Sequence record: NC_014260.1
Source: Escherichia phage IME08
Direction: 5' to 3' (one strand)
DNA length: 64,000 nucleotides
In this document: positions 1 through 64,000 of the stretch, in pieces
Layout: each line of letters begins with the position of its first letter
Position numbering within the stretch: the stretch's first letter is position 1
Notes under the pieces: model-generated
The model's database searches: none
What the model was told of the DNA's origin: nothing
What the model saw: the letters and a program-made list of their open reading frames with translations, nothing else
Program-made: the position numbers and the translations under genes

Positions 1-621
1 TGTTTTACGGAAGTCAGGAAAGTTTTGCTTAACTAAGGCAGCAATAACTTTAAGGTCTTCGACTTCGACATTTTCGTTTTTACAGATTGCTACAGCACGA
101 TGAATCATTTCTTTCATCATGGATGTTTGGTCTGCCGGAGTGGCTTCACCAAATTTAATAACACGACAACGGGATTGAAGTGGACCGATAATACCATCAA
201 TATTGTTTGCTGTAATAATTACAGAACAGTTTGAGGAATAGGCTTCTAAGAACGAACGAAGGTGACGTTGAGCTTCAGCAACACCGGCACGGTCGAATTC
301 GTCGATAACAATTACCTTACGCTTACCTTCGATAGATTTAGAAGATGCAAAACGAGTAAGTTCATTACGAACGAAATCAATACGGCAGTCAGAACCGTTA
401 ACAAACAGCATGTCTGAATTTGTATCAGCACACAATGCTTTAGCTACGGTAGTTTTGCCCGTGCCTGGTGAAGCAGAGACTAGGATAATGTTAGGGATTA
501 GGCCCTTATTAACAATGGCTTGGAGAGTTTCTTTATCATGTGCAGGCAGAATACATTCAGATAAAGTACCCGGACGATATTTCTGTTCCCACATGAATTC
601 ATTATTATTTACTGTAAGCAT
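1..621 (-). CDS. 44: Clamp-loader large subunit gp44 (AAA+ ATPase), N-terminal part; gene runs past window start
   Basis: Minus-strand frame absent from ORF track because it leaves the window; translation starts MLTVNNNEFMWEQKYRP (T4 gp44 MITVNEKEHILEQKYRP) and contains Walker A SASPGTGKTT; SD GAGGAAA before ATG at 621; lies downstream of gene 45 as in T4. Confidence 0.85.
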   Translation of the reverse strand, partial: MLTVNNNEFMWEQKYRPGTLSECILPAHDKETLQAIVNKGLIPNIILVSASPGTGKTTVAKALCADTNSDMLFVNGSDCRIDFVRNELTRFASSKSIEGKRKVIVIDEFDRAGVAEAQRHLRSFLEAYSSNCSVIITANNIDGIIGPLQSRCRVIKFGEATPADQTSMMKEMIHRAVAICKNENVEVEDLKVIAALVKQNFPDFRKT

Positions 622-658
622 ATTAATTTCCTCAGGTTTGTTTTTACATTATACTCCA

Positions 659-677
659 AGGGAGGAGATTCCTCCCT
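659..677 (-). promoter_or_regulatory. Intercistronic hairpin (AGGGAGG/CCTCCCT stem) between genes 45 and 44, followed by a TATAAT-like hexamer
   Basis: Perfect 7-bp inverted repeat 6 nt after the gene 45 stop; minus-strand TATAAT at about 648-653; function not determined. Confidence 0.3.
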
Positions 678-682
678 ATGCT

Positions 683-1381
683 TTAGAACGAGTGGCTTGA
701 GCCTGCTTCCATAGCTAATACGTAAGAAGCTTGTGAACCTTCAAACTTAGCAGCGAAACGAGCATCTTGACCTTCACCGCGTGCCCATAGCAATACATGA
801 TAATCAGCCGGCATCATTTTCATATTAGTTTTGTTAATAATGAATTTGAATTCAGGGCCATCATGGTCTGCAACCACTAAGGAATACAACGGTCGAGTCA
901 ATTCTTTATCGTCAACTTGTTTATAACCGTTGATAACGATTTTACCATTGTCTACAGTGATAGCAAATGTATCAATACTCAGTCCAGAGGACACACGCAT
1001 CAACTGTTGATAATCTTCGGCTTTAAGGTCAAAAATAACTTCAGCCACCGGGAACGGAATAGCTTTGCTTGGGAATGCAATTGTGCTTGGGTCGGCAATA
1101 GGCCACTTAATAGTTGAACGTTGGTCTTTAATAATTAAAGTGGTTTGGTCTTCACTTACTGAAACTTCAGCACTATCGGATACCAATGACAGGATACTTA
1201 AGAAGCCATTCAAATCATAGATTGCGGCTTCGATATCAAAGGTGTCATTTACAGTAGCTTCACCATAACTGGCACCCGTTACTGAACGGGTTAGAATAGT
1301 GTTACCAGGTTTAAGCATGATACCTGGGTTAATACCGGAGAAGTTTTTCAGAATGTTCAGAGTTTCTTTAGAGAATTTCAT
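683..1381 (-). CDS. 45: Sliding clamp gp45 (DNA polymerase processivity factor)
   Basis: 232 aa, MKFSKETLNILKNFSGINPGIMLK matches T4 gp45 N-terminus and length (228 aa); synteny 46-rpbA-45-44. Confidence 0.9.
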   Translation of the reverse strand: MKFSKETLNILKNFSGINPGIMLKPGNTILTRSVTGASYGEATVNDTFDIEAAIYDLNGFLSILSLVSDSAEVSVSEDQTTLIIKDQRSTIKWPIADPSTIAFPSKAIPFPVAEVIFDLKAEDYQQLMRVSSGLSIDTFAITVDNGKIVINGYKQVDDKELTRPLYSLVVADHDGPEFKFIINKTNMKMMPADYHVLLWARGEGQDARFAAKFEGSQASYVLAMEAGSSHSF

Positions 1382-1409
1382 AATGTTTCCTTATCAAGTC
1401 AAAAATTAA

Positions 1410-1823
1410 TTAAGCAATAACGATCATTTGTTTACGAATGGATTCAGGCAGAGATTCAATATACTCTGGGATTTGGGAAGCAACAATAGCACCGGCTTCA
1501 AGCAATTGTTCGTCAAAATCTACGCAATAATCATCTTCGAGACGTTCAGAACCATCACGGTCGATAACCAGTTTAGCACCTGCGGCCAGTGAATCATTAT
1601 AGTGGCGACGCATAATTTCTACCCACTTATCGGATACGTCGTTATCAATGATACCGTAGAGCATGAACTTAGTTTCTTGTGGAAGAGACTGCAGACGACG
1701 TGCAGAGTCGGTATCAATGTTCAGTACCCATGATTTACGGATACGGTTTTGATTATGTGGGTTGGAATCAGTACGGATAGTTTTAACTTGGATATCTTTA
1801 ACAGTAATAGCGTTAGCAAACAT
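1410..1823 (-). CDS. rpbA: RNA polymerase binding protein RpbA
   Basis: Position between 45.2 and 45 as in T4; start placed at internal Met (MFANAITVK) preceded by SD GAGAGAAAA; the track ORF extends to 1865. Confidence 0.55.
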   Translation of the reverse strand: MFANAITVKDIQVKTIRTDSNPHNQNRIRKSWVLNIDTDSARRLQSLPQETKFMLYGIIDNDVSDKWVEIMRRHYNDSLAAGAKLVIDRDGSERLEDDYCVDFDEQLLEAGAIVASQIPEYIESLPESIRKQMIVIA

Positions 1824-1853
1824 AATATTTTCTCTCATTTGGTTGGTAGATGT

Positions 1854-1877
1854 ATTATAAATCAATATTTTAAAGCA
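1854..1877 (-). promoter_or_regulatory. Candidate MotA-dependent middle promoter upstream of rpbA
   Basis: Minus-strand TGCTTTA (MotA-box-like) 11 nt upstream of TATAAT; matches the T4 middle promoter architecture. Confidence 0.35.
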
Positions 1878-1885
1878 CTTAACGT

Positions 1886-2077
1886 TTAATCAAAGTATTC
1901 ATAAACGAACCAGGCAGGGTTCCTGTTCGACATGATTCTATCATACTCTGACTTAAAAGCATTTCGGAGATAATCTTCAGTAACAAGATGTTCGTCTCCA
2001 GAGAAGTTGTTAACTAAAACATAACGCCTTAGTTCAGGAACGGCCAACAGATGTTGGCCTGTTATAAAATCACTCAT
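1886..2077 (-). CDS. Small conserved protein (T4 45.2-like)
   Basis: 63-aa ORF, ATGA-type overlap with the gene 46 stop; synteny. Confidence 0.5.
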   Translation of the reverse strand: MSDFITGQHLLAVPELRRYVLVNNFSGDEHLVTEDYLRNAFKSEYDRIMSNRNPAWFVYEYFD

Positions 2078-3756
2078 TCCATCACCGTGAATCGTCCAAC
2101 TTTCTTCATTTGAAGATGTTGGCCATAAGCTTGTGGGTCATGGTCTCGGTGAGAGATAATAAACACGTTCGTATCCTCAAGGCTATTCAAGATGGTTGCA
2201 ATGGTCTTAACGCCTTCAGCGTCAGTAGCACTGTCAAATACCTCATCAAGAATTAACGTGCTGATATTAACACCAGATACCTTTGAAGCAATATCACGCC
2301 ATGTAAAAAGTAGTGCGATATCAATACGTGCTTTCTCACCCTGTGAAAATGAAGCATAACTAAAGTCTTCACGTCCACGTGATTTAATCGTCTCATTGAA
2401 CTCTTCATCTAGTGTAAAGACGTAGTCGGCTTCCATAATCTTCAAATAAGAATTTATCTGCTTATTAAAGATAGGAATGTATTTCTTAATAATGGAGCCT
2501 TTAATACCCGTGTCCTTCAACATTTCTGTCAGAATTCCACGATGATATTTTTCCATTACCAAGGACGATTTGGTAGAGACGATTTTATCAAGCTCTGCTT
2601 GAAGCGCGGCAATCTCTTCGGCATTACTTACGAACTCAGCAGCTGCTTGGTCGATTAATACTTTAACTTTTTTAGCTTTCTCTACAGCAGTAATGGCTTG
2701 TTGCTTATGAGTAGCTATCTGAGATTTAATAGCCAGCGCTTTATTACGTTGTTCGGTTACTTGGTCCTTAATGAGCTTGAGTTCTTGGTACTGCTCATTA
2801 ATCTTATCCAAAGATTTTTGAAGTTCAAAGTTCTTATCCTTAATTTTAGTAAGGATATTTCCATGCTCTTCCAATCCTTGCATACATGTAGGACAACTAC
2901 CACCGGTTTCGTATAATTTCACAACCTTAGTAAAGGTTGCCATATCATTCTTGATTGCAAATCCTTTATTGCTCAGGTCACTCATAGAGTTGCTAGGGTC
3001 ATCATCGACGATGACATTGAGTAATTCATCAGTCAGTTTTTCTATATTGCCCTTCGCAGTCCTGGCTTCTTTAACCAGCTCATCGTACATTAACTGTAGA
3101 CGTGCTGCGTTCTCGCCGGATAATTTACGCTGACGTTCTTCGTTGTCATTATAAATTTTAATTTGCTGGGTAATAGAATCCTGTTTAACGTCGATTACCT
3201 GGATTTGGCTATTAGTCTCACGAATCAAAGATTTGTTCAACTTGTCCATATCCGCTAATACAGAAACCTCTAACAGGTCTTCCACAAGCTTTCGGCGCGC
3301 AGGGGTCGACAAACCCATGAAAGGGGTATACCCTGCTGTACCAAGTACGACAATCTGTTTGAAACTGGCATATGACATTCCGATAAGCTGTTCAAATTCT
3401 GCTTGGAAGTCTTTACTGCTGGCAGATTCATCAAGACGTTCACCGCCACAAGTGATTTCAAAAATATTGGGTTTTTGCCCGCGCTTGATATAGTATTCTT
3501 TGCCATCATATTCCATCCACAGTTCGACCAAAAGGTCTTTCTTATTACTTGAGTTAATCAACTGCCCTTTCTTAACATCACGAAAAGGCTTACCAAACAG
3601 AGCAAATGTAACGGCTTCAAGGAACGTAGATTTACCAGCGCCATTTTTACCGGTGACTAAGGTCTTTTGGACCTTGTCAAGTTGGATTGTAATAGGTTGC
3701 TGGCCTACCGACATAATATTTTTATACGTTACTTTCTTTAACTTAAACGTTTTCAT
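2074..3756 (-). CDS. 46: Recombination endonuclease subunit gp46 (Rad50/SbcC-like ATPase)
   Basis: 560 aa, same length as T4 gp46; N-terminus MKTFKLKKVTYKNIMSVGQQPITIQLDKVQKTLVTGKNGAGKST (Walker A), C-terminal LILDEVFD signature region. Confidence 0.92.
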   Translation of the reverse strand: MKTFKLKKVTYKNIMSVGQQPITIQLDKVQKTLVTGKNGAGKSTFLEAVTFALFGKPFRDVKKGQLINSSNKKDLLVELWMEYDGKEYYIKRGQKPNIFEITCGGERLDESASSKDFQAEFEQLIGMSYASFKQIVVLGTAGYTPFMGLSTPARRKLVEDLLEVSVLADMDKLNKSLIRETNSQIQVIDVKQDSITQQIKIYNDNEERQRKLSGENAARLQLMYDELVKEARTAKGNIEKLTDELLNVIVDDDPSNSMSDLSNKGFAIKNDMATFTKVVKLYETGGSCPTCMQGLEEHGNILTKIKDKNFELQKSLDKINEQYQELKLIKDQVTEQRNKALAIKSQIATHKQQAITAVEKAKKVKVLIDQAAAEFVSNAEEIAALQAELDKIVSTKSSLVMEKYHRGILTEMLKDTGIKGSIIKKYIPIFNKQINSYLKIMEADYVFTLDEEFNETIKSRGREDFSYASFSQGEKARIDIALLFTWRDIASKVSGVNISTLILDEVFDSATDAEGVKTIATILNSLEDTNVFIISHRDHDPQAYGQHLQMKKVGRFTVME

Positions 3757-3977
3757 GTATTGTTCTCACGAATTGTTTGTTCAGCATATTCTAGCATTTC
3801 TTCGGAAGAAGCAAACACGTCGTCAAGTTCCATGGCCCATGAAACACCTTCAGAATATTCAGAAGTGATATACATAGTTCCGGTATACCAAGAACCATCC
3901 ACGTCCCATTCTACATTACCGAACCAGCCATCGCCAATATGAAAATCATGTTTATACATTTTCATCATTATAAGCAT
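3753..3977 (-). CDS. Hypothetical protein (46.1-like position)
   Basis: 74-aa ORF between 47 and 46, overlapping stop/start arrangement. Confidence 0.45.
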   Translation of the reverse strand: MLIMMKMYKHDFHIGDGWFGNVEWDVDGSWYTGTMYITSEYSEGVSWAMELDDVFASSEEMLEYAEQTIRENNT

Positions 3978-4215
3978 CCTTGATGCATGATTCAGCCATA
4001 TGAATTAATGTTTCTGGAGTATCATCTACCATTACATTAAAGCTAAATTCCACAGCCCAATCAGTGAAAACATAAACCTTTACGACATCTTCGCTTTCAC
4101 CGTCAGTACAGCCTTCGAACCAGAATTTAATGATTGAAGGATTGCCATCGTCGTCAATAACCATACAATCATGTTTAAAGCATAATCCTGATTTTTTGAA
4201 TTCATCTAAAGTCAT
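3952..4215 (-). CDS. Hypothetical protein (46.2-like position)
   Basis: 87-aa ORF, start overlaps the gene 47 stop. Confidence 0.45.
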   Translation of the reverse strand: MTLDEFKKSGLCFKHDCMVIDDDGNPSIIKFWFEGCTDGESEDVVKVYVFTDWAVEFSFNVMVDDTPETLIHMAESCIKDAYNDENV

Positions 4216-5234
4216 CGTGTAACCTCATTATAAAGTTGTGCAGCCATAGTCTTAAGGGCTTTAACATCGTCTTCAGTGTGGCCATCAGGAAGGGCGTCGA
4301 TATAATCATACATCATATCCAAGAGGGACTTAACTTCATCTTCCTCTTCAGAATCATCGATATCAACACTGTTATCTACCTTAGACACGATACGTAAAGA
4401 ATGGACGACCTTTTCAAGCTCTGATTCGAACTTAGTAAGGCCATCATCGATTTTATCGACTATAACACGAACTGCAATATTTGTAAAATCTTTGTAATCG
4501 ATAGTCGCGTTAGGATAATGAATCTTACGGTGCCAACAGGTTTCATTGATGACGAAATCCATTGTATGGGTTTCTGTATCGAAAATCCAGAAGCCGCGAG
4601 GGTCGTTTTCATCACCTGCAGTCAGGGTCCATGGCGTACCAATATACTTAACGTTTGCTGCATCAGAAATAGTGTGGAAGTGGCCTGACCAAACTTGCTT
4701 ATACCTCTTAAGGAAATCAGGTTCTAAACCATGAGATTTCATTCCTTTATAGAAATAGAAACCATTTAATTCCCAGTGACCTATACAGAAATCTGCTGTA
4801 GTATTTTTGATATGGTCCATGATATCAGTAGTGTTTTCTTCACACATCCATGGAATCAAATCAATTTCGGTACCATCAAAGTTAACCGTAGTAGGTTTCT
4901 CAATAACCTTGATATGGTCGTATTTACCCAGAACTTCAGAAGCAGCGTTCGGAGTCAAGGTATTTTTGTAGTGTGCATCATGGTTGCCGACGACAGTATA
5001 CATGGTAATGCCGTTGGTTTTAAGCAAATCTGAAATATGTCTAGCAAATTCCATACACTTATGAGTAATTGCTTTACGAACATCAAAAATATCACCATAC
5101 TGAATCCAGACAGTGATACCATTTGCTTTAGAATAATTGATGGCATCTTTGATGCCTGCCAATTGGATGTTTTGCACCCAAGGGTCGTCGTTCTTCACTC
5201 CAAGGTGCCAGTCACCCGTATTAAGAATTTTCAT
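4212..5234 (-). CDS. 47: Recombination endonuclease subunit gp47 (Mre11/SbcD-like phosphoesterase)
   Basis: Start at MKILNTGDWHLG (metallophosphatase motif I), about 340 aa as T4 gp47 (339); GNHD motif present; synteny with 46. Confidence 0.88.
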   Translation of the reverse strand: MKILNTGDWHLGVKNDDPWVQNIQLAGIKDAINYSKANGITVWIQYGDIFDVRKAITHKCMEFARHISDLLKTNGITMYTVVGNHDAHYKNTLTPNAASEVLGKYDHIKVIEKPTTVNFDGTEIDLIPWMCEENTTDIMDHIKNTTADFCIGHWELNGFYFYKGMKSHGLEPDFLKRYKQVWSGHFHTISDAANVKYIGTPWTLTAGDENDPRGFWIFDTETHTMDFVINETCWHRKIHYPNATIDYKDFTNIAVRVIVDKIDDGLTKFESELEKVVHSLRIVSKVDNSVDIDDSEEEDEVKSLLDMMYDYIDALPDGHTEDDVKALKTMAAQLYNEVTR

Positions 5235-5838
5235 TACGTATTCGTTCCCACATTTTGGAGGCTGCTTTAGAAGCAGAGCCAGGAAGTTTACCTTTGACCC
5301 ACCCATCAGGAATATTAGATGGGTTAATCAGTTTATGTTCTATTCCGTTATTATACCACTTCCTGCCCTTATTATGACTAGATGCTTTATAATTAGGTGA
5401 ACGACCTTCTACATATCCTTCGGGGACTGTAGGTGCAAAGGTTTGTTCTAATGTAACAGGATTATAGGAATGAATATACCCTTTAGCATTATGAGAGCCG
5501 TAAAGAGGGTGTTGCTCTTTAGGTAGCGAAAGCCCAAAGAATCCTTTAGGAGCTGCGACAGCCCTATTAAAGAATAGAGGATTTTGGGCTGCATCGGTTC
5601 TTAACTGGTACATTCTTTCAGCTTCTAAAGCCTCTTCTCTTGTAGGGTGTTCACTTACAATACATGAGTCAAATAATTCTGGATGCTCTAAAAGCTCATT
5701 TTTATAGATTTCTTTATATGCTTTAGAAAGGACACTCCCGTGATATCCTTTTAAATGCTTCTCTAAAGTGGTAGACCCTATATAAAACGGTGGAAGCTTA
5801 GTCCCGGAATATATTGTCAGGTATGTGATGTATTTCAT
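5221..5838 (-). CDS. Putative homing endonuclease (GIY-YIG-like N-terminus, WYNNG-type C-terminal motif)
   Basis: 205 aa; N-terminal LTIYSG...FYIGST...KHLKG resembles GIY-(8-10 aa)-YIG; C-terminal GRKWYNNGIEHK...IPDGWVKG resembles DNA-binding modules of phage homing endonucleases; occupies the locus where T4 carries alpha-gt. Confidence 0.45.
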   Translation of the reverse strand: MKYITYLTIYSGTKLPPFYIGSTTLEKHLKGYHGSVLSKAYKEIYKNELLEHPELFDSCIVSEHPTREEALEAERMYQLRTDAAQNPLFFNRAVAAPKGFFGLSLPKEQHPLYGSHNAKGYIHSYNPVTLEQTFAPTVPEGYVEGRSPNYKASSHNKGRKWYNNGIEHKLINPSNIPDGWVKGKLPGSASKAASKMWERIRNENS

Positions 5839-5867
5839 AGATTTATTTTATCATCCATTCAGAAAGC

Positions 5868-5893
5868 AAAAAAGGAGCCTAAGCTCCTTTACC
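5868..5893 (-). terminator. Rho-independent terminator (minus strand)
   Basis: Minus-strand RNA GGAGC-UUAG-GCUCC stem-loop followed by UUUUU. Confidence 0.5.
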
Positions 5894-6294
5894 AACTAAT
5901 ACACCATACAGAGGTTCGTGATTAGACCTGAACTTGATAGGCTTATATGTAATAGTACCTTCATTTTCTGCTTTAATACGAGCGGCTTCAAATTTAAGCA
6001 ACATCTCATTTTTGTCAGATTTAATCTTATCAAAATCCATCGAATTCGTCATTCATACAACCTCTTAAACTTTTTCGTATTCGTCTTTCATTAGCCACCT
6101 GTCCATGTTATCATCGTTGCCACCATTTCTTAAGTTGGTGTGAATCCACCCAAACCTTGGCTACAGGCTCAATCCGAAAAATTTCATCGGAATATTGACC
6201 CATCATTTTGTATTCGGTTTCGGACTGCTTAATACAGATATTACCGTATGAGCGAAGTCTAAAGGCGGCTCCAATAAGAAGCCGTTTAAAGGGT

Positions 6295-6606
6295 TTATTT
6301 ACTAGAGCCATTGACGATTTCCCAAATTTGTTTGCGGGTAGATTCCCACATCAATTGAACAAGTTCATCAGTAACAGGTTGACGGTAAATACCACGTAAT
6401 TTAATTAAAGCGTACTTATATGCTTCAAAGTTGTTTTCAAGTACAGCGCCTTGGGCATGGAGATTTAAACGACGGATTTCACGAGCATTCTTCTTAAGAA
6501 TCTTAGCCGCTTGAGAATTAGCTTCTTTAATATTGTGCTCTTCTAAACGTTGCTGGGCTTCTTCAATTTGCTCATCAGTCAATTGAGAAATGTCATGGCT
6601 TTGCAT
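6295..6606 (-). CDS. Hypothetical protein
   Basis: 103-aa ORF, coiled-coil-like basic protein; same strand, tight packing. Confidence 0.45.
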   Translation of the reverse strand: MQSHDISQLTDEQIEEAQQRLEEHNIKEANSQAAKILKKNAREIRRLNLHAQGAVLENNFEAYKYALIKLRGIYRQPVTDELVQLMWESTRKQIWEIVNGSSK

Positions 6607-6607
6607 A

Positions 6608-6838
6608 TTAATCCTTTGGAGTCAATTCAATAGTGAAGTAGAAATTAGCGTTCTCAACATGATAACGATAATCTACGTTATTGTCAGGAGAAGTGAATTC
6701 AATATTCCTGACGTTAAGTGGGTCAATATCAATAGGAAGGCCTTTAACATCCCGTAATATCAATTTAATAAAATAAGGGAGTGCTTCGAAGTCTTCCATT
6801 CCATCTAAAAGTGGAGTGATATTAATCTGATGTTCCAT
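6608..6838 (-). CDS. Hypothetical protein
   Basis: Track ORF 6608-6874 begins with a non-ATG codon; first ATG at 6838, slightly overlapping the gene 55 end. Confidence 0.4.
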
Positions 6839-7379
6839 ATAAAAAATCCAGTTCACCGACTTTAGGTTCGGCACTCTTATCAGACCCTGGTGCTTTAGTT
6901 AAAGAGGTTTCATACTGAGTCATTTTGTCGTAGATATCTTGGATAAAGGTTTCATCTGCGATACCTACCATGTCGTCATCATTACTGTCATAGACGTTAT
7001 GGACGAAGTAGCTATATTTCTTTGCCATTTCTTTACGTTCTTTTTTGATACGCTGAACGAAGGCATTAAAACAAGCCATAGTGATATATGCATGTGGGTT
7101 GTCGTATTTTGTTTCGTCGAAGTTGTGAAGACCTTTAATCGAAGCTTCGATTCCATCAGCAATCATTTCTTGCTTCCAAGATTGGGTATATCCTGAGAAG
7201 TTGAAACGTTTACTTAGTCCTTCAGCAATGAGCATAATAGCCAAGCCAATAACGTCGTTCTGGCGAACTATTTTATTAGGATCAGTATTTTCTCTGAGCT
7301 CTGTTTTCCATTGGGTAATAGCTTTCAGAAGCTCCTTATTATTTACATAGTTATTTTTAGTCAGTTTAATTTCGGTCAT
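6822..7379 (-). CDS. 55: Late-transcription sigma factor gp55
   Basis: 185 aa, same length as T4 gp55; near-identical core [13 protein letters not shown]...[57 protein letters not shown]. Confidence 0.92.
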
Positions 7380-7404
7380 TGTTACCTCAGATAACTCAAA
7401 TCAT

Positions 7405-7445
7405 AGGTCTATTATATCATGGTATTTGAAGACCCTTTTAAAGCA
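7405..7445 (-). promoter_or_regulatory. Promoter-like element upstream of gene 55
   Basis: Minus-strand TATAAT followed by AGACCTATGA, resembling the downstream half of the repeated early promoter cassette; no canonical GTTTAC -35. Confidence 0.3.
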
Positions 7446-7709
7446 TCAACGGAGTAAGCAATAAGCCTGAAATACTGTTTCAAGGATTTTTTTGAACTCT
7501 TCAAAGGAAGGAGCTCCTTCAAACCCTTGGCTTTGAATGTAAAGACAGAATTGTTGGTAAAGGACCAAATATTCTGATTGGTTATATTTGGAAATATGGG
7601 ACTTCCATACTTCAGAAGTCTCTCCACAAATAAACTCAACATTCATATAACTATCTATTAAGAAAATCCCTAGTCCTTCGTAGGCGAGGGTAGTGGATAC
7701 AGGGGTCAT
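7446..7709 (-). CDS. Hypothetical protein
   Basis: 87-aa ORF; overlapping 76-aa ORF 7412-7642 is in another frame and judged less likely. Confidence 0.4.
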   Translation of the reverse strand: MTPVSTTLAYEGLGIFLIDSYMNVEFICGETSEVWKSHISKYNQSEYLVLYQQFCLYIQSQGFEGAPSFEEFKKILETVFQAYCLLR

Positions 7710-7972
7710 TGTAGGAATCGAGCTCCTTCCAGTGCGTCATCAAGATTATCAAACTCATCGACGTAATCAACACCGCCAACTTCATCCTTCGCATAAAGCC
7801 AGTACTGTTTAAATTCGTATTCGATGATAAAGTGGTCACCCTCAATCTGGAGAGTCCCATCACCATTAAATTGAACTGCATAACCTGTAAAGCGGACATC
7901 ATTCAAGAGTTCTTCTTTCATAGCAATCATTTCCAAGTTTTTATCGTAATTAGAGAGTTTTATTTTAATCAT
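7706..7972 (-). CDS. Hypothetical protein
   Basis: 88-aa ORF, ATGA overlap with downstream gene. Confidence 0.45.
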   Translation of the reverse strand: MIKIKLSNYDKNLEMIAMKEELLNDVRFTGYAVQFNGDGTLQIEGDHFIIEYEFKQYWLYAKDEVGGVDYVDEFDNLDDALEGARFLQ

Positions 7973-8213
7973 TCAAATAATCCTCAAATTCATTTAATGT
8001 CATGCCTTCATCCCAAGCTATTTTTGGGTCAGGCATTTTCATATAAGTGGTTTTAGAGCTTATAGGAAATATCCTGAAATCACGATGACTTCCACTTAGC
8101 ATCTTAGCCGCTTTTATAATAGTTTCAATATTATTCATCATGGGTGTACGTTGGAACCCGGCTAAAGCTTTAAGGACTATTATAACCGATACACCCTCAG
8201 GCAAATTATTCAT
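7965..8213 (-). CDS. Hypothetical protein
   Basis: 82-aa ORF, same strand, overlapping neighbours by a few nt. Confidence 0.45.
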   Translation of the reverse strand: MNNLPEGVSVIIVLKALAGFQRTPMMNNIETIIKAAKMLSGSHRDFRIFPISSKTTYMKMPDPKIAWDEGMTLNEFEDYLND

Positions 8214-8539
8214 TTAGCTGCCTTAACAATTTTCAGGTCGACGAATTTTTTCTTACGTTGGTTTTTCATACGACGGATAGTTTTATCCGTGATTTCACCA
8301 GGGCACCAAGCTTTGGATTCAACACCAAAGGCAGCGACATCGAATTCATCAAGGATATATTGGACCAGGATTTCACGAATACCATTCTTACCAATTTTCT
8401 GGTCTTTGGAGTGCATGATTGGTAACAGTTCGGCAACCCATTGGTCAAGAACCTGAGGAGTTACAAAACCTGTTTTCATCAGTTCGTTTACTTTATCGAA
8501 AGCGAAAGAGTTCAGTACGTTTTTAATTGCTTGTGACAT
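8210..8539 (-). CDS. Hypothetical protein (N-terminus MSQAIKNV, shares its initiation region with the gene at 15319-16161)
   Basis: Start moved to the ATG preceded by SD GAGGAAATT, because an early promoter lies inside the longer track ORF. Confidence 0.5.
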   Translation of the reverse strand: MSQAIKNVLNSFAFDKVNELMKTGFVTPQVLDQWVAELLPIMHSKDQKIGKNGIREILVQYILDEFDVAAFGVESKAWCPGEITDKTIRRMKNQRKKKFVDLKIVKAAK

Positions 8540-8578
8540 AATAATTTCCTCAGTTTTAAAGTTATAATCCGTAGGACC

Positions 8579-8608
8579 ATTATACTCTGGTCCCAAGAGT
8601 TTGTAAAC
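8579..8608 (-). promoter_or_regulatory. T4-type early promoter (PeSL-like cassette)
   Basis: Minus strand: GTTTAC (-35), 18-nt spacer, TATAAT (-10); inverted repeat GGGACCA/TGGTCC flanks the -10. Confidence 0.55.
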
Positions 8609-8808
8609 TATTTTTGTGCTTTAGCGCCTTTCCAACCTTCGAACATCATTGCTGCGGAAATTAACAAAGCGCCTGAACAAGCTGAATATTTGTGGTTCCA
8701 AAACCAGTTCAGAAAAACTTCGTCATCAATACCTTGGGCTATCATATTTTCAAAGAACTGACGACGGGCTTCAGAAATTTGCTGTGATAATTTAGATTCA
8801 GGATTCAT
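8608..8808 (-). CDS. Hypothetical protein
   Basis: 66-aa ORF. Confidence 0.4.
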   Translation of the reverse strand: MNPESKLSQQISEARRQFFENMIAQGIDDEVFLNWFWNHKYSACSGALLISAAMMFEGWKGAKAQK

Positions 8809-8940
8809 TTAAATTTTCCAATTGCCATTTTCATCAATGAATTTAACCCAGTCATTTACTGACCACTTGGTTGTATCGCCTTTTGGAGCAACATTTAAAG
8901 TATACAACCCTTGCTTAAAAAGCATTCGTTTGATATTCAT
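8809..8940 (-). CDS. Hypothetical small protein (43 aa)
   Basis: Internal ATG of track ORF 8809-9033 with strong SD GAGGAAACT, 8 nt after the upstream stop. Confidence 0.35.
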   Translation of the reverse strand: MNIKRMLFKQGLYTLNVAPKGDTTKWSVNDWVKFIDENGNWKI

Positions 8941-8947
8941 AGTTTCC

Positions 8948-9241
8948 TCAGCTGTAACGATAACATTCGTTTGATTTACGTTTTGCAACTTGATGAGAAG
9001 TATTGTAATCAGGTTCATCATCGTTGTAAACATCTTTTTTCAGCTTTCTCACTTCTTTACGAAGTTGGCGGTTCATTTCATTCTTAACTTCTGAGTCAAC
9101 GCCTCTCATACGTTTCCACTTGTCGGAACGGAAGATATTTTCTTCAACCAAATCCTGACTTACGCCGACCGGTGCTTTACGACGCCCGGAATAATAAAAA
9201 TCTTTTACAGACAATTCTTTACGACGGATAGTTTTACCCAT
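8948..9241 (-). CDS. Hypothetical basic protein
   Basis: 97-aa ORF, Lys/Arg-rich. Confidence 0.45.
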   Translation of the reverse strand: MGKTIRRKELSVKDFYYSGRRKAPVGVSQDLVEENIFRSDKWKRMRGVDSEVKNEMNRQLRKEVRKLKKDVYNDDEPDYNTSHQVAKRKSNECYRYS

Positions 9242-9243
9242 AG

Positions 9244-9498
9244 TTACCTCAGCAGTTTGTATCCAATAAGATTTTTAATGTATTGGACATCTTTGACATC
9301 CAAATCTAACTTAATATCTTTCAGGCGTTCAGCCAGAGTAAGAAATGTTACACGTTTCCAATTCTTAACAGGACAGCAATAAGTTTTAGGGCCGTTGGCG
9401 ATTTCAATATTCTTATCAGTGACGGTGAGAAAAATCAGGCGCTCATCATCCAGATTAAGGGTAATGATATTTTTCATTGAATGTAATTTCAGGCTCAT
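9244..9498 (-). CDS. Hypothetical protein
   Basis: 84-aa ORF. Confidence 0.45.
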   Translation of the reverse strand: MSLKLHSMKNIITLNLDDERLIFLTVTDKNIEIANGPKTYCCPVKNWKRVTFLTLAERLKDIKLDLDVKDVQYIKNLIGYKLLR

Positions 9499-9677
9499 AA
9501 TTTAATTTCCTTAGCTATCGAACAAAACAAACTACGGTCACATACCATCAATGGAATATTTCTATGGTCTAGTACACGATACCATACGTCTGAATCGCTA
9601 GCAGCAATTACACGAACCGCACGCCCATTTACCAAATAATACTGGTCGGCTTTAATTTCTTTATCTTGGATAGTCAT
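9495..9677 (-). CDS. Hypothetical protein
   Basis: 60-aa ORF, SD GAGGAG upstream, immediately downstream of an early promoter. Confidence 0.45.
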   Translation of the reverse strand: MTIQDKEIKADQYYLVNGRAVRVIAASDSDVWYRVLDHRNIPLMVCDRSLFCSIAKEIKL

Positions 9678-9706
9678 AATGTTCTCCTCATGTGTTGATA
9701 GGATAG

Positions 9707-9735
9707 ACTATAACATGTGAGGAGAGGAAGTAAAC
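9707..9735 (-). promoter_or_regulatory. T4-type early promoter
   Basis: Minus strand GTTTAC, 17-nt spacer, TATAGT, then CTATCCTATCAAC. Confidence 0.5.
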
Positions 9736-9736
9736 A

Positions 9737-10054
9737 CTAATCTTCAATTAAATCTCGGTCATAACCAAGTTCAATCAAAAGTGACTTAAAGGCAGGAATA
9801 TTTTCTATTTTCTTATTATCGACAAATATGACAGGATAGCGTATCGCTAAGCTCTTGAAGCCTGCACGTTTGGCCAATGATACTATAAGAGGCTTGTCAT
9901 ATACTGCGCCTGACGGCGTCTGATTAATCACAGGATAGAAAGTATGTGGGATAGAAAGGGAATTTAGGAGCGATAGAACAGCAATGCACCCTGGACAGCG
10001 CATGACTGTCTCAGGGATACCATAAATCTCAATTTTAGTTAACTTTTGGTCCAC
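9737..10054 (-). CDS. Glutaredoxin/NrdH-like thioredoxin-fold protein
   Basis: 105 aa with CPGC active-site-like motif after a beta strand (IEIYG) and a P-VIFVD element; occupies the T4 nrdH position between 55 and 49. Confidence 0.5.
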   Translation of the reverse strand: MDQKLTKIEIYGIPETVMRCPGCIAVLSLLNSLSIPHTFYPVINQTPSGAVYDKPLIVSLAKRAGFKSLAIRYPVIFVDNKKIENIPAFKSLLIELGYDRDLIED

Positions 10055-10331
10055 AGGAAATAACTCCTTGGTAGTCCCAGGTTTTTAGAACTTCGTCTTC
10101 ATTAGTTCCGTATGGAACGTAAACCTGTACAAGGAACCCGGTATCATCAAAAGAGAAGTAGACAGTAGGTTTAATACCATGAATCTCTGACAGAGCATAG
10201 ATGTCCTTGAGGTCGTCTTCCTTACCTTTAAAGAATTCCGGGTTCAGGTCACAGTCATGGAAGTACCAATCATCACCGAATTTGTCCCAGGCGGTCCAAT
10301 TGGTAGCTACATACTCTTCAAAACGTTTCAT
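10035..10331 (-). CDS. Hypothetical acidic protein
   Basis: 98-aa ORF. Confidence 0.45.
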   Translation of the reverse strand: MKRFEEYVATNWTAWDKFGDDWYFHDCDLNPEFFKGKEDDLKDIYALSEIHGIKPTVYFSFDDTGFLVQVYVPYGTNEDEVLKTWDYQGVISCGPKVN

Positions 10332-10555
10332 TCTTTCACCTTCATCATTTTAGAAATAACACCGTGAACAGCCTGGATTCGTTTTTCGAACTCAGACCCT
10401 TCAAGACCTTTTTCAGTACTCAGGGCACCGATAATAACAAACAGTAATCCAAACGGGATGACCAGGATTAAAAGGCATACGATAAACAGGGCAAATGTAA
10501 TATTGGCCAGGATATCGGAAACAGCATTACGAAATTTGTTCATTAAAGAACCCAC
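10328..10555 (-). CDS. Small membrane protein (two predicted TM helices)
   Basis: 75-aa ORF, hydrophobic core LANITFALFIVCLLILVIPFGLLFVIIGAL. Confidence 0.45.
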   Translation of the reverse strand: MGSLMNKFRNAVSDILANITFALFIVCLLILVIPFGLLFVIIGALSTEKGLEGSEFEKRIQAVHGVISKMMKVKE

Positions 10556-10664
10556 ATGTTAGTTACAACAAATAACCATTGAGCAGGATACTCAACACCC
10601 ATAATACGCACCGCATCGTTCAGAGATTCGGTTAAAGCATAAAATGTGTAGCCATAAAAATTAA

Positions 10665-11138
10665 TCATTTAAGCGATTTCCTCAGTTGTTTTTTAAACGA
10701 ATCGACCATTTGTTTCTTAGTAGCAGATTCATTATAAGTCATTCCATGTGAAAGCATTTCAGCAATCATTTCTTCCTTACCCAACCTGCTGAACTCTTTG
10801 GTTTTATCGGGAACGAAATTAGGATGAATATTGTTTTCAGTATAATCAGCTTTCAGATAGACCAGCAAATTCTCTAACCATTCGAGGTAGTCAACGTTTT
10901 GACCTTTAAGACCAGAACGGTTGAACTTATGCTTCATTTGTCCTTCTGCAGCATTGCACAGGTTACATAGTAAACCACGAACCTTACCGGCTTTTGGCCC
11001 GTTTAACTCGTGGTCGTGGTCAAGGTGGTTACTTTGAACATCAGGGTTTAATTCACGTTTACAAATCAAACACTTACCACATTGTGCATCATAAAGTTTT
11101 TGTTTTTCTTCTTTGTATAATTTGCCGGTCAACAACAT
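10665..11138 (-). CDS. 49: Endonuclease VII (Holliday-junction resolvase) gp49
   Basis: 157 aa, identical length to T4 gp49 and near-identical sequence MLLTGKLYKEEKQK.YDAQ.GKCLIC.RELNPDVQ.NHLDHDHELNGPKAGKVRGLLCNLCNAAEGQMKHKF. Confidence 0.93.
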   Translation of the reverse strand: MLLTGKLYKEEKQKLYDAQCGKCLICKRELNPDVQSNHLDHDHELNGPKAGKVRGLLCNLCNAAEGQMKHKFNRSGLKGQNVDYLEWLENLLVYLKADYTENNIHPNFVPDKTKEFSRLGKEEMIAEMLSHGMTYNESATKKQMVDSFKKQLRKSLK

Positions 11139-11270
11139 AATAAACCCTTACCATTATTAGATAAGGGTATTTATTAATATCCTAATAGTTTAGCAGTGCA
11201 ACTTAGCACTAACAACAATCCGAATAAAACAACTCCTACCCAAAATACCGTAATAAGAGCATCCATATCA

Positions 11271-11444
11271 GACCCCATAGAACGAACGATGCAAACGTTT
11301 GAATTGACGAATCATCTTTTTAGTAGGACGGGTGTATAATCCTACACAGGTGGCCATAAACTGGTCGGTAGGACTTCCTTTGATAAGAAGTTTCCAGACC
11401 TTACCACCATTCAACTTTTCGGTATAGACTAATTTAGTTTTCAT
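11271..11444 (-). CDS. Hypothetical small protein (57 aa, below the ORF-track cutoff)
   Basis: ATG overlapping the upstream stop (TGATG coupling); translation MKTKLVYTEKLNGGKVWKLLIKG...; coordinates approximate. Confidence 0.3.
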
Positions 11445-11659
11445 CAGAACGCCTCGTCGGAAAAGCGAAGTTGAGCTTCAAGCCAATGAATATAATCGGC
11501 TGCAGCTTTAATCAAATCGGATTCTAAGTCAGGTAAAGAACCCGAATCCGACAATTCGTAAAGCGAATGTTCAATCAGACGGCCTTTATGACGGCCAACT
11601 TCAATTTTGGTACCCATATCCAAACTCCATATCGATGAAATCATTGTTTGAAGGTTCAT
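11444..11659 (-). CDS. Hypothetical protein
   Basis: 71-aa track ORF; the true start is probably an internal Met because the -10 of the upstream promoter overlaps the first ATG. Confidence 0.4.
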   Translation of the reverse strand: MNLQTMISSIWSLDMGTKIEVGRHKGRLIEHSLYELSDSGSLPDLESDLIKAAADYIHWLEAQLRFSDEAF

Positions 11660-11686
11660 TATACTCTATTTCGGAATCGTTGTAAA
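11657..11686 (-). promoter_or_regulatory. T4-type early promoter
   Basis: Minus strand GTTTAC, 18-nt spacer, TATAAT. Confidence 0.45.
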
Positions 11687-11733
11687 CCGGTTCCTCTGGC
11701 TCGGTAGTTTTCCACCGAGCGACATACCATGGC

Positions 11734-12042
11734 TTAACGGTCACACCACCAACTACTTACTTCAAAATCAGGTTCACCGTGTTCCCAGTACCAAGGGCCG
11801 ACTGGATGCCAATCGCCATGTTCATCTTCTTCAAATTCTTCAGATTCAAGCCCAACATATTGCCATTGGACTTCATAAGCGGTGCCACCTATTACAACGG
11901 TGTTCTCGCCATATGGGTGAGCTACAGCAAAGTCTATACCTTCTGCTTTAGCCAACCAAACCATATATTCGTATAGTTTATATTCCAGGTCATCTTCGGT
12001 GCCATCACCTAGAAAAATGGTTTGTTCGTTTAATTCAATCAT
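11734..12042 (-). CDS. Hypothetical acidic Trp-rich protein
   Basis: 102-aa ORF. Confidence 0.45.
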   Translation of the reverse strand: MIELNEQTIFLGDGTEDDLEYKLYEYMVWLAKAEGIDFAVAHPYGENTVVIGGTAYEVQWQYVGLESEEFEEDEHGDWHPVGPWYWEHGEPDFEVSSWWCDR

Positions 12043-12215
12043 AATTCCACCATAAATTCAAATAGCTGGTCACGTACACAAGTATCAGTCCAGCCCCATT
12101 CGTTGGCTTCTTCTTTTAACCAATCCGGGAGATTTGCCAATACGGTTTCTTTACTAGGCGCAGGAGTATCAAACTCACTTGCGCAGGTTCCATAAGCTAT
12201 ATCAAATTCAGTCAT
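12039..12215 (-). CDS. Hypothetical protein
   Basis: Track ORF 12039-12284; likely start at MTEFDIAYG, with ATGA overlap onto the upstream small ORF. Confidence 0.4.
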   Translation of the reverse strand: MTEFDIAYGTCASEFDTPAPSKETVLANLPDWLKEEANEWGWTDTCVRDQLFEFMVEL

Positions 12216-12379
12216 TTGAAGTTCCAGAATGAAGCACCAACCAGAAATAAAGGCCAACAAATCATAGACGTCAGCCACCAACAAAAGTCACCTGCACCGA
12301 AATCATCTAATTTAGCTAGGGTCTTAGCATAACCAATACCGATGATAAGATACAAAATACCCAACAATAATTCAATCAT
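12212..12379 (-). CDS. Small hydrophobic protein (55 aa, below the ORF-track cutoff)
   Basis: ATG overlaps the nrdC stop (ATGA); translation MIELLLGILYLIIGIGYAKTLAKLDDFGAGDFCWWLTSMICWPLFLVGASFWNFK; coordinates approximate. Confidence 0.35.
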   Translation of the reverse strand: MIELLLGILYLIIGIGYAKTLAKLDDFGAGDFCWWLTSMICWPLFLVGASFWNFK

Positions 12380-12639
12380 TTGAAATACGCTCGCAGTTGG
12401 TCAAAGCCGCCAATAGAAGTTCCGTCTGGAGCAAATACCTGAGGCATAGTCAAACCTACCTGAGATTCACGTCCAAGAGCAGCCAGGAGTTCAGCAATCT
12501 TCTCATCATCAAATACGCCTTTTTCCGGCATCACGTTAATGAATTCGTAAGGTTGTTTCTTAACATCAAGCAGACGTTTGGCGTTATCACAGAAAACACA
12601 ACGGTGGATATTTGAATCGTAACCATAAACTTTAAACAT
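12376..12639 (-). CDS. nrdC: Thioredoxin/glutaredoxin NrdC
   Basis: 87 aa; MFKVYGYDSNIHRCVFCDNAKRLL...GGFDQLRAYFK closely matches T4 NrdC (CVYC active site). Confidence 0.88.
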   Translation of the reverse strand: MFKVYGYDSNIHRCVFCDNAKRLLDVKKQPYEFINVMPEKGVFDDEKIAELLAALGRESQVGLTMPQVFAPDGTSIGGFDQLRAYFK

Positions 12640-12640
12640 T

Positions 12641-12877
12641 TTAAATTCCTAATATTTGTTTGAATGCTTCAGAACGGTCAAGTTCTGTTCCATATTTTTC
12701 CATGTGCTCATATTTTAAATCATACACATCAGATAGTACATTATTATATGAGCGAGTTAAAGCAGATTTCAATACTGAATAACTGTCCGGGAATTTACCA
12801 TGCTCTTTATAATAAGCTACGGTGAGTTCGCGGACTGCCTTATCGGCAGCCTCTACATATTCTTTACGCTTTGCCAT
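12641..12877 (-). CDS. Hypothetical protein
   Basis: Internal Met ([10 protein letters not shown]) of track ORF 12641-12991; the N-terminal part overlaps the better-supported ORF 12864-13175. Confidence 0.35.
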
Positions 12878-13175
12878 TTTCGTCTCGCTCAAATTTGTGT
12901 TTACAATGGCGGCATTTGTAACGAAGATTACTAGTCTGCCAATGGACCAATTGGACCTGTTCTGTACCACACTCAGGACAGTTAGGAACATCCTTAGAAG
13001 CTTGTTCTCGTCGTGCGACCATAGCCATTACAGCATCCCAATTAACGGCATCACCATAATCATCACAACCATGAATTTTACCAACCAATTCAACTTCAAC
13101 ATCCGCGGCTTTAATAAATTTCAATAAACCGGTATTAGATGCTGAAGCAATATCTTCAGCTAAACGTTGTTTCAT
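12864..13175 (-). CDS. Hypothetical zinc-ribbon protein
   Basis: 103 aa with CPECGTEQ...CRHCKHKF (C-x2-C...C-x2-C). Confidence 0.45.
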
Positions 13176-14182
13176 TTCAGCAGCTCCAGAGCTTGTTCAA
13201 GACGGTCTAAACGATTGGTAGACTCTTCCCAAAGTTTCTTGGCGGCGGTATATTGGCCGGTCAGTTTTTTGTTAATAGCAAGGGCATCTTTATACGCTTT
13301 TTCTAAGGCCACGATTTCCGGTAACTTGGATTTAGTAATTGGTGTAGGGGCCATGATAGGGCTGTTCAAGTCGTTAATCAAATCTTCTAATGTAGCAGGC
13401 TCTTTATCAGTATTCACAATTTCCTCACATTTTTCTTGGTAAATTTCAGCGTCAGTTTTTGGAACGGTACATTTGATTTCACGGACTGTTACTAAAACTT
13501 CATATCCTTTCCAGCCTAAGTGATGTTTAACTTCTTGGGTCTCATATTTCTCTACGGTATCCATCAGAGCTAAAGCTTGTTCGATAGTATTCAAGGTATC
13601 GTAAGCAATATCTTGATACTTTACAACTTCCGCATCATCTTTAGGTTTCCTATTAGGTGACCAAATAACAGAAATAATAGCTTTTCCTTTATAACTATTT
13701 GTTTTAATCATGCAATTGGCCATCGGGTGAATAGTACGACAATCACCGGAAACTATAGTTTTAGAGGCCGCTTTGAGAATTAATGCAGAGTTAGCTTTGA
13801 ATTCGGTAACCCAACGTTGTGGAAATAAACTACTAGGGTCCATACCTTTAATTTTGATATAACTTTTTATGGTATCACCAAACCATTTGTAGCTAACAGC
13901 ATGGCTAGAACCCGGATGTTTCTCTTTGCCAAACTCTGAAAGGATGTCCTTATTGACCAGTCGCGAAAGCAGTCGAGAACCTTTAAATGTTTTAATGATA
14001 TCATGAATGCACAAACGGCCTGCAATCTTTTCGATTTCAGCTTTGAAACAGCGCGATAATGCATCATCAATTTGGTCGACCCATTTATTGATATTAGAAA
14101 CTATTACCACATATGGGGTTAATGGAGGGGTGTTGGCAGTGATATACGTAGTAAAGGCATTGATGTATTCAGTACGAGTCAT
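13172..14182 (-). CDS. Hypothetical protein (336 aa)
   Basis: Long ORF, SD GAGGAG, immediately downstream of an early promoter. Confidence 0.55.
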   Translation of the reverse strand: MTRTEYINAFTTYITANTPPLTPYVVIVSNINKWVDQIDDALSRCFKAEIEKIAGRLCIHDIIKTFKGSRLLSRLVNKDILSEFGKEKHPGSSHAVSYKWFGDTIKSYIKIKGMDPSSLFPQRWVTEFKANSALILKAASKTIVSGDCRTIHPMANCMIKTNSYKGKAIISVIWSPNRKPKDDAEVVKYQDIAYDTLNTIEQALALMDTVEKYETQEVKHHLGWKGYEVLVTVREIKCTVPKTDAEIYQEKCEEIVNTDKEPATLEDLINDLNSPIMAPTPITKSKLPEIVALEKAYKDALAINKKLTGQYTAAKKLWEESTNRLDRLEQALELLK

Positions 14183-14208
14183 GATATTCTCCTCAAGTTG
14201 ATAGAAAG

Positions 14209-14238
14209 ATTATACTCCATCCATCCTTGGATGTAAAC
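14209..14238 (-). promoter_or_regulatory. T4-type early promoter
   Basis: Minus strand GTTTAC, 18 nt, TATAAT, then CTTTCTATCAAC. Confidence 0.55.
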
Positions 14239-14239
14239 A

Positions 14240-15133
14240 TTATTTTAGAGCTAATACTGCGGCGCGGAGCTTGTCACGCTGGAGTTCCATGTTCTTGATG
14301 CGAATCAATACGTCTTGAATACTCTTTTTCTCATCTTCGATCTGACCATTTAAACGGTGGATTGATTCCTGGAGGTGGTCCTCATGATACTTCTCGATAG
14401 GTTTCATCGTAGGGTTAGTAACCACCATAGAATTCTCAGGCTTGATTTTCCACTGATACTGTTTGGAATTGAATGGACTAGGCACAGCCGTGGTTTTGAA
14501 TTTGTCATAGGCTGCATACTGGCCTACGCTGTCACATGATACTGCAGAGATACGTCGTTCCATTTGTGGGTCCTTTTGTTGGGATTGATAAGGGGCATAA
14601 GACAAAAGATATTCACGAGTTAGTTTAATATTAAAATAAACTGCATCAGCCCGACCAGAACAATCAGCGTATTCATCGGTTGTAACCTTATATGATTCTA
14701 CTGCCTTAATACGAGTCATTGCTTCTCTGAATAAGGTTTCAAATGCTCCACGAAGGGCCTTATTACCTTTTGAGGTAGGACGGAAACGAACTTGAATACC
14801 GTCAGCCAAAATATTAATGACTAGGTTACGAGCCGTAAAATTAATATTCTTGATATTGATATGAACCGTAGAAATACGTCCTGCGGTAGCCAAGAGGTCT
14901 TTGATATTAGCTCGTAATGTTGCACCGAACAGGTGGGCTGGGCAAAGGCAATAATCGTTCAAAGAACTAATATAAGTCCCTTTACGGCCTACGCCGTAAG
15001 TATAATTACCATTACAAATATGGCCAAAGTCGGCCAGACGGTCAATAGCGATACGACGTGTGGTATCAAAATCATATCGGGAATATTCTTTACGTGTTTT
15101 AATGTTCATATTAAAGTCCAAATAATTTTTCAT
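14240..15133 (-). CDS. Hypothetical protein (297 aa)
   Basis: Long ORF, same strand, tight packing. Confidence 0.5.
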   Translation of the reverse strand: MKNYLDFNMNIKTRKEYSRYDFDTTRRIAIDRLADFGHICNGNYTYGVGRKGTYISSLNDYCLCPAHLFGATLRANIKDLLATAGRISTVHINIKNINFTARNLVINILADGIQVRFRPTSKGNKALRGAFETLFREAMTRIKAVESYKVTTDEYADCSGRADAVYFNIKLTREYLLSYAPYQSQQKDPQMERRISAVSCDSVGQYAAYDKFKTTAVPSPFNSKQYQWKIKPENSMVVTNPTMKPIEKYHEDHLQESIHRLNGQIEDEKKSIQDVLIRIKNMELQRDKLRAAVLALK

Positions 15134-15317
15134 AGAGTTTAGCGATAGGCCAGGTTATAATAAAAACTATCCCAAACATAGCAAGAACTGGCCAGATAAA
15201 GGTGGCAAACACTGCTTCACCACCCGAGTTAATTTCCATATGATTGCGGCCAATAAGGACGGTAATGAATCCTATCACAAGGTATCCAAAAATAAAACTG
15301 ATAATTAAAGTAGCCAT
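15111..15317 (-). CDS. Small membrane protein (two TM helices)
   Basis: 68-aa hydrophobic ORF. Confidence 0.4.
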   Translation of the reverse strand: MATLIISFIFGYLVIGFITVLIGRNHMEINSGGEAVFATFIWPVLAMFGIVFIITWPIAKLYEKLFGL

Positions 15318-15318
15318 A

Positions 15319-16161
15319 TTAATCCTTAAGAAGATTTAGGATATCGATATATTTTTGACGTTCAGCCTTAGCTTTAGCGTTCAGACCGGAGAGTCGGAAA
15401 ATCTCATCATCTTGTTGTTGAATTGTAACATTCAAGCAAGTAAGCAAATTACTAAAATACTCAATCTGGGCTTGATGCTTCTCATTGCTGCGCACCGGCA
15501 CAGGTTCCGGTTTAGGAGCTTCTGAATGACTCTTAACTTCATTACCTGGCTTAACAAGTTTAATACGCCAGCCTGTACTGGTATTAACATTATCAAAGGT
15601 AAGAATACCGCTACGTTCGAGTTCGGACAAAGCCAGTCGAAGATGGAATTTCCAATTGTCATATTGACAACCACTAAAAGTTGAAGTAAGATACTCGTTT
15701 TCGTTACCTGGTTGGTTGACAATATTAAAGATAATCCAATCGCCTGAACCATTAGTCTTAAATGGCATTTGCTTATCTTTACCTAAAGCCAGACGAGCAC
15801 CCAGTGCTAGTAAACGACGTTGGTTAGTACGAAGGTCTTTAACAACTTCATCAAATGACATCGCCGGGATTAAACGACCATAGAGGTCATAGCCTTTGTT
15901 ATAATTTCTAAGAATAATTCTGGCGTTAGCACGAGTCAACATACCGGCCCTGTGAAGAGATTTCATGACTCGGTCTTCTAACGTAAACAAACCTTTAGTC
16001 TTGTCAAAGATTTTAGTGAATTCATCTACAGAAATACAAACTTCAAACTTTTCCCACATCATGGCCAAAACCTTTTCAACCACTTCTTTATTCAGTGGAA
16101 TACGACCAAATTTAATAACCTTTTTAACTTCAGAACGAATTTGATTAATTGCCTGTGACAT
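15319..16161 (-). CDS. Hypothetical protein (280 aa; N-terminus MSQAINQI)
   Basis: Long ORF; its leader, SD and first codons are nearly identical to those of the gene at 8210-8539. Confidence 0.5.
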   Translation of the reverse strand: MSQAINQIRSEVKKVIKFGRIPLNKEVVEKVLAMMWEKFEVCISVDEFTKIFDKTKGLFTLEDRVMKSLHRAGMLTRANARIILRNYNKGYDLYGRLIPAMSFDEVVKDLRTNQRRLLALGARLALGKDKQMPFKTNGSGDWIIFNIVNQPGNENEYLTSTFSGCQYDNWKFHLRLALSELERSGILTFDNVNTSTGWRIKLVKPGNEVKSHSEAPKPEPVPVRSNEKHQAQIEYFSNLLTCLNVTIQQQDDEIFRLSGLNAKAKAERQKYIDILNLLKD

Positions 16162-16224
16162 AATAATTTCCTCAGTAAGTAATTAAGAACCTAGAACCAT
16201 TATACCATCCTTGGTATAAAGCGT

Positions 16225-16749
16225 TTATGCGAGAACCGTCTTTAAACGCTCTTCAAATTTCTGAAGCAGAGCTTGGCGTTCAGCTCGTTGTGATTTGTAC
16301 TGCTCGATACGACCTGAAGTGAGGGCGTACTGTTCGTTTACTGATTCCCGCATGAATTCAGGAATCTCTTTACAAGCTTTTATTTCGTCAAACTTATCAA
16401 TAACCGCTTGTTCCTCGGCAATCAGATTATCGAAATAAGCGATATCAGATTTAACGTTTGCCAGGTCAGATTCAGTAGGCATTAAACGTTTGTTACGTTC
16501 AGCTTGATAAGCTTGATTGGTTTCACGACTCCAGTGAAGAGTACGTTTTTTGTTAGTGTTTTTATAGAGCTCTACAATACCAACTGAATCGATGACTGCA
16601 ATCCAGTTCCAACGGCTTTTGTAAATCTCTCCTCCAGATACGGTAATCTCATTACCACAAGCAACGTCGTTAAAGAACTTGCTTTGTTTTTCAGATTTGA
16701 AATTACCGTTGTTGAAATTAATCAGTGAAAAAATATCTTTAGCGTTCAT
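16225..16749 (-). CDS. Hypothetical protein (174 aa)
   Basis: ORF with SD GGAGG, directly downstream of an early promoter. Confidence 0.5.
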   Translation of the reverse strand: MNAKDIFSLINFNNGNFKSEKQSKFFNDVACGNEITVSGGEIYKSRWNWIAVIDSVGIVELYKNTNKKRTLHWSRETNQAYQAERNKRLMPTESDLANVKSDIAYFDNLIAEEQAVIDKFDEIKACKEIPEFMRESVNEQYALTSGRIEQYKSQRAERQALLQKFEERLKTVLA

Positions 16750-16775
16750 GATAACCTCCAGTAGTTGATAGGTCT

Positions 16776-16804
16776 ATAGTATCATTTCTACCGGAGATGT
16801 AAAC
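16776..16804 (-). promoter_or_regulatory. T4-type early promoter (PeSL-like cassette)
   Basis: Minus strand GTTTAC, 17 nt, TACTAT, then AGACCTATCAAC. Confidence 0.6.
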
Positions 16805-16806
16805 AA

Positions 16807-17148
16807 CTAATAGAAACTTTTTTCACCTGCTTGTCCACTAAACCACGCTGATTGGGTGTTCTCTTTCCGTTGATGTTCAATACGAATGCGATATTCATTC
16901 CTGATGGCGCAGAGTTCACCTCGGAAGTCGCCTGTCAACTTTACCTGCTTGTGGTCTAGATTTATTAAGGCCTGGGTCTTCGCGGCCAGGAGCAGTCTCT
17001 TGTAGTCTCCTTCTTCACAATCAGTTTTATAAACTCTATTAGTATATCCATCGATAAGTTCTTTATCATAGTCCTCGACAGACTGTTTCATGGCTTTGGA
17101 AAAAGTCTGACCTGCGTTATAAAGATTGTAACTAAATTGTTCGAACAT
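16807..17148 (-). CDS. Hypothetical protein (113 aa)
   Basis: ORF with SD AAGGTGA. Confidence 0.45.
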   Translation of the reverse strand: MFEQFSYNLYNAGQTFSKAMKQSVEDYDKELIDGYTNRVYKTDCEEGDYKRLLLAAKTQALINLDHKQVKLTGDFRGELCAIRNEYRIRIEHQRKENTQSAWFSGQAGEKSFY

Positions 17149-17158
17149 AATTTCACCT

Positions 17159-18139
17159 TTATTTCAGAAGTGTAACTTCAGCGATTTCGTTCCAGTCATT
17201 TTTATCGGTGGCAATGAAGTCCGCCAGATAAAGAGCTGTACGTAATGATACGTTACGAAGACGAGATACATTAGCCTTCATCCATGCTAAAGCTTGATAA
17301 GTCTCAGCATCAGTCAGACCTCGATTTTGCATCATATCAGTAGACAGGATAACGTCTTCAACACGAACCATAATCTCTTCGTTCGAGTGAACTCCGAGGT
17401 CTAAGTAAACTGAACGAGATACTAAAGCCTGGAGGTGCGGAGCAAGTTTAGTTCCACGCTCTAATTCACGGTCAATATCTACGTTGGTGATGAACACGAT
17501 GGTGCCTTCGTATTCGAATTCTTTATCGATGTTTTTATCATCGAGGTAAGAACTTGAAGTGCTCCAGCACACCTTACGTTTTTCACCAGTATCCAATGCT
17601 GCTTTTAACAGGTTCAGGATATCCATATCAGAGAATACATCAACATCATCGATAAGAAGAACACTATTAGGGCCGCGGTTATTCCAAAGCTGCTCGTAAA
17701 GACCGATTCCACTAATCTTTCCGTTGATTGATTTATATTCGATAGTTTCATTTTCGTGGGCATTTTGTAATGCTTTATCCAAAGAATACGTTTTACCAAT
17801 ACCTGCGGCACCAGAGATGATAAGGGAACGAATTTTACCATCGATGATTCCGTTGGTCATCATGTTCATTACTTTAAAACGTTTGTTGATGCGATGTTTC
17901 ATTTCTTCGGCGGATTCAGTAACCATTGCAGGAGCTTCAGCACCTTCCATTTCAACGTCACATTTGAACACCCATACACCACGTTCAACACCATCAATCT
18001 GTACGAATACCTTACCATCACCGAGATGAGCTTCGGATTCATGAATTTTATTAGGGAACCAGGTTTTACCTGAACTCATGAACGTACCAGAGATTTCATT
18101 ACCGCGATAGATACCTTTGTTGATTTTGATAGTTAACAT
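17159..18139 (-). CDS. P-loop ATPase (Walker A GAAGIGKT, Walker B LLIDDVD)
   Basis: Start placed at MLTIKINKG with SD GGAG, because an early promoter lies within the longer track ORF 17159-18226. Confidence 0.55.
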   Translation of the reverse strand: MLTIKINKGIYRGNEISGTFMSSGKTWFPNKIHESEAHLGDGKVFVQIDGVERGVWVFKCDVEMEGAEAPAMVTESAEEMKHRINKRFKVMNMMTNGIIDGKIRSLIISGAAGIGKTYSLDKALQNAHENETIEYKSINGKISGIGLYEQLWNNRGPNSVLLIDDVDVFSDMDILNLLKAALDTGEKRKVCWSTSSSYLDDKNIDKEFEYEGTIVFITNVDIDRELERGTKLAPHLQALVSRSVYLDLGVHSNEEIMVRVEDVILSTDMMQNRGLTDAETYQALAWMKANVSRLRNVSLRTALYLADFIATDKNDWNEIAEVTLLK

Positions 18140-18176
18140 TATATTCTCCGTTTCACTCAGTAGATTTGATAGGTCC

Positions 18177-18205
18177 ATAATAACATGCTCTACGAGGGTG
18201 TAAAC
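18177..18205 (-). promoter_or_regulatory. T4-type early promoter
   Basis: Minus strand GTTTAC, 17 nt, TATTAT, then GGACCTATCAAATC. Confidence 0.55.
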
Positions 18206-18224
18206 TCTTTTTTGCACTAAACCC

Positions 18225-18246
18225 AAAAAAGGCCCGAAGGCCTTTT
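18225..18246 (-). terminator. Rho-independent terminator (UUCG tetraloop hairpin)
   Basis: GGCC-UUCG-GGCC followed by UUUUUU on the minus-strand transcript, just after the stop of the 18248-19258 gene. Confidence 0.55.
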
Positions 18247-18247
18247 A

Positions 18248-19258
18248 TCATTTATAATACGAGTTATGGTTTTCTAGGTAAACCTCTTCAACGAACTTGT
18301 CCCAGAACTTCATGTCTACCTTCTCAGGCATACCATTCTTAGCGGCCCAGATAGCATTAGTTTCGACTTCATCAACGATGGCTTCAAGTTCAGCCTGTAC
18401 ATCTTTAAAAGCATGAAGCCCTTGTTTGATTTCAAGGATAAACGGTGCTGTACGTAAAGGATATTGGAGGTCGCCTGTTTGATAGATTTCCTTCAACTGA
18501 TATCCAGCACGATAAGCATGGCTCAGAGCTTTCCAGTCAATACCTTCGTTAGCTTCAGCTTTACGAGCACGTTCGCCATATTCCGAATCGAGCTTATTCA
18601 GAGATTGCTTGAGCTCGATTAATGACAGAGTGGTTTGGTATTTACGTCCGAGAACAGTATAGAACGTTTGAGGACCTGTTTTCTCATGGTTGTAGAATAC
18701 CCATTCACAGAACTCGTTTTCAGGGAGTCGATGTTTGATATCTTCTACCTTAGTGCGACGTTGCTTAGTAGAACCATCTTCTTGATAATCGACCCACTGT
18801 TCGGGAATCTGGTTAACAATAGCCAGTACACCACGCAGAGCAGCCAGTCGAGAACCTTTAACGCCATATTTAGAAGCTTGCTTACGGACATACCCTAAAT
18901 AGGCTTTCATGTTGGTTGTATAGAACCGTGAACGATTATCTTGGATAAATTTCCATACATCAGGTAAATCAGATTTAACCACCAGTTCAGCTGGAGTGTG
19001 GAGCATATCCAGAGCAACGGTTTCGCCATCAGCCGCTAGTTTAAAGAAATATTTCAGGCTGTAAAGCTCATGGTCAACATCATCTTTAGTGTTTTTGGAA
19101 GCAGTGTTATTCGTGTTCAGGTTGGTATGGTTCATAGCCGTACCTAACAGAATATCACGCGGATGTGGAACAAAGATTTCTTTAAAATCGACATCAGATT
19201 CCGGAGTACTTGTTCCATAAAGGTGGCTACCGAAGTAGCCTTTCATAACTGTTCTCAT
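18248..19258 (-). CDS. Putative nucleotidyltransferase (Pol-beta-like NTase fold motif)
   Basis: 336 aa; N-terminal GSHLYGTSTPESDVDF fits hG[GS]-x9-13-Dh[DE]; a third acidic residue candidate lies in VALDMLH. Confidence 0.45.
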   Translation of the reverse strand: MRTVMKGYFGSHLYGTSTPESDVDFKEIFVPHPRDILLGTAMNHTNLNTNNTASKNTKDDVDHELYSLKYFFKLAADGETVALDMLHTPAELVVKSDLPDVWKFIQDNRSRFYTTNMKAYLGYVRKQASKYGVKGSRLAALRGVLAIVNQIPEQWVDYQEDGSTKQRRTKVEDIKHRLPENEFCEWVFYNHEKTGPQTFYTVLGRKYQTTLSLIELKQSLNKLDSEYGERARKAEANEGIDWKALSHAYRAGYQLKEIYQTGDLQYPLRTAPFILEIKQGLHAFKDVQAELEAIVDEVETNAIWAAKNGMPEKVDMKFWDKFVEEVYLENHNSYYK

Positions 19259-19707
19259 TCTTTGTTCTCGAAGTGGATTACAGGGCAGACCTTAGATTTA
19301 CGAGCTTTGATATATTGGATGACAACGTTTTCTTTAGTTTCTCGGCCTTCACGCTCAGCTTGAATACGCTGCCATTCCTTTTCTTCTCTACGTGCGTCAT
19401 ACCACGAGTGTAAATTCATCGCACCGAATGCCAAACCAATGGATAGCGCAATAATAAGAGATATTGCAACCAACCCTAAAACAAACCCGAGGCTCAACAG
19501 AACAGGGGTACTTAATACAAAGAAATGCTCTAATACACCAGCACCTGCTACAGTTAATCCAAAAAGCGTACTACCTGCAACAACAGCACAAGCAAAACAA
19601 GCCCAAACCATTTTCCAGAAGTAAGCACATAAAGAGTGCGGTCGAGAATGACGGTCATAAAAACGGTCGTGTAATTTAACGTGCCAAGAGTTTGTATTGA
19701 TAATCAT
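19255..19707 (-). CDS. Membrane protein (about three TM helices)
   Basis: 150-aa ORF with long hydrophobic segments. Confidence 0.45.
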   Translation of the reverse strand: MIINTNSWHVKLHDRFYDRHSRPHSLCAYFWKMVWACFACAVVAGSTLFGLTVAGAGVLEHFFVLSTPVLLSLGFVLGLVAISLIIALSIGLAFGAMNLHSWYDARREEKEWQRIQAEREGRETKENVVIQYIKARKSKVCPVIHFENKE

Positions 19708-19717
19708 AATATTTTCC

Positions 19718-20278
19718 TTAAGAGTTCATAGTTGGGATAACAGAGTTCAGATAAGAGACTAAAGCTTTGAGCTCGTCCTTAGTAAATACCACTTCATTTT
19801 CACCGTCGTGTCTTTGGGTCAAGGATAGCAAATCACGGCCCTGATGTTGATACACGGATAATTCAGTATCGTAATCCATTTCTTCTTCATCACCTTCAAA
19901 GGTTTCACTAGAACGAATTACCGCATCTTGGCCAGGGACTTTCCATTCAACTTCCGGATGGCATTCTTCCTGGAACAGTTTAAAAATACATTTAAAGAAA
20001 TTAGCAGAATCACTAATGCTTAGACATTCCCCATCCGTTTCCAAATTAAACCCGTTGTCATGGTTATAAATCTGGGCCCACATATCATCGTTAATATTAA
20101 ATACACCTCTAAAACTACCATTAAGATATTGGTGTTTGTCCAAAACCTTTAAATCGTAAAGTGGTTTGATATCTTGGATAGTCAGTACGATTTTATCGTC
20201 TTCTTGTGAAAGCACAATTGCATTATCAACTACTTCAGCGGTCAGGTCACCAAACAACCCAGATGTTTCAATAATCAT
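19718..20278 (-). CDS. Hypothetical protein (186 aa)
   Basis: ORF, same strand. Confidence 0.45.
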   Translation of the reverse strand: MIIETSGLFGDLTAEVVDNAIVLSQEDDKIVLTIQDIKPLYDLKVLDKHQYLNGSFRGVFNINDDMWAQIYNHDNGFNLETDGECLSISDSANFFKCIFKLFQEECHPEVEWKVPGQDAVIRSSETFEGDEEEMDYDTELSVYQHQGRDLLSLTQRHDGENEVVFTKDELKALVSYLNSVIPTMNS

Positions 20279-20288
20279 TTCCCGTTCC

Positions 20289-20471
20289 TCATTTCACATT
20301 TTGTTTAATAAAATTTAACAACTCTTTAAGAGCTTCATCTTCTTCTTTAGAAAGCCTGCTGCATTCACTAGCTGGGTAATTACGACAAAACGCGGTTTCA
20401 AATCTGGTCACTGCTCCAGCATATGACTCGATAAGCTCTTCAAGTTTTAAATGCTTTTCTTCAGTTTTCAT
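20289..20471 (-). CDS. Hypothetical protein
   Basis: 60-aa ORF. Confidence 0.4.
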   Translation of the reverse strand: MKTEEKHLKLEELIESYAGAVTRFETAFCRNYPASECSRLSKEEDEALKELLNFIKQNVK

Positions 20472-20474
20472 AAA

Positions 20475-20693
20475 TCACCGGTTGTGTTTTAAAATACTAT
20501 AAAGCTCTTCGACCTGGCTTGCGTTCAGACAAATCATATCATTTTCTTGTTGGAGCGTAATTCCACCTTTTTCTTCCCAATCTTTAACAAAGATGTCATC
20601 GTCAGACTCTTCAACATCGGCCAAAAGGACGATAATACCGTCTTCAGAATTACCACTCGGGTCATATAACATTACAGTTTCCTCGCTAACCAT
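20475..20693 (-). CDS. Hypothetical acidic protein
   Basis: Track ORF 20475-20747 begins with a non-ATG codon; first ATG gives about 72 aa. Confidence 0.4.
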   Translation of the reverse strand: MVSEETVMLYDPSGNSEDGIIVLLADVEESDDDIFVKDWEEKGGITLQQENDMICLNASQVEELYSILKHNR

Positions 20694-20791
20694 GAAAAGA
20701 ATAAACCAATTAAAATGGGCCCTACAGCCATTGTTAGCCAAGCCCAAGGCTCAAGATAGTAAATCATCTCATGCTCCTATGCCATCAGCCA

Positions 20792-20974
20792 TTATGCTTT
20801 CAATTCTTCTAAATAATCAACCAAAGCCTGTTTTGATTTAGCCAAATCTCGTTTACACCGTTCTATTCCGGAATATGAATAACCTTCACACATCTCAACC
20901 GCAAGGTCGTTAGAATCTCTTTCAATTTCAATAGCCAATTTAAGAATTTTTGCACACTGTTCAGTAGTTAACAT
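20792..20974 (-). CDS. Hypothetical protein
   Basis: 60-aa ORF. Confidence 0.4.
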   Translation of the reverse strand: MLTTEQCAKILKLAIEIERDSNDLAVEMCEGYSYSGIERCKRDLAKSKQALVDYLEELKA

Positions 20975-20978
20975 AATA

Positions 20979-21215
20979 TCACCAGTATTTGTTAATGGTA
21001 GAAATTAATTCTTGGGCCTGGGCTGTATTCAATTTACATCCACAACCCTTTAATGTGTCTTTAAGGAGCCACGGTTCCTTGAGCTCATCCTTTTCCAGAC
21101 GAATTCTGTATCCTCGATAATCGGCAAATATACTTCGGTCGTCGAATATCTTAATCTCAAGGATACGACCGTTGATTTCATATTCTAATGAAACCGTAGT
21201 ACTTGTAAGTTTCAT
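20979..21215 (-). CDS. Hypothetical protein
   Basis: 78-aa ORF. Confidence 0.45.
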   Translation of the reverse strand: MKLTSTTVSLEYEINGRILEIKIFDDRSIFADYRGYRIRLEKDELKEPWLLKDTLKGCGCKLNTAQAQELISTINKYW

Positions 21216-21228
21216 ACTGTTTTCCTCA

Positions 21229-21459
21229 TTAAATTTTTTCGAATAATGCTAAAGCTTTTTCGATAGCTACAGATTTGGTACCAATAACCATTTTAGGCTG
21301 AGATTGGAACTTAGTAGCTTCGTAAACTTCTAAACCGGTTACTTTACCATTTTGTTCGATAATAGCAAAGGTGGCGTTTTCAAAATCTTCAGCTTTAACT
21401 TTAAGTGCTTTAGAAGCTTTAGCGATATCGATAACTTTCAGGTTGGTGATGGTTTTCAT
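21229..21459 (-). CDS. Hypothetical protein
   Basis: 76-aa ORF with SD GAGGAG, first gene after an early promoter. Confidence 0.45.
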   Translation of the reverse strand: MKTITNLKVIDIAKASKALKVKAEDFENATFAIIEQNGKVTGLEVYEATKFQSQPKMVIGTKSVAIEKALALFEKI

Positions 21460-21487
21460 TTTGTTCTCCTCATTAGTTGATAGGTCT

Positions 21488-21516
21488 ATAGTATCATGTT
21501 CCTAGAGGATGTAAAC
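21488..21516 (-). promoter_or_regulatory. T4-type early promoter (PeSL-like cassette)
   Basis: Minus strand GTTTAC, 17 nt, TACTAT, then AGACCTATCAAC. Confidence 0.6.
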
Positions 21517-21524
21517 ACCTAAAC

Positions 21525-21555
21525 GAAAAAAGGTCCCACCGAAGTGAGACCTTTG
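21525..21555 (-). terminator. Rho-independent terminator (UUCG tetraloop)
   Basis: GGUCUCAC-UUCG-GUGGGACC followed by UUUUUU, right after the stop of the 21557-21940 gene and just upstream of the next promoter. Confidence 0.55.
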
Positions 21556-21556
21556 A

Positions 21557-21940
21557 TTATTCTAACGTCAGCAAATACTTAGTCTGGTAAAAGACGCCAG
21601 TGATATCGTCCAAAGTCGACTGGATGGCCTTGGGAAGGGTGTCATAGATTTTATCAGTTGCTTTAAGAAGCTCATCAAGGAAATCTACAGGGTCCTTAGG
21701 CAAGTCTGAAGCAGACGGTAATGATGCTTTATATTCTTTGCCACTGAATCCAAGATATTGCTCACTAAATTGGTCCAGAGGTCCTTGAACTTCTACATAA
21801 TAGAAGTCATACGCTTTGTGTCTTGCATAGCTTTTGGTTTCTAAATGGGCTGACTTAAAATAGGCTAAAGAAACCAGTAGCCAACCAATATAAGAATCCA
21901 CTTCAGACCCTCGACCGGGTACGAAATCATTGAATTTCAT
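21557..21940 (-). CDS. Hypothetical protein (127 aa)
   Basis: ORF downstream of rI. Confidence 0.45.
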   Translation of the reverse strand: MKFNDFVPGRGSEVDSYIGWLLVSLAYFKSAHLETKSYARHKAYDFYYVEVQGPLDQFSEQYLGFSGKEYKASLPSASDLPKDPVDFLDELLKATDKIYDTLPKAIQSTLDDITGVFYQTKYLLTLE

Positions 21941-22220
21941 CTTCTACCTTCATTAGTTTTGCATAACGCTCTCCGATGGCACGACCTTCAATTGAGCATG
22001 CTTCTATAGTCCGACAACTTGAATTCTTCCAGGAAGCCGTAACATAGGCCCAATAGTCTTCGGAGGCCTTTACGCTTGGTCTACTCATTTGCGCATAAAC
22101 AGGCATCGCACTACTAGCAAACGCGTCCATCAATTTATCGTTGGTATCATTTGCTAGTGAAACTGAAGGGCCTAAACATCCCGCCATAAGGATACAAGCC
22201 GCTGTACGGAAAATATCCAT
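21927..22220 (-). CDS. rI: Lysis-inhibition regulator RI (antiholin)
   Basis: 97 aa, same length as T4 RI; N-terminal signal-anchor-like segment and C-terminal KNSSCRTIEACSIEGRAIGERYAKLMKVE resembling T4 RI KNDPCSSDFECIERGAEMAQSYARIMNIK; adjacent to tk. Confidence 0.7.
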   Translation of the reverse strand: MDIFRTAACILMAGCLGPSVSLANDTNDKLMDAFASSAMPVYAQMSRPSVKASEDYWAYVTASWKNSSCRTIEACSIEGRAIGERYAKLMKVEDEIQ

Positions 22221-22309
22221 ACAAATGTCCTTTGTTGTTTTATACTATTTGCCTTTCGGCCTTAACCGATAGCGATTACCAAAAGCTAAAGCTCTACGGT
22301 TAGTATTAT

Positions 22310-22317
22310 TATTTATA
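22310..22317 (-). promoter_or_regulatory. Candidate late promoter upstream of rI
   Basis: Minus-strand TATAAATA overlapping the stop codon of the upstream gene. Confidence 0.35.
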
Positions 22318-22591
22318 GCTTTTTAAGCTTACGACAATAAGAATAGAACACGTCGTTAAAATTATATTCAACCCAATTCCTCTGTATAGGCGAGGTAATG
22401 GAAAGCATATAATGCGCTTTAATTAAATCCATCCCATTTTTATTAGGACACTCTTTATTATTAGCATTATACGTCGCTGCTACAACCTCTATCTCTCTTT
22501 TGTAAGCCACATCATCCATGATAGGCGAAAGAACAATATAAGAAATAGCCACAGCGAACGCTAGAATTAAAATCTTTGAATTTAGGTCCAT
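22313..22591 (-). CDS. Membrane-anchored hypothetical protein
   Basis: 92-aa ORF with N-terminal TM segment, between tk and rI. Confidence 0.45.
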   Translation of the reverse strand: MDLNSKILILAFAVAISYIVLSPIMDDVAYKREIEVVAATYNANNKECPNKNGMDLIKAHYMLSITSPIQRNWVEYNFNDVFYSYCRKLKKL

Positions 22592-22598
22592 AGTACCC

Positions 22599-23171
22599 TC
22601 AACTCGTTATTTCTATCCAGTGCTTCCTGCACAATGACACGTAAGAATCGTTGCCACCTATAGAAACTTGGGCTCCGTCCTTAATTGCGATACCATCTTG
22701 GATACGAGCCGTCATAGTAGCTTTACGGCCGCAATGGCACACACCTTTATACTCAACGAGTTTATCTGCCGTAGCGAGTAATTCAGCAGAGCCAGGAAAC
22801 AGTTTACCCTGAAAATCAGTTCTTAGTCCATAGCACATAACTGGAACATTATAATTGTCTACTATCTTGGCCAGTTGTTTTATCTGTACAGGTTCTAAGA
22901 ATTGCGCTTCATCCACAAACACACAGTGGATATCTTTTTGAGATTCAGCCCAACGATAGAACTCGTATAGGTCCATATCCGGAGTCACTGCATTAGCCTC
23001 TTGGCTAATCCCTATACGAGATGAAATGCTATGGCTTGATTCTCTATTGTCTATCGCAGGCTTTAAAAGGAGTACGCCCATACCGCGTTCTTTGTAGTTA
23101 TGAGCGGCCGTTAGCAATGAAGCAGTCTTCCCAGAATTCATTGCAGCATAGTGAAAATAAAGTTGAGCCAT
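22599..23171 (-). CDS. tk: Thymidine kinase
   Basis: 190 aa; Walker A NSGKTASLL, zinc-ribbon CHCGRKAT...CRKH typical of type II thymidine kinases; matches T4 Tk. Confidence 0.9.
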   Translation of the reverse strand: MAQLYFHYAAMNSGKTASLLTAAHNYKERGMGVLLLKPAIDNRESSHSISSRIGISQEANAVTPDMDLYEFYRWAESQKDIHCVFVDEAQFLEPVQIKQLAKIVDNYNVPVMCYGLRTDFQGKLFPGSAELLATADKLVEYKGVCHCGRKATMTARIQDGIAIKDGAQVSIGGNDSYVSLCRKHWIEITS

Positions 23172-23180
23172 ATTACCTTC

Positions 23181-23387
23181 TTAAAGACTATTTACATAAG
23201 CTATTAATTCATTTTCTTTCTCATCAAATCGATTGGCAAATTCTTCCTGATGTTCGGCATCTATTGGACCGTATTCATCATAAAAGGCGTTTGCTTCCGT
23301 ATGCTCATCCAAAAGCTCATGGATAAGCTCAAATAATTTATCTTTCTGTTCTTTACTCAGACTCATAACCATTGCACCTTTAAGCAA
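23181..23387 (-). CDS. Hypothetical acidic protein
   Basis: 68-aa ORF. Confidence 0.4.
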   Translation of the reverse strand: MLKGAMVMSLSKEQKDKLFELIHELLDEHTEANAFYDEYGPIDAEHQEEFANRFDEKENELIAYVNSL

Positions 23388-23575
23388 TATTCTTCTACAT
23401 GCTGTTTACGTTTATTTTTATCTATAAAAGTATATTCAACATATTCACCTATATACCATTTATCGGTGTTGTGTTGACTTTTTATAGGGCATTTAGTTAC
23501 TCGAGTTTCGGTCCAGCGTCGAATAATTTCCGCTTTGTTTTTAGGGTCAAACGGATGTGGGTAATGGGCTTTCAT
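23363..23575 (-). CDS. Hypothetical protein
   Basis: 70-aa ORF. Confidence 0.4.
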   Translation of the reverse strand: MKAHYPHPFDPKNKAEIIRRWTETRVTKCPIKSQHNTDKWYIGEYVEYTFIDKNKRKQHVEEYCLKVQWL

Positions 23576-24014
23576 AATCTACCACCACTAAATTGATATC
23601 AGGAGTAAACAAATTAATCAATTGATAAACCTTGTCCCAATCACCACCAGCAATACCACAACCAATGCGAGGAATATAAATTCTTGGTTTAAACAAAAGA
23701 CCTTTTGCGGTACGGTTTAATTCTATCATACAGTTTACTAAAGCACCATAATCAAGATTAGGGCCTGGCTCGTATTGCGTATAAAGATTATAGCAAATTT
23801 GCCCATTATTACCTGTGGCTTGAGTAAATGTGCCAAGTTTTTCTACACCGCCTAAATAAGTGGTTTTATCGATAGCGAGAATAGGCGGATAAGCCTTAGC
23901 CAATTGTCCGGCTACACCTGAACCCATTGTATGGAAACAATTGCACCCGTGTGCAACATTATTACCTTGAAGAAACAGGGCGACGATATCGCCCTTAATA
24001 TAATCAATAATCAT
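23547..24014 (-). CDS. Macro-domain-like protein (possible ADP-ribose binding/processing)
   Basis: 155 aa; GNNVAHGCNCFHTMGSGVAGQL resembles the macro-domain N...GGG(V/I).G.I loop; assignment by motif only. Confidence 0.4.
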   Translation of the reverse strand: MIIDYIKGDIVALFLQGNNVAHGCNCFHTMGSGVAGQLAKAYPPILAIDKTTYLGGVEKLGTFTQATGNNGQICYNLYTQYEPGPNLDYGALVNCMIELNRTAKGLLFKPRIYIPRIGCGIAGGDWDKVYQLINLFTPDINLVVVDYESPLPTSV

Positions 24015-24367
24015 TTAGAATTTAATCCTCGGTTGTACGAGTCAACGAGTCTGTCTACCATAGACGCGCACATTTCTTTGTACTTTTTATCAGATGGAAC
24101 ACATTCAGTAACGTTTAGACGTTGCTCGTACCTTTTAGAAAGAGTTTTCTCTTTCATTCTGCGATGCTCTACGTCGTTCTGTCCATCTTTAAAAGCCGCT
24201 GTGATTTTTGAACTGAATTCGATAACGCATTCAGTATTACTTGGATGACAATAATCTTTTGCTGTGCGGGTAGCATACTCAACAATTGAATTATTGCTAT
24301 CATCAACTTGTGACGCTAATACTCCCGGAGCTATCAACATAAGCGCTATAGTCATCTGCTTAATCAT
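24011..24367 (-). CDS. Secreted/periplasmic hypothetical protein
   Basis: 118 aa with N-terminal signal peptide MIKQMTIALMLIAPGVLASQ. Confidence 0.45.
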   Translation of the reverse strand: MIKQMTIALMLIAPGVLASQVDDSNNSIVEYATRTAKDYCHPSNTECVIEFSSKITAAFKDGQNDVEHRRMKEKTLSKRYEQRLNVTECVPSDKKYKEMCASMVDRLVDSYNRGLNSK

Positions 24368-24907
24368 TTAGTATACCGCCTCAAACATCTTTTTAGATTT
24401 TAGGTAATTGGCCTTTTCTAGAACTTCAGAAGCATACTTACTGCCTGCTTTGACGTTCCAGCCCGCATTATAAGAAGCAATCGCTTTTCTCAGGTCACCT
24501 TTGTGAACATCAATCCAATAAGACAGCTCAATGTAGGCCCAAGAGGCACTGTTCTGTCGTTTTTGGACCATGCGAATTATTTCTTTGTCTGACATCTTCC
24601 AACCTACCTGTTGAACACGACTTCTTAACGTAGGCAAGTAATTTTGGAACATGCCATAAGCATGGTGCTTATCTTTATTTAAACCCTGATTAATTCCGGC
24701 AGATGATTCCTGCCATAGTAATCCGGCCATGATATATCCTAATCCTTTTTGATTAGGGTTTTCTTTGAACTTTCCCGACTTTTGGTATTGTTCACCGAAA
24801 GCATACGCATAATGTAAATTATCGAGTTGTTCATTACTGAAAGTAGGCTCTACGCTATGGGCAGACATACTAACTGTCAATAGTAAAGTGGCTAATACTT
24901 TTTTCAT
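24368..24907 (-). CDS. Secreted lytic transglycosylase (SLT domain)
   Basis: 179 aa; signal peptide MKKVLATLLLTVSMSAHS; SLT motifs WQESS (catalytic Glu-Ser), AYGMFQ, SYNAG. Confidence 0.6.
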   Translation of the reverse strand: MKKVLATLLLTVSMSAHSVEPTFSNEQLDNLHYAYAFGEQYQKSGKFKENPNQKGLGYIMAGLLWQESSAGINQGLNKDKHHAYGMFQNYLPTLRSRVQQVGWKMSDKEIIRMVQKRQNSASWAYIELSYWIDVHKGDLRKAIASYNAGWNVKAGSKYASEVLEKANYLKSKKMFEAVY

Positions 24908-24919
24908 GAGACCTCATTA

Positions 24920-25378
24920 TTAAAGATAGATTACTTTCGTGCTGGTTTTACCTTCTAAACGTTTAGAGTTAACAAATGCCATACGACATTTAAGGGAATA
25001 TCCTTTATCAGGATGTTTACGGTCTACGGTCATACCTAGCCATAAGGTTTTATCGGTAATTTCGAGACGCAATGGACGATACACTTTACCAGGGACAATT
25101 TCGGATTCTACATCAGGCAGAGGTTCCTGGATTAAGAATTCATGGATTTCTTTAACATGGTTATGGAGTTGCTTGAATAAAGCAAAAACGTATTTTTCGT
25201 CGATTTCACGTTGGATAGCACGGTCCAACAAATGATTAGAGTACTTAATAAAGAAGGCTGGGACTCCGCTCTTAACGGCGGCTTTTTTGATGGACGCATT
25301 CAGTTCGCGGAATTCGGTTTCGAACTGACGACGTAATTTGTTGCGGCGGATGAATACTTCTGAATTAATTTCTGACAT
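24920..25378 (-). CDS. regB: Site-specific endoribonuclease RegB
   Basis: 152 aa (T4 RegB 153); EVFIRRNKLRR.FE.EFR...HLLDRAIQREIDE.YVF.LF matches T4 RegB. Confidence 0.85.
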   Translation of the reverse strand: MSEINSEVFIRRNKLRRQFETEFRELNASIKKAAVKSGVPAFFIKYSNHLLDRAIQREIDEKYVFALFKQLHNHVKEIHEFLIQEPLPDVESEIVPGKVYRPLRLEITDKTLWLGMTVDRKHPDKGYSLKCRMAFVNSKRLEGKTSTKVIYL

Positions 25379-25406
25379 TTTGTAATCTCCTGTAGTTGAT
25401 AGGTTT

Positions 25407-25435
25407 ATAGTATCATGTCTACAGGAGATGTAAAC
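25407..25435 (-). promoter_or_regulatory. T4-type early promoter upstream of regB
   Basis: Minus strand GTTTAC, 17 nt, TACTAT, then AAACCTATCAAC; inverted repeat CCTGTAG/CTACAGG spans the -10. Confidence 0.6.
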
Positions 25436-25439
25436 AGCT

Positions 25440-25649
25440 TTATTCTTGGAATGGGGTAAGTTTTCCAGCAGCTGAACAAATTTCTACCAGTACAGGGTAA
25501 AACTCTTTCACTTGTTCAAGGCGTTGGGCTGCATACTGTACTTCGCCTTCTTCGAGACAAGCCATTTGGTCGTCAAGCAAGTATTTGTGGTAGCCTGTAC
25601 AGGCTTCACCGATGATACGCTGGAAATCTTGTAAACTTTCAATTTTCAT
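25440..25649 (-). CDS. Hypothetical protein
   Basis: Internal Met (MKIESLQDF) of track ORF 25440-25691; start codon overlaps the upstream stop. Confidence 0.4.
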   Translation of the reverse strand: MKIESLQDFQRIIGEACTGYHKYLLDDQMACLEEGEVQYAAQRLEQVKEFYPVLVEICSAAGKLTPFQE

Positions 25650-25927
25650 CAGTATTTTTCCTCGGGTTGGAAAACGGAACGACATGCCCACATGCTTGCT
25701 TCTTTCAAGCGTTCGATTGCCGTACGAATCTGGGCTAGGCGTTCATGGGTGAGGTTGAATTCTTCATCACTCATTTTATCAACACCGGAGCATGTAAAGG
25801 CTTCAACATATTCTTCTTCCAAGGCTTTAAAGATTAACCCTAATCGAACTTCGGCATCTTTAATCGCATTCACTTTACCAATTTTATCGTCGGTATGTGG
25901 CTTATAACCCTTAATATCTTCAATCAT
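25649..25927 (-). CDS. Hypothetical protein (candidate Vs.4/Acb2-like by size and position)
   Basis: 92-aa ORF in the regB-to-denV interval where T4 carries vs.3-vs.8; the assignment is positional only. Confidence 0.4.
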   Translation of the reverse strand: MIEDIKGYKPHTDDKIGKVNAIKDAEVRLGLIFKALEEEYVEAFTCSGVDKMSDEEFNLTHERLAQIRTAIERLKEASMWACRSVFQPEEKY

Positions 25928-26142
25928 TTCACTTCCTCATCAGATGCAATATCGTATTCAACTAAATGAATCCCGTCATATCCGCCACGAACAGAGATAT
26001 ATGTGCTAGGATAAACGGTTTCTTTACCATTCCATTGTCCACCATCCCAACATTCCAAAAAGCCTTGTTCGCCCTGTTCGTGGAACCAGTCAACAAACAT
26101 CTTCAGAGCTTCATCAGAGCCTTCAATTGTCAATTTAGACAT
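25924..26142 (-). CDS. Hypothetical acidic protein
   Basis: 72-aa ORF. Confidence 0.4.
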   Translation of the reverse strand: MSKLTIEGSDEALKMFVDWFHEQGEQGFLECWDGGQWNGKETVYPSTYISVRGGYDGIHLVEYDIASDEEVK

Positions 26143-26431
26143 ATTTCTTCCAGTCAGAAATCATATGAATCTCTTGGTCATAAGTTAAGAGACTGCGAGT
26201 AATAATACCCTTACAAGGCCCTGAGATGAACTCGAGGGTGAAGTAAGGAACTTGTTTCATTAATCGGATGCTTGGGGCGTGGCATCTAAAACGAGAGCCC
26301 TTAAAGGGCCCTGTCATGAATACATATTCTAATGGGTAAAAATAAGCATATTCAAAATTCATGGTAAGGTCCTCTCTTCGAACCTTACGTGAGAAATAAC
26401 AGAACTCAAAAAGTTCTTCATCAGTCATCAT
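26135..26431 (-). CDS. Hypothetical protein
   Basis: 98-aa ORF. Confidence 0.4.
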   Translation of the reverse strand: MMTDEELFEFCYFSRKVRREDLTMNFEYAYFYPLEYVFMTGPFKGSRFRCHAPSIRLMKQVPYFTLEFISGPCKGIITRSLLTYDQEIHMISDWKKYV

Positions 26432-26973
26432 TGCATTCCTATCACAAAAAACAGAGGACGTGTGGTTTGATTGGTTTCTTCACATGATGCACGGCAGCAA
26501 TGTTGCACCACCTTTATGTGGGCATCATAAATCTTATCCATATCGGGTGTTTTAACAGGCTCATCAATTATATACAGAACCCGTGAAAGTGATAATCCGC
26601 GGAATTTGCATGCAGTATTACCAATAAAACTACGAACAGAATCAATGTACAAACGGTACTTAATACTTTCTGTATGGTTATTAAAATATTCCTTTCGAAT
26701 AGCTGATGCGGAGACATTAGCATAAGCGCTATTTTGCGATAGAACAATAACAGTACCGCCATCAGCTAACCATTCCGTAGCAAAAATGGATACTGCTTTA
26801 GTTTTACCGGATTGGCGCCCACCATCAAGTTTTAAGGTGCAGCATTCTTTAAACAGGGTTTGTGAATCAGGTACATAAAACCCACTATTACAAATGTGTT
26901 CTACTCTAGCATCAGAATGGTTTGCAAAAGCATTCATCAGGGATAGATAACTACCGGTTAAAAACGTTTTCAT
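26428..26973 (-). CDS. Small P-loop NTPase
   Basis: 181 aa; Walker A GGRQSGKTKA and Walker B-like LYIIDEP. Confidence 0.5.
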   Translation of the reverse strand: MKTFLTGSYLSLMNAFANHSDARVEHICNSGFYVPDSQTLFKECCTLKLDGGRQSGKTKAVSIFATEWLADGGTVIVLSQNSAYANVSASAIRKEYFNNHTESIKYRLYIDSVRSFIGNTACKFRGLSLSRVLYIIDEPVKTPDMDKIYDAHIKVVQHCCRASCEETNQTTRPLFFVIGMQ

Positions 26974-27137
26974 AATTGTCTCTTTTTAAGTGGTGGGGCC
27001 ATTCCTTGGCACATAATTCGTCCATGTATCCGTATGTAAACCCTTTACCGCACTTGGGCTCGACCTTATTACAGGTAGGGAAAGGTCCATCACTCAGAGG
27101 ACGCGACGTTCATGAGGAGAGGGCCGGCTTGCCTTTA

Positions 27138-27437
27138 TTAGAAAGAACCAGAACCTTTAATTGTGTTCTGGCGACCTTTATTTTCTAATTCAGAGTGGTC
27201 GATTTCATATGCTTGTGCTACGCCAAAGGCCTTTTTAACTTTAGCTAAAGAACCTTTAGATGTAACAATATTAAAGGTATTGCCTTTGGTAAAATCAACC
27301 AAATCGACTTGTACACCCTGTTTACCGAGGCTTGCTACAATAGCATCAACATATTCTTGGTCTAAATTGCCTTGAACTCCAATTTGAAATGCTTTAGGAG
27401 CTTTGGCTTCTGTAATAAATTCTTGATAAGTTTTCAT
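27138..27437 (-). CDS. ipII: Internal head protein (IPII-like) with capsid targeting sequence
   Basis: 99 aa; N-terminal MKTYQEFITEA capsid targeting sequence; position next to denV and e. Confidence 0.7.
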   Translation of the reverse strand: MKTYQEFITEAKAPKAFQIGVQGNLDQEYVDAIVASLGKQGVQVDLVDFTKGNTFNIVTSKGSLAKVKKAFGVAQAYEIDHSELENKGRQNTIKGSGSF

Positions 27438-27461
27438 ATTATTCCTTAAGTTGATAGAAGT

Positions 27462-27491
27462 ATTCTATCACGGATTTAATTAAGCGTAAAT
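27462..27491 (-). promoter_or_regulatory. Weak early-promoter-like element upstream of ipII
   Basis: Minus strand ATTTAC, 18 nt, TAGAAT, then ACTTCTATCAAC. Confidence 0.3.
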
Positions 27492-27896
27492 AGCCTTGCC
27501 ATAATGTTTGTACCAGGTAGGACGCTGTGCAATTTTTTCGTCCAAACGGGCCTGAGATATAGCAATAGAAGCTTCGTGGGGAACATAATCGCCACGGAAT
27601 TCCTGAGGAATATCACTAATGTCCTGGACTGTAGTATCCTTGATATTAAAGCCACGTTTTAAACATTCGGCTATAAGCTCGATTTGACGCTTACGTAAAA
27701 ATTCAAGCTTATCATAAAAGAAAGTAACATGGCCTGTACCAAGGATAAAAGTAGAGCTAATTTTAAAATCACGAACACGTTTACCATTAGCAACATGCTT
27801 ACGAACTGCACCGAAAACACGTGGTAATTCGCGATATTCAGCCATTAAGTGTTGGTCGGCCAATTCAGATACTAAGGTAAGGTTAATACGAGTCAT
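27480..27896 (-). CDS. denV: Endonuclease V (pyrimidine-dimer DNA glycosylase) DenV
   Basis: From [47 protein letters not shown] the sequence is nearly identical to T4 endonuclease V (138 aa). Confidence 0.92.
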
Positions 27897-27956
27897 TTTA
27901 GTGTTCTCCATGTTTGTGTGAGAACACTATATCACAGCTATTGTAAAAGTAAACTG

Positions 27957-28259
27957 TTATTTACCTTTAATTGCTTTAGCTGCTTCGGTAGCCGCTTGCT
28001 GAAGGTCATCCATAGACATACCAAACTTAGAAGCAAAGTTATCAATTTTCTTTTCGACAGAATTCAAAGGCTTGGCCTGTTTACCTTCATTAGCGCCCGG
28101 GAGAGCGAGAATACGCTCTTTGTCAATATAAAGGCTTACAAGTTTCTTACGGTCTTTATCTGGCAAATCATGAAATGAATGGGCCTTTTTATTTACAGCG
28201 GCTTCTAATTTACCTGCGGTTACGCGGGCTTCAGTGATAAATTCATTATAAGTTTTCAT
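27957..28259 (-). CDS. Internal head protein with capsid targeting sequence
   Basis: 100 aa, N-terminal [11 protein letters not shown]; lies between denV and e where T4 carries ipIII. Confidence 0.65.
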
Positions 28260-28740
28260 ATGCTTTCCAAGTACCTGTTTTAAATGTTGAAATCACGCGC
28301 TTAGCACGATTAGGAGTTTGTTTATACCAACGGGATTGAGCCAGGTTAACTGCCGCATCGTCCCAACGTTTCTGTTGGAGCATACGTAAAGAGTTAGTGA
28401 ACCCAGCTACACCTGCTTCACCCATCTGGAAGACCATGTTAATTAAAGCACAACGACGAACTTCGTCCAGTACATCATAAACAGGTTTCAATTTAGGATT
28501 ACGCAGAATAGCTCTACGAGCATTTTCAACCGATCGGTTAAAGAGTTGTTCAGCTTCAGCCATAGTAATACGACCGTTGCAAACCCGGCCCATAAGCTTA
28601 TCAAGTTCGGCACGAGCAACATCTTTTGAAGGGTTTTTGGTAATCAACTGGCCAATCCCAATAGTCCAATAACCTTCGGTGTCTTTATAAAGATTTAAAT
28701 CAAGACCTTCGTCTTGACGTAACATATCAAAAATATCCAT
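28246..28740 (-). CDS. e: Lysozyme (endolysin) e, glycoside hydrolase family 24
   Basis: 164 aa, same length as T4 lysozyme; [35 protein letters not shown]...[32 protein letters not shown]. Confidence 0.93.
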
Positions 28741-28742
28741 AA

Positions 28743-28771
28743 TACCTCCTGAGTATAGGAGGTATTTATAT
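28743..28771 (-). promoter_or_regulatory. SD-sequestering hairpin plus late promoter for gene e
   Basis: 8-bp inverted repeat (UACCUCCU / AGGAGGUA) pairs the SD of e; minus-strand TATAAATA abuts and overlaps the 5' arm. Confidence 0.6.
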
Positions 28772-29220
28772 CAAAAGAGCGAATCTAAAACCTTAAACAT
28801 CGACTTACCCATGACATATTCCCATTGTGGACGTTTAATCAAGGCAAACGCATCGAATTCAGGAATCGTGCGACCGTCAGGGAACGTATGGTAAGCCGTA
28901 CATTTGCAATTCTTGAACTGCTCGTGTTCCACAGGCACCGTATATAAGAACAGATGTAGATTCTTATTGCTTGAATATTTGAACTCACCTAGGTCTTTCA
29001 GGAACGCAGGATCGTATGCTGTGAATCCAATCTCTTCTTCGGTTTCACGCATTGCCGCTTGAATAGGCTCTTCGCCTGGTTCGACATGACCTTTAGGAAT
29101 GTCCCATTTATGACGCATATTCTCTGGATTACGAGAGCCTGTTACACGCCCCATGACCAGTTCTTTATCAACAGTCATGAACAAAATACCTGCCGATAAT
29201 TCCTTAGCTTTCTTACTCAT
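28771..29220 (-). CDS. nudE: Nudix hydrolase NudE
   Basis: Nudix box GHVEPGEEPIQAAMRETEEEIGF; start set at MSKKAKEL (about 150 aa, T4 NudE 151); position next to e. Confidence 0.75.
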   Translation of the reverse strand: MSKKAKELSAGILFMTVDKELVMGRVTGSRNPENMRHKWDIPKGHVEPGEEPIQAAMRETEEEIGFTAYDPAFLKDLGEFKYSSNKNLHLFLYTVPVEHEQFKNCKCTAYHTFPDGRTIPEFDAFALIKRPQWEYVMGKSMFKVLDSLF

Positions 29221-29449
29221 TGTCTCGGTCCCATGATTGTTTAAAGATATCTCGTATAATAATTTCAACACACGTTTCTGTTGACGGACTTTCACTATCA
29301 GATATTTGGACCATATAATCAGAAATAGGTCGGAACATATCCAAGTCGCTTTCTAAATCTTCTTTGATTTTTTCTTCTGACGTTCCGGTATCATAGGAAT
29401 ACAGATAAGAATCACATGACTCAGATTTAATATAAATTGCAATACTCAT
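29213..29449 (-). CDS. Hypothetical acidic protein
   Basis: 78-aa ORF. Confidence 0.4.
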   Translation of the reverse strand: MSIAIYIKSESCDSYLYSYDTGTSEEKIKEDLESDLDMFRPISDYMVQISDSESPSTETCVEIIIRDIFKQSWDRDNE

Positions 29450-30033
29450 TTACGGCATTCCTCAATAAAAGAGTTTAATGTATTTTTCTTGGAGATATCA
29501 TCATATACCTTTTTAACTTTAGAAATACGAAAAGGTACTTCGATAACCGAGGTCCATAAAAATGACGCAATAAGACCCGAGATAGCCGCAGACATCGCTG
29601 AAGCGAATACACAAATAGGCAGGTCATTATCTGTTGTCAGGAAAAACCAAAGGAGTGGAAAAAATAATATTCCCATCCAAACATAGAACCTAGAACTCAC
29701 TAATTTGTCATATTCGTCACTCCATGCGCGAAAGCCGTATTTTTTACTATAACAAATCAACGGGTCCGGAGTCTGCTCTTTATGTGGTTCAGGTTGCCAA
29801 CCGTTTACGATATAACCCATTTTATATTCCTCAATTAAAAGCTGTTTCATTTCAGCAGTACAACCTGACCAATCTATTGTACTGGCTGAAATTCCTTCAT
29901 CACCGTCATCGAGATTTCGCCAGGACTTTTTAATAATCATATTCTCACCGCTTGGGATAATAATTCCGGCATTTTCCGACCGACGGATGAAGTTTACATC
30001 AATGCCCATACACCCGGGTTCATAAAGGGCCAT
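29446..30033 (-). CDS. Membrane protein (195 aa)
   Basis: C-terminal hydrophobic segments (FYVWMGILFFPLLWFFL, AMSAAISGLIASFLW). Confidence 0.45.
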   Translation of the reverse strand: MALYEPGCMGIDVNFIRRSENAGIIIPSGENMIIKKSWRNLDDGDEGISASTIDWSGCTAEMKQLLIEEYKMGYIVNGWQPEPHKEQTPDPLICYSKKYGFRAWSDEYDKLVSSRFYVWMGILFFPLLWFFLTTDNDLPICVFASAMSAAISGLIASFLWTSVIEVPFRISKVKKVYDDISKKNTLNSFIEECRK

Positions 30034-30719
30034 TACCAGCCCTCCATAGGGAATTCCAGATAAACTTGAGCATTAACACGGATTTCATTAGTAATCTTTT
30101 TAACACGGTCGGTATTACGAGAGACACGACCAAACCAGCGCCAACCGTTACTTACTGCACGAGAACCTGTATGCCATGTCTGCCAATCAAATTGGAGCAA
30201 CGTGCGGTCAGGAGCATCCCACTTGGTTAATTCATTGGACTCAATTTTTTCCAGAACTTCTTTATGCCACTGGCGATAGATAAGTTCGCCTTCAGGAATC
30301 TGGCTAAATTGCGCAGTTCCGGTTGCAAAATGGGTAGGACACACATCAGCGTTAACAAGACCAAGAATATGTTCAGAATGGTAACGAGGATTATCATAAT
30401 CAGGCTGCCCTGCGGTAATAAAGTGTTGGCCAACCGGAATATCCGGACGTGGTACATCATCATGGTGATAACCTGGGATAGCAGGGTACCAGCCAGGCAT
30501 CAGCATATGAACACGAGAATCAAATACAACCCGGTCAGTGTTCCAATCATCCGGTAGGTTCATGATGAAGCTGCGAGTAATAGGGCCACCATTATCAAAA
30601 GCGAAGGCCAACGAGCTGTTGAAGAACATAGGTTCGTTTTTGATTTTATCATTAGAAATTTTACCAGCGAAACCACCTACTGCACGAGCTTTAGAATTAA
30701 AAGTTTTTGGACCGTTCAT
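30033..30719 (-). CDS. Hypothetical His-rich protein (228 aa)
   Basis: Several H-x-D/H clusters (HMLMPGW...GYHHDD...H); no family assigned. Confidence 0.45.
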   Translation of the reverse strand: MNGPKTFNSKARAVGGFAGKISNDKIKNEPMFFNSSLAFAFDNGGPITRSFIMNLPDDWNTDRVVFDSRVHMLMPGWYPAIPGYHHDDVPRPDIPVGQHFITAGQPDYDNPRYHSEHILGLVNADVCPTHFATGTAQFSQIPEGELIYRQWHKEVLEKIESNELTKWDAPDRTLLQFDWQTWHTGSRAVSNGWRWFGRVSRNTDRVKKITNEIRVNAQVYLEFPMEGW

Positions 30720-30733
30720 AATATTTTCCTCAC

Positions 30734-30946
30734 TTACTTTTTGTTGAAAAAGTACATTTTACCTTTAGGGGATAAGGATACACGAAGTGCGTTACCGATA
30801 CCAACTGAACATTTAACCAGGTCAGCAGATTTCAATTCACCGAATGCTTGACGAAGGTCACCGTCACGAGTGTTAACCATCAGGCATTTAGCACCAGCTG
30901 CACGAACTTCGTTTAACATGTTGATTGCTTGGTTAGAAAGTTTCAT
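30734..30946 (-). CDS. Hypothetical protein (70 aa)
   Basis: Start at MKLSNQ with SD GGAGAA downstream of an early promoter; track ORF extends to 31024 across the promoter. Confidence 0.45.
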   Translation of the reverse strand: MKLSNQAINMLNEVRAAGAKCLMVNTRDGDLRQAFGELKSADLVKCSVGIGNALRVSLSPKGKMYFFNKK

Positions 30947-30983
30947 TTTATTCTCCATTTCACTCTGTTGTTTTGATAGGTCT

Positions 30984-31012
30984 ATAGTATCATGCCTATA
31001 GACCTTGTAAAC
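30984..31012 (-). promoter_or_regulatory. T4-type early promoter (PeSL-like; identical 46-bp copy at 39181-39226)
   Basis: Minus strand GTTTAC, 17 nt, TACTAT; perfect 10-bp inverted repeat AGGTCTATAG/CTATAGACCT spans the -10. Confidence 0.6.
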
Positions 31013-31024
31013 AATTTTATGCAA

Positions 31025-31984
31025 TTATTTTTCGAAAGGACGAATTAAATGATGGTTATCTTGGAATCGTTTGATGTAGTCGTTTTCACCTAAAGTCTTG
31101 TACATATTAACCACAGCTTGGTAGTTTTCCCAGGCGTACTCACGGAACCAACCTGAAGTGATTGAGGTACACACTTTCTCAAGAGCCATATAGAAACTTA
31201 ATGATGGTGAAATATTGAAGTCATTAGGAACCTGTGAACGTTCTAGTGCCAGGACACAAGTTTCTTCATATACACCAGCCAGTTTAATAGCTTCAGGCAA
31301 AGCCTCGAACTTCTCACGAGAGGTCATGACTTCAGAACCTTCCTTCATATAAAAGGTATATGCCGGGCGCCCTGCCAATGCCACGGCTTCATGGATAGAG
31401 TCGTGGTCTAGCGTATAAATGGTATCGTTAAAGAACGATGATTTGTTTACATCCAATTTAGGGTGGGAATAGCTCAACGTTTCTTTTTGACGCTGCAGCA
31501 TAATTTCCTGGAGTTCTTCATTCAGGGTGATACCTTTATTACGAAGGTATTTGATGTGGGACATAGTTTTCAAGAAGAAAGGATTATTCTTCAGGAAACG
31601 ATGAGAGGTTTTGATAGCCAGACAGATATCAGGCGTAGCCCAATAGAAACCTGTAAGACGGTCCTTTTTAATACGATTTTCAGCATATTTCAGGAGACGA
31701 TAACTTGAGGTGAAATCTTCGTCTTGGAGCTCACCAGTGATTTCACGTACGTTAGTCAGAGCACGGACGATATAAGCTTCGAAATAGGTTTCTTTACCAT
31801 TATGCATACATTTGAAAGCCTGAACATCAGGATTGTCAACGTGTACATGGGCGCCGAACATCCGAGCTTTAAAGTGGTTCCATGAGCCTTGGTCGGCAAT
31901 GAAATCCCAATCAGAATTTTCGATATACTTATTTTCAATCAGACCAGCGTGGTGCAGTGCGCGAGAACCAATAACTAGCATCAT
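31025..31984 (-). CDS. Hypothetical protein (about 319 aa)
   Basis: Start at MMLVIGSRALHHAG with SD GAGGAAAA; N-terminal GS...SDWD is NTase-like but the spacing is atypical. Confidence 0.45.
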   Translation of the reverse strand: MMLVIGSRALHHAGLIENKYIENSDWDFIADQGSWNHFKARMFGAHVHVDNPDVQAFKCMHNGKETYFEAYIVRALTNVREITGELQDEDFTSSYRLLKYAENRIKKDRLTGFYWATPDICLAIKTSHRFLKNNPFFLKTMSHIKYLRNKGITLNEELQEIMLQRQKETLSYSHPKLDVNKSSFFNDTIYTLDHDSIHEAVALAGRPAYTFYMKEGSEVMTSREKFEALPEAIKLAGVYEETCVLALERSQVPNDFNISPSLSFYMALEKVCTSITSGWFREYAWENYQAVVNMYKTLGENDYIKRFQDNHHLIRPFEK

Positions 31985-32003
31985 AATATTTTCCTCAGTA
32001 AAC

Positions 32004-32243
32004 TTAAATTTCGGCAACGTAAGTGTTATGCAATTCCCACATATCATTGGAATTACTCTCAACGATAGGAATTATCTCATTAGAAATTTCTTCTGCATAA
32101 GGGTCATTGATACAGTGAGCATCTTCAAAACGAACACCGTAATCAGACTTCTTATAAGCAAAGCCATAAATCTTTTTAAACTTGGCACGAGTAATGCGTA
32201 CCGGTTCATTAGACTTATCGGACATCGGAGCGTAATACCACAT
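32004..32243 (-). CDS. Hypothetical protein
   Basis: 79-aa ORF. Confidence 0.4.
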   Translation of the reverse strand: MWYYAPMSDKSNEPVRITRAKFKKIYGFAYKKSDYGVRFEDAHCINDPYAEEISNEIIPIVESNSNDMWELHNTYVAEI

Positions 32244-32286
32244 ATGTTCTCCTCATGTTTGTGTAGGGTAATAGTAACACGTATTT

Positions 32287-32637
32287 TTAGAGTTGTACAT
32301 CACTTCTGCAATATTCTAAAAATAATTTATCGTTGTCTACCGTATCCCAACGACGCCAAGATGGATTCCAGACCAGAGCGTTGTCACCACAATCATTGAG
32401 CTTAAAATGGTCGTAGTACATAGCTATACGTCTAGTTTCGTCACCAGAGAACCCCAGTATAGGCTCGCCATGGGTGTGATACATATGATGGTGCATTGAG
32501 AGGTCGCATTTGTAAAACATCTCACGTTTACCACGAACGAACAAGAAGGCTTGCCCATTCATATAGAATTCTTTATCTGTTTTCAAAAGATATTTGAATA
32601 CTGAATCTTTATGCATAAGTCCTCCTACCACATCCAT
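32287..32637 (-). CDS. Hypothetical His-rich protein
   Basis: 116-aa ORF containing HHHMYHTHGE. Confidence 0.4.
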   Translation of the reverse strand: MDVVGGLMHKDSVFKYLLKTDKEFYMNGQAFLFVRGKREMFYKCDLSMHHHMYHTHGEPILGFSGDETRRIAMYYDHFKLNDCGDNALVWNPSWRRWDTVDNDKLFLEYCRSDVQL

Positions 32638-32646
32638 GTGGTTAAA

Positions 32647-32874
32647 TTATTTTCCTAACGAAACACGAGTAGGTTTTTTACCAAAATAGTCTTCGTAAGA
32701 ACCATCTAAACGGCCTGCTTTAGACCGACAATACGAATCATACTTTTTGTAATAAGTCATCTCGGTATTATAACGTGGGTGTCTATCAGCCATAATAATA
32801 CTTAGTGGCCAACCTTTGGCATAATCGCGAAGACCGTTTATTTTACGAATGTATCGTTTTTTCAATTTTAGCAT
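32647..32874 (-). CDS. Hypothetical basic protein
   Basis: 75-aa ORF. Confidence 0.4.
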   Translation of the reverse strand: MLKLKKRYIRKINGLRDYAKGWPLSIIMADRHPRYNTEMTYYKKYDSYCRSKAGRLDGSYEDYFGKKPTRVSLGK

Positions 32875-33092
32875 GAGCTTGGGTACCAGATTTTACCATC
32901 GGATCGAGCAACGAAGGTGCGACCAGCTTCTTCACCATAACAAGAGCTATTCAGCCAATCTTCGAGACGAACTTCACCGTCATAATCATCGAGCTCAACA
33001 CCAAAATCCTGAGCAGAAGCCATATCTTTTACTTTCTTATACAGTGCAGCCAGTTCAAGTGCCGCTTTTTCTAATTCATTAATATCAGTCAT
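32868..33092 (-). CDS. Small acidic protein, W-SSS-C tail family member 5
   Basis: Start at MTDINELEK (SD AAGGTGA); C-terminus ...GKIWYPSSC. Confidence 0.45.
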   Translation of the reverse strand: MTDINELEKAALELAALYKKVKDMASAQDFGVELDDYDGEVRLEDWLNSSCYGEEAGRTFVARSDGKIWYPSSC

Positions 33093-33102
33093 TTTTATCA
33101 CC

Positions 33103-33312
33103 TTAGCAAGACATAGAGGAGCTAAACCAGAAACCTTCACCTTCAGGAATACCGTAGTCATCACGGACCCATTCGTAATCATCATATTCCGGACTAGAAG
33201 CTGGAATATATTCTTCGCCACCAGCGTGGAAGTGCTGACCTGTTTCGTCAGCCACAGACTGGCCTTTACGTACTAATTCACGGATTTGTTTTTCAATTTC
33301 ATCAATAGTCAT
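33103..33312 (-). CDS. Small acidic protein, W-SSS-C tail family member 4
   Basis: 69 aa; C-terminus ...GFWFSSSMSC. Confidence 0.45.
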   Translation of the reverse strand: MTIDEIEKQIRELVRKGQSVADETGQHFHAGGEEYIPASSPEYDDYEWVRDDYGIPEGEGFWFSSSMSC

Positions 33313-33321
33313 TTTATTTCC

Positions 33322-33519
33322 TTAGCATTCGTAAGAGGAGGACACCCAAGAGGTACCACTAATAGTAATACAACCGTTATAAAGCGTGATATGTCGTTCT
33401 AGGTCACGAACACCATCGATATAGATATCGGCTTCTTCGCGTTCTTCTTTACAAATCTGGATAACGTTTTCAATAGCTGCGGCTGCAGTACGGATTGCAC
33501 AATCTAATTCACGAGACAT
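33322..33519 (-). CDS. Small protein, W-SSS-C tail family member 3
   Basis: 65 aa; C-terminus ...TSWVSSSYEC. Confidence 0.45.
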   Translation of the reverse strand: MSRELDCAIRTAAAAIENVIQICKEEREEADIYIDGVRDLERHITLYNGCITISGTSWVSSSYEC

Positions 33520-33528
33520 AATAATTCC

Positions 33529-33810
33529 TTAACATTCAGAAGAAGAGGACACCCAACCACCATTTTCCAGGTCAGTTGTATAGTCATGAGTATTAACAAT
33601 AGCCCATTCAGGATGACCATCTTCTTCCCAGTGGGCCAGGTCAGCTTTCAGGGCGCCAGGAGAATAATAGTCACCGCCCATACCGCGAGCAGGGTATATA
33701 TTAAAATGAGTCTCATATTTGTCTGCAATTTCCTCAGCACGACGAATAGCTTCATGGATTTCTTTTACTGCGGCCAGAAGCTCCGGGTTGTTATGGTTAT
33801 CATTCATCAT
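33529..33810 (-). CDS. Small acidic protein, W-SSS-C tail family member 2
   Basis: 93 aa; C-terminus ...GGWVSSSSEC; internal EEIADKYETHF. Confidence 0.45.
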   Translation of the reverse strand: MMNDNHNNPELLAAVKEIHEAIRRAEEIADKYETHFNIYPARGMGGDYYSPGALKADLAHWEEDGHPEWAIVNTHDYTTDLENGGWVSSSSEC

Positions 33811-33819
33811 AGCGTTTCC

Positions 33820-34110
33820 TTAGCACATTGCTGAAGAGGAGACCCAAGCACCAACTGTAACGACGCCGTTTTCAACTTCACCGCCGTTGTTTTCAATTTC
33901 ATCTTTAAACCACTGGGAGCATTCATAACCGACAGGATAATATGTACGGCCTGAACCATAATCACCGGTACCGAATTGGATACCATACTTATCGGCAATA
34001 GCTTCACATTCATGTTCGATGGTATTCACTTTATTCAGAAGAGCATAGATAGCCTTTTCTGCAGATTTCTCATCGTTGTGTTCTGGGATTTCGATTTCAA
34101 TTTTATTCAT
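33820..34110 (-). CDS. Small acidic protein, W-SSS-C tail family member 1
   Basis: 96 aa; C-terminus ...GAWVSSSAMC; internal EAIADKYGIQF. Confidence 0.45.
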   Translation of the reverse strand: MNKIEIEIPEHNDEKSAEKAIYALLNKVNTIEHECEAIADKYGIQFGTGDYGSGRTYYPVGYECSQWFKDEIENNGGEVENGVVTVGAWVSSSAMC

Positions 34111-34457
34111 GATTTACATTCCTTAATAAAGATTTCAAGGTCATTACGTTTAGTTTGTTTTACATGCTCATTATAATTAGCCATCTCTAAAGCATATCTC
34201 TTACGGATGGGAGCATTCAAAGCGTTTGTATGGCAAATATCATACACAACAGGGATAAAATAAGCCACGACAGCCGGAGCGATTATCATATAAAAACCCA
34301 TCTCAATAGGCGTGACTCCTTCGATTGCCGCCATAACCGTGGTCATTACCAGACCAACCAAACCTCCTAGCATACCGGTGACAATTCCCATAAATAAGGA
34401 AATAGCAATATCATATTCAGCCAATTGATAAACATGTGATGAAAGACTAGGCCGTTC
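34107..34457 (-). CDS. Membrane protein
   Basis: Internal Met (MERPSLSSH) of track ORF 34107-34634; two or three TM helices. Confidence 0.4.
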   Translation of the reverse strand, partial: ERPSLSSHVYQLAEYDIAISLFMGIVTGMLGGLVGLVMTTVMAAIEGVTPIEMGFYMIIAPAVVAYFIPVVYDICHTNALNAPIRKRYALEMANYNEHVKQTKRNDLEIFIKECKS

Positions 34458-34989
34458 CATTTTGAACCTCTTTAGCGTATTCGCGACATTCAGCAATAAA
34501 ACGATTAAGCTTCCGTTGTTGTTTTCGAATCTCTGATGTATACTCATTAGCCAAAATAATAAGCTCATCTTTATCGTAATTTTTAATATCCGAATAACTC
34601 GGGCGGCGGTCGACCATACCAAAGTGGTCACCATTTTCTAACATCAAATAGCATACTAAATGGTAATCATCGTCAGCATCAACAAGCTGTTTACAATCAC
34701 TTGGTTCATTTAAAGCGTATACTGAATAGCATAATCCAGCGAATTCCACTCGTTGAATACCCAGATTTACGTCAATAATTTCTAAAGCTTCTGCAAAAGA
34801 AAGGTCTTCAGCTAAAGCGAAGATAAAGGGCAATTTGGTAGTGTGTCCATGGCTACTTGTTCGACTTAAGAAATCATTGGAATAACCTAGGTCTTGGCGA
34901 ATTCTATAAAGAACTGCATTAGTTTCATGGGAAAGACCGCTATGTTTAAACCAATCAATATTTGATATCAGGTCATCATATAAACTCAT
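34447..34989 (-). CDS. Hypothetical protein (180 aa)
   Basis: ORF with strong SD GGAGGAG. Confidence 0.5.
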   Translation of the reverse strand: MSLYDDLISNIDWFKHSGLSHETNAVLYRIRQDLGYSNDFLSRTSSHGHTTKLPFIFALAEDLSFAEALEIIDVNLGIQRVEFAGLCYSVYALNEPSDCKQLVDADDDYHLVCYLMLENGDHFGMVDRRPSYSDIKNYDKDELIILANEYTSEIRKQQRKLNRFIAECREYAKEVQNGTA

Positions 34990-35012
34990 AATATTCTCCT
35001 CTCCTCCAAATA

Positions 35013-35030
35013 GGGAGACCGAAGTCTCCC
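35013..35030 (-). promoter_or_regulatory. Intercistronic UUCG-tetraloop hairpin
   Basis: GGGAGAC-UUCG-GUCUCCC between the 35038 gene stop and the 34989 gene SD; no U-run follows. Confidence 0.4.
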
Positions 35031-35037
35031 GGTAACA

Positions 35038-35631
35038 TTACTTAAGTGAATTAATGTAGTCGTCGATATCAGCAGAAGTCGTATCCATTCCAACCTGTGG
35101 GCCTTTAAACGTTTCTACACGCAGCAGGGTATCTTCAATATCAATCTTAGTCAGTGCAGCGATTTCAACAACATCATCGGCAGTAGCAATACCAAGGGCA
35201 GCCATATTACGAGTTTCACGGATGTACTCGAGCTTAACAGCCAGTTCCTGACGAGAGTCATCAAGTTCCTTGACCTTCAGTTTAATTTCATTACGCATTT
35301 CGATATAATCATCGGCTTTCTTACGAAGCTGAGTAGCCGTACGACGATAAAGGAGGCCGAGTTTAGCATGTACCTGGACATCAGCGCCTTCGGCAATCAG
35401 TTTACGAATTTCACGTTCTTTAGAAGCAGCAAGCTGGTCTTTTTCATTAGCCAACGCACGAATACGTTTTTCTTCATTCACAGACTTAACATGAGCAGTC
35501 TGGAGTTCAGTGATTTTATCAATCAGGGTAGAAGCAGCTTTAGTATACTGGTCTTCGATTGACAGGTTCTGAGCCATTGCAGTACCCAGTTTAGAACGGA
35601 TGAATTCAACGATTTTCTTTAAAGTGTTCAT
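35038..35631 (-). CDS. Coiled-coil protein (possibly PspA/IM30-like)
   Basis: 197 aa, long heptad-rich helical sequence with the length and charge pattern of PspA-family proteins; similarity is not established. Confidence 0.4.
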
Positions 35632-35673
35632 AGTATTTCCTTCAGTTGGTTAAGATTTATAATCCATGAGGAC

Positions 35674-35703
35674 ATTATACCCTGTCCTCTGAGGGATGTA
35701 AAC
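35674..35703 (-). promoter_or_regulatory. T4-type early promoter
   Basis: Minus strand GTTTAC, 18 nt, TATAAT; inverted repeat GAGGACA/TGTCCTC. Confidence 0.5.
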
Positions 35704-35706
35704 ATT

Positions 35707-36105
35707 TTATTTCATTTTTGCGAGGCAGATTTCATTGGCTTCCCATTGAGCTTGCTTAATAATAGCTTTGGATACAGGAGCCCTTTGGCCATAAGTTTTT
35801 GACGTTGAGAGAACAATATATTTGTTTGTCTCATTATGCCAGCCCCATGATTTTTCGCCATGGGTACCTTTAACTACAGCTGACACCTCAACAGAGCAAC
35901 CACCATCAGAAATCTTGGTTTCGACAATCCATTCATTTCTTTCGGCGGCTTCAAGTTCTAATCTAGTTTTTTCTTCATACATGGCAGCCCAATCAGTTTT
36001 TGCCAAGTTGAAAGTGAGAGCTTTCTCTAATTCTTTGGCAGCTTTTTGTTGTTCAGGCGTTAATGAATTGTACAACTCTTGCATTTCTTTATCTTCGATA
36101 TTCAT
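35707..36105 (-). CDS. Hypothetical protein (132 aa)
   Basis: ORF with SD GAGGAG downstream of an early promoter. Confidence 0.5.
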   Translation of the reverse strand: MNIEDKEMQELYNSLTPEQQKAAKELEKALTFNLAKTDWAAMYEEKTRLELEAAERNEWIVETKISDGGCSVEVSAVVKGTHGEKSWGWHNETNKYIVLSTSKTYGQRAPVSKAIIKQAQWEANEICLAKMK

Positions 36106-36128
36106 TATGTTCTCCTCAAATTATGGGC

Positions 36129-36158
36129 TCATAATATCTTAATCATGAGCCCATGTAA
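36129..36158 (-). promoter_or_regulatory. T4-type early promoter
   Basis: Minus strand GTTTAC, 18 nt, TATTAT; perfect inverted repeat ATGGGCTCAT/ATGAGCCCAT. Confidence 0.55.
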
Positions 36159-36162
36159 ACAA

Positions 36163-36441
36163 TTATTTCATATTATTGAAATACTCTTCCGCATCAAAAT
36201 CGTTATCATGATAAACTTTGGTAGACAATTTAACATAACCTTCGGCGGCAAACATATTAACCACAACCTTTACAGTATACCACTGTCCGTCATCATTACC
36301 CATTACTGCGTAAGTTTCAAATATAGGATGGTCATCACCTATAACCTTAATATCGTTAACAGTAGCACCAAATTCTTCAGGAACGCATTTCATAAAGAAA
36401 TTAAACAATTCACCATAATTATCCATTTTACTCTCCTTCAC
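36163..36441 (-). CDS. Hypothetical acidic protein (92 aa)
   Basis: ORF with SD GGAG, downstream of an early promoter. Confidence 0.45.
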   Translation of the reverse strand: MKESKMDNYGELFNFFMKCVPEEFGATVNDIKVIGDDHPIFETYAVMGNDDGQWYTVKVVVNMFAAEGYVKLSTKVYHDNDFDAEEYFNNMK

Positions 36442-36461
36442 TCTGTTGTTTTGATAGGTCT

Positions 36462-36490
36462 ATAGTATCATGTTTAAAGGAGGTGTAAAC
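36462..36490 (-). promoter_or_regulatory. T4-type early promoter (PeSL-like cassette)
   Basis: Minus strand GTTTAC, 17 nt, TACTAT, AGACCTATCAAAACAACAGAGTG. Confidence 0.6.
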
Positions 36491-36523
36491 AACTTTGTGA
36501 AATTATTTTTAGTCTAAACCCCC

Positions 36524-36546
36524 AAAAGGAGACCGAAGTCTCCTTT
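36524..36546 (-). terminator. Rho-independent terminator (UUCG tetraloop)
   Basis: GGAGAC-UUCG-GUCUCC followed by UUUU, right after the stop of the 36549-37166 gene. Confidence 0.45.
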
Positions 36547-36548
36547 CA

Positions 36549-37166
36549 TTATTTACGGGTCTTTTCGAACTGGGCCGCGTCACCAGCCAGACGACGAGCT
36601 TGACGAAGTTTGTTGTCGATTTCTTCGCGCATAGGCTGGGTATACTTAAGGCCTTCAACCGTCAGATAGAGGCGATAAAGGTCTGGGGTGTCTAGGTTGT
36701 TAATGTGCTGTCCGTTACGAAGAGTATTGAATTCACGAACAAGGTGTTTAGTTTCGGATTCGATTTCAGAAACCAAAGAAGCCAGTTGATTATATTTTTT
36801 AACTATAGTGCTGGTGTCAAACTTGATTTTAGGTTTAGGAGCTTCTTTTACCGGTTCGGCTTTAGGCGTCGGTTTCGGCGCTGCAACTTTGGCCTGGGCT
36901 GCAGGTTTAGCAACAGGAGCTTTAGCTGGTTTAGCAGGCTTAGTAGCGCCGCCAGCTACGATATCTTTAAAAGCTTTAGAAGCTTTGTAATATTCTTTCT
37001 GGTTACTAGTATCAAAACCATACATATCATAAACGTTTTTAAAGAATTCGGTGGTGGTTTTAGTCCCAGAAATTTTATCATAAGCCGCTTGCCACATATC
37101 TTTAGTCATGCGGACGCCGGCTTCGGTCAGAACGCTTTCGTTCAAAAATTCATTGTAAGTTTTCAT
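36549..37166 (-). CDS. Internal head protein (IPIII-like, basic Lys/Ala/Pro-rich) with capsid targeting sequence
   Basis: 205 aa; N-terminal [11 protein letters not shown]; Ala/Lys/Pro-rich basic middle region; its own late promoter upstream. Confidence 0.6.
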   Translation of the reverse strand: MKTYNEFLNESVLTEAGVRMTKDMWQAAYDKISGTKTTTEFFKNVYDMYGFDTSNQKEYYKASKAFKDIVAGGATKPAKPAKAPVAKPAAQAKVAAPKPTPKAEPVKEAPKPKIKFDTSTIVKKYNQLASLVSEIESETKHLVREFNTLRNGQHINNLDTPDLYRLYLTVEGLKYTQPMREEIDNKLRQARRLAGDAAQFEKTRK

Positions 37167-37194
37167 TATTGTTTCCTGTGTTAATTAACTTATC

Positions 37195-37202
37195 TATTTA
37201 TA
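37195..37202 (-). promoter_or_regulatory. Late promoter (TATAAATA) for the internal protein gene
   Basis: Minus-strand TATAAATA about 29 nt upstream of the ATG, SD ACAGGAAAC in between. Confidence 0.55.
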
Positions 37203-37203
37203 C

Positions 37204-37233
37204 AAAAAAGGCCCAACCTTTCGGAAGGGCCTT
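37204..37233 (-). terminator. Rho-independent terminator downstream of the tRNA cluster
   Basis: Minus-strand GGCCC...GAAA...GGGCC hairpin followed by UUUUUU. Confidence 0.6.
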
Positions 37234-37401
37234 TAACCTAGGGTAACCTTGTCGGGGTTCCACCTGCTAGGCAAGTGTTCGGTGCGCCGTTTCGGCTGTG
37301 AGATAAGGGACTTTAAGAGGAACTCATGTACGCCTTAAAGTCGGGTCTTATTCAGGGAACTTCAGTCCGACGACTTACCGGTAGCGACCCGGTTTCTTGT
37401 T

Positions 37402-37477
37402 TGGCCGAGACAGTAGGGATCGAACCTACGACCCAGGACTTAGAAGGTCCTTGCTCTTCCTTCTGAGCTATGCCTCG
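37402..37477 (-). tRNA. tRNA-Arg (anticodon UCU)
   Basis: 76 nt cloverleaf folded by hand: acceptor CGAGGCA/TGTCTCG, D-stem GCTC/GAGC, anticodon stem AGGAC/GTCCT with loop CTTCTAA, T-arm GTAGG-TTCGATC-CCTAC, encoded CCA. Confidence 0.8.
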
Positions 37478-37481
37478 TATT

Positions 37482-37556
37482 TGGCGGACATGCATGGATT
37501 CGAACCATGGACCAATTGATTAACAGTCAACTGCTCTACCACTGAGCTACACATCC
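37482..37556 (-). tRNA. tRNA-Asn (anticodon GUU)
   Basis: 75 nt: acceptor GGATGTG/CATGTCC (two G-U pairs), D-arm GCTC-AGTGGTA-GAGC, anticodon loop CTGTTAA, T-arm CATGG-TTCGAAT-CCATG, encoded CCA. Confidence 0.75.
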
Positions 37557-37560
37557 AAAT

Positions 37561-37634
37561 TGGTGGCCCTGGGTGGAATCGAACCACCATCCAGCGATTA
37601 TGAGTCGCTCGCTTGACCGTCCAGCTACAGGGCC
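37561..37634 (-). tRNA. tRNA with CAU anticodon (Ile2/lysidine-type or Met)
   Basis: 74 nt: acceptor GGCCCTG/CAGGGCC, anticodon arm AGCGA-CTCATAA-TCGCT, T-arm GGTGG-TTCGATT-CCACC, encoded CCA; anticodon arm resembles bacterial tRNA-Ile2. Confidence 0.7.
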
Positions 37635-37719
37635 TTAATTCTATTATGAAAGGCTCTTTGAGGGAAGAACCTTTGGTAATAGAGGGTATTAATGATAGAG
37701 TAATAATATCACATAATTC

Positions 37720-38004
37720 TTAAAGCATATTAATGTAATCAAGTTTAATAGAAGCAATCTTCAAAGGATTTTTAAAGATGTCGTATTCGACCAATCCATT
37801 TTCAGTTGCGGTATAAAAAGTAAAGTTAACAGAATTATAACGATGGCTGTTAACTTTGAGCTTAACATCGCTTGAACTACGTCCTATATTAACCTGTTGA
37901 ACATCAAGAACAGCATCTTTGCCATAATTGCGAATCAACAACTCAGCTGCAACCTGATCGGATTTATAGCCATTCTCTGGATTAGTAACCTTAACGTATA
38001 GCAT
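37720..38004 (-). CDS. Hypothetical protein (94 aa)
   Basis: ORF upstream of the tRNA cluster. Confidence 0.45.
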   Translation of the reverse strand: MLYVKVTNPENGYKSDQVAAELLIRNYGKDAVLDVQQVNIGRSSSDVKLKVNSHRYNSVNFTFYTATENGLVEYDIFKNPLKIASIKLDYINML

Positions 38005-38406
38005 TTAACCCTCGTCTACAATTGTGTGGGTATTGGCATTAACAATCTGCCACCAGTCAAAACGATTAGAACCGTAACAAGGCTTATTCTCGTTATCTTT
38101 AATGATATTACGTAGTTCATCTTCAGTAGCAGCTTTTGCGATTAAGTCAGTGTATCCACCACGTGGATAATAGTTGTCACCGGCGAACAAAAGGAAATTT
38201 ACCTTTCCAGAAGGAATATATGCTTCCTTAGGATACTTGTTTCCTGCATGGTCTACCACTTCAATATAACGATAAGGGATATCAGTACTTTCAACCCATT
38301 GCCAAGCTGCAGCAGGAGAGTCAAAAGCATCAACACCTAAACGGTTATCTTCATCTTTAGACGGGTTATTTTCATAATCCGCATATACATAATATTCAAC
38401 GTTCAT
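38005..38406 (-). CDS. Hypothetical protein (133 aa)
   Basis: ORF, start overlaps the upstream stop. Confidence 0.45.
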   Translation of the reverse strand: MNVEYYVYADYENNPSKDEDNRLGVDAFDSPAAAWQWVESTDIPYRYIEVVDHAGNKYPKEAYIPSGKVNFLLFAGDNYYPRGGYTDLIAKAATEDELRNIIKDNENKPCYGSNRFDWWQIVNANTHTIVDEG

Positions 38407-38603
38407 TATTCACCTTTAGAGATTTTATCCATTACGAAAGAGATTGAACCAATTAAAAATGCCACTACTAAAGAGATTATATTCTCGGAAGTTGAAAGCA
38501 TATCGAGCATGAATCCTGCAAACATACTAAAGCCAAAAGCAGTAACGGCTGCCAGTGCAGTAACATTTCTAATTAATTCACAACGTTTCATTTTATTCTC
38601 CAA
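38406..38603 (-). CDS. Small membrane protein (65 aa)
   Basis: Hydrophobic ORF with SD GGAG, downstream of an early promoter. Confidence 0.4.
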   Translation of the reverse strand: MENKMKRCELIRNVTALAAVTAFGFSMFAGFMLDMLSTSENIISLVVAFLIGSISFVMDKISKGE

Positions 38604-38627
38604 TCACTCATTTGTTTTGATAGGGCT

Positions 38628-38657
38628 ATAGTACCATCACTAGAGCCCGTTGTAAAC
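38628..38657 (-). promoter_or_regulatory. T4-type early promoter
   Basis: Minus strand GTTTAC, 18 nt, TACTAT, then AGCCCTATCAAAACA. Confidence 0.55.
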
Positions 38658-38659
38658 AA

Positions 38660-38932
38660 TTATTTTAAATAAATTGCATACTTTTTATAACCAGCCGTTT
38701 CGTGACGCAGCCCTTTTTCATTAGCAAAACGTTCAATATTGTTAATTTGATTCTGGTCGAGTTCTGAAGTATCAAATACAAAAAAGTTTCGCTTATTGCC
38801 TAAAGTTACATGATTAGTCAAATCGATGTTATAGAGATGATTTATATTATCAATCATAGTCTTAACAGATTTGTTAATTTTTACTTCTTCATTAAGAATA
38901 GATTCAGCGATAAATTCTTGATATGTTTTCAT
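38660..38932 (-). CDS. Internal-protein-like protein with capsid targeting sequence
   Basis: 90 aa, N-terminal MKTYQEFIAES. Confidence 0.55.
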   Translation of the reverse strand: MKTYQEFIAESILNEEVKINKSVKTMIDNINHLYNIDLTNHVTLGNKRNFFVFDTSELDQNQINNIERFANEKGLRHETAGYKKYAIYLK

Positions 38933-38934
38933 TT

Positions 38935-39159
38935 TTATTCAGCGCCAGCGGCTTTCAAAAGTTTTTTAAGATTAGCGGTGCCTTGAGCAGAAAATGTGAC
39001 CTTGCCGTCTTTTTCGCCGATGCTCCCGGTCAATTTAGCGAGCTTATCACTAGGGACTTTTTTAAAATCAGCCAATGAACCGTCAAAGGTTTTTGTAACA
39101 ACCGGCAGTTGGTCTTCGTGTTTTTTAGCTTCGGTAATAAATTCTTGATAAGTTTTCAT
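38935..39159 (-). CDS. Internal-protein-like protein with capsid targeting sequence
   Basis: 74 aa, N-terminal MKTYQEFITEA. Confidence 0.55.
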   Translation of the reverse strand: MKTYQEFITEAKKHEDQLPVVTKTFDGSLADFKKVPSDKLAKLTGSIGEKDGKVTFSAQGTANLKKLLKAAGAE

Positions 39160-39196
39160 TTTGATTTCCGTTTGGTTAGTTTGTTTTGATAGGTCT

Positions 39197-39225
39197 ATAG
39201 TATCATGCCTATAGACCTTGTAAAC
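39197..39225 (-). promoter_or_regulatory. T4-type early promoter (PeSL-like; identical copy of the 30984 element)
   Basis: Minus strand GTTTAC, 17 nt, TACTAT with AGGTCTATAG/CTATAGACCT inverted repeat. Confidence 0.6.
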
Positions 39226-39237
39226 ACCTTTTTTAAA

Positions 39238-40121
<884 letters not shown>

Positions 40122-40129
<8 letters not shown>

Positions 40130-40883
40130 TTTTATTTCCTAATAATTTATCAATAGTAGTGTATAGTTCAGAAAGAGTGCCGTTATTTTCAACAACAACG
40201 TCACCAGGTAAAATTGGCAGACCCGCTTCAGTGATGTGCGAGTCTTGTACTTGACCGGTTTCAGAGCGAACTACATGAATAATCGTAGCACCCATCGCTC
40301 TGAGCGAATCAATTTCATGTGTTTGACGAACATCAGGTACGACATAGTATTTCGCATCAGAGTATATTTTATCAAAATAGTCTAAAGCGAACAACTTAAC
40401 CCAATACATCTTATCAAATTGGTTAACAATAATATCAGTCCCAAGGGTCTGCATGAGACGACGTACTGACCAATTGTTATTTTTATTTATTACTTCAAAC
40501 AGTTGGTCTTTTGTTTCTTCAGACAGATACTGGACTGGGGTAAGACCATAATGATATGCGGTACGAACATCAATTCCTGGAATAGGAAGGATATTATTCA
40601 GTTTGACAATAGCATTTTCAAAGATATCAATAACATCATATGGTTTTAAAGGAATGATTTCTTCACGGTCGTAACCGATACCTTCAAAACAGTTAAAATC
40701 GAGTTTAGGCATATAACTACGGTCGAATACAGGGTCATCAGAGATGTATTCATAGGCTTCAGCCAGATACTTTTTAATAGGACCCGCGAGCTGAAATTTT
40801 ACCGAATCCATATTTTCGATTACATAGTTAGCAACGGTATCCTTACCGCTACGTTTGATTCCTACAATTGATATTAGTTTCAT
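40122..40883 (-). CDS. 1: Deoxynucleoside monophosphate kinase gp1
   Basis: 253 aa; MKLISIVGIKRSGKDT (P-loop) and WSVRRLMQ.LGTD.IVN.FD.MYWVKLFALDY match T4 gp1. Confidence 0.88.
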
Positions 40884-41473
40884 TATTTTCTCATAGATGG
40901 ATGCATAGACATACGAGCCACACGTTGTTCAGCGTACGAATCAATTTGTGGACGACCTGTAACTATTGTACCATCTATTTCTACAGCAAACGATTTGAAG
41001 TTGAATGTTGCGGTAGCGATTATCGCAGGGTCAGAATCTTCTTTATATGAATACTGGATTTCCGAGAGGTCGGATGGCCAACCACCGTAGTAATGAATGC
41101 TCATTACGATTTTCTGTTTGTTATTATCAAGAATATGGAGCGTAATTGCTTCAGGTAAGCCTTTAGGATGCCAAGCTTCGGATTCATGGGTTACGTAGTT
41201 GTTTAATGACAACATCCACTTATAAACGTCAAGCCATGATTTCAATTCACGGTCTACAAGAAAGTTCACGATCAATGGGTCGAATTCTACAGTAGAACCT
41301 GGCAGCTTAGCACGATGTATGCCCTGGGTCGATCCTGGGACGTCTGAGATCGGAATATGGATACCAGGTAGTGTTACATCTTGTACGTTCAATTTGAATG
41401 ACTGTGTCATTCCTGAGTCACTAACCTCTAAGATAAAGTTGGTGGTGTTAGTTTGGTTAAATAAACCGTTCAT
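40883..41473 (-). CDS. 3: Tail completion / sheath stabiliser protein gp3
   Basis: Synteny 4-2-3-1; start placed at MNGLF (SD AGGA at 6-nt spacing); an alternative start at 41410 (MTQSFKLNVQ) would give the 176-aa T4 length. Confidence 0.65.
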   Translation of the reverse strand: MNGLFNQTNTTNFILEVSDSGMTQSFKLNVQDVTLPGIHIPISDVPGSTQGIHRAKLPGSTVEFDPLIVNFLVDRELKSWLDVYKWMLSLNNYVTHESEAWHPKGLPEAITLHILDNNKQKIVMSIHYYGGWPSDLSEIQYSYKEDSDPAIIATATFNFKSFAVEIDGTIVTGRPQIDSYAEQRVARMSMHPSMRK

Positions 41474-41555
41474 AAGGTTCCTATATTGCTTAAGTCCCAG
41501 ACAGTGTATAATGGTCCTAGGTCTGTTCCATTCAATAACTGGCTGGGATAATAGA

Positions 41556-42383
41556 TTATGAATTCTTCCATACTTTCTGAGCTGAGTAACGCTTGCCTTT
41601 AGACATGAATTGCTGAAGTGGAAGCATGACCACATTAGCCCAATCAGATGGTTTTATCTCTACTAAAGGTCCCTTGATATTTCCAGGGATATAAGCCTTA
41701 ATCATCACGTCGGCTCCGGCGAATCCTTTTACCTTGCTCCAATCGATTTTTAATTTAGTCGAGTTCGTAATGGTAGGCGTACTCGCGTATTGCTTCAGCA
41801 ATTCTTCCAGAAATTGTTGTCGTGCTTTAGGCGGGATATAGTGTAAGTTCAGCCCGTACATTAAATTATGCTTACCTAACCCAAGATAAATGATTAAAGG
41901 ATATTTGTCCCAATACGGTAGGGTATCCTTGTGCTTGGCGTCATAGATATAAGCATAAAGCTTACCGGGAGATGGTTTAGATACCTGGTGTCCACGAATT
42001 CCTTTCTTTAATGTTTCTGTAAACCATTTAGCTGATTTATTGTTTACAGCAGCGCCTTCGTTAGCAATCTTATCACGAATACTCTTTCTAAAACTATTCA
42101 CCAAAATTAATTGACGTTCGGCTTTGGTTAATTTATTGCCAGGTTTATTCTGAAGTTTTTCAACCTGTACAGCAGTTTTAATTCGACTCGAGTATCGAGA
42201 CATCGCAGATGTAAAGCTAGAATACTTAATGCCTTTATCTTCAGCAAATTTCTTAGCCGAGACACCTTTAGCCTTAGCTTTAGCGTATTCAACACCTAAT
42301 GCTATCCATTGTTGTTCTGAACGGGTAGGCTTGGAACCCTTTGTGGTTTCAGTAGCCTCATTGATGTAGGAAAATATACTCAT
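41556..42383 (-). CDS. 2: DNA end protector protein gp2
   Basis: About 275 aa (T4 gp2 274); start MSIFSY by ATGA overlap with the gene 4 stop; track ORF begins 9 nt upstream. Confidence 0.75.
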
Positions 42384-42829
42384 CCTTTCCATCCTAATTT
42401 TTTCAGTGAATGTTCGGTAATCAATCTAAAGGTGATACCCATTTTATCTGCTGTAGCTTTAGCTGCTTTCCACTTATCGGTATTAACAGACCAAGTATAG
42501 TGTTCGTTGATATATCTCTTTTTAGCAGCCGTAGTCATTTTAACAGGCGCCGCAGGAGCATGGGTTTCTTTAAAAGGTTTGACTTCAAAAAAGAATTGTT
42601 GACCTGTATCAAATTTAACCCAGAAGTCCATAAAATATCGTCTTTTCTTTCCTTCGGCATTGCAAAAGTATGGAATCACCACCTCTTCTGAATTCCACTG
42701 GACTACATTAGGATGGTTGTCAAGCCAACGCATAAACCATGCTTCCCAAGAGGAACGATATTGGATTTTCTTCCAGTCACCTTTATATTTTTGTAAGTTT
42801 GTAGGTTTAAATTTCCCTGAGTAAGCCAT
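42380..42829 (-). CDS. 4: Head completion protein gp4
   Basis: 149 aa; MAYSGK...YRS.WE..F..WLD..P....[21 protein letters not shown] matches T4 gp4; divergent from gene 53. Confidence 0.88.
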
Positions 42830-42840
42830 AGTCGCCTCCT

Positions 42841-42848
42841 TATAAATA
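42841..42848 (+). promoter_or_regulatory. Late promoter (TATAAATA) for gene 53 and the baseplate operon
   Basis: Plus-strand TATAAATA 28 nt upstream of the gene 53 ATG, SD GGAGG in between. Confidence 0.6.
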
Positions 42849-42875
42849 TTAATATTATTTATACTCGGAGGCCCT

Positions 42876-43478
42876 ATGCTCTTCTCATTTTTCGATCCTA
42901 TCGATTACGAATCAAAAACAGTCAAGCCAGATTCCGGCTCATTAACAAATGCCGATGTATTGAGCGTGCCGATGACTGATATATTTAGAAATTATAAAGA
43001 ATATTTTGATAAAGTGGCTAAAAATTATACACTAAAGACTTATTATATCAATGGGGCCCCTCGTCCAGAAGAATTGGCTAATCAACTTTATGGCAACGTC
43101 CAATTATATTGGGTTTTATTGATGTGCAATAATATATACGACCCCTATTACGGCTGGATTACAGGTCAAGAAGCGGCCTACCAAGCGGCAATCCAAAGAT
43201 ATTCTACTGCAGGTGGTAATCAGGTTCTTTATCATGTTAATGAAAAGGGTGAGAAATTCTGGAATCTTGTTAATACTCCAGAAAACCCATATACTTGGTA
43301 TGATAAAGGCGATACAGAAAAACGTTATCCTCAATATGAGGGCCCTTTGGCCGCAGTAGATATTTACGAGGATGCTATTCGTAAAAATGAATATAAGCGC
43401 GAAATAAAGATTATAGACCCTAATGATATTGAGTCCTTTATTTCAGCCCTTATTCGTGAAATGGAGAAAGCCCTCTAA
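42876..43478 (+). CDS. 53: Baseplate wedge protein gp53
   Basis: 200 aa; MLFSFFDPIDYESKTV...PMTDIFRNYKEYF...YYINGAPRPEELANQLYGN.QLYWVLLMCNN.YDPYYGWIT matches T4 gp53. Confidence 0.88.
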   Translation: MLFSFFDPIDYESKTVKPDSGSLTNADVLSVPMTDIFRNYKEYFDKVAKNYTLKTYYINGAPRPEELANQLYGNVQLYWVLLMCNNIYDPYYGWITGQEAAYQAAIQRYSTAGGNQVLYHVNEKGEKFWNLVNTPENPYTWYDKGDTEKRYPQYEGPLAAVDIYEDAIRKNEYKREIKIIDPNDIESFISALIREMEKAL

Positions 43479-45220
43479 TGATTAACATGTCTGATAATGT
43501 AAGTTGGTTCGTCGGTGTAGTTGAAGACCGAATGGACCCACTCAAACAGGGTCGCGTGCGCGTACGTGTATGGGGTATGCATCCCTATGAAAAAGTACAG
43601 GGCCCTGTAAAAGGCCTTCGTACAGAAGATTTACCATGGATGTCGGTATTAATGCCTACATCTTCTGCCTCTGTTTCTGGTATACAAACCGCTATGACTG
43701 GTATGGTTCCAGGTACACAAGTTTATGGTCACTTTCTTGATAAGTGGAAACTAAACGGGCTTGTCCTCGGTACATACGGTTCTGCTTCAAAACAAAAAGC
43801 GAATCCTAATGAAGGTTTTAGTGACCCAACAGGCCAATATCCACTTTATTTAGGTAACGATGCCGCTGCACTAAACCGAGGTGGTGAAGTTGGATATGAT
43901 GCAACTTCTAACGTAATACAAGATGCAAACACTGATGTAGGTATTAATCCTGATGGTTTAGATTTAAGTCAAGTCAAGCCTGATGATAATCCCAATTTCA
44001 CAATAGAAAACATGCTTCATCGTGATGAGGGTCTTCGTCTTAAAGTATATTGGGACACCGAAGGATATCCAACTATAGGTATAGGCCACCTTATTACACC
44101 GCAACCTATTAGAGATATGAATCAGATAAACAAAATATTATCTAATCAGGTAGGACGGGAAGTTAAAGGTAACCCTGGTGCAATATCAATGGACGAGGCT
44201 TCTAAATTATTCCAAGAAGACCTTAAAAAAGTCCAAAACGATATAGGCAGGCATAGTGTTGTAGGTCCTGTTTACAATAAAGAAAACCGTTCAAGACAAA
44301 TGGCTCTTGAAAACATGGCTTTCCAAATGGGATTAGGTGGGCTTGCTAAATTCCGTGGAATGCTTAGTGCAATGTTAATAGGCGATTATAAAAAGGCATT
44401 TGAGGAAGCTCGTAATTCAGTATGGTTTAACCAAACTAAAGGCCGCGCATCAAGGGTGTCAATGATTATCCTTACAGGTAATATGGAATCGTACGGCATA
44501 ATGGCCCCTAAAGAAAGAGAATTTAAAGGGCGCTCATATAGAATGATTCAAACCTTTGCCGCTCCTACAAATTCAGACCCTGCCGACCCATGGACTCCAG
44601 AAGACACAAGGATTCTTTTTAAAGAACCCGATTCTAGTTATAAAGGCGAATATCCATATGTCCAAACCATGCAAACTGAAGGTGGACATGTCCAAGAATT
44701 TGATAACACCCCAGGTCAAGAACGTTATCGTTTAATCCATCCTACAGGTAGTTATGAAGAGGTTGCTCCTGACGGACGTAAAACTTCTAAGACGGTAGCC
44801 GATGGATATTATATGACCCAAGGCGATTCTAATACTTATGTTGGTGGTAATAATAAAGTCAACATAGGTGGTGATGAAACCTATTATAATATGGCAAACG
44901 TGCGCCGCCAAACTGACGGGTCCGAAAGCATCCATATTCGCGGTAATGAAACTAAAACTGTAGAAGGTGATGGAACCCTTATTGTTAAAGGAAACGTTAC
45001 GGTTATTGTCGAGGGTAATGCAGATATAACTGTTAAAGGTGATGCAAAAACATTAGTTGAAGGCAACCATGACTATACAGTAAATGGAAACGTTAAATGG
45101 TCGGTAAATGGAAACGTTGATATGACTGTTGCAGGCAATTGGTCCGAAACTATGTCAACCATGAGTTCTATCGCATCAGGTCAATATACTATTGATGGTT
45201 CGAGGATTGACATTGGCTAA
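43478..45220 (+). CDS. 5: Baseplate hub and tail lysozyme gp5 (cell-puncturing device)
   Basis: 580 aa (T4 575); internal lysozyme domain MLHRDEGLRLKVYWDTEGYPTIGIGHLI; C-terminal beta-helix octapeptide repeats (VEGNADITVKGDAKTLVEGNHDYTVNGNVK). Confidence 0.92.
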   Translation: MINMSDNVSWFVGVVEDRMDPLKQGRVRVRVWGMHPYEKVQGPVKGLRTEDLPWMSVLMPTSSASVSGIQTAMTGMVPGTQVYGHFLDKWKLNGLVLGTYGSASKQKANPNEGFSDPTGQYPLYLGNDAAALNRGGEVGYDATSNVIQDANTDVGINPDGLDLSQVKPDDNPNFTIENMLHRDEGLRLKVYWDTEGYPTIGIGHLITPQPIRDMNQINKILSNQVGREVKGNPGAISMDEASKLFQEDLKKVQNDIGRHSVVGPVYNKENRSRQMALENMAFQMGLGGLAKFRGMLSAMLIGDYKKAFEEARNSVWFNQTKGRASRVSMIILTGNMESYGIMAPKEREFKGRSYRMIQTFAAPTNSDPADPWTPEDTRILFKEPDSSYKGEYPYVQTMQTEGGHVQEFDNTPGQERYRLIHPTGSYEEVAPDGRKTSKTVADGYYMTQGDSNTYVGGNNKVNIGGDETYYNMANVRRQTDGSESIHIRGNETKTVEGDGTLIVKGNVTVIVEGNADITVKGDAKTLVEGNHDYTVNGNVKWSVNGNVDMTVAGNWSETMSTMSSIASGQYTIDGSRIDIG

Positions 45221-45230
45221 TATTTTACCT

Positions 45231-45752
45231 ATGAGCACAGATTTAGGAGACTCCATGGAAGGAGCCTCAATCGATGTTACGTTTACTGCTCAATTAGAAA
45301 CAAACGAAACATTAGTTGAAATAAATATAACAGAATATGAGCCTACAGAAGGCATTATTGTCGATGGAGCCCATTTATATGGAACCTACGAATCGGTATT
45401 TGGATTCTCTGAGGATGCATTAAAATACCGATTAGGAGATGAATTTAAAACTGCAGGCTCATGGAAAGATTTACCAGAGGACGAGAGCACTCAATTATAC
45501 CTCTGGAAAGCCCCTAGCAATCTCCAGAAGACGTTTTCTTACACAGTCACATTAACCTATGACTTTCAAGAAGAGTCATCAGGAGGTGATACAGGGAACT
45601 CAGGCGGTAGTAACTCTAGAGCTGGCGCAGAAACCGATCCACCTCCGGCTCCTGTAAGAAAAACCCTTACTAAGGTTTATACCAAGGTTATAGTGGGTAA
45701 TTGGAGCAAATGGGCTTCACAATTAAGAGAATACGTATATGCGAGGCCATAA
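45231..45752 (+). CDS. Hypothetical protein between genes 5 and 5.4 (5.1-like position)
   Basis: Track ORF 45192-45752; first Met after the gp5 stop taken as start; Ser/Gly/Thr-rich C-terminal half. Confidence 0.5.
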
Positions 45753-46045
45753 TGTCAGGCTTAAGTTACAACCAATGCGTAACGGCAGGTCATGAAGCAT
45801 GGCCTCCTACAGTAATAAATGCCACCCAAGGTAAAGTATTTACAGGTGGTATTCCTGTATTAGTTGCAGGAGACCCTATTACAGAACATACAGAAATTAA
45901 AAAACCATATGAAACCCACGGTGGGGTAACCCAACCTAGAACATCAAAGGTATATGTTACAGGCAAAAAGGCTGTCCAGATGGCAGACCCTATTTCATGC
46001 GGAGATACAGTCGCACAAGCCTCATCCAAAGTATTCATAAAATAG
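45752..46045 (+). CDS. 5.4: PAAR-repeat spike tip protein gp5.4
   Basis: About 97 aa from [21 protein letters not shown]; ATGA overlap with the upstream stop; size and position as T4 gp5.4. Confidence 0.6.
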
Positions 46046-46053
46046 GAATTAAA

Positions 46054-48012
46054 ATGGCTACTCCTACGAATTACCAATTAACAAGAACCGTTAACGCTAT
46101 CCCAAAAGTATTTGTGGGAGCTACGTTTGAAGAAATTAAAAAGAATATTATAGACTGGCTTTCTAGCCAGGACGAATTTAAGGATTATGATTTCGTTGGT
46201 TCTCGAATGAATATCCTTATTGATATGCTTGCTTATAATACCCTTTATATGCAACAATTTGCTAACACAGCTTTATACGAATCTTTTATAGGAACAGCAA
46301 ACCTTCGTTCTTCGGTTGTCCAGGCGGCACAAGATAATGGTTATCTTCCTAGTTCTAAATCAGCAGCAAAAACTACCGTAATGCTTACGTGTACTCAGGC
46401 CCTTAATGAAAAGAATATTCGTATTCCAAGAGGCACTAAATTCCTGGCTTATGCCCGTGATACATCCGCCGACCCGTATTCTTTTGTGACCACTGATAAC
46501 GTTATTGCAGTGCGTGATGTTAATAACCAATATTGGCCTATTGTTTCTCTGGCTCAAGGACGTATTATTCGTACCGAACTTAAATACGATCCTAAAACTC
46601 CTATTCTTATTCGTGACCAGGATATTGATAGACAAGAAGTTAAACTTTATGTTGATGGCGCGGAATGGATTAACTGGACCAATAAATCAATGGTTCACGC
46701 TGGTAGCACCTCGACAATTTATTATATGCGTGAAACCGTAGATGGTAATACTGAATTCTTCTTTGGTGAGGGTGAAGCCGAGAAATCTGTTGCGGGTGGA
46801 GTATTAGAAGCTAATTATATCGGCGGTCTAAAACCTGTTAAAGATTCTACCATTGTTATAGAATACCTTCGTACAGACGGTGAAGTTGCAAACGGTGCGG
46901 TTGACTTCAGTTATGCCGACTCCTTGGCTTATATTACTGTAGAAAAAATTACTGAAAACTATAACGATGACCCTGATTATGTTGGTGCCGATGGTGGTGG
47001 TGACCCTGAAGATATTGAACGTATTCGCGAATTGGCTGTAGTTAAGCGCGAAGCCCAGATGCGTGCTGTAACAGGAACCGACTACGATACATTCGTGTCC
47101 GAACGTTTTGGTTCTATTGTACAAGCAGTACAAACCTTTACAGACCCAAATAAGCCGGGTTATGCTTTTGTCACCATTAAACCTAAATCAGGGCTATATT
47201 TGACAGCAGTCCAACGTGAAGATATCCAAGACTACCTAAAAGAATTTAACTTGGCCCCTATTACCGCTTCTGTTATTTCTCCTGATTATTTGTTCTTAAA
47301 GCATAAAATTAAGGTGTCGTATGCCTTGAATAAATTACAGGAATCTGAACAGTGGTTATCGGCTCAAATTCTTTCTCAGATAGACCGTTATTATATTAAC
47401 GAAGTGGAAATTTTTAACCATGGGTTCGCTAAGTCAAAAATGCTGACTTATATTGATAATGCCGACCATAGTATTTTAGGCTCCTCTGCTACTATAACAA
47501 TGGTTCGTGAGGTATTGAACTTTTTCAAAACCCCTGAATCAGGTATTAAATACTATAATCAATACACTAACCGTTCTGTGGTTTCTAGTGAATTTGAGTT
47601 TGTCCCTACTATCGTTTCTGAAGACAGTCCGGCATATAATGTCAGAATTGCCGCTACAGATAAAGACGAACGTGGTGATGGTAAAATTGTTATTGGGCCA
47701 TTCCGTCCAGGAGATGTAATTGAAAACCAATATATTAAACCATATACAGGAAATGACTTTGATAAAATGCCTGCTCCTGCAGACCAATCCGTTTATTACG
47801 TTATAGGTGAAATTGATTATTATTCAGATTTCATTTTCTGGGACATTGCGGCTATCGGTTTAACGTCCGATCGTTTTGAAGTTCAATCTATAGAACTTTA
47901 TGCGGGACCCGACCAAGACAACATCTTTACAAAAGACGGTTCGTTAATCGTATTTGAAGATGACCTCCGCCCTCAATACACGACCATTGAATTAGAACCT
48001 ATTACAATATAA
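46054..48012 (+). CDS. 6: Baseplate wedge protein gp6
   Basis: Start MATPTNYQLTRTVNAIPKVFVGATFEEIK matches T4 gp6 N-terminus; about 652 aa (T4 660). Confidence 0.9.
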   Translation: MATPTNYQLTRTVNAIPKVFVGATFEEIKKNIIDWLSSQDEFKDYDFVGSRMNILIDMLAYNTLYMQQFANTALYESFIGTANLRSSVVQAAQDNGYLPSSKSAAKTTVMLTCTQALNEKNIRIPRGTKFLAYARDTSADPYSFVTTDNVIAVRDVNNQYWPIVSLAQGRIIRTELKYDPKTPILIRDQDIDRQEVKLYVDGAEWINWTNKSMVHAGSTSTIYYMRETVDGNTEFFFGEGEAEKSVAGGVLEANYIGGLKPVKDSTIVIEYLRTDGEVANGAVDFSYADSLAYITVEKITENYNDDPDYVGADGGGDPEDIERIRELAVVKREAQMRAVTGTDYDTFVSERFGSIVQAVQTFTDPNKPGYAFVTIKPKSGLYLTAVQREDIQDYLKEFNLAPITASVISPDYLFLKHKIKVSYALNKLQESEQWLSAQILSQIDRYYINEVEIFNHGFAKSKMLTYIDNADHSILGSSATITMVREVLNFFKTPESGIKYYNQYTNRSVVSSEFEFVPTIVSEDSPAYNVRIAATDKDERGDGKIVIGPFRPGDVIENQYIKPYTGNDFDKMPAPADQSVYYVIGEIDYYSDFIFWDIAAIGLTSDRFEVQSIELYAGPDQDNIFTKDGSLIVFEDDLRPQYTTIELEPITI

Positions 48013-48040
48013 GCCTCTTAGGAGGCTTTGAGGAGATTTA

Positions 48041-51000
48041 ATGTCTGTGCAAGCGCCTTCCGTTACTAGTTTGAGAATCGATAAACTCTCGGCTAACCAT
48101 GTAAGTATTCTTTGGGATGACGTAGGCGCCAATTTCTATTATTTCGTAGAACTGGCCCAAACCAAGGATGCGGGTGAATCTATACCCGATGATAAGTTAT
48201 TTTGGAGAAATTTAGGTTACACCCCGAACAATAACTGGTTCGAAGAAAGATTTATTTCTCCTAATTCGTTTTATAAAATGCGTGTCGCTGTAGCTGCTCA
48301 AGGATTTGAACAATCTGACTGGGTTTATACAGAAGAATTCGAGACATTTTCTACTAACGCATATACCTTCGAGCATATGCGTGAATTCACTTTATCCAAT
48401 AAATTCATTGAAGAAAAATTTACCAAAAATAACCAGAGTTACGTGGATTTTAATAGTGATGCCATTATGGCTTCTATGATGACCGAAGATTTTACTTGGA
48501 CTCCGGCATATTCACACCTTTCTTCAATTTCCAATTATGTATTAAAGGCCGACCGCTTCCACGAGATTCAAGGAAGTATCCAAGCCGTTTGTAAAGACCC
48601 TAATCGTTCTATTTTAATGGAGCTTGGTGGCGTACTTTACCTTTTAGAAAGATTCCAGAACACCGCTAAGGTATCTAACGATAAGGCCCAGAACTGGCAT
48701 TATATCCGTTTGTTTAATGATAGAGTAGGTAATCCGGTTTCACGTACGGCTCATTATCAAACAGATACAACAACTTATGTTCTAGGTTATGACCGTATAT
48801 TTTACGGACGTAAATCGAGTGATATTCGTTGGTCGGCTGATGATGTACGTTTTAGCTCACAAGACGTGACATTTGCCAAAATTGGTAGTGATATCGACCT
48901 GGACTTCGAAATTGAAATTTTTGGTTCTTATGCGCGTTTACCATTAGCTATTTCTACTATCGCAGAAGCTATGTGTGCTTCGGATGATTTTATTTACGTT
49001 GCGGCTCGTGACAGAGTTTATAAAGCAAAAACTACTGATGCCCCTATTGATACCGACCCGGGTTCTCCTACTTATGGTGAAAAAATATTTGAAAGCGGAT
49101 ATTCGACTATAACCGGTAACCCTAAAGCAGTTTGTTATAAATTGGATTCTATCCAAGGAAATACCTTTGCCTTAATTACGGGTGAAGTTAAAGAAGAAAG
49201 AATGGACCCTACTAAAGAAGAAAACGTGGTTGATTCTGAATCTAAAGGTGTTTATTGGTTGGATGTCGAAACTGATACATGGACCCGAGTATTTGGTAAT
49301 ACTGAAGAAGAGAGACGTCGTATTGAGCATGGCTATACTAGCATGTCTACCGATGGCGAAGAAATATTCTTTAGCTCAAGTAACTTCAAATATGAAGTAG
49401 AAGTTGATAACGAATTACCTTTGGAATACCCTATTGTGGCCTCAGCGGTAAAATACGTTAAGGACGAACAGTGGATTCACGATAAACATTATCTGATGAT
49501 GAGCTTTAGAGCTAACAGTAAATCAGATTTTAAAGAATTCAAACCAGGTCGAATGGCCTATTATGCTGAACCATTCTTTAGTTGGTCTAGACGAGATGGG
49601 ACCCGTTCTTGGATTACCACAAGTAATCATGCAATGGTTGTTTATAACGACGCATTGTATCAGAAAATTATTGATTTAAACAGCGGTTCTTCTCCTGAAC
49701 GTATTATTCGCGAAATTTGGGATAAAGGCTTTTGTACCGTAACATGTCCTAACATCGAATTCAATGGATTTAAAAAATACTCTTCAGGTATAATGATTCA
49801 CAAATCATCAGGTGAATTGGTTGGATATTTCGAGTTCGACTACCGAGTTCGAGATGAAGTTAGAATAATTTGGAAGCCTAAAGAAATAATGTTTACGGCT
49901 GAACTTCAAAACCAAGAGCATGAAATTCCATGGACCCCTAAAGAGGAAACCGGTGAACAAGACCCAGATTTGCGTCCTTTATTGGTTAAAATGGTTCCTG
50001 ATAGTTATTTGCTTCAAGATTCTAACTTTGAAAAATTCTGCGAATATTATCTCCAGTTTATTAGTGATGGCTCCGGCACTCATTATAATAATCTATTAAA
50101 TCTTATTCGTAACCAATACCCTAGAGAAGAAGATGCGTGGGAATACTTATGGTCTGAAATCTATAAACGCAATATCTATTTGTCTAAAGAAAAACGCGAC
50201 GAAGTAGTTCGTTTCTTCCAAGCAAGACAATCGGATTTCTGGTCTACAAAAGGTACTGAAGCTTCATATAAATTCCTGTTTAAATTGCTTTATAACGAAG
50301 ACGTTGAAATTGACATCGAGTCCAAGAACTCGATTGAATATGATATCATCGTAGAATCCGACAATATCAGTGAAGATATCGTAGGTCAAACGATTTATAC
50401 CCCTACAGGAAGAAGTAATGTTACTTATATAGAACGAAATTACAAAGATGGTAAATTGCAATGGCGTTTAACCATCCACAATCTTTTAGGCCGTTTTATA
50501 GTCGGACAAGAGATTAAATCTGAACGCACCTCATTTAAAGGTATGATAGTGCAGGGTGTACGCGGTAAAGAATTGTTAAGTAACAATATCGATTATATTA
50601 ACCGTAACCGTTCTTATTATGTTATGACTATTAAATCCAACCTCCCTACTTCTCGATATCGTAATGACGTGTTGAGATTTGTTCACCCTGTAGGATTTGG
50701 TTTTATAGGGATTACGTTGCTTTCTATGTTTGTTAATGTTGGTTTGACATTAAAGCACACGGAAACCATTATTAATATACTTAAGAACTATAAGTGGGAC
50801 TCAGGTCTTCCGTCCGAGTGGTACGATAGAGTTGCTGTAATCGGATTTGATGGTAATATAGAAAGAGACCCTAGAACAGGACTTCCGGTTTATAACGTTG
50901 GACCTAAAGCAGGCGAACCGTTCCCTATTCCTGATGGTTATGATGCAGAAAATGATTTCTCTGTATTCCAAGGTCAATTACCTCATGAACGTATTAAAAA

Positions 51001-51133
51001 GCATAGTCCTTTATTTGACCAAAGTGCAGTAACATTTTCAAAATGGCGTGCTTTAGTTGATGACAGACTTAAAGCTGATATTGGAAACCCTAGAGACCCG
51101 CAAGACCCAACTCAGGTAAAAATTGATGATTAA
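48041..51133 (+). CDS. 7: Baseplate wedge protein gp7
   Basis: 1030 aa (T4 gp7 1032), synteny between 6 and 8. Confidence 0.88.
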   Translation: MSVQAPSVTSLRIDKLSANHVSILWDDVGANFYYFVELAQTKDAGESIPDDKLFWRNLGYTPNNNWFEERFISPNSFYKMRVAVAAQGFEQSDWVYTEEFETFSTNAYTFEHMREFTLSNKFIEEKFTKNNQSYVDFNSDAIMASMMTEDFTWTPAYSHLSSISNYVLKADRFHEIQGSIQAVCKDPNRSILMELGGVLYLLERFQNTAKVSNDKAQNWHYIRLFNDRVGNPVSRTAHYQTDTTTYVLGYDRIFYGRKSSDIRWSADDVRFSSQDVTFAKIGSDIDLDFEIEIFGSYARLPLAISTIAEAMCASDDFIYVAARDRVYKAKTTDAPIDTDPGSPTYGEKIFESGYSTITGNPKAVCYKLDSIQGNTFALITGEVKEERMDPTKEENVVDSESKGVYWLDVETDTWTRVFGNTEEERRRIEHGYTSMSTDGEEIFFSSSNFKYEVEVDNELPLEYPIVASAVKYVKDEQWIHDKHYLMMSFRANSKSDFKEFKPGRMAYYAEPFFSWSRRDGTRSWITTSNHAMVVYNDALYQKIIDLNSGSSPERIIREIWDKGFCTVTCPNIEFNGFKKYSSGIMIHKSSGELVGYFEFDYRVRDEVRIIWKPKEIMFTAELQNQEHEIPWTPKEETGEQDPDLRPLLVKMVPDSYLLQDSNFEKFCEYYLQFISDGSGTHYNNLLNLIRNQYPREEDAWEYLWSEIYKRNIYLSKEKRDEVVRFFQARQSDFWSTKGTEASYKFLFKLLYNEDVEIDIESKNSIEYDIIVESDNISEDIVGQTIYTPTGRSNVTYIERNYKDGKLQWRLTIHNLLGRFIVGQEIKSERTSFKGMIVQGVRGKELLSNNIDYINRNRSYYVMTIKSNLPTSRYRNDVLRFVHPVGFGFIGITLLSMFVNVGLTLKHTETIINILKNYKWDSGLPSEWYDRVAVIGFDGNIERDPRTGLPVYNVGPKAGEPFPIPDGYDAENDFSVFQGQLPHERIKKHSPLFDQSAVTFSKWRALVDDRLKADIGNPRDPQDPTQVKIDD

Positions 51134-52130
51134 TTCAACAGTAATATACCGTTCTATTGTTACTTCTAAATTTAGAACGGAAAAGATGTATAACTTTTAC
51201 AGAACAATCGGTGATGGTGAAGACCAGAACACAATGTATGTATCTTTCGGGAGAGCCCAACCATGGGCTCCTAACGAAAACGACCCAGGCTTTGCTCCAC
51301 CTTATCCTGTAGATGATTCTGAGGGCGTAGAAGACGTCTGGACAAACATGATGGGTTGTGTTAAGGTTTATAAGAGTATGTTGGATTGTGTTGTTCCTCG
51401 CAAAGACTGGGGCGATACCTCTTATCCTAACCCTTTCACTTTCCAAATCGGTGAAATTGTAGTGGCTAACAGCCAACCTCAAAACCGTACTGATGTTGGT
51501 GCAGGTTGGATGGTTTATCGTTGTGTAGACGTGCCTGAATCAGGAGCATGTTCTATTTTGTCCCTTGATAATAAAACCGAGTGTATTAAACTTGGTGGTA
51601 AATGGACTGCTAACGTTCCTTCAGTTAAAGCCCCGGCCGGACAAGGCGATACGGAAGGTATGGTAGACACCGGTGACGGTTACCTTTGGGAATATCTTTA
51701 TGAGATTCCACCTGATGTAAGTATCAACCGTTGCACTAACGAATATATTGTAGTACCATGGCCAGAAGAAATTGCCGAAGACCCTGAACGTTGGGGATAC
51801 GAGAATAACCTTACTTGGCAGCAAGACGATTATGGATTAATTTATCGTATTAAAGGCAATACTATTCGTTTTAAAGCATTCTTGGATTCGGTTTATTTCC
51901 CTGAATTTAGTCTGCCTGGTAACAAAGGGTTTAGACAGCTTTCGATAATTTCTAACCCGTTAGAAGCTAAAGCTCACCCATCCGATCCGATCATTAAAGC
52001 TGAAAAAGAGTACTATGATGTTATAGACCTCTCCCGCCATTCAGGTGAAATGATTTATATGGAAAACCGTCCTCCGGTTATTCGTTCCATGGACCAAACA
52101 GAAGAAATTAACATTATCTTCGAATTCTAA
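51123..52130 (+). CDS. 8: Baseplate wedge protein gp8
   Basis: 335 aa (T4 334); VIYRSIVTSKFRTEKMYNFY and CTNEYIVVPWPEE match T4 gp8. Confidence 0.9.
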   Translation: MMINSTVIYRSIVTSKFRTEKMYNFYRTIGDGEDQNTMYVSFGRAQPWAPNENDPGFAPPYPVDDSEGVEDVWTNMMGCVKVYKSMLDCVVPRKDWGDTSYPNPFTFQIGEIVVANSQPQNRTDVGAGWMVYRCVDVPESGACSILSLDNKTECIKLGGKWTANVPSVKAPAGQGDTEGMVDTGDGYLWEYLYEIPPDVSINRCTNEYIVVPWPEEIAEDPERWGYENNLTWQQDDYGLIYRIKGNTIRFKAFLDSVYFPEFSLPGNKGFRQLSIISNPLEAKAHPSDPIIKAEKEYYDVIDLSRHSGEMIYMENRPPVIRSMDQTEEINIIFEF

Positions 52131-52133
52131 TAA

Positions 52134-52150
52134 GGGCCGCAAGGCCCTTT
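52134..52150 (+). promoter_or_regulatory. GNRA-tetraloop hairpin after gene 8
   Basis: GGGCC-GCAA-GGCCC followed by TTTCGGGGG; weak U-run, possible RNA end/stability element. Confidence 0.35.
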
Positions 52151-52156
52151 CGGGGG

Positions 52157-52164
52157 TATAAATA
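52157..52164 (+). promoter_or_regulatory. Late promoter (TATAAATA) for gene 9
   Basis: Plus-strand TATAAATA 27 nt upstream of the gene 9 ATG. Confidence 0.6.
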
Positions 52165-52190
52165 CATTATATCAATAATGAGGCATACCT

Positions 52191-53051
52191 ATGATTAAGC
52201 AAACTGGTAAGTTACTAATTGACGTCGGTGAGATTGGTAATGCCAGCACCGGCGACATCTTATATGACGGCGGTGTTAAACTGAACACCGACTTAAACAA
52301 CATCTATAATACTTTTGGTGACCAACGTAAAGCAGCCCTTACAGGTGAAACTACCGGTCAGAAATTACATGCCACTGGATACTATCAAAAATTCGGCGAT
52401 ACTGACCAAGCGGGTTCTGTTGACCTTGGCTCTTTGGTTGATATTGATGCCTCTACAGGTTCTATAGTTTTGACAACTGTAAAAGGAGCTGTGGGTGAAG
52501 GTATTGAAATAATTAACTCTAACGGAAGCATTTCAGCTACTAACTATCTTGAAATCCGTATATTGGATTCATTTTTAAATCACCCTACATCAACCCTAAG
52601 AATAGTAACTCCTTATACTCGAGTTCTGTTGTGGTGTGTAAGTGATATAAACGGTATAGCTGTATGGGATTATTCTATTGAGAGTATGTTTGGTGATAAG
52701 CGAGTACCATTAAATAGAACATATAATATTTCTAACGTACCTAGAGATATCCCAGTGGTTTTTTCAGGCCAATATTCTTTGGTTAAGCTTTTAGTTACGG
52801 CAGTAAATGCCAATGAAACCATTTATAAAGCTTCTGAATATCTTTTGTTTATGGATAACCAAGCTAAAAAAATATATTCTACAGAATACGCTGTTATCCG
52901 TCGTGGTCAGGCCACTGATGAAGACGAAATTTACAAACTCGATTTTAAATTTGATGCAACTAACTATATAGTGGCTACGGCATCATCTGAAATCCCTATG
53001 AGATTGGCAATTAAAGTCGTAGATACCCAAACTATTGGAGTCCCAGTATAA
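52191..53051 (+). CDS. 9: Baseplate wedge / long tail fibre socket protein gp9
   Basis: 286 aa (T4 288), synteny. Confidence 0.85.
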   Translation: MIKQTGKLLIDVGEIGNASTGDILYDGGVKLNTDLNNIYNTFGDQRKAALTGETTGQKLHATGYYQKFGDTDQAGSVDLGSLVDIDASTGSIVLTTVKGAVGEGIEIINSNGSISATNYLEIRILDSFLNHPTSTLRIVTPYTRVLLWCVSDINGIAVWDYSIESMFGDKRVPLNRTYNISNVPRDIPVVFSGQYSLVKLLVTAVNANETIYKASEYLLFMDNQAKKIYSTEYAVIRRGQATDEDEIYKLDFKFDATNYIVATASSEIPMRLAIKVVDTQTIGVPV

Positions 53052-54862
53052 TGAAACAAGAATTAAAAATCGGCCAGGCCGTTGACGATGGCTCCGGAGA
53101 TTACCTGCGCGCAGGTGGTCTAAAAATCAATAATAACTTTAATGAGTTATATTATCAATTAGGTGATGGAGATAATCCACATGCGGCCGGTGCCTGGAAA
53201 CAATATTCTACTGCAGACGGTCCTTTACTTAATGCCGTTATGGGTCATAGCTACACATTGAATACCCAAGGTGGAAGGATTAACGTTCAACTTCCTAAAG
53301 GCACCCCATCAGAATACAACTTTGTAATTCGTTTACGTGACGTTTATTCTTCTTGGCAAGCTAACCCTGTAACGATTATACCTGCTCCAGGTGATACAAT
53401 TAAAGGTTCTGCTGTACAGGTTGAAATAGCACGTAACTTTGCTGACCTTGAACTTGTTTACTGTGCTCCAGGACGTTGGGAATATGTTGAGAACAAACAA
53501 GTTAACCGTATCCCAAATAACGACCTCGCTACTGTAGCAACTAAACAGTTTATTGCCACTGAAGGTCAAACTGATTTCTTGGATATTTTCCCAGGTCTAA
53601 CCTATAATATTTCAAGTCTTAGCGTTATCCAACGTGGTAACACCTTGTTTTATGGTGTAGACGATATATTTGATGAAGCTACTTCCGAGTTTGGTAGCCC
53701 AGGTGCAAACCCAGGCGAATTGGTTGAATTGAACGGTAAAGATATCCGTTTGAAATATCCTTGTGAAGCTGGTGATACGGTAATTATTAAATCGTATAAC
53801 GATGGATTGGCCCAATGGCGTAGTTCTTATAACCGTCGTGATATTACCATTTTAGATAAAACCTTGACCCATGAAACCACAGTTAATGGTTCTAAAGTAG
53901 TATTAGACCTTTCTACCGTACAGACTATTACATCAGCAGAATTAAACGTTTCTCCTACAAGCCCTATTAACCCTAATGCTTGTCAGGTAATGCTTAACAG
54001 TACTTTATTGCACCAAGCTGGTACTGCCGGATTCCCTGCTTTCTATTGTGAAGGTGTTGATACGGATGATGCAGGCCTTTGTGCAGATTCAGGTGGTGTA
54101 TGGACCCAATCCAAATCTGATTATATTTTGAATATAGCAGATGATGACAAAATCGAGTCATTTGAATTTGGACGTAAACTGGAACATGGCGATATCCTTA
54201 CTGTAATTTGGTATAATAACGATATCGGTACCACTATGACTATTGATGAGATTTTAGATACAACAAACGATATCTATATTTCTCAAGGTCCTTCGGTATC
54301 TTTGACTGGCCAGGTTCGTATTACTGATGTGGATAATCCATTTTCTCCTAACTTTGAACCTGTAGCAGAATCTGAAGTTTCTATTAATACGGCCGCAGTG
54401 ATGTTTGATTTGTTCCACCCTATTGGAACCATTTATGAGAACACAGTGAACCCTAATAACCCTGCAACTTATATGGGTATGGGTAGTTGGAAACGATTGT
54501 CAGATAGTTTCCTTGTAGGTTGGTCTCCGGATGCCGATTCATTGTTCAATGCAAACAATAATGATTTAGATTCTTCTGGTATTCCTAAATCCACTGCCGG
54601 CGGAACAGGTGGTTCTCATAATATTTCCATTAAATATGAAAACGTTCCTGAACTTAATACAGATGACAAGGTATTAGTTGCTGATGATAACGGTCCTATT
54701 GTTATTGGTGGATGTTTGGTAGACCCGGATGCCCAAGGCCCTGCTTATACAAAATATCGTGAAGATAAAGCTACGATAAACAAGCAGCAATCTACAACGC
54801 CTATTCCTATTGATACTTTGCCTCCATATACAACCGTTTATCGCTGGGTGAGGATTGCGTAA
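53051..54862 (+). CDS. 10: Baseplate wedge tail-pin protein gp10
   Basis: 603 aa (T4 602), synteny, ATGA overlap with gene 9. Confidence 0.85.
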   Translation: MKQELKIGQAVDDGSGDYLRAGGLKINNNFNELYYQLGDGDNPHAAGAWKQYSTADGPLLNAVMGHSYTLNTQGGRINVQLPKGTPSEYNFVIRLRDVYSSWQANPVTIIPAPGDTIKGSAVQVEIARNFADLELVYCAPGRWEYVENKQVNRIPNNDLATVATKQFIATEGQTDFLDIFPGLTYNISSLSVIQRGNTLFYGVDDIFDEATSEFGSPGANPGELVELNGKDIRLKYPCEAGDTVIIKSYNDGLAQWRSSYNRRDITILDKTLTHETTVNGSKVVLDLSTVQTITSAELNVSPTSPINPNACQVMLNSTLLHQAGTAGFPAFYCEGVDTDDAGLCADSGGVWTQSKSDYILNIADDDKIESFEFGRKLEHGDILTVIWYNNDIGTTMTIDEILDTTNDIYISQGPSVSLTGQVRITDVDNPFSPNFEPVAESEVSINTAAVMFDLFHPIGTIYENTVNPNNPATYMGMGSWKRLSDSFLVGWSPDADSLFNANNNDLDSSGIPKSTAGGTGGSHNISIKYENVPELNTDDKVLVADDNGPIVIGGCLVDPDAQGPAYTKYREDKATINKQQSTTPIPIDTLPPYTTVYRWVRIA

Positions 54863-55527
54863 TGACTTTAACAGAAATGAAAAGCGGGTTAAAATCCCGC
54901 CTTGCTGACTTTTTAGAATTTTCTTTTACAACTAATCAACCTGCCGCAGTGGCAGGTCAACGTCCTATTGGCGGTCCATCGGCAAACCAAACCCAAAAAG
55001 GTGTTTATTACCCTACAGTCCAAAGTGCTATTGATGATATTGCTTTCCGTGCAGAACTTCCTGTTAATGCGGTGGTAACTACTACTGAAAACAGGGCACC
55101 TGGTTTTATTCAACAATCGGATAAATTAACTTTCTCTGGCTCCATTTCTTCTGGTGGCGAATTAGGCGATACGGTTATTATTAAGGTGTTCGGTTTGCCT
55201 GTTGAAGTTATTGTAGGCGATTCTTCGGTCCTGGTTGCTTCTAAAGTTAATGATGTTTTTATAAGCGCTATTGCCGATAGTTATATTTTGGCAGAAACGT
55301 CTATTGACCCTCTAGACCAATCTACTTTAAACATTAAATATAACGACTACCAAAACCATATTTTTGAGCCATTTAAACAAGCAGGATGCACCATTTCTCA
55401 GACTATAGTTCAAGAGCCTCGTGCAGGTTATGGATACTGGGAATATTTGGGTTCTACTACAGAATCTATGACAGGTGGAACCGTAAATGGAACAACAACC
55501 TTATATCACTATAAGCGAGTAAGTTAA
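54862..55527 (+). CDS. 11: Baseplate wedge / short tail fibre attachment protein gp11
   Basis: 221 aa (T4 219), synteny. Confidence 0.85.
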   Translation: MTLTEMKSGLKSRLADFLEFSFTTNQPAAVAGQRPIGGPSANQTQKGVYYPTVQSAIDDIAFRAELPVNAVVTTTENRAPGFIQQSDKLTFSGSISSGGELGDTVIIKVFGLPVEVIVGDSSVLVASKVNDVFISAIADSYILAETSIDPLDQSTLNIKYNDYQNHIFEPFKQAGCTISQTIVQEPRAGYGYWEYLGSTTESMTGGTVNGTTTLYHYKRVS

Positions 55528-57059
55528 TGTCTACAAATACACTAAAACACATAAGTGATAAATCAGAATTTAAAACATTCGACCCTACCGGGTCGAATTT
55601 TGACCCCTCTATTACTAATGTCCAAGACGCATTGGCGTCTATTTCCGCTATAGGTGTTACAGGTAATATACCTTCGGCTTCTGAAACAGAACAGGGTATT
55701 ATTAGATTAGCGACCCAACAAGAAGTTATTGATGGTACTGATACTTTCTCTGCGGTAACTCCGGCCACTTTAAAAGGTCGTTTAGATATTCCTACTCAAG
55801 CAACAGAAACTTATGTAGGCATCACCCGTTATGCCACTAATGATGAAGCCATTGCTGGAACAGAAACCCAGGCTGCAATCGTAGCATCGTCTTTGAAAGC
55901 TACTATAGATTATACATTCACCAATCGTTTAGCCACAGAGAACACTACAGGCGTACTCAAGATTTCAACCCTGCCGGCTGCTCTAGCAGGTACAGATGAT
56001 ACAACAGCAATGACGCCTCTGAAAACTGCTCAGGCAATTGGTGCGGCTACATCGGCATTACCGACTTATGCCAGCGCTACCCAAACTGTTGAAGGTATTG
56101 TTAGAATCGCAACAAATGCCGAAGTGGCAAATGGTACATTGACCAATGGTGTGGCAATTTCTCCTTCCGGGTTAAAATCTTTAACTTCTACCCAAGGGCG
56201 AGCAGGTATTATTAGATTAGCCACCCCGCAAGAAGCTTCTGCCGGCAGCGATTCTAATATAGCTTTATCTCCTTCAACTCTTCTTTCTCGTACTGGTACT
56301 ACTGGAAGGTTGGGTGTTGTTAAATTATCGACTACGGTTGGTTCTGGTGATGGGAATACGGCATTGGCATATAATGCTAACGTTATTTCTACCACAGGCG
56401 GCACCATTAACGGTACTTTAAACGTTAATGGTAATTTGCGTCGCAATGGGCGTGATGTTGTTACTATCGACCAATTAAAAGATTCTGTCCCTATCGGTAC
56501 TATTGTTATGTGGGGAGGCCAGATTAATAATATCCCTGCAGGTTGGGCTGTTTGTGATGGTGGTAACTCTGGTGAACAAGGATTCCGAAATGTAGTTGGT
56601 AGTAAATGGGGTTCAACTGGTGCTCGTCCCGACTTCCGTGGATTATATCCGCGTGGAGCAAACCAGACTAATGACGGCGGATTAAGAGAATGGGATGCCA
56701 ACGTTAGAATTAGAGATGCCAAAGGTAATGATGCCAAAGGTAAACCAAGATTAGGCGTAGGCTGTGGTTCATATGGCCATGGTACAGTACAAGCCCAGCA
56801 ACTTCGTTTCCATAAACACGCTGGCGGCTTTGGTGAACACGACAATGCGGGTGCATTTGGTAATACCGTTCGTTCTAACTTTGCTGGTACTCGTAAAGGA
56901 CTGGACTGGGATAACCGTTCTTACTTTACAAACGAAGGATACGAAATTGATGGTTCAGGTTCACGAGATTCAAGAACTACCCTAAACAGTGAAGGGTTAA
57001 TTGGTAACGAAAACCGTCCTTGGACTATGTCCATCCTATTCATTATTAAAGTTGCTTAA
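55527..57059 (+). CDS. 12: Short tail fibre protein gp12
   Basis: 510 aa; C-terminal KPRLGVGC...HKHAGGFGE.D.SGAFGNT.RSNF.GTRKGLDWDNRSYFTN.GYEID matches the T4 gp12 receptor-binding domain. Confidence 0.88.
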   Translation: MSTNTLKHISDKSEFKTFDPTGSNFDPSITNVQDALASISAIGVTGNIPSASETEQGIIRLATQQEVIDGTDTFSAVTPATLKGRLDIPTQATETYVGITRYATNDEAIAGTETQAAIVASSLKATIDYTFTNRLATENTTGVLKISTLPAALAGTDDTTAMTPLKTAQAIGAATSALPTYASATQTVEGIVRIATNAEVANGTLTNGVAISPSGLKSLTSTQGRAGIIRLATPQEASAGSDSNIALSPSTLLSRTGTTGRLGVVKLSTTVGSGDGNTALAYNANVISTTGGTINGTLNVNGNLRRNGRDVVTIDQLKDSVPIGTIVMWGGQINNIPAGWAVCDGGNSGEQGFRNVVGSKWGSTGARPDFRGLYPRGANQTNDGGLREWDANVRIRDAKGNDAKGKPRLGVGCGSYGHGTVQAQQLRFHKHAGGFGEHDNAGAFGNTVRSNFAGTRKGLDWDNRSYFTNEGYEIDGSGSRDSRTTLNSEGLIGNENRPWTMSILFIIKVA

Positions 57060-57069
57060 GGAAATAAAA

Positions 57070-59469
57070 ATGATTGACAAACTGAGTATTAAAGAACTTC
57101 CGTTTGTCGATGGTGTACCTGATGCATCCCAAGAGCGTATCCGTTGGATACGCAATGGAGAATGTATTGAAGGAGCCACGACTAAATACGGTCACGACGG
57201 TAATTTGAACGCCCCTGCTTTAGGAGTACAAACCAACGTAGTTAGATTAGAAGAAAACAGTATAGCTTCTAAAGACAAAATTAACGAGCTTGTGGATAAC
57301 GTTAATTTGATTAATGAAGCCCTAGATATTTCTACTGATACGGCGGTTATTCAGCAAATTGAAAAGAACCGTGTCGATATACTGGCTGTGGATGAAAAGG
57401 CTTCCGAAACTAAACAAGAATTAGGTGACTTAACCGTTAATTTTAATTTTTTAGAAGAAGATGTAGGTTATTATGGCCCGTCTTTAGATGGCCCATATCT
57501 CACCGTCAGAGAAAATATAAATCTTCTTAAATCTGAAATTGGTCACTATGCAAACCAGGACATAAACAGCCAGCCGCTTCCTCCAGGTGAAACCTCTGAA
57601 GCCACCGGCATGAAACGTCGCATTATGGATAATACCAGTGCTATTGTCGACCATTCACAACGTATAGATACCCTTGAAAAGAATTACGAAGATTCTGATG
57701 TAGGGCAACTTGGGCTTAAGATTAACGAAATTCGTGAAGAACTCGGTCCACATATTGATACAGTAGGTAAACAACCAGCATATACCAGGATTTCTGCTCT
57801 TGAAACTGCTGCTGAAAGCTTTAATGAATCAATAGATTCCATCAAGACCAGTATAGGTTTTGATAAAGGCTCTATTGATACAAGAGTAAGCACGCTGGAA
57901 ACTAAAACTTCCACTTTAGAAAACACGGTTAATAACGGTTTGGTTCCTAGAGTTACTGCGGTAGAGACCGCTATCGGTACTGCGGATACCCCTACTTCTA
58001 TTAACGGTAGATTAGGTGGCTTACGTACTGATGTTAATGAGCTAAAAAATATAGTTGGTGATAGTTCGTCTGAAGGGCTTCGTTTCCAGGTTTCTGATAT
58101 TGACCGTAAAATTGGTGCTGATGTAAGTCCGGCGGCAGGAACAATTAATAAACGTTTGAATGACCTTACAACTCAAGGTAATACTTCAGCCTCTACTATT
58201 CAGGACCTGCAGGCAGAGATTGGTAATAACCAAACAGGTATTAAGGGTTCTATTCTTAAAATTACCAACCAGATTGAAGGAACCAACCCTAACGGTAGTA
58301 CTGTAGAAGAACGAGGGTTAATAAACTCTGTTAAAGGCCTTGAAGCCCAAATGCCTACTAAATTGGGTGAAGCTCCTGCTGATGGTAAATTGTATGGGCG
58401 TAAGGATTCAGCTTGGTCTGAAATTATTGACGGCACCACAGAAATTGATGCAGTCAAAGCTTCTTTATTGGTTACAGACGGTAAAGTATCAGCTTTAACG
58501 GCAAGAGTCGATTCCAATGACACTTCAATTTCTTCTCTTGATACACGTACCGGAGCTTTAAACACTTCAGTAGGAGAAATTAAAGCCGATATCGTTTTGT
58601 TAAAATCTAAAGACACCGAGCAAGATAGTCGTATCACAGCTTTAGAAGAAAGTGATGTTACCGTTAATGGAAAAATAACGGCACTTGAATCTAAAACCGA
58701 TACCACTGATTCTGATGTTACTGCTTTGGCCTTAGATGTGAGTTCTATAGAATCGCAATTAACTCCTATTAAAGCTGATATAACTAAGAACAAAGGCGAT
58801 ATCGTTACTTTAACCGGACGAGTAGCTGCTAATGAAGGTGAAATTACCGATATTAAATTGGACACCGCTAAAATAGCTCCTTTAACCACCAGAGTCACTA
58901 CTGCTGAAGGTAAAATTGCCACCTTAGAAACCGGTTTAGCTGCTGTTAAAGTTGAATCTGATAAAGTTGCAGGAATTAATACCCGTTTAGGTACAGCTGA
59001 AGGTAAAATTACCACCTTAGAAACCGGTTTGGACGATGTTAAAGTTGAATCCGATAAAGTTGCAGGGATCGATACCCGTTTAGGTGTTGTTGAAGTTGAA
59101 TCTGGTAAAGTGGCTGGAATCAATACCCGCTTAGGCGTTGTTGAAGGTGAAGTTAGTACTCTTGAAACCGGGTTGGCAGCAGTTAAAGTTGAATCCGATA
59201 AAGTTGCAGGAATCAATACCCGTTTAGGTACGGTAGAAGGTAAAGTTGGTACTCTTGAAACAGGTTTAGCGGCGGTTAAAGTTGAATCTGATAAAGTTGC
59301 TGATTTAGGAACCCGTTTAACTGCGGCTGAAGGTAAAATCACTGCACTAGAAACTGAGTTGGCTAAACGCCCTCCTGTTGCTCCTGCAGCTGATGGACTT
59401 CCGTATGTTCTGGTTGATAATGCATGGGTTCTATTGTCAGATTTTGTGACTTTAAACTCAGCACCATAA
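57070..59469 (+). CDS. wac: Fibritin (whisker antigen control, wac), expanded repeat form
   Basis: Start MIDKLSIKELPFVDGVPDASQERIRWIRNGE resembles T4 fibritin MTDIVLNDLPFVDGPPAEGQSRISWIKNGE; foldon-like C-terminus (AWVLLSDF); 799 aa against 487 in T4. Confidence 0.85.
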   Translation: MIDKLSIKELPFVDGVPDASQERIRWIRNGECIEGATTKYGHDGNLNAPALGVQTNVVRLEENSIASKDKINELVDNVNLINEALDISTDTAVIQQIEKNRVDILAVDEKASETKQELGDLTVNFNFLEEDVGYYGPSLDGPYLTVRENINLLKSEIGHYANQDINSQPLPPGETSEATGMKRRIMDNTSAIVDHSQRIDTLEKNYEDSDVGQLGLKINEIREELGPHIDTVGKQPAYTRISALETAAESFNESIDSIKTSIGFDKGSIDTRVSTLETKTSTLENTVNNGLVPRVTAVETAIGTADTPTSINGRLGGLRTDVNELKNIVGDSSSEGLRFQVSDIDRKIGADVSPAAGTINKRLNDLTTQGNTSASTIQDLQAEIGNNQTGIKGSILKITNQIEGTNPNGSTVEERGLINSVKGLEAQMPTKLGEAPADGKLYGRKDSAWSEIIDGTTEIDAVKASLLVTDGKVSALTARVDSNDTSISSLDTRTGALNTSVGEIKADIVLLKSKDTEQDSRITALEESDVTVNGKITALESKTDTTDSDVTALALDVSSIESQLTPIKADITKNKGDIVTLTGRVAANEGEITDIKLDTAKIAPLTTRVTTAEGKIATLETGLAAVKVESDKVAGINTRLGTAEGKITTLETGLDDVKVESDKVAGIDTRLGVVEVESGKVAGINTRLGVVEGEVSTLETGLAAVKVESDKVAGINTRLGTVEGKVGTLETGLAAVKVESDKVADLGTRLTAAEGKITALETELAKRPPVAPAADGLPYVLVDNAWVLLSDFVTLNSAP
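58860..59360 (+). repeat. In-frame tandem repeat array (about 93-nt / 31-aa unit, roughly 5 copies) inside wac
   Basis: Repeated protein unit TLETGLAAVKVESDKVAGINTRLGTAEGKIT with near-identical DNA copies. Confidence 0.6.
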
Positions 59470-59470
59470 T

Positions 59471-59492
59471 AAAAGGGCTTCGGCCCTTTTTT
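59471..59492 (+). terminator. Rho-independent terminator after wac (UUCG tetraloop)
   Basis: AAAA-GGGC-UUCG-GCCC-UUUUUU immediately after the wac stop. Confidence 0.65.
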
Positions 59493-59494
59493 GC

Positions 59495-59502
59495 TATAAA
59501 TA
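59495..59502 (+). promoter_or_regulatory. Late promoter (TATAAATA) for gene 13
   Basis: Plus-strand TATAAATA 22 nt upstream of the gene 13 ATG. Confidence 0.6.
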
Positions 59503-59523
59503 CGGTTATTAGAGGAATAAAAT

Positions 59524-60456
59524 ATGGCAAGTGAATCATTTAACCCTAAGCAACTCAAGGACGCTATTCTGCGCCGCCTGGGTGCGCCAATTACAAATAT
59601 TGAAGTAACTACAGACCAAGTATACGATTGCATCCAGCGGGCCCTAGAGCTCTACGGTGAGTATCATTATAACGGGTATAACAAAGGTTATCAGGCTTTT
59701 TATATCGGTCATGGCGATGAAGAAAAATTCCGTAATGGAGTATTTGACCTTAAAGGCCGTAATATATTTGCAGTGACACAAATTTTGAGAACCAATGTAG
59801 GTTCTTTAACATCTATGGATGGGCAAGCAACTTATCCGTGGTTTACTGATTTTGTATTAGGCTTAGCAGGTATTAATGGCGGGTTAGGGTCTTCGTGTAA
59901 CAGTTTTGGACCTAATGCCTTCGGTGCTGACCTTGGTTATTTTACCCAGTTAATGCAATATCGTTCTATGATGCAGGACCTTTTGGTTCCACTACCTGAT
60001 TATTGGTATAACGACGCCACCGAACAGTTGAAGGTAATGGGTAACTTTGTTAAAGGCGATTTTATTGTAATTGAAGTTTATACTCACTCTTTTAATGGGG
60101 TCGATTCTATGGTAGGAAATACTGTAGGATATGGTTATGCTTCAGCTTGCGGTGAAGATGCATGGAGCCCGGGTGCTGTTTGGGATAACCCATCACGTCG
60201 TATTTCTGGTATGCGTGTAGGTGAGGACCTAGGTCTTCAAGATGGTGCATATAATAACCGTTGGGTTAAAGATTATGCCACTGCATTGGTTAAAGAAGTC
60301 AATGGTAATATTTTAGCCAAACACCAAGGCATGCAACTTGCAGGTGGAACCACCGTAGATGGTATTCGATTGATTGAAGAGGCTCGTTTAGAAAAAGAAC
60401 GTCTTCGTGAAGAATTAGATTTACTCGACCCACCAACACCTATTTTAATTGGATAA
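59524..60456 (+). CDS. 13: Neck protein gp13
   Basis: 310 aa (T4 309); [35 protein letters not shown] matches T4 gp13. Confidence 0.9.
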
Positions 60457-60458
60457 TT

Positions 60459-61232
60459 ATGGCTACTTTCGATTCGAGTTTATTCGCTAAGCTGGAAGAT
60501 AATACTGGCTATGCTAATACGAACGAAACTGAAATAATGAACCCTTTCGTCAACTTTTACAAGCATGAGAATACCCAAACATTGGCTGATGCTTTAGTTG
60601 CTGAGTCTATTCAAATGCGTGGTATTGAGCTTTATTATATACCACGCGAATACGTTAAACCTGACCAGCTATTTGGCGAAGACCTTCAGAACAAATTTAC
60701 TAAAGCCTGGAAATTCGCAGGTTATTTGGATTCCTTTGAAGGTTATTCCGGTGACAATACTTATTTCAGTAAGTTCGGTATGATGGTTAATGATGAAGTA
60801 ACAATCACAATTAACCCTAACCTTTTTAAACACCAATGCAATGGCACTGAACCTGTTTCAGGTGACTTGATTTATTTCCCAATGGACAATAGCCTATTCG
60901 AAATTAACTGGGTACAACCTTACGACCCGTTCTATCAAGTAGGTGCTAACGTCCAGCGTCGAATCACTGCTACCAAGTTCATTTACAACGGTGAAGAACT
61001 TCGTCCTGAATTACAGAGAAATGAAGGTATTAATATTCCTGAATTCAGTGAGCTTGATTTAATGCCTGTTAAGAATATCGACGGGTTGGCTGATATCTCT
61101 GACATTCAATACGAAGAGGTCAATGAGATTAATGCCGAAGCTGCAGAATTCGTACACCCTTATGTTGTAATTAATGGACGAGGAGAAGATGCTCCTCCTA
61201 CAGCATTTGATGATGCTTTTTTAGATGATTAA
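60459..61232 (+). CDS. 14: Neck protein gp14
   Basis: 257 aa (T4 256), synteny. Confidence 0.88.
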
Positions 61233-61270
61233 ATAATACATGGCGCATGGTGCGCCATTTAGGAGGTTTG

Positions 61271-62133
61271 ATGTTTGGACATTGGTATAATAGTTCGCTA
61301 CGTCGCTATATTGTTTTGATGGGTGATTTATTTTCCCATGTTCAAGTAGCACGTCAAAGAGAAGATACAGGGCTTAAATTTATTAAAGTTCCTATTACGT
61401 ATGCTTCTAAAGAAAGATTTATGGCAAATTTGGGTAAATGGACTGCTGTTCAAAATATTCCAAACCCTAATATGTCTCCTAAAGAACGAGCTGAACAAAA
61501 GGCTAAAGTGGAAACAGTTCTTCCACGTATGAACCTTCAAATGGTTGATATGCTTTATAACTCACAATACAAAACAGCTCTTCAGAACAGAACACAAATT
61601 CAATTTGAGAATGGTGACCCTAGAAAACGAGTTAGCCAATATTCTCCTACTCCGGTTAAAATGATTTTCGAACTGGGTATTTACACTAGAACCCAAGATG
61701 ATATGTTCCAAATTGTGGAACAGATTATGCCTTATTTCCAACCTCACTTTAATACAACAATCACTGAACTCTATACAAACGAGATTAAATTCGACCGAGA
61801 TATTCGTATTGTGTTTCAGTCTATTGCTATGGATGAACAACTTGAAGGCGATACCGCTTCACGTCGTCGTTTAGAATGGTCTATGATGTTTGAGGTTAAC
61901 GGATGGTTATATCCTCCGGTGAAAGAAATGGAAGGCGAAATTAAAACCATTTATCTTGATTTCTTTGCTAACTCAAAGGAACTCGCTCCTGAAGGTAATT
62001 TCGAATCGGTTGATAGCGAAGTGGTTCCGAGAGGTGTAGAACAAACAGAATGGGATGGAAGTTCCGTTCAAACATATTCACAAGATATTCCAGTGCCTGT
62101 CGAGCCAGCGCCTCCAGCACCAAGGAGAAACCC

Positions 62134-62137
<4 letters not shown>
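61271..62137 (+). CDS. 15: Tail sheath stabiliser / tail completion protein gp15
   Basis: Start [21 protein letters not shown] (T4 MFGYFYNSSFRRYATLMGDLF) preceded by SD AGGAGG; track ORF starts 24 nt upstream. Confidence 0.85.

Positions 62138-64000
<1,863 letters not shown>

Follow-up and report, generated by a model that had tools for sequence, protein, structure and literature searches.

Introduction

The closest described systems for the locus considered here are bacteriophage T4 and the JS98-type phages. In the T4 RefSeq record the gene order is 47, 47.1, a-gt, mobB, a-gt.2 to a-gt.5, 55 and 55.1 to 55.6, followed by nrdH, 55.8, nrdG, mobC, nrdD (with the I-TevII intron) and 49. The a-gt gene is restricted to T-even-type phages, and JS98 possesses genes 42 and 56 and lacks glucosyltransferase genes; JS98 and JS10 were also reported to be without homing endonuclease genes (Petrov 2010). 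JS98, JS10 and IME08 have been tabulated with nrdB-nrdA only (Dwivedi 2013, Table S1). The gaps of dhakaviruses at the glucosyltransferase and anaerobic reductase loci are already known from these publications.

Results

The window, by which we mean the whole stretch of 64,000 nucleotides of Escherichia phage IME08 that was analyzed (NC_014260.1), is, as judged by nucleotide identity, a Dhakavirus stretch from a JS98-type T4-like coliphage. It is 96% identical over 7 kb to QL01 and 97.6% identical over 25 kb to IME341, both of which belong to Dhakavirus. From gene 45 on it is collinear with T4. In the interval from 47 to 49 every gene is on the minus strand, the strand of all features described below, and the order is 47, a 205-aa ORF, a-gt.2, a-gt.3, a-gt.4, a-gt.5, 55, twelve small ORFs with NrdH among them as a further gene, and 49. 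The flanking genes and small ORFs are one-to-one orthologous to T4 genes, with the addition of a few lineage-specific ORFs.

Gene 47 encodes an SbcD/Mre11-like recombination nuclease subunit with a Metallophos domain (4212..5234; 71% identity to T4 gp47). Its true start is that of MKILN at 5234, and the start at 5306 given by the ORF finder is an upstream extension: the T4 gp47 match begins at residue 25 of the long ORF, and the QL01 and WG01 annotations use the equivalent ATG. The adjoining 205-aa ORF (5221..5838) encodes a putative free-standing homing endonuclease of the GIY-YIG fold in a short form. A candidate terminator-like hairpin, found by consensus scan alone, is located between the endonuclease gene and a-gt.2 (5871..5890). 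Orthologues of T4 a-gt.2 (DUF5486; 5879..6052; 57% identity; Pfam DUF5486 E = 1e-19), a-gt.3 (6111..6311; 46% identity; phrog_1648), a-gt.4 (DUF2654; 6295..6606; 41% identity; Pfam E = 4e-23) and a-gt.5 (DUF5491; 6608..6874; 41% identity; Pfam E = 2.7e-14) then lead to gene 55, the late sigma factor (6822..7379; 79% identity to T4 gp55). The true start of a-gt.5 is probably at 6838, as in the QL01 annotation. An earlier sequence-only reading had counted two small ORFs between 47 and 55 and about ten between 55 and 49; the actual numbers are four, and twelve plus NrdH.

Beyond gene 55, a small DUF7200 ORF that has no T4 match in the interval (7446..7709; Pfam E = 4.7e-31) is followed by the orthologue of T4 55.1 (7706..7972; 53% identity) and by an 82-aa ORF (7965..8213; phrog_5589) that is variable among dhakaviruses, being found in IME341 and not in QL01 or WG01. 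The orthologues of 55.2 (DUF7570; 8210..8596; 65% identity), 55.3 (8608..8808; 73% identity), 55.4 (43 aa; 8809..8940) and 55.5 (8948..9241; 73% identity) come next. The 55.4 boundaries follow the QL01 annotation, the 74-aa ORF reaching 9033 being an over-extension that is 93% identical to T4 55.4 over its last 43 residues. A small DUF7290 ORF absent from T4 at this place (9244..9498; Pfam E = 3.6e-43) precedes the 55.6 orthologue (9495..9677; 54% identity) and NrdH (9737..10054). The remaining genes are a 98-aa ORF, also absent from T4 here, with no Pfam match (10035..10331; phrog_2749 E = 2.9e-48), the orthologue of the predicted membrane protein 55.8 (10328..10555; 42% identity), a 41-aa ORF with no similarity to NrdD or NrdG (10543..10668; phrog_3350), and gene 49, encoding endonuclease VII (10665..11138; 87% identity to T4 gp49, with a Pfam match).

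The sequence-only reading had described the a-gt, nrdG and nrdD loci as empty, and indeed no such gene is present between 47 and 55 or between 55 and 49. It was equally correct that no ORF there has the size of NrdD or of a glycosyltransferase; the largest besides gene 55 is the ORF of 205 aa. For comparison, T4 a-gt has about 400 aa, NrdD is a glycyl-radical catalytic subunit of about 600 aa, and NrdG is a radical-SAM activase of about 156 aa. When T4 a-gt, NrdG and both NrdD exons were searched against the 64-kb window with tblastn, nothing better than E = 0.7 was obtained, the best value for the NrdD exons and NrdG being 0.9. Profile searches (Pfam and PHROG) of every ORF in the interval detected no glycosyltransferase or reductase family. 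The region as originally delimited, to position 10054, stopped short of the place of nrdG-mobC-nrdD, which is at 10543-10668 between 55.8 and 49. The sole occupant of this place, which spans ~3.9 kb in T4, is the 41-aa ORF, and the same is true of QL01, WG01 and IME341.

The window represents about 64 of about 170 kb, which would leave room for the suggestion that a-gt or another glucosyltransferase, together with nrdD and nrdG, had moved elsewhere in the phage genome, beyond the window. Such relocation is unsupported and, we judge, extremely improbable. When T4 a-gt, NrdG and NrdD were searched with tblastn against the complete genome of QL01, which is 96% identical here, no match reached E <= 0.01; NrdA and NrdB were found in that genome. 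The published nrdAB-only entries for JS98, JS10 and IME08 and the reported lack of glucosyltransferase genes in JS98 also argue against it. The emptiness of these loci is genuine yet unremarkable, because the JS98-type group was already known to be without both enzyme systems.

The CPGC protein encoded next to 55.6 is intact and orthologous to T4 NrdH, with which it aligns over its full length (61% identity over 102 of 105 residues), its CPGC against that of T4. It matches the thioredoxin domain family phrog_22 (E = 1.5e-13), and its Pfam Glutaredoxin match is sub-threshold (E = 0.016). This protein had been thought orphaned from its partners. NrdH is intact, and NrdAB is present in the lineage, as seen in QL01. 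The notion of an orphan is weak because partnership with a class III enzyme is itself doubtful: formate is the reductant of class III reductases, and redoxins serve class I enzymes (PMC4009431).

A different pattern of DNA hypermodification had also been proposed, and it finds support, although only by way of relatives and published work. In QL01, the interval from uvsX to gene 43 encodes a thymidylate-synthase homologue (Pfam Thymidylat_synt), a protein resembling P-loop kinases and an NTP-transferase/kinase of 557 aa (Pfam NTP_transferase and APH). The last of these shares 42% identity with RB69 ORF052/053, and about 50 records, those of JS98 and JS10 among them, contain it at 95% identity or more. 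The uvsX-43 cluster, which is positioned just outside the window to its left, has been assigned to arabosylated 5-hydroxycytosine, with dhakaviruses listed as carriers (PMC13326640, NAR 2026). Judging from these relatives, dhakaviruses would modify cytosine by an RB69-type route, in which the thymidylate-synthase homologue would make 5-hydroxy-dCMP, further enzymes would synthesize NDP-arabinose, and an arabinosyltransferase would act on the modified base.

No second transferase ORF resembling RB69p003, or of its size, was evident between rIIA and gene 39 in QL01, and the 297-aa ORF of QL01 beside the thymidylate-synthase homologue has no Pfam glycosyltransferase domain. Both observations would suit the view that glycosylation is simply lacking along with a-gt, with cytosines 5-hydroxymethylated or 5-hydroxylated without a sugar, or unmodified; the question was left open for JS98 (Petrov 2010). 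We regard this as quite improbable. The bifunctional NDP-sugar synthesis enzyme and its RB69-cluster neighbors are kept in all dhakaviruses sampled, and synteny, including the position of the first arabinosyltransferase, puts dhakaviruses among the arabinosylating lineages (PMC13326640). Because of this gene content, dhakavirus DNA, which would carry the RB69-type modification, is not expected to act like glucosyl-hmC T4 DNA toward restriction enzymes or type IV systems, a difference relevant to cloning, sequencing and phage therapy.

The GIY-YIG-like character first proposed for the 205-aa ORF was confirmed at the level of fold. In the AlphaFold model, residues 1-95 (pLDDT 94-98) adopt the order beta-beta-alpha-alpha-beta-alpha, and the top PDB matches found by Foldseek are to the I-TevI catalytic domain (1mk0, 1ln0; probability 1.00, target-normalized TM 0.60, E = 0.011), followed by Slx1. 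The ORF belongs to PHROG 10820 (E = 1.5e-92) and is under the gathering score of Pfam GIY-YIG (PF01541; 16.9 versus 22.6 bits, E = 0.008), and 11 of 40 relatives show weak matches to that family (E <= 0.01, the best 5.5e-4). NUMOD3 is found in 25 of the 40, with no match in the copy in the window. Residues Y10, Y19-I20-G21, E74 and N91 are invariant across the 40 relatives; Y10, Y19, G21, E74 and N91 fall near Y6, Y17, G19, E75 and N90 of I-TevI. An invariant arginine at the position of I-TevI Arg27 was not found among the relatives; R67 is nearly invariant but is located elsewhere. From sequence and model together, the 205-aa ORF looks like a free-standing homing endonuclease. The database label for its family is "HNH endonuclease".

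It had been supposed that the endonuclease sits in the place of a-gt. This is wrong: the gene it replaces is 47.1, a 47-aa gene whose position in T4 and WG01 the ORF takes, and Tequatrovirus Lutter carries both the endonuclease and a-gt. The last 14 nt of the ORF overlap the start of gene 47. Homology to the endonuclease-free WG01 and IME341 stops precisely at the start codon of gene 47 and restarts 4 nt upstream of the start of the ORF, such that a 607-bp endonuclease cassette stands in place of a 157-bp one. The endonuclease is present in QL01, IME540, NC-G and B-01 and absent from WG01 and IME341, which have 47.1 instead; KIT01 and SHP1 encode at the same spot a 284-aa long form with an extra C-terminal domain. 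At the DNA level it is found in only 13 records, RefSeq/GenBank duplicates counted. It adjoins gene 47 in Dhakavirus, Tequatrovirus Lutter and Klebsiella phage HMGUkp2, and in some tequatroviruses the same endonuclease is located between a-gt and 47. In two pairwise comparisons, identity to IME341 is 83% over the first ~230 nt of gene 47 and 94-99% over the rest of the gene.

The existence of the longer form in KIT01 and SHP1 raises the question of whether the 205-aa ORF, instead of being an active mobile endonuclease, has decayed or been domesticated, having lost a C-terminal DNA-binding domain, and is kept only through its overlap with the gene 47 start, and the arginine missing from its canonical position and the sub-threshold Pfam score would agree with this. 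We find it unlikely, since the short form has kept 57-70% identity and a conserved tail of its own in phages of Escherichia, Klebsiella, Serratia and Erwinia, and the equivalents of the catalytic Glu and Asn are invariant. The cassette is, moreover, 99.3% identical to that of QL01, and the flanks about 95%; this excess of identity over the flanks suggests recent transfer.

Discussion

We consider it about 85% probable that the observed pattern is made up of three separate, ordinary differences from T4, at a-gt, at nrdDG and at the 205-aa ORF. The a-gt gene, together with mobB, would be a T-even-specific cassette missing from the Dhakavirus lineage. In this lineage nrdD and nrdG are absent genome-wide. 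NrdD occurs in 2,914 phage records, many T4-like genera among them, at about 35-42 kb, and because it is so widespread at a similar map position in other T4-like genera, the change is most simply explained as lineage-specific loss and not as a gene pair never gained, a reading based on distribution and not on a tree. The endonuclease gene would have been inserted directly upstream of gene 47 in place of 47.1. Cleavage by its product probably takes place in or close to the 5' end of gene 47 in relatives that have no endonuclease, and the cassette would then be copied in by recombinational repair along with flanking gene 47 sequence.

The phage would keep aerobic NrdAB plus the redoxins NrdC and NrdH, and in the absence of oxygen host NrdDG and host DNA breakdown would supply precursors. 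A more extended proposal, which we put forward tentatively, combines two elements: dhakaviruses, which are gut coliphages, dropped their own anaerobic reductase, with NrdH serving NrdAB or another thiol-redox role untied to class III and with anaerobic dependence on host NrdDG for DNA precursors; and the short endonuclease would be an active homing enzyme that crosses genera, from a GIY-YIG subfamily whose active site is rearranged. Lack of the anaerobic reductase suggests a dependence on the host in the gut that could be tested. The GIY-YIG assignment corrects a widespread "HNH" label, and the endonuclease by gene 47 adds modestly to the known T4-type mobile genes.

The free-standing GIY-YIG homing endonucleases of T-even phages (SegA to SegG), together with the catalytic domain of I-TevI, resemble the 205-aa ORF in having a GIY-YIG fold at the N terminus followed by a C-terminal extension, in intergenic insertion by a conserved gene, in sporadic distribution and in a divergent patch in the neighboring gene. 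The ORF differs from them in its shorter GIY-to-YIG spacing (Y10 to Y19), its sub-threshold Pfam score, the absence of an invariant Arg at the I-TevI Arg27 position and, for the copy in the window, the absence of a NUMOD3 match. In comparison with the RB69-type arabinosylated 5-hydroxycytosine pathway (PMC13326640; Thomas 2018, PMC6024577), dhakavirus relatives have the thymidylate-synthase homologue, the kinase-like gene and the NTP-transferase/kinase in the same uvsX-43 interval, although their enzyme is just 42% identical to that of RB69.

With the 47 to 49 region of T4 (Tequatrovirus), the window shares orthologues of 47, a-gt.2-a-gt.5, 55, 55.1-55.6, nrdH, 55.8 and 49, at 41-93% protein identity. 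T4 has in addition 47.1, a-gt and mobB, as well as nrdG, mobC and the intron-containing nrdD; the window has in addition the DUF7200 and DUF7290 ORFs and those of 82, 98 and 41 aa. The nearest systems are the dhakaviruses JS98, JS10, IME08, QL01, WG01 and IME341 (Tevenvirinae), which have 92-98% nucleotide identity with the window and, like it, the gene order from 45 to nrdC with the same small ORFs and without a-gt, nrdG and nrdD. The window is a mosaic, closest overall to IME341 yet carrying the endonuclease cassette of QL01.

Gene order and lineage

The a-gt (alpha-glucosyltransferase), nrdG and nrdD (class III, anaerobic ribonucleotide reductase) genes that are missing here are absent as a trait of the Dhakavirus lineage, one that published work has tabulated and, for the most part, explained. 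Two aspects are new, and only modestly so: a series of alleles upstream of gene 47 and the reassignment of an endonuclease family to the GIY-YIG fold.

From 683 to about 42,400, the genes of the window all lie on the minus strand and correspond in content to the T4 early/middle region. A 7-kb query around the 47-49 region matched QL01 with 96% identity over 96% of its length, and some forty further records matched with coverage of at least 80%; of these matches, QL01, WG01, IME341 and KIT01 were checked more closely, and all four are classified as Dhakavirus. Over the next 25 kb, identity is 97.6% to IME341 and 92% to JS98. On this near-identity to classified dhakaviruses, the window is, judged from its sequence, that of a JS98-type (Dhakavirus) T4-like coliphage.

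BLASTP against the T4 proteins of the region gave a clean one-to-one map. The order begins 45, rpbA, 45.2, 46, 46.1, 46.2, 47 (4212-5234), continues with a 205-aa ORF (5221-5838), a-gt.2, a-gt.3, a-gt.4, a-gt.5 and 55 (6822-7379), then with a DUF7200 ORF, 55.1, an 82-aa ORF, 55.2, 55.3, 55.4, 55.5, a DUF7290 ORF, 55.6 and nrdH (9737-10054), and ends with a 98-aa ORF, 55.8, a 41-aa ORF (10543-10668) and 49 (10665-11138). In the T4 RefSeq record, which agrees with the layout given in the sequence-only reading, the order is 47, 47.1, a-gt, mobB, a-gt.2 to a-gt.5, 55, 55.1 to 55.6, nrdH, 55.8, nrdG, mobC, nrdD, 49, with nrdD split by the I-TevII intron. That reading undercounted the small ORFs, of which there are four rather than two between 47 and 55, and twelve plus NrdH rather than about ten between 55 and 49. 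Its interval of 5221-10054 also stopped just short of the empty nrdDG site at 10543-10668.

Several smaller differences accompany this order. Two patches, at 4000-4199 in 46.2 and at 7400-7599 in the DUF7200 ORF, are only about 76% identical to QL01, against 95-100% in the surrounding sequence; the latter patch is 98.5% identical to IME341, which indicates fine-scale mosaicism. The 82-aa ORF (phrog_5589; 7965-8213, minus strand) varies by insertion or deletion among dhakaviruses: IME341 has it, QL01 and WG01 do not, and this explains the 4% of the 7-kb query that QL01 leaves uncovered. In QL01 a mobC-like gene for an HNH endonuclease stands between genes 3 and 2 (28116-28766 of stretch L006, equivalent to about 41,600 in the window); it finds no match in the window, so homing-endonuclease content differs among near-identical phages. 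Beyond gene 49, T4 pin (161 aa) is apparently fragmentary at 11268-11659 (minus strand), where ORFs of 71 and 58 aa match only Pin residues 102-160, and a different small ORF occupies the position in QL01. T4 49.2 has no counterpart in 11734-12379, where the interval from 49.3 to nrdC holds two small, unrelated ORFs (12039-12284 and 12212-12379).

Absence of a-gt, nrdG and nrdD

The a-gt and nrdDG loci had been read as empty, and this was borne out: tblastn found no homologue of T4 a-gt, NrdG or either NrdD exon in the 64-kb window (best E = 0.7), and a search of the window for remnants of a-gt, nrdG, nrdD, mobC and I-TevII returned chance-level matches only (E ≤ 10). Nor did Pfam and PHROG profile searches of every ORF in the interval reveal homologues among the small ORFs: they found only T4-type families of unknown function, together with the sigma factor, endonuclease VII, a protein of thioredoxin fold and a family of homing endonucleases. 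No glycosyltransferase domain was detected when the larger ORFs of uncharacterised function in the rest of the window were scanned. The 41-aa and 98-aa ORFs were ruled out as NrdG or NrdD derivatives, as they show no similarity and PHROG places them in separate families without assigned function.

Relocation of these genes, one of the explanations put forward earlier, is not supported because the same T4 protein queries found no a-gt, NrdG or NrdD match at E ≤ 0.01 in the complete QL01 genome, in a search where the T4 control locus scored fully. QL01 encodes both NrdA and NrdB, and JS98, JS10 and IME08 have been tabulated with nrdB-nrdA only (Dwivedi et al. 2013, PMC3653736, Table S1). Since a-gt is confined to T-even-type phages (Petrov et al. 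2010, PMC2993671) and 47, 47.1 and a-gt.2 are contiguous in endonuclease-free dhakaviruses, the "empty" locus is better described as an extra a-gt/mobB cassette carried by T4. NrdD occurs in 2,914 phage records, many T4-like genera among them (phages of Escherichia, Klebsiella, Serratia, Aeromonas and Vibrio), in which its map position is typically similar; the simplest reading of its lack in dhakaviruses is a lineage-specific loss, drawn from distribution rather than from a tree.

A putative homing endonuclease adjoining gene 47

The 205-aa ORF (minus strand) matches PHROG 10820 (E = 1.5e-92) and PHROG 314, "homing endonuclease" (E = 4.6e-16), while its match to Pfam GIY-YIG is sub-threshold (16.9 versus 22.6 bits). 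Y10, Y19-I20-G21, E74 and N91 are the same in all of 40 aligned relatives, which have no invariant arginine at the position of I-TevI Arg27 and a nearly invariant R67. NUMOD3 is found in 25 of the 40, and weak GIY-YIG matches in 11. Among PDB structures, the AlphaFold model of the N-terminal domain (pLDDT 94-98) matches two GIY-YIG nucleases best, first the I-TevI catalytic domain and next Slx1; I-TevI was found by fold comparison only, single-sequence and profile searches of the PDB giving no useful match. Because of this fold and these matches, the RefSeq label "HNH endonuclease" appears to be wrong. A second 205-aa ORF (36549-37166) is unrelated to the endonuclease.

Homology to endonuclease-free WG01 and IME341 ends precisely at the start codon of gene 47 (5234), which the last codons of the 205-aa ORF overlap, and picks up again at 5842 (WG01) or 5857 (IME341), so that a 607-bp cassette stands in place of their 157-bp cassette with gene 47.1. 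At the DNA level the cassette occurs in only 13 phage records, RefSeq/GenBank duplicates included, and in five of them, from four phages (KIT01, SHP1, vB_EcoM_005 and LQ5), a longer 284-aa form occupies the same site. This form (P0001; 1140-1994 of the KIT01 stretch L011) has an identical N-terminal 125 residues and an additional C-terminal domain of about 100 aa. Tequatrovirus Lutter has a 61%-identical copy between a-gt and 47, and in Klebsiella phage HMGUkp2 a 67%-identical copy adjoins 47. The constant neighbour across phages is thus gene 47, and the endonuclease, which coexists with a-gt in Lutter and here stands at the site of 47.1, is no substitute for a-gt as had been proposed.

The cassette is 99.3% identical to that of QL01, whereas elsewhere the window most resembles endonuclease-free IME341; to the latter, identity is only 83% in the first ~230 nt of gene 47 and 94-99% in the remainder. 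Relative to endonuclease-free dhakaviruses, the 5' end of gene 47 (5000-5234) has a cluster of substitutions including P18V, L25R, A26Q and K29Q, which may be either a co-conversion tract or target-site divergence beside the endonuclease gene. Intronless homing with co-conversion is known for the T4 seg genes (PMC2988022). Both the QL01-like cassette and the divergent 5' end of gene 47 fit such homing and co-conversion by an endonuclease whose activity and target are putative.

A search for T4 late promoters (TATAAATA) that might drive gene 47 from inside the endonuclease gene found none anywhere in 5000-11400, a sigma-70 scan gave chance-level results, and no promoter-like site was recognised for the endonuclease gene. 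A terminator-like GC hairpin with a T-run (5871-5890, minus strand) directly follows the a-gt.2 stop, 33 nt upstream of the endonuclease start.

NrdH

With the GTG start at 10054, the CPGC protein (9737-10054, minus strand) aligns end to end with T4 NrdH at 61% identity with CPGC conserved, and by sequence it is an intact T4 NrdH orthologue. RefSeq starts nrdH at an internal Met, giving 88 aa, in QL01 (L001 8297-8563) and WG01 (L009 5347-5613); the GTG start, as annotated in IME341, recovers an N-terminal strand that aligns with T4 NrdH. The gene had been called orphaned from its partners: an nrdH orthologue without nrdDG is indeed present, but the partnership itself is doubtful, as class III reductases use formate as reductant, while class Ib enzymes are reduced by redoxins of the NrdH type and class Ia enzymes by thioredoxin or glutaredoxin (PMC4009431). 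NrdAB and NrdC are kept in the lineage, and the likeliest role of NrdH would be as a redoxin for NrdAB or in another thiol-redox task.

DNA modification

The suggestion of altered hypermodification was right in spirit, the evidence coming from QL01 and the literature. JS98 shares with RB69 the presence of genes 42 and 56 and the lack of glucosyltransferase genes, which left its modification open (Petrov et al. 2010, PMC2993671). RB69-type phages produce arabinosylated 5-hydroxycytosine, and dhakaviruses are listed among the lineages with the arabinosylation cluster on the basis of syntenic gene order from the DNA polymerase gene to rIIA (2026 NAR paper, PMC13326640); the RB69 NDP-arabinose enzyme has a homologue in IME08 (Thomas et al. 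2018, PMC6024577). The uvsX-43 locus falls just to the left of the window, which begins with gene 45, and the cluster was seen in QL01. In that genome the interval encodes a thymidylate-synthase homologue, a P-loop kinase-like protein, a 119-aa isomerase-annotated ORF, a 557-aa protein and two more ORFs. The 557-aa protein, which combines an NTP-transferase with a phosphotransferase, is shared at 95% identity or more by about fifty records, among them JS98, JS10, MX01 and LHE83; its full-length identity to RB69 ORF052/053 is 42%.

Follow-up and report, generated by a model that had tools for sequence, protein, structure and literature searches.

Two genes of Escherichia phage IME08, a T4-type phage belonging to Dhakavirus, begin with nearly the same translation initiation region although the proteins they encode are unrelated. 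They are orthologous to T4 55.2 (gene A) and nrdC.6 (gene B), and comparison across T4-type phages shows that each has long been inherited vertically with essentially its own 5' end. The best reading of the likeness, to which we would give an even chance, is an old copying between gene starts followed by vertical inheritance; the copying event itself is inferred rather than observed. The similarity of the two starts is real but fairly ordinary. Throughout, the window is the whole 64,000-nucleotide stretch of record NC_014260.1 that was analysed, and positions are counted from its first letter.

The shared initiation region

The region in common is a block of 32 nt on the minus strand that occurs twice in the window and is alike at 31 of 32 positions (Table 1). 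It has the consensus ACTGAGGAAATTATT-ATG-TCA-CAR-GCA-ATT-AA, the single variable base lying in the codon CA(A/G), and so comprises a Shine-Dalgarno (SD) sequence, a spacer, the AUG and codons 2–5 plus two further nucleotides of each gene. The SD GAGG is separated from the ATG by an A/U spacer of 8 nt in both copies. A sequence-only reading of this DNA had described a 29-nt block with 28 identities and a common MSQAI start. Both observations hold, the products beginning MSQAIKNV (A) and MSQAINQI (B), and the block can be extended to its present length with 31 identities. The ATG starts of both genes agree with the CDS annotation in phage IME341, which is 96% identical. The edges of the identity between A and B are sharp. 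Among the genes lying between the two copies are endonuclease VII and nrdC.

Table 1. Location of the two block copies, their genes and the upstream elements in the window.
Feature	Position	Strand	Description
Block copy A	8523..8554	-	Translation initiation region of the 55.2 orthologue; SD GAGG 8548-8551, ATG 8537-8539
Block copy B	16145..16176	-	Translation initiation region of the nrdC.6 orthologue; SD GAGG 16170-16173, ATG 16159-16161
Gene A	8210..8539	-	109 aa; T4 55.2 orthologue; DUF7570/PF24454, phrog_1475
Gene B	15319..16161	-	280 aa; T4 nrdC.6 orthologue; PF26899 Phage_T4_Y05B, phrog_2257
Gene A promoter	8579..8607	-	sigma70-type (T4 early-type); TTTACA, 17 nt, TATAAT; 11/12
Gene A stem-loop	8574..8593	-	GGACCA(N8)TGGTCC, over the -10 box; -5.9 kcal/mol (DNA fold), z -1.8
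Gene B promoter	16199..16222	-	MotA-box-like, middle-type; GCTTTA, 12 nt, TATAAT
Gene B stem-loop	16200..16219	-	TTATACCA(AGGA)TGGTATAA; -6.3 kcal/mol, z -2.9

The two products belong to different families

Gene A matches PF24454 (E 6e-38), is about 66% identical to 55.2 of T4-type phages and occupies the conserved position between 55.3 and 55.1, which places its product in the T4 gp55.2 family. T4 gp55.2 is an inhibitor of topoisomerase I, and its overexpression is toxic (PMC4396842). Gene B matches phrog_2257 (E 3e-123), has homologues that carry PF26899, is 47% identical to nrdC.6 of T4 and T2 over residues 23–279, and lies downstream of nrdC.8 by synteny, which places its product in the NrdC.6 family. 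The predicted structure of the gene A product is helical, with helix 1 beginning at residue 3, and the gene B product is modelled as an N-terminal domain of helices, followed by a small alpha/beta domain and, at the C-terminus, a coiled-coil hairpin.

The two products had been noted to show no obvious similarity beyond their first residues, and BLASTP, profile-profile comparison and predicted fold agree that they are not paralogues. BLASTP of A against B gives no match (E 8.7), hhalign aligns residues 1–8 only, with a probability of 4–5% at two alignment depths, and the Pfam and PHROG families of the two proteins differ, as do their predicted folds and the structural neighbours of their models. 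When the gene A model was searched against viral structures with Foldseek, the confident matches were all 55.2-like proteins of 82–112 aa, and none was a protein of about 280–300 aa, the size of NrdC.6. Paralogy of A and B was rejected, none of BLASTP, hhalign, the Pfam and PHROG assignments, the AlphaFold models or Foldseek supporting it. A remoter kinship, with gp55.2 and the N-terminal domain of NrdC.6 derived from one protein of which helix 1 alone is still recognisable, would account for all-helical N-terminal regions, for the alpha-helix that opens both models at residue 3, and for the residues N7-V8 common to T4 NrdC.6 (MSVVINNV) and 55.2 (MSQAIKNV). Against the eight aligned columns at so low a probability, the differing lengths and order of helices in the two models and the sizes of the Foldseek matches, we hold it to be very improbable.

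Rarity of the pair in the window

A 30-nt pattern of the block, allowing up to three mismatches, is found at these two sites only in the window and in none of 100 dinucleotide shuffles. As background, the window's 155 candidate SD+ATG starts were compared over positions -15 to +17, giving 11,935 pairs. The A/B pair is the top outlier with 31/32 identical positions, the next pair reaches 27/32, and the remainder do not exceed 23/32. In the UTR alone (-15 to -1), A and B form the sole pair with 15/15 identity among 5,460 gene pairs.

The UTR half of the block is a common start type. The nnTGAGGAAA start class accounts for 10 of the 5,460 gene pairs, five of 105 window genes fall into the TGAGGAAA start class with UTRs that are 12–15/15 alike, and at least two other unrelated window genes have a UTR that is 13–14/15 identical to the block. 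Nor is it rare for two genes to share their first five residues, with 0.25 such pairs expected among the 105 genes, and the sharing of four N-terminal residues is at the chance level in the window. On unrelated contigs, an unrelated gene carries 23–24 nt of the block and starts MSQ(A/T)T, and therefore such a start can arise independently.

These counts speak for the alternative that no DNA was exchanged and that a preferred strong start type (nnTGAGGAAAwTAwT-ATG) by convergence or coincidence met a chance MSQAI. Such an explanation is possible, if doubtful. It is consistent with the synonymous sites, of which only 2 of 4 match in most Dhakavirus genomes, by eye no more than A/T-rich codon usage gives, and with the nrdC.6 starts, which can be laid out as a mutational series VV, QV, QA. 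Chance is nevertheless unlikely, because the five shared residues are combined with an identical UTR: the joint probability of five residues, the 5-of-105 start class and the identical UTR is roughly estimated at about 1e-4 per window. The resemblance between deeper forms of the two starts and the extended upstream identity in one lineage, both described below, also speak against convergence.

Descent of the two gene starts

MSQAIKNV is the ancestral start of 55.2 across many genera. It is encoded, with the upstream sequence, as ...A(C/A)TGAGGAAAtt.. ATG TCN CAR GCN ATY AAA AAC, and the genera with this type of start include phages of Klebsiella, Serratia, Citrobacter and Yersinia. The synonymous sites of these first codons vary freely across the genera, which puts the constraint there on the protein rather than the RNA. 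In the nrdC.6 family, M1, S2, I5 and N6 are invariant. Family members begin MSQAIN(Q/E)I in Dhakavirus, Gaprivervirus and the lineages L070 and L076, MSQVINEI in P0097 and MSVVINNV in T4, and MSQAIN(Q/E)I is the ancestral nrdC.6 start across at least four lineages. The series MSVVIN to MSQVIN to MSQAIN, which is unpolarised without an outgroup, could also have come from a few point mutations.

The identity between A and B within a genome (positions -15 to +17) falls from 31/32 in Dhakavirus to 29/32 in L070, 23/32 in L076, 20/32 in Gaprivervirus and 16/32 in T4. It is high only where 55.2 has kept its ancestral start; Gaprivervirus and L076 have kept the B version and have a different A version. 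The 31/32 identity in the window arises because both families still have their ancestral start in the Dhakavirus lineage. The deeper forms, a P0097-type B and an L028-type A, already agree at 27/32 positions (hand count). Most Dhakavirus genomes have fixed synonymous differences between the copies, CAA-GCT in A and CAG-GCA in B, and conversion between them must therefore be rare at best.

In the reading that we favour, the ancestral starts of 55.2 and nrdC.6 would already have been near-identical through an ancient copying of one onto the other. The likely route is recombination between the SD-ATG 3' ends of units of the promoter-early stem-loop (PeSL) type, which consist of promoter, stem-loop, SD and ATG. 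Purifying selection, acting on the ribosome-binding site and the N-terminal helix of each protein, would have kept the likeness since then, and occasional short-tract ectopic conversion may have contributed.

There is a hint of such later short-tract conversion in one lineage, L070. The identity between A and B there reaches -21 (TCATTCAATGAGGAAATTA), and the UTRs group by genome (20/21) and not by gene (13–16/21 to their orthologues). The shared upstream motif is of the A type and is present too in gene A of L075. The by-genome signal comprises two to three informative sites and a 7-nt extension in A/T-rich sequence, with P roughly estimated at 0.01–0.1. In Dhakavirus, Gaprivervirus, L076 and T4 the tract shows no grouping by genome. 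Three apparently derived changes toward A in the Dhakavirus B UTR were considered and dropped, as gene B of L071 and of the Gaprivervirus-like L072–L074 has ATTGAGGAAATTATT, with only position -14 differing, though gene A in these lineages starts MTASITN.

The block had also been interpreted as a portable 5' module, consistent with cassette shuffling. As regards anatomy this was well founded: the block stands at the 3' end of a PeSL-like unit at both sites, its boundaries are abrupt, and the window contains one more pair of genes with this pattern. Recent portability, in contrast, does not fit with two 5' ends that are both old and vertically inherited within their own families, nor with the persistence of B beside a different A in Gaprivervirus and L076. 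A 19-mer scan of IMG/VR found the block in T4-type phages in the A and B contexts only, besides a single convergent case at an unrelated gene; in JGI metagenomes, a scan with a 28-mer likewise gave only these two contexts in T4-type phages; and a scan for the N-terminal motif across about 200 kb of related loci revealed no third family. Chimeric queries for A/B recombinants, in which one flank is joined to the other body, found none in 50,697 phage records, and none was found in IMG/VR or the JGI metagenomes. The proposal of a cassette lately shuffled onto two genes is thus largely refuted already, and we give it very little credence.

Promoters and leaders

The promoter of gene A lies directly after the stop codon (TAG) of the upstream gene. 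The stem-loop at this site has a 6-bp stem, for which other genera have an equivalent, GAGGAC...GTCCTC. The leader of gene B has the order upstream TAA, promoter, SD, ATG. No sigma70 -35 hexamer was found at the gene B promoter; sites of the type GCTTTA-12-TATAAT number three in the window against 0.09 expected, and Gaprivervirus and the L070 lineage share this conserved MotA-box-like promoter. The gene B stem-loop has an 8-bp stem, the 3' arm of which overlaps the -10 box.

From the -10 box to the SD, the leaders of A and B align better than shuffles (P 0.016) and are bridged by megablast. This likeness was given little weight, each leader being clearly orthologous to those of its own family. 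A structured RNA element was rejected as well: an Rfam search of window positions 7000–18000 gave no matching family, and both leaders are less structured than shuffled controls.

Possible translational control by RegA

Since the promoters of A and B are of different types, any control that the genes might share would have to act on translation. Two mRNAs from different promoter classes with the same strong, unstructured ribosome-binding site would be expected to respond alike to any factor that reads this site, and the translational repressor RegA is the obvious candidate. The SELEX consensus of T4 RegA is AAAAUUGUUAUGUAA, and its operators are A/U-rich and unstructured, with a 5' A-tract, and overlap the AUG or lie just 5' of it (PMC3014915). 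Translational operators of RegA in T4 include those of gene 44, rIIB, dexA and others (reviewed in PMC3014915).

The block resembles these operators in being A/U-rich and unstructured, in its 5' A-tract and in overlapping the AUG. It matches the consensus at 12 of 15 positions, the best in the window; the copies are the top 2 of the 155 candidate starts and among the top 3 of 2,327 window ATGs. In the closest genome, as in L076, a regA homologue adjoins genes 44/62, and the start of gene 44, a classic RegA target, was clustered with the block by a repeat finder (family D7). On this reading, the block would have been kept alike because both mRNAs bind RegA at their starts, with a putative coordinated shut-off; the toxicity of overexpressed gp55.2 is in keeping with it. 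We judge this unlikely. Although the consensus came from T4, the orthologous starts of T4 itself match it at only 5/15 and 7/15 positions, which weakens the idea that regulation of the two genes by RegA is conserved. The gene 44 start of the window scores 9/15, and the first codons of 55.2, as described above, vary synonymously across genera. RegA operators are a class without sharp definition, and their degeneracy means that matches carry little weight. A literature search found no paper linking RegA to 55.2 or nrdC.6, and the other window genes with the same UTR type encode DUF7275/DUF7277 proteins or proteins of no family, none of them a known RegA target. Were the operator reading correct, two genes would be added to a RegA-type translational regulon in Dhakavirus, including that of the toxic topoisomerase I inhibitor gp55.2.

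Quite unlikely, in our estimation, is a wider version in which the starts of A and B belong, together with those of at least two more genes at the UTR level, to a recombining family of translational operators, read by one trans-acting factor (RegA or some other protein that binds start sites) and kept alike in unrelated genes by short-tract ectopic conversion. If it were true, an element reaching into the coding region would force an N-terminal pentapeptide on unrelated proteins.

Comparison with known recombining elements

Mosaic lambdoid phages have conserved boundary (linker) sequences at gene junctions. The IME08 block is comparable in that it is a short conserved sequence at a gene border and a possible point of recombination between unrelated modules. 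It differs in belonging to another phage group, in including a ribosome-binding site and N-terminal codons, and in having no documented module exchange.

In concerted evolution, ectopic gene conversion acts between short dispersed repeats. The tract in L070 is similar in grouping by genome and in having a boundary that differs from that in Dhakavirus. The differences are that the tract here is only about 30–40 nt long, that the flanking genes are non-homologous, that the Dhakavirus copies keep fixed differences and that statistical support is weak.

In T4-type phages, PeSLs serve as mobile regulatory cassettes (Arbiol, Comeau & Krisch 2010, PMC2839356; Comeau et al. 2014, PMC4122927). Each genome has several similar copies, which act as recombination substrates that give rise to indels, replacements or mini-circles. 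Their stem-loop is located between the -35 and -10 boxes or over the latter; the 3' extremity is by definition the SD and start codon, and mapped crossovers fall in the interval from the -10 box to the ATG (PMC2839356). Repeats of the classic PeSL type are abundant elsewhere in the window (repeat families D2–D4). The A and B sites differ from PeSLs in that the near-identity is in the SD, spacer, ATG and five codons, running into the coding sequence, whereas the promoters and stem-loops differ. No indel, replacement or mini-circle product between A and B was seen in public genomes, and the segment between them holds genes such as those named above, not ORFans. Of the two promoters, that of A has the -35 and -10 boxes of the sigma70-like early promoter of PeSLs, whereas that of B is MotA-box-like and without the -35 hexamer. 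Both sites nonetheless resemble PeSLs in being intergenic, from the upstream stop codon to the downstream ATG, and in combining a promoter with a stem-loop that overlaps the -10 box, followed by an SD and start codon at the 3' end. For annotation and repeat scans the case counsels caution: short, very similar start regions of T4-type phages should be labelled as mobile only after a phylogenetic check. If the old copying that we favour took place, it would be a small extension of the PeSL model: the junctions of cassette recombination in T4-type phages can fall inside the first codons, and unrelated proteins would thereby inherit a common N-terminus along with an identical ribosome-binding site.

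Identity and setting of the two genes

Between positions 7000 and 17200 the window matches Enterobacteria phage vB_EcoM_IME341 at 96% identity and many further Dhakavirus genomes (Straboviridae, Tevenvirinae) at 90-95%, with minus-strand genes throughout and gene order as in T4 (nrdC.11 ... nrdC.8, nrdC.6, ... nrdC, pin, 49, nrdH, 55.x, 55). Gene A is identified by sequence as the T4 55.2 orthologue: it matches PF24454/DUF7570 (E 6e-38) and phrog_1475, its protein is ~66% identical to those of T4-type phages, and it lies between 55.3 and 55.1, as in T4. The early T4 protein gp55.2 is non-essential and raises phage fitness; it acts as an inhibitor of E. coli topoisomerase I, and its overexpression is toxic (PMC4396842). 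Gene B is likewise assigned as the nrdC.6 orthologue, with a match to phrog_2257, PF26899 present in its homologues, 47% identity to nrdC.6 of T4 and T2 over residues 23-279, and a site downstream of nrdC.8.

The T4 reference nrdC.6 (NC_000866; 14067-14894 of sequence L051) ends ...QIEELIFLFNNMMMKFSDYLD, whereas every other Tequatrovirus homologue reads on as ...QIEELNISIQQYDDEIFRLSGLSSKAKSEREKLIKIVDLLKS; the reference thus has a frameshift or sequencing error by which the conserved coiled coil at the C-terminus is lost. The nrdC.4-, nrdC.5-, nrdC.6- and nrdC.8-type proteins all finish in a similar, heptad-like helix (ends include ...KLRAAVLALK, ...YIDILNLLKD and ...FEERLKTVLA), and two of these proteins weakly match the same PHROG, phrog_26858; these neighbours may have a common C-terminal oligomerisation module.

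Coordinates of the genes, shared start regions and other features discussed
Feature	Position	Strand	Description
Gene A	8210-8539	-	109 aa; N-terminus MSQAIKNV
Gene B	15319-16161	-	280 aa; N-terminus MSQAINQI
Block copy A	8523-8554	-	start region of gene A
Block copy B	16145-16176	-	start region of gene B
Other nrdC-type genes	13172-14182; 14240-15133; 16225-16749	-	nrdC.4, nrdC.5 and nrdC.8 types
Second start-sharing pair	9637-9690; 36065-36118	-	shared starts
Genes of second pair	9495-9677; 35707-36105	-	60 aa; 132 aa
Similar UTRs	31985-31999; 30720-30734; 21216-21230	-	before 319-, 228- and 78-aa proteins
Gene 44 start	~621	-	repeat family D7
Further GCTTTA-N11-13-TATAAT sites	1854-1876; 34170-34193	-
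D2-D4 repeats	16752-16808; 21464-21520; 25383-25439; 30960-31016; 36438-36494; 39173-39229	-	direct repeats, 57-91 nt
MKTY(Q/N)EF(I/L) genes	27381-27440; 28203-28269; 37137-37176; 38876-38935; 39103-39169; 39418-39457		5' ends are repeat families D5/D6
Repeats D1 and D8	58809-59430; 55695-56255		tandem array and 51-nt repeat family
205-aa ORF	5221-5838	-	N-terminus MKYITYLTIYSGTKLPPFYIGST

A near-identical start region

The block, ACTGAGGAAATTATT ATG TCA CA(A/G) GCA ATT AA (GAGGAAAUUAUUAUGUCACAAGCAAUU in RNA form), is identical at 31 of 32 nt between its two copies and is the ribosome-binding site plus first codons of genes A and B. Dinucleotide shuffles gave no comparable pair. Against the stricter background of every SD+ATG start with an ORF of at least 40 codons behind it (155 starts, 11,935 pairs), the A-B pair is the top outlier, the runner-up reaching 27/32 and the remainder at most 23/32, and the near-identity of the two starts proposed in the sequence-only reading is thus borne out. 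Taken as two halves, the block is less striking than as a whole: 0.25 pairs with five identical N-terminal residues are expected among the window's gene pairs, and five genes of the window start in the class to which the block UTR belongs (nnTGAGGAAA...), their UTRs being 12-15/15 alike. The conjunction of five same residues, both genes in this class and the sole 15/15 UTR pair among 5,460 is improbable, at an estimated ~1e-4 per window.

The same UTR type precedes three more unrelated genes, encoding a 319-aa DUF7277/DUF7275 protein (ACTGAGGAAAATATT, 14/15 identical to the block UTR), a 228-aa protein (AGTGAGGAAAATATT, 13/15) and a 78-aa protein (AATGAGGAAAACAGT, with only the TGAGGAAA core in common), and the gene 44 start reads CCTGAGGAAATTAAT-ATG. 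A second start-sharing pair (repeat family D18) joins genes of unrelated lengths, the shorter in the 55.6 position, under the consensus TGAGGAGAACATwATGAmTATCsAAGATAAAGAAAT (27/32 in the -15..+17 frame, ~36/41 overall). Their proteins begin M(T/N)I(Q/E)DKE, their BLASTP alignment is limited to residues 1-9, and GTTTAC-type early promoters lie ahead of both. This genome may therefore hold more than one case of a start region shared together with first codons.

The likeness of A and B stops at the start. BLASTP of one protein against the other returned nothing, and profile-profile comparison aligned columns 1-8 only (probability 4-5%), with a like outcome from 16- and 44-sequence alignments for A. 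A is modelled as a small helical protein (pLDDT 90), and every structural neighbour it has among viral proteins is another 55.2-like protein of 82-112 aa. B is modelled (pLDDT 78) as a helical N-terminal domain plus a small alpha/beta domain, with a coiled-coil hairpin at the C-terminus, and is without significant match in the PDB. In both models helix 1 has the common residues as its cap and first turn. The two proteins are not paralogues; the sequence-only reading had seen no obvious similarity between them past the start.

Separate histories of the two starts

The reading of the block is decided by the vertical history of the gene A start. Judged from its orthologues, the MSQAIKNVLNSF-type start is ancestral in 55.2; with the UTR A(C/A)TGAGGAAAtt..t it occurs in many genera, including phages of Klebsiella, Serratia, Citrobacter and Yersinia. 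Synonymous sites are free to vary (TCA/TCT/TCC/TCG, CAA/CAG, GCT/GCA, ATC/ATT), and constraint therefore acts on the protein. Diverged starts are seen in T4 (MTIQIKN), Gaprivervirus (MTASITN), the related lineage L076 (MSTEIKN) and Mosigvirus-like phages (MSTKIKN). The nrdC.6 family does not vary at M1, S2, I5 and N6. In Dhakavirus, Gaprivervirus, L076 and a further lineage, L070, the protein begins MSQAIN(Q/E)I behind the UTR (A/T)(C/T/A)TGAGGAAA(T/A)TA(T/A/C)T; the P0097 lineage has MSQVINEI instead, and T4-type phages have MSVVINNV. Gaprivervirus-like phages retain ATTGAGGAAATTATT-ATGTCACAAGCAATTAAT in gene B although their gene A is very different, and B is therefore independent of the A of the same genome.

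Over -15..+17, the A and B of one genome agree at 31/32 positions in Dhakavirus, at 29/32 in L070 and 23/32 in L076, and at 20/32 and 16/32 in Gaprivervirus and T4 respectively; identity is high exactly where the ancestral start of A is retained. Most Dhakavirus genomes also have fixed synonymous differences between the copies (CAA-GCT in A, CAG-GCA in B). The Dhakavirus likeness is thus that of two old, vertical, already similar starts, and recent transfer of the block is ruled out by this descent and by the fixed differences.

The portable 5' cassette suggested in the sequence-only reading holds only in a weak form, in which two genes came long ago to share a start in the manner of PeSLs (promoter-early stem-loops); recent mobility is rejected, since scans of IMG/VR, JGI metagenomes, related loci and phage records gave no third context in T4-type phages and no chimeras. 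In IMG/VR the 19-mer AGGAAATTATTATGTCACA hit the starts of Dhakavirus A and B genes and of one unrelated 135-aa gene and no other site, and the 28-nt pattern occurred in JGI metagenomes once in an A and once in a B context. No third family with the N-terminal motif was found in ~200 kb of related loci, and synthetic chimeras (B flank with A body, A flank with B body) matched no phage record over at least 80% of their length. The 135-aa gene (MSQ(A/T)TITING; MSQ(T/A)TITINGNQYDLK...) lies on L052 and L062, unrelated IMG/VR contigs of 17 and 14 kb with non-T4-like context, and carries AGGAAATTATTATGTCACAAGCAA, 23-24 nt being identical to the block. It is apparently an independent occurrence, and shows that a block-type start can arise independently.

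Limited exchange between the copies is suggested by L070, a 173-kb ENA contig whose identity to the window is 60% in B and 74% in A. There A-B identity reaches upstream to -21, both copies reading TCATTCAATGAGGAAATTA, and the UTRs agree at 20/21 with the same-genome partner against 13-16/21 with any orthologue. The shared upstream motif is of A type, being found also in A of the related sequence L075, which suggests short-tract conversion from A to B. In the Dhakavirus/L070 quartet (-21..+17), grouping by genome gives a mismatch sum of 8 and the two other groupings 16 each, on 2-3 informative sites within an A/T-rich stretch; this by-genome signal is suggestive only (P roughly 0.01-0.1).

Promoters, leaders and a possible operator

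Gene A is preceded by the upstream gene's stop codon and then a sigma70-type promoter, TTTACA-17-TATAAT (11/12), with its -10 box enclosed by a 6-bp stem (GGACCA/TGGTCC). The gene B promoter lacks a -35 hexamer; its GCTTTA-12-TATAAT has the geometry of a MotA-dependent middle promoter, and an 8-bp stem overlaps the -10 box. MotA-box-like sites number three in the window against 0.09 expected. Both units end in GAGG, 8 nt and ATG, and both leaders are unstructured, with no counterpart among known RNA families.

On the most likely reading, A and B would owe their common start to an old recombination between two regulatory cassettes at their 3' ends, and purifying selection, perhaps with rare conversion, would then have preserved it; mRNAs from different promoter classes would be translated from the same strong site. 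More speculatively, the block could be a RegA operator shared by A and B, through which the two genes might be co-regulated, as the sequence-only reading suggested they could be. It is the window's best match to the T4 RegA SELEX consensus (12/15, top 2 of 155 starts) and a regA homologue exists in the phage group, but the orthologous T4 starts match at only 5/15 and 7/15, and no literature linking RegA to 55.2 or nrdC.6 was found.

Other features of the window

The small MKTY(Q/N)EF(I/L) genes are probably a paralogous early-gene family. Repeats D1 and D8, a 93-nt-period tandem array (6 copies, 61-77% alike) and a 51-nt family, both lie inside ORFs on the plus strand, towards the 3' end of the window. 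The 205-aa ORF, inserted beside the gene 47 orthologue and overlapping its annotated start region, resembles a homing endonuclease of GIY-YIG (Seg) type; a SegE-like gene is present, at another site, in the related contig L073.

Comparison with known cassettes

The D2-D4 repeats, abundant elsewhere in the window, are classic PeSL-like cassettes: GTTTAC early-promoter units whose -10 region is flanked by an inverted repeat (GGTCTATAG...CTATAGACC), one copy lying directly upstream of the nrdC.8 orthologue that adjoins gene B. By the definition of Arbiol et al. (PMC2839356), a PeSL has the SD and the start codon at its end, and recombination takes place between its -10 box and the ATG. The block pair is a further example of a feature type already known in T4-type phages. 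Both units have PeSL architecture ending in SD and ATG; what sets the pair apart is that A and B have promoters of two kinds and that the identity is concentrated in the SD, the ATG and the first codons.

Follow-up and report, generated by a model that had tools for sequence, protein, structure and literature searches.

Minus-strand promoter cassettes between the homologues of T4 genes 55 and 57B

The window analysed here, 64,000 nucleotides of Escherichia phage IME08 (NC_014260.1), comes from a Dhakavirus (JS98-like), and the region described shows synteny with the T4 stretch from gene 55 to gene 57B. A profile built from the copies themselves identified 15 strong matches (E ≤ 1e-6), every one of them on the minus strand, from 8.5 to 39.3 kb, and each directly 5' of a Shine-Dalgarno (SD) sequence and an ATG (Table 1); the plus strand and the 40-64 kb part yielded no similar match in this search of the window, and one weak additional match (9002-9031) falls within an ORF. 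The pattern GTTTAC-N16-19-TANNNT occurs 19 times (17 distinct sites, two of them in two registers), again on the minus strand only, against 4.2 expected, and 19 matches were reached in 0/100 shuffles, which bears out an earlier description of these elements as minus-strand early-promoter cassettes. All 14 positions listed in the earlier note are present, 12 as given and two in need of correction (11657 to 11658, 36129 to 36131), and the profile search added a fifteenth copy at 27926-27954.

Table 1 Promoter copies of the window and their predicted stems. Units give the extent of each cassette; SD access is the unpaired probability of the SD in read-through RNA / in the copy's own transcript; the last column gives UUCG-hairpin terminators immediately 5' of the copy.
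Copy	Unit	Strand	Promoter	Precedes	Stem	z	SD access	Terminator
39225	39157..39225	-	GTTTAC 39225-39220, -10 TACTAT 39202-39197, ATG 39159-39157	two internal-protein genes	39209-39218 / 39191-39200, ending at about -1	-5.9		
38657	38589..38657	-		trna.4 homologue	GGGCTCTAG 38640-38648 / CTATAGCCC 38623-38631, one mismatch			
36490	36424..36490	-		e.8	spacer ACCTCCTT 36477-36484 / AAGGAG 36433-36438 (SD)		0.01 / 0.88	36525-36546
36160	36103..36160	-	N18, TATTAT	ORF 35707-36105	36142-36154 / 36123-36135, 13-nt arms overlapping -10	-6.1		
35703	35629..35703	-	N18, TATAAT	e.6	35683-35689 / 35668-35674, either side of -10			
31012	30944..31012	-		ORF 30734-30946	30996-31005 / 30978-30987, arms identical to those of 39225	-3.7		
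27954	27894..27954	-		denV	27920-27929 over -10/discriminator / 27899-27908 over GGAG (SD)	-3.5	0.02 / 0.39	
25435	25376..25435	-		regB	spacer 25419-25429 ATCTCCTGTAG / 25385-25395 CTACAGGAGAT (SD), perfect	-6.2	0.00 / 0.62	
21516	21457..21516	-		ORF 21229-21459	weak spacer:SD pairing			21529-21554
18205	18137..18205	-		nrdC.10; insertion hot spot in relatives	not significant	+0.2		18227-18246
16804	16747..16804	-		nrdC.8	spacer 16788-16798 / 16754-16764 CTACTGGAGGT (SD), two G-U pairs	-3.4	0.00 / 0.13	
14238	14180..14238	-	N18, TATAAT	nrdC.4	marginal	-0.5		
11687 (promoter-like)	11615..11687	-	N18, TATAAT	pin homologue; copy lies inside a 49.1-like ORF	none	0.0		
9735	9675..9735	-		gene 55.6	spacer 9712-9725 / 9683-9696, includes GAGGAG (SD)	-4.8	0.00 / 0.43	
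8608	8537..8608	-	N18, TATAAT	gene 55.2	8588-8593 / 8574-8579, either side of -10			

The copies share a layout of GTTTAC, a 17-18 nt spacer, often a TGn (about nine or ten of the 15), a TAnnnT hexamer and a short leader with a GGAG Shine-Dalgarno. CTATCAA follows the -10 hexamer in 10/15, with TATAGACCTATCAA exact in five, and the probable start, assumed from spacing, is the A seven bases past the -10. This places GTTTAC at -36 to -31, as in the T4 early consensus, whose -10 lies at -12 to -7 (PMC1524935) within an UP/-35/TGn/-10 architecture (PMC2988021). The region 5' of the promoters is A/T-rich; copy 11687 has no A/T-rich region upstream, and T4 has the same site before pin. The GGAG of the leader often fits the RegB cleavage consensus, and GGAGAATAAAA, in the leaders of cassettes 38657 and 31012, matches the RegB target consensus of PMC1702504 exactly. 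On the evidence of their sequence, and of their positional homology to T4 sites, the 15 elements are putative early promoters that depend on sigma-70, in a T4-type phage of the JS98 kind. Such strong early promoters are a familiar signal in T4-type coliphages, and to that extent the finding is real and largely ordinary.

Conservation of position and gene exchange

Because 11/15 copies precede the same gene as the matching T4 site, most cassettes are held to their place and are not mobile. Their anatomy agrees with the published PeSL definition, as had been claimed: A/T-rich DNA with a stop codon comes first, then a promoter of sigma-70 type with a stem-loop between -35 and -10 or overlapping -10, and after these a Shine-Dalgarno and an ATG (PMC2839356). 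One explanation of their form is that homologous recombination favours the conserved repeats, about 90 bp long, and would thereby excise, insert or swap the genes between them. Class-A cassettes are indeed alike over about 80-90 bp, with identities of about 78-86%, and the similarity of cassette 31012 to other cassettes extends over about 90 bp; mini-circles between PeSLs have been demonstrated for RB49/phi1 (PMC2839356). The part of the internal-protein locus that is replaced in JS98, 38666-39137, lies exactly between a pair of cassettes, and C6 and AnYang lack ORF 39238-39447, a deletion at the 5' edge of cassette 39225. Across six relatives, 7/42 indel boundaries lie within cassette footprints, themselves 4.7% of the region (binomial p=0.003).

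The proper null, however, is the gene junction, and against it there is no enrichment: indel boundaries with the six relatives occur at 7/15 cassette junctions and at 20-24/65 other gene junctions (Fisher p=0.19-0.34), or at 7/14 of those other junctions with spacers of at least 40 bp. The earlier proposal that the cassettes are special sites of modular shuffling, for which this breakpoint comparison had been suggested, is not supported. No boundary was found at 8/15 cassettes, and T4 deletions and amplifications arise readily at microhomologies of 2-10 bp anywhere (bioRxiv 10.1101/2022.04.14.488369). Recombination also leaves unexplained the copy-specific complementary arms and their absence behind terminators, and we regard it as a doubtful account of the cassettes' form.

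Hairpins, upstream terminators and read-through RNA

The stems follow two main geometries. In six copies (39225, 31012, 38657, 36160, 35703 and 8608) the stem tightly flanks or overlaps the -10, and in six the Shine-Dalgarno is the 3' arm (25435, 16804, 9735, 36490, 27954 and, weakly, 21516); in four of the latter (25435, 16804, 9735 and 36490) the spacer pairs with it, so that a loop of at least 23 nt holds the -10 and the start site. The spacer arm of cassette 36490 resembles the 16S anti-Shine-Dalgarno. No convincing stem was found in 3/15 copies (18205, 14238 and 11687). The earlier picture of an inverted repeat spanning the -10 in most copies therefore holds in its tight form for six and needs qualifying for the others, which are SD-paired or stemless; of the two arm spans quoted, 30978-31005 is exact and 36121-36152 is really 36123-36154. 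The predicted sequestration of the ribosome-binding site by about a third of the stems had been missed. These three copies are stemless, as are about 60% of the class-A cassettes across the genomes of relatives, so a promoter of this kind can do without the hairpin.

A second point overlooked is that stems and upstream terminators are mutual alternatives. UUCG-loop terminators do stand immediately 5' of three copies, as previously described (21516, 18205 and 36490), and a strong stem is present in 1/18 cassettes that have an intrinsic terminator immediately 5' and in 36/64 that have none (Fisher p=7e-5, on related sequences). This near absence of strong stems behind intrinsic terminators points to a role for the RNA in read-through transcripts. 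The stems contain G-U pairs and pair more stably on the sense strand than on the antisense, and in 6/15 cassettes here, as in 6/15 in T4, read-through RNA exposes the Shine-Dalgarno at least 20-fold less than the promoter's own transcript does.

We consider it probable that these are sigma-70 early promoters whose hairpins form only in read-through RNA, where they mask the Shine-Dalgarno or insulate. Since the 5' arm lies 5' of the promoter's own start site, the hairpin would be possible only in RNA entering from an upstream promoter. For regB, denV, nrdC.8, e.8, 55.6 and, weakly, ORF 21229-21459, where the 3' arm is the Shine-Dalgarno, the prediction is that read-through RNA cannot be translated at the gene in question and is protected from RegB, and that promoter-proximal RNA is open. 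A -10-flanking stem, ending at about -1, would most likely serve read-through RNA as an insulator between cistrons, by attenuating transcription and/or by stabilising the 3' end of the upstream message. An intrinsic terminator that already halts upstream transcription would leave the hairpin dispensable, and absent. The -10-flanking stems are not canonical terminators, as no U-tract follows them, and their role is the weakest link in this reading.

One may postulate instead that the stems are terminators or attenuators for upstream RNA polymerase rather than translational or stability elements, as the PeSL authors proposed (PMC2839356). Their mutual exclusivity with canonical intrinsic terminators suggests functional equivalence, and the RB49 PeSL211/210 stem-loop cut downstream lacZ about as rrnB T1 did (PMC2839356); that assay, however, is blind to the difference between termination and translational or stability effects. 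No U-run lies behind any stem here (for example, CTATAGACCT is followed by ATCAAAAC), none was detected by a scan for terminator-like sites, and spacer:SD stems with loops of at least 23 nt are unlike terminators. We think this unlikely to be how the stems act.

Both of these readings take the pairing to be functional, and the sequences argue that it is selected. Spacer:downstream duplexes average -13.0 kcal/mol for cognate and -8.3 kcal/mol for non-cognate pairs (p ≤ 5e-5), T4 gives -12.4 and -7.2 (p=5e-5), and cognate pairing is also better among 35 IMG/VR cassettes (p=5e-5), all by permutation on related sequences. In a column test of 42 cassettes, the paired share was 73.4% against 64.3% in shuffles (0/500) and the covariation score was 0.307 against 0.183 (0/500), with 34-51% paired in slid-register controls. 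This supports the earlier suggestion that arms vary while pairing is kept, a pattern that indicates selection on structure. Orthologues of the regB promoter in six lineages carry six different arm pairs, all complementary. Among close orthologues compensation is thin, with one fully compensated pair, about five wobble-compatible single changes and about three that are sense-incompatible; those of cassette 36160 show U-A, U-G and C-G at one and the same pair. We infer that the spacer, otherwise unconstrained, evolved complementarity to the sequence 3' of the -10 in about 11/15 copies.

The pairing could instead be a by-product of the promoter consensus and the common descent of paralogous copies, with a pyrimidine-rich spacer facing a purine-rich Shine-Dalgarno and a CTATAG palindrome. 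CTCC/GGAG complementarity is generic, the promoter may in part simply prefer pyrimidine-rich spacers, which would pair with any GGAG, non-cognate pairs of close paralogues are also good (25435 spacer with 16804 leader, -12.7), and many class-A cassettes are stemless despite the same downstream consensus. The cognate advantage in three data sets, the fall in slid registers and the matched changes beyond CTCC/GGAG (TGTAG/CTACA, AGTAG/CTACT, ATTAG/CTAAT and CATG/CATG, and GGTCT/AGACC versus GGGCT/AGCCC) make this very unlikely. Very unlikely, too, is an action in DNA, as cruciforms or protein-binding palindromes for promoter opening, replication or recombination: in several repeats the DNA palindrome is perfect, with its centre in the -10 region, but arm sequences vary from copy to copy and offer no shared binding site, the G-U pairs that some stems require would be mismatches in DNA and on the opposite strand, the 3' arm is in places at least 25 nt downstream, in the Shine-Dalgarno, and stem loss behind an upstream terminator is left without a reason.

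Relation to known T4-type systems

With T4 early promoters the copies share hexamers, spacing, extended -10, a C-rich -3 to -1, a +1 A, the CTATCAAC leader, the strand and, for 11/15, the genes, and the T4 denV promoter is nearly identical to the window's regB cassette, both arms included. They differ in genus (Dhakavirus here), in four positions for which the compared region of T4 offers no counterpart, and in that the window's promoters are predicted from sequence. PeSL systems have been described in RB49/phi1, T4/PST and KVP40/nt-1 (Arbiol 2010, PMC2839356; Comeau 2014, PMC4122927); in RB49 the stem-loop mostly lies between -35 and -10 or overlaps the -10 (PMC2839356). The composite build, the concentration in plastic early regions and some copies bordering gene swaps are common to both. 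However, published T4/PST stems lie just upstream of the promoter whereas most 5' arms here are the spacer, the Shine-Dalgarno serves as 3' arm in about a third here, an arrangement undescribed in PMC2839356 and PMC4122927, and the link to shuffling cannot here be told apart statistically from that of any gene junction.

A narrower likeness, which concerns no more than two or three cassettes out of 15, is to the internal-protein loci of T-even phages, given as polymorphic in the account of Repoila et al. (1994) within PMC4122927: internal-protein genes whose number and identity vary among relatives lie behind cassettes 39225 and 27954, and the ORFs behind the former match PHROG internal virion/head proteins.

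Translational control by a promoter within a hairpin has precedent, and RegB can be blocked by structure (PMC3014915). In T4 e, soc, 49 and I-TevI the ribosome-binding site is sequestered in a transcript-specific manner (reviewed in PMC3014915), with the promoter in or over the 5' strand of the hairpin and the Shine-Dalgarno in the 3' strand, as here, and the logic of masked long transcripts and open promoter-proximal ones is shared, as a prediction in our case. In those genes, however, it is a late (or middle) promoter that is embedded, and the arrangement serves to delay translation, whereas here the promoter is early. With an early promoter in this position, the predicted effect would be to limit translation to immediate-early, promoter-proximal RNA.

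The early-promoter family

A search for GTTTAC-N16-19-TANNNT returned 19 matches (17 distinct sites, two of them in two registers) against 4.2 expected, all on the minus strand, and no shuffle reached this number. A profile built from the copies delimits exactly 15 strong members (E 1e-13 to 1e-6), each named here by the minus-strand position at which its GTTTAC begins; the same profile also picked up one weak site within an ORF (9002-9031), and neither the plus strand nor the late-gene half of the window gave a similar hit. All 14 copies listed in the earlier note are present, two with coordinates off by 1-2 nt (correctly 11658 and 36131), and a fifteenth, 27954, was absent from it.

Every copy combines GTTTAC at -36 to -31 with a TAnnnT -10 hexamer 17-18 nt away (16-17 nt by the TTTACA convention) and is followed, 57-75 nt downstream on the same strand, by a Shine-Dalgarno (SD) sequence and ATG. 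Two promoter classes can be told apart by spacer length: copies with 17 nt read cATGaTACTATAGACCTATCAA, with an extended -10 TG, and those with 18 nt read gaGTATAAT. Nine copies were flagged for a TG before the -10, and visual inspection adds 9735. All but 11687 (14 of 15) have A/T-rich sequence in the upstream 12-20 nt, and in 11-12 copies GTTTAC is preceded by a stop codon no more than about 20 nt away.

This motif equals the T4 early-promoter consensus, in which GTTTAC occupies -36 to -31 and the -10 lies at -12 to -7, with a preference for C at -3 to -1 (PMC1524935); T4 early promoters are of the UP/-35/TGn/-10 type with extra conserved positions (PMC2988021). In the homologous T4 segment, the same scan found matching sites ahead of ipI, trna.4, e.8, e.6, ipIII, ipII, denV and regB, and further ones ahead of mobD.5, mobD.2, nrdC.10, nrdC.8, nrdC.4, pin and 55.6. 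The gene downstream is the same as that of a T4 site for 11 of the 15 window copies, and the T4 denV promoter is almost base-for-base equal to the window regB cassette. We therefore read the copies as predicted early promoters because of their T4 consensus sequence and positional homology; the earlier note was correct on this point, which has long been known. A literature search found no TSS or 3′-end maps for T4-type phages, and no transcript data on the window phage or on close relatives.

Two other matches deserve mention. The weak promoter-like site inside the gene 55.5 homologue is conserved at the matching place in T4 (around 41261); it may serve 55.4 as an internal promoter or be merely conserved coding sequence. 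The match at the end of nrdC.11 is probably not functional; it would initiate straight into a UUCG terminator.

By megablast the window belongs to the genus Dhakavirus, the JS98-like T4-type coliphages, with IME341 the closest match (97% over 8-32 kb) and no identical record. From the JS98 annotation, 8-40 kb is the T4 early region from gene 55 to 57B/57A, with nrdH, 49, pin, nrdC, tk, vs, regB, denV, internal-protein genes, e and tRNAs in between, and its early genes are all transcribed from the window minus strand. Rfam assigned the cassettes to no family and matched only the three tRNAs. The flanks of this tRNA cluster are highly variable among relatives, with a homing endonuclease gene there in some.

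Cassettes and associated features in the window, with folding z-scores for the span from GTTTAC to ATG
Feature	Position	Strand	Folding z
Cassette 39225	39225	minus	-5.9
Cassette 38657	38657	minus	-1.85
Cassette 36490 (e.8)	36490	minus	-1.9
Cassette 36160	36160	minus	-6.1
Cassette 35703 (e.6)	35703	minus	-1.1
Cassette 31012	31012	minus	-3.7
Cassette 27954 (denV)	27926-27954	minus	-3.5
Cassette 25435 (regB)	25435	minus	-6.2
Cassette 21516	21516	minus	-1.0
Cassette 18205	18205	minus	+0.2
Cassette 16804 (nrdC.8)	16804	minus	-3.4
Cassette 14238	14238	minus	-0.5
Cassette 11687	11687	minus	0.0
Cassette 9735 (gene 55.6)	9735	minus	-4.8
Cassette 8608 (55.2)	8608	minus	-1.9
Inverted repeat	36123-36135/36142-36154
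Inverted repeat	30978-30987/30996-31005
Exact RegB match GGAGAATAAAA (38657)	38592-38602	minus
Exact RegB match GGAGAATAAAA (31012)	30947-30957	minus
Exact RegB match GGAGAACAAAA (21516)	21460-21470	minus
e.8 promoter spacer ACCTCCTT	36477-36484	minus
e.6 cassette, N18/TATAAT	35658-35679
55.2 cassette, N18/TATAAT	8563-8584
Weak site GTTTAC-N18-TACAAT, inside gene 55.5 homologue	9002-9031	minus
Match GTTTAC-N18-TATTAT, end of nrdC.11	18254-18283	minus
UUCG terminator	18227-18246
Insertion hot spot, nrdC.11/nrdC.10	18167-18255
76-aa ORF, PHROG 18567 (unknown function)	21229-21459	minus
69-aa ORF, PHROG 2037	25442-25650	minus
Internal virion/head protein genes (PHROGs 7857, 7673, 8765)	27957-28259, 38660-39159	minus
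Exchanged e-denV segment	27899-28267
Segment replaced in JS98	38666-39137
ORF deleted in C6 and AnYang	39238-39447
tRNA-Arg(tct), tRNA-Asn(gtt), tRNA-Met(cat) cluster	37402-37634	minus
Variable tRNA cluster flanks	37142-37726

Cassettes and gene shuffling

The earlier note had likened the copies to promoter-early stem-loop (PeSL) elements, and the label fits their anatomy of a stem by the promoter, an upstream stop codon, an A/T-rich tract and an SD with ATG (PMC2839356; PMC4122927). The PeSL authors drew the T4 and PST stems upstream of the promoter, and pairing of stems with the SD, predicted in window copies, is not described in their papers (PMC2839356; PMC4122927).

The note had also linked the cassettes to modular gene shuffling. 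Comparison with six relatives (JS98, IME341, C6, AnYang, IME281 and Bp7) placed 42 distinct boundaries of indels or replacements within 8-40 kb; cassette footprints, 4.7% of that sequence, contain seven of them (p=0.003 versus random positions). Among gene junctions, a boundary occurs at 7 of 15 with a cassette versus 20-24 of 65 others (p=0.19-0.34), and at 7 of 14 other junctions with spacers of at least 40 bp. A special role in shuffling is not specifically supported across these six relatives, with no significant excess over other gene junctions; the popular claim of cassette-driven shuffling gains no support from the gene-junction control in this region. A contributory role in recombination is possible, although the 8-40 kb region does not show one. 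In T4, deletions and amplifications are known to arise through 2-10 bp microhomologies (bioRxiv 10.1101/2022.04.14.488369).

Shuffling-like cases fit best at internal-protein loci: a segment between two cassettes is replaced in JS98, C6 and AnYang have lost an ORF bordering cassette 39225, and the exchanged e-denV segment includes the denV promoter cassette. Genes for internal virion or head proteins adjoin cassettes, and, like the polymorphic IP loci of T-even phages, the window internal-protein genes differ in number and identity among relatives.

Three other loci vary next to cassettes. The 76-aa ORF directly behind cassette 21516 is absent from all six relatives, and the flanks overlap by about 22 bp there, which suggests insertion or deletion via the repeated SD/ATG leader. 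The terminator and cassette between nrdC.11 and nrdC.10 form an insertion hot spot: the window has the shortest version, and the relatives are longer by 205-1011 bases, with a plus-strand ORF among the added sequence in C6 and AnYang. The window, IME341, C6 and AnYang share a 69-aa ORF that directly precedes the regB cassette, and in JS98, IME281 and Bp7 this ORF is precisely absent; its boundary lies 6 nt upstream of GTTTAC, and its other end has no second cassette.

Copy-specific stems predicted in read-through RNA

Each cassette was folded as RNA from GTTTAC to ATG and scored against dinucleotide shuffles (see table), and a repeat finder recovered both inverted repeats quoted in the earlier note. 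As a sharper test, we paired each spacer with its own downstream sequence versus those of other copies, by permutation among related sequences. Cognate pairing was favoured in the window (-13.0 versus -8.3 kcal/mol, p<5e-5), among T4 promoters (-12.4 versus -7.2, p=5e-5) and in 35 non-redundant class-A cassettes from IMG/VR contigs (p=5e-5), of which only about 14 have a strong stem and many have a consensus spacer with its partner absent. On these three data sets and on slid-register controls, we reject the stems as a by-product of chance or of the consensus. A stem anchored in the spacer or -10 is found in about 11 of the 15 window copies, and UUCG-loop terminators lie directly upstream of three (21516, 18205 and 36490), in keeping with the earlier note; 36490 has both, and neither feature occurs in 14238, where pairing is marginal, or in 11687, where there is none.

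The stems take several geometries. In six copies (39225, 31012, 38657, 36160, 35703 and 8608) they flank the -10, and the 3′ arm consists of the 3′ part of the -10 and the discriminator, ending at about -1. The 3′ arm is the SD itself in four others (25435, 16804, 9735 and 36490), which places the -10 and start site inside a loop of at least 23 nt; 21516 has a weak spacer:SD pairing of the same kind, and in 27954 the SD is the 3′ arm to a 5′ arm that overlaps the -10/discriminator. In every stem the 5′ arm lies upstream of the cassette's own predicted start site, and the stem is therefore possible only in read-through RNA, that is, in transcripts entering from an upstream promoter.

By partition-function folding, SD accessibility in 6 of the 15 copies is predicted to be lower by a factor of 20 or more in read-through RNA than in the transcript from the cassette's own promoter (predicted unpaired probability 0.00-0.02 versus 0.13-0.88), and likewise in 6 of 15 T4 promoters. 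Predicted masking is common to both phages at e.8, denV, regB and nrdC.8, and the masked or unmasked class agrees in 8 of the 11 shared promoters, too few for significance. Sequestration of the ribosome-binding site by a promoter-containing hairpin is thus the predicted geometry of six copies. The closest documented mechanism is that of T4 e, soc, 49 and I-TevI, whose ribosome-binding sites are sequestered in long transcripts and whose embedded late-promoter transcripts are translated (PMC3014915); in the window cassettes the embedded promoter is early rather than late.

The leaders also often match GGAGRAYARAA, the RegB/S1 target (PMC1702504), and secondary structure blocks RegB (PMC3014915). 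Exact matches occur in 38657, 31012 and 21516, and those early mRNAs are therefore predicted RegB targets.

Two further pairings are possible. In the e.6 and 55.2 cassettes the -10 is complementary to a leader TTATAA/ATTATA, a possible second pairing. The e.8 promoter spacer matches the 16S rRNA end that carries the anti-Shine-Dalgarno sequence, and would be able to base-pair with nearly every ribosome-binding site of the GGAG type.

Compensatory change was evaluated at the regB promoter in 18 IMG/VR contigs (RegB 59-99% identical) and T4, where six lineages have six distinct arm pairs, complementary in all.

Arm pairs of the regB promoter stem by lineage
Lineage	5′ arm	3′ arm
Dhakavirus	ATCTCCTGTAG	CTACAGGAGAT
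L013-L015	GTGTAGGAGTA	TACTTCTACAC
L016-L020	GGGCTAT	ATAGCCC
T4	TCCTCTTGAC	GTTAAGAGGA
L022	TCTCCTCTTTAT	ATAAAGAGGAGA
L024-L025	GGGCCAT	ATGGCCC

A column-wise test of the spacer:SD helix (columns 7-17 with 41-51) in 42 same-register cassettes found 73.4% of cells paired versus 64.3% in shuffles (0/500 reaching it, kinship ignored) and a covariation score of 0.307 versus 0.183 (0/500, related sequences); slid registers paired at 34-51%. Matched arm changes include TGTAG/CTACA, AGTAG/CTACT and ATTAG/CTAAT. The selection on structure proposed in the earlier note thus finds covarying arms both in the 42 cassettes and in the six regB lineages, all of them related sequences. Among the six Dhakavirus relatives, which vary too little, the 36160 cassette gave one clean U-A, U-G, C-G series, and other changes mix wobble-compatible and incompatible single substitutions; a search of IMG/VR for a wider 36160 set matched only three contigs.

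Terminators and the role of the stems

We assembled 82 non-redundant cassettes from the window, its six relatives, T4 and IMG/VR loci, and counted stems of at most -13 kcal/mol as strong. Only 1 of 18 cassettes with an intrinsic terminator just upstream has a strong stem, versus 36 of 64 without (Fisher p=7e-5, Mann-Whitney p=2e-4, on related sequences). The terminator detector was crude, missing that of 36490 and reporting a false positive at 9735, and its noise therefore works against the association. Such a pattern would be expected of a stem that acts on transcripts arriving from upstream, and is left unexplained by a cruciform, a protein site or a role in recombination. Stems contain G-U pairs and are more stable in the sense than in the antisense strand (p about 0.001-0.005, supporting only, as the sequences are non-independent), both of which point to a role in RNA too.

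A DNA palindrome was rejected as the main role: arm sequence changes from copy to copy, G-U pairs are required in some stems, the 3′ arm is in some cases a distant SD, and the occurrence of stems varies with the presence of an upstream terminator. Nor are the stems canonical terminators, as none is followed by a U-run and a terminator scan picks up none. The -10-flanking stems may instead act as attenuators or as 3′ stabilisers of the upstream message.

The reading we favour is that the copy-specific stems would be RNA devices directed at read-through transcripts and interchangeable with terminators, a third of them burying the ribosome-binding and RegB site. Tentatively, and with somewhat more doubt than confidence, we extend it to the Tevenvirinae as a whole, where the early-promoter spacer may serve as the 5′ arm of a hairpin formed only in read-through RNA, restricting translation and RegB cleavage to the gene's own transcript. 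For each early gene, only the immediate-early transcript from its own promoter would then be open to translation and to RegB, RNA from upstream early or middle promoters would be masked or insulated, with intrinsic terminators as the interchangeable alternative, and the rule would be kept up by compensatory evolution.

The promoter family itself adds little, since neither T4 early promoters nor the PeSL concept is new, and PeSL-like sequences have been noted before in JS98-type phages. What is worth following up is the copy-specific stems as read-through RNA devices: stems that covary, that in a third of cases are predicted to bury the ribosome-binding and RegB site, and that terminators replace elsewhere lead to a testable rule for the insulation of dozens of tightly packed early genes in T4-type phages, also useful for phage genome design and refactoring. 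If true, the principle described for e, soc, 49 and I-TevI, a handful of late-promoter cases, would become a rule for early genes throughout the genome.

Follow-up and report, generated by a model that had tools for sequence, protein, structure and literature searches.

An exact TATAAATA octamer precedes the antiholin gene rI on the minus strand of the 64-kb stretch of DNA analyzed in the present study (hereafter, the window), and it is highly likely that this octamer is a T4-type late promoter that serves rI and is orthologous to the tk/rI.1 promoter of T4. The initial annotation stated that a minus-strand motif overlaps the stop codon of the gene preceding rI. The sequence and a pattern search confirmed this exactly as stated: the minus strand around the octamer reads ...AAA AAG CTA TAA ATA ATA ATA CTA ACC..., and positions 3–5 of the octamer are the TAA stop (22315..22313) of a 92-aa ORF, the last residue of which is Leu (CTA). 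From the end of the octamer to the ATG of rI, the distance is 89 nt. The further claim that the motif would act as a late promoter for rI agrees with all of the computational and comparative tests described below.

The rI locus and its late-promoter motif

The 1.7 kb around the octamer showed 99.4% identity to Escherichia phage EcWhh-1, a T4-like phage of the Dhakavirus type, and 92–98% identity to Bp7, JS10, WG01, QL01, and other Dhakavirus-type T4-like phages. The features of the window are summarized in Table 1.

Table 1. Positions of genes, motifs, and predicted elements in the window.
Feature	Position	Strand	Remarks
Gene 45 homologue	683..1381	-	sliding clamp activating late transcription; phrog_223 2.7e-78
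Gene 55 homologue	6822..7379	-	late sigma factor reading TATAAATA; phrog_234 'late sigma transcription factor' 8.9e-69
Intrinsic-terminator-like hairpin	21529..21554	-	11 pairs, then a T run; directly 3' of rI.-1
rI.-1	21557..21940	-	127 aa, DUF5856; profile matches and synteny with T4
rI	21927..22220	-	RI antiholin, 97 aa; Pfam PF24205 Antiholin 5.9e-24; phrog_1246 'lysis inhibition' 2.3e-30
rI translation-initiation region	22202..22232	-	Shine-Dalgarno AAGGA 22232..22228; ATG 22220..22218; predicted start hairpins outside the window at loci L010, L019, L024, L027, L029, L034, L044, L048, L053
Predicted late 5' leader	22221..22304	-	84 nt; from alignment; folds with z = -2.7
Small hairpin GCC-GAAA-GGC	22251..22260	-	after invariant GTTAAG; retained in centroid fold; homologues located in loci L010, L019, L023, L024, L027, L029, L036, L039, L044
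ACTAAC	22299..22304	-	first A (22304) = predicted late start, 6 nt after the octamer
TATAAATA octamer	22317..22310	-	taken as -13 to -6 of a T4-type late promoter
92-aa gene	22313..22591	-	phrog_6298, E 3.5e-37; N-terminal hydrophobic segment, two Cys
tk	22599..23171	-	
Two small ORFs between tk.4 and tk	23363..23575 and 23181..23387	-	
tk.4	23547..24014	-	
Middle-promoter candidate, MotA-box type	23720..23745	-	TGCTTTA-N13-TAGAAT; inside tk.4, 1.4 kb upstream
vs	24011..24367	-	
vs.1	24368..24907	-	
regB	24920..25378	-	
Early-type sigma-70 promoter candidate	25407..25434	-	GTTTACA-16 nt-TGaTACTAT; gap upstream of regB, 3.1 kb before the late motif
MotA-box-type matches	1854-1877, 23720-23745, 34170-34194, 37703-37727, 49106-49129	-	
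MotA-box-type match	11944-11969	+	

Based on profile and alignment evidence, we consider the identification of gene 21927..22220 as rI to be secure. Its product scored 84.1 bits against the Pfam family PF24205 'T4-like virus antiholin family' (cut-off 27), and C69 and C75 of the periplasmic domain of RI were invariant in an alignment of eight lineages that included T4 RI. The downstream gene, rI.-1, overlaps the end of rI, and both genes appear to belong to one transcription unit. An Rfam scan of 21400..22700 returned only a sub-threshold match to the STnc100 sRNA (21521-21587 on the minus strand; 32.3 bits vs a gathering score of 47), which falls on the hairpin after rI.-1 and is most likely a mere hairpin resemblance.

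The 92-aa ORF that ends within the octamer is a real conserved gene (phrog_6298); Pfam gave no match for it. A homologue of this ORF adjoins rI in Acinetobacter phage Ac42 (27% identity, E 1e-7) and in VR20. The 92-aa ORF showed no similarity to T4 rI.1 or to RI and is, therefore, neither rI.1 nor an RI paralogue. Because the late promoter comes after this gene, its expression is predicted for the early and middle periods only. The product is membrane-anchored, and lysis control could involve it as a periplasmic or membrane partner. Elsewhere in the window, the gene 46/47 region contains a mobile-element insertion, namely, an HNH homing-endonuclease gene (5221-5838, minus strand; phrog_10820, 1.5e-92) next to the gene 47 (SbcD-like) homologue, the annotated start of which it overlaps.

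In T4 late promoters, the octamer occupies positions -13 to -6 and no -35 element is required (PMC1524935; PMC2988020). The window octamer is an exact copy, located in gene-boundary DNA upstream of rI and on the strand of rI. The window also encodes homologues of gene 55 and gene 45 (Table 1), while gene 33, for the co-activator gp33, would lie outside the 64-kb window as judged by synteny with T4. Another late-like motif, TATAAAAC, is present in the leader (~22242..22235); it differs from the octamer at two positions and was not regarded as functional.

Placement and conservation of the octamer

The octamer may, in principle, be a chance product of AT-rich sequence, arising from the Leu-TAA end of the 92-aa gene, with rI being transcribed by early and middle read-through only. 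The genome is AT-rich, the leader before rI is unusually long (84 nt vs 20–40 nt between motif and ATG at the other late-promoter sites in the window), and the number of TATAAATA copies in the 64-kb window was not enriched, with 8 being found vs 7.98 expected from shuffles. However, the placement of these copies was not random. Based on a simple model with 119 ORFs, under which 89.8% of 8-mer positions are fully coding, none of the eight octamers was found within credible genes (P = 1.2e-8). Under a first-order Markov model, coding DNA contained one octamer vs 6.5 expected, and the ORF containing it, of 51 aa and at the edge of the window, is doubtful; non-coding DNA contained six vs 0.93 expected (P = 4e-4). 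The rI octamer straddles a gene end. Furthermore, all eight octamers point to a downstream gene with a Shine-Dalgarno sequence, and the homologues of the classic late genes e (endolysin; octamer at 28770..28763), 4, and 53 are among these genes. This combination of gene-oriented sites and their position outside credible genes (8/8; P about 1e-8) is difficult to attribute to chance. The octamer is shunned within genes and retained ahead of genes and, thus, behaves as expected of a real promoter signal.

Two octamers stand back to back (42841-42848 on the plus strand and 42856-42863 on the minus strand) in the 46-bp gap between the divergent homologues of gene 4 (head closure) and gene 53 (baseplate wedge). 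As judged from their arrangement, they probably form a compact divergent late-promoter pair.

Within Dhakavirus, the octamer was invariant, but the overall column identity was 93%. Due to this near-total identity within the genus, more distant loci were gathered, namely, six from GenBank records and 80 from IMG/VR, the latter by using rI.-1, a neighbour with better conservation, as the anchor. An RI-profile match was carried by 40 of the 80 IMG/VR loci, amounting to 158 kb. These 40 RI loci contained 36 octamers in the sense orientation vs only one in the antisense orientation, a bias that also argues against chance. Each of 36 loci had exactly one sense octamer, between tk and rI and always at the syntenic place, and all 36 were located in the gap immediately before rI or, where present, before rI.1.

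Independent lineages were defined as RI clusters at 60% identity, of which there were 13. The exact octamer was found in every member of ten of these lineages, directly before rI or rI.1-rI, and this recurrence at a syntenic place is not expected of a chance octamer. In two further lineages, the homologous site was occupied by a variant that differs at -13 (AATAAATA and GATAAATA). The commonest variant in the list of 50 T4 late promoters has A at -13 (PMC2988020), and T(-13) is not well conserved among other T4-like phages (PMC1524935). In the remaining lineage, Acinetobacter phage Ac42, rI was present without such a motif; therefore, the feature is not universal.

The octamer is fully intergenic in most lineages and, thus, coding constraint cannot explain it. 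It was invariant in the Dhakavirus and Gaprivervirus relatives, while the flanking codons diverged. In VR20, Leu is encoded by TTA instead of CTA, and the codons before it are different; however, the octamer is kept, which indicates selection on the octamer itself. Because of its placement and conservation, we regard chance as excluded and consider the corresponding explanation to be extremely improbable.

Conservation also bears on whether the site is mainly a sigma-70 (host/early) promoter, TTGTCG-18 nt-AATAAT (22337..22308), that provides an early rI transcript of its own. A consensus scan gave 9/12 matches for this element, which overlaps the octamer. However, 9/12 matches were no more common than in shuffles (22 found vs 20.9 expected), and the element lacks the GTTTAC and TG-extended features of the early-type promoter of regB. 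Moreover, the -10 and -35 hexamers were not conserved in JS98-like and VR20-like relatives, whereas TATAAATA was invariant. We consider a mainly sigma-70 function to be very improbable.

The late-promoter reading is accompanied by a second conserved element. The ACTAAC block was conserved 5–9 nt after the octamer in Dhaka-, VR20-, T4-, PM2-, PKO111-, and VAC36-type loci. The spacing was 5 nt in most lineages, 6 nt in PM2, and 9 nt in VAC36, and T4 itself has ATCTAAC. At the 5-nt spacing, the first A of ACTAAC coincides with the +1 position predicted by the -13 to -6 rule. ACTAAC was absent from the other late-promoter sites in the window; it is limited to the rI-type site and, therefore, serves as a marker of orthology rather than as a general promoter feature. 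The T4-type tk/rI.1 promoter region can be aligned with the window over the promoter, ACTAAC, and GTTAAGGC, and the window octamer is very probably the orthologue of the T4 tk/rI.1 late promoter.

The rI leader and its predicted RNA structures

The origin of the long leader is suggested by alignments. The 5' end of the 89-nt spacer aligns with the 5' UTR of rI.1 in other lineages (ACTAAC and a decayed Shine-Dalgarno sequence), and its 3' end matches the final ~45 nt of rI.1 coding sequence, a stretch that contains the invariant GTTAAGGC. Between these two aligned ends, roughly 180 nt of the rI.1 region are missing. In local alignments with the 3' end of rI.1, the VR20-like leader was co-linear, with p = 0.002–0.01 in four of six comparisons. 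The leader of the window reached significance only with the T4-like locus (p = 0.006), and its best match was always on the syntenic block. With this moderate support, the 84-nt leader appears to be the remnant of a deleted rI.1. We propose that a deletion of rI.1 occurred in an ancestor shared by the Dhakavirus and Gaprivervirus types, with the promoter coming to abut the upstream gene. Other lineages contain different inserts in the interval between tk and the promoter, with ORFs of 114–130 aa.

The small hairpin of the leader (Table 1) is located ~20 nt upstream of the rI Shine-Dalgarno sequence in the window. A homologous hairpin was found in all lineages, with the form GCYG-loop-CRGC in lineages with an intact rI.1 and GCY-GNRA-RGC in those that have lost it. 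The hairpin outlived the deletion of rI.1, becoming a GNRA tetraloop hairpin. One covarying pair was detected (U-A / C-G in 3/11 sequences) with no broken pair at that position; 95.5% of cells were paired, and 4 of 500 shuffles were as good.

The ATG of rI lies inside a predicted 9-bp hairpin (22224..22202, minus strand). Local hairpins formed by unrelated sequences (z from -0.3 to -3.3) enclose the start codon or Shine-Dalgarno sequence of rI in 10 of the 12 lineages: a 9-bp stem with the AUG in the window, in contrast to GGAGGCC/GGCCUU in the T4 type. As modelled, the start-region hairpin may limit the translation of RI. We assign a low probability to the possibility that the leader hairpin and the rI start hairpins together constitute a conserved post-transcriptional control of the antiholin dose. 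Such control could act on mRNA stability, processing, or the rate of translation and, if true, would represent an undescribed regulatory layer of lysis inhibition.

RNA folding is also relevant to a reading in which the late promoter is active, but has a mainly translational purpose, with read-through transcripts hiding the rI ribosome-binding site, as for T4 e and soc, such that translation would be confined to late-start transcripts. The Shine-Dalgarno sequence of the window was predicted to be unpaired with a probability of 0.80–0.87 in the late transcript vs 0.22–0.32 in read-through transcripts, and the pairing partner, UGUUCU, is located 41–46 nt upstream of the late start. Furthermore, T4 rI.1 shares the 'early RNA / late protein' class with e (PMC9697503 supplement). 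However, the effect was marginal in comparisons with shuffled upstream sequences (7/100 and 3/60) and was missing from 10 of the 11 other lineages, among them the nearest relatives (JS98-like and VR20-like). Ribosomes would also be expected to melt the pairing because UGUUCU is inside the translated 92-aa gene. Since it was marginal in the window and not conserved, e/soc-like occlusion was rejected as a conserved mechanism, and we attach only a very small probability to a mainly translational purpose.

Transcription of rI and comparison with known systems

The activation of the gp55/gp33 polymerase by DNA-loaded gp45 is established T4 biology (PMC2988020; PMC1524935). We propose that, after the onset of replication, host RNA polymerase with gp55, gp33, and DNA-loaded gp45 would open the DNA at TATAAATA and start transcription at approximately A 22304, the A of ACTAAC. 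The resulting late transcript would be ~0.78 kb in length, comprising the 84-nt leader, rI, and rI.-1, and would end at the hairpin 21554..21529. Before the late period, rI would be reached only via read-through, for which 25434..25407 and 23745..23720 are candidate promoters.

The initial annotation also proposed that read-through from early promoters adds early expression of rI. This part is plausible: the early-type candidate, which shows the T4 hallmarks, is 3.1 kb upstream, and no convincing terminator was found between the upstream promoter candidates and rI, with the only terminator-like match, a weak one, being located in the tk.4 coding sequence. The MotA-box-type pattern TGCTTYA-N11-13-TANNNT occurred six times in the window vs 1.7 expected, and five of the six matches were on the minus (early) strand, which suggests that this phage has retained middle transcription dependent on MotA. 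With a late promoter and early/middle read-through, rI would thus be transcribed in both periods, and this may maintain the supply of antiholin during holin accumulation.

The kind of element, its function, and its T4 counterpart have already been described, and the octamer of the window is a correct, but ordinary finding that alters no current concept. The new aspects are that this promoter was previously unannotated in Dhakavirus-type genomes, that it overlaps a stop codon, and that it precedes a leader resembling an rI.1 remnant. The GenBank records of T4, JS10, and Bp7 contain no promoter features, and rI is labelled 'hypothetical' in the original JS10 and Bp7 records. The present results are of modest value in that they supply missing regulatory annotation for Dhakavirus-type coliphages, which are members of phage-therapy collections. 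A late promoter immediately before the antiholin gene is a conserved T-even-like trait, and it survives both gene loss (rI.1) and gene insertion (the 92-aa ORF). This fits the idea that lysis inhibition needs fresh RI in the late period, when the holin is accumulating.

The closest known system is the rI.1-rI-rI.-1 operon of T4. In the passage of Golec 2010 (PMC2962797) that cites Paddison et al. 1998, this operon has a late promoter between tk and rI.1 and an early promoter 3.3 kb upstream. Not all of the 50 listed T4 late-promoter sites have proven activity in vivo (Geiduschek and Kassavetis, PMC2988020). The sole TATAAATA in 3.5 kb around T4 rI is in the tk/rI.1 spacer of 42 nt; the ATG of rI.1 follows it at a distance of 33 nt, and rI at 258 nt. 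T4 and the window both have the exact TATAAATA on the early-gene strand, the order tk, promoter, rI, and rI.-1, and CTAAC in the predicted start region, extended to ACTAAC in the window. They also share a downstream antiholin gene of the same Pfam family and an early promoter ~3.1–3.3 kb upstream, that of the window being a candidate. Unlike T4, the window lacks rI.1 except for putative remnants, its leader to rI is 84 nt, and the stop codon overlapped by its octamer belongs to an unrelated 92-aa gene that is inserted after tk.

The VR20-type loci of Gaprivervirus have the same architecture as the window, namely, tk, a homologous 91-aa ORF with its Leu-TAA embedded in TATAAATA, ACTAAC, an rI.1-remnant leader, rI, and rI.-1. 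They differ in having a shorter leader (66 nt), a small hairpin of the sequence GCT-GCAA-AGC, and an RI with only 48% identity. The VR20 record likewise lacks promoter annotation.

T4 gene e offers a similar arrangement, namely, a late promoter on the early strand that provides late expression of a lysis gene on top of early read-through. McPheeters et al. reportedly found in 1986 that the early transcripts of T4 e are translationally silent, with the ribosome-binding site being sequestered. Unlike T4 e, occlusion of the ribosome-binding site of rI was predicted in the window, but was not conserved. In time-resolved T4 omics data, RI protein is classified as late and rI RNA as middle, and the 'early RNA / late protein' group that contains rI.1 and e also includes ipII and ipIII (PMC9697503 supplement). 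These classes for RI and rI.1 are consistent with dual transcription.
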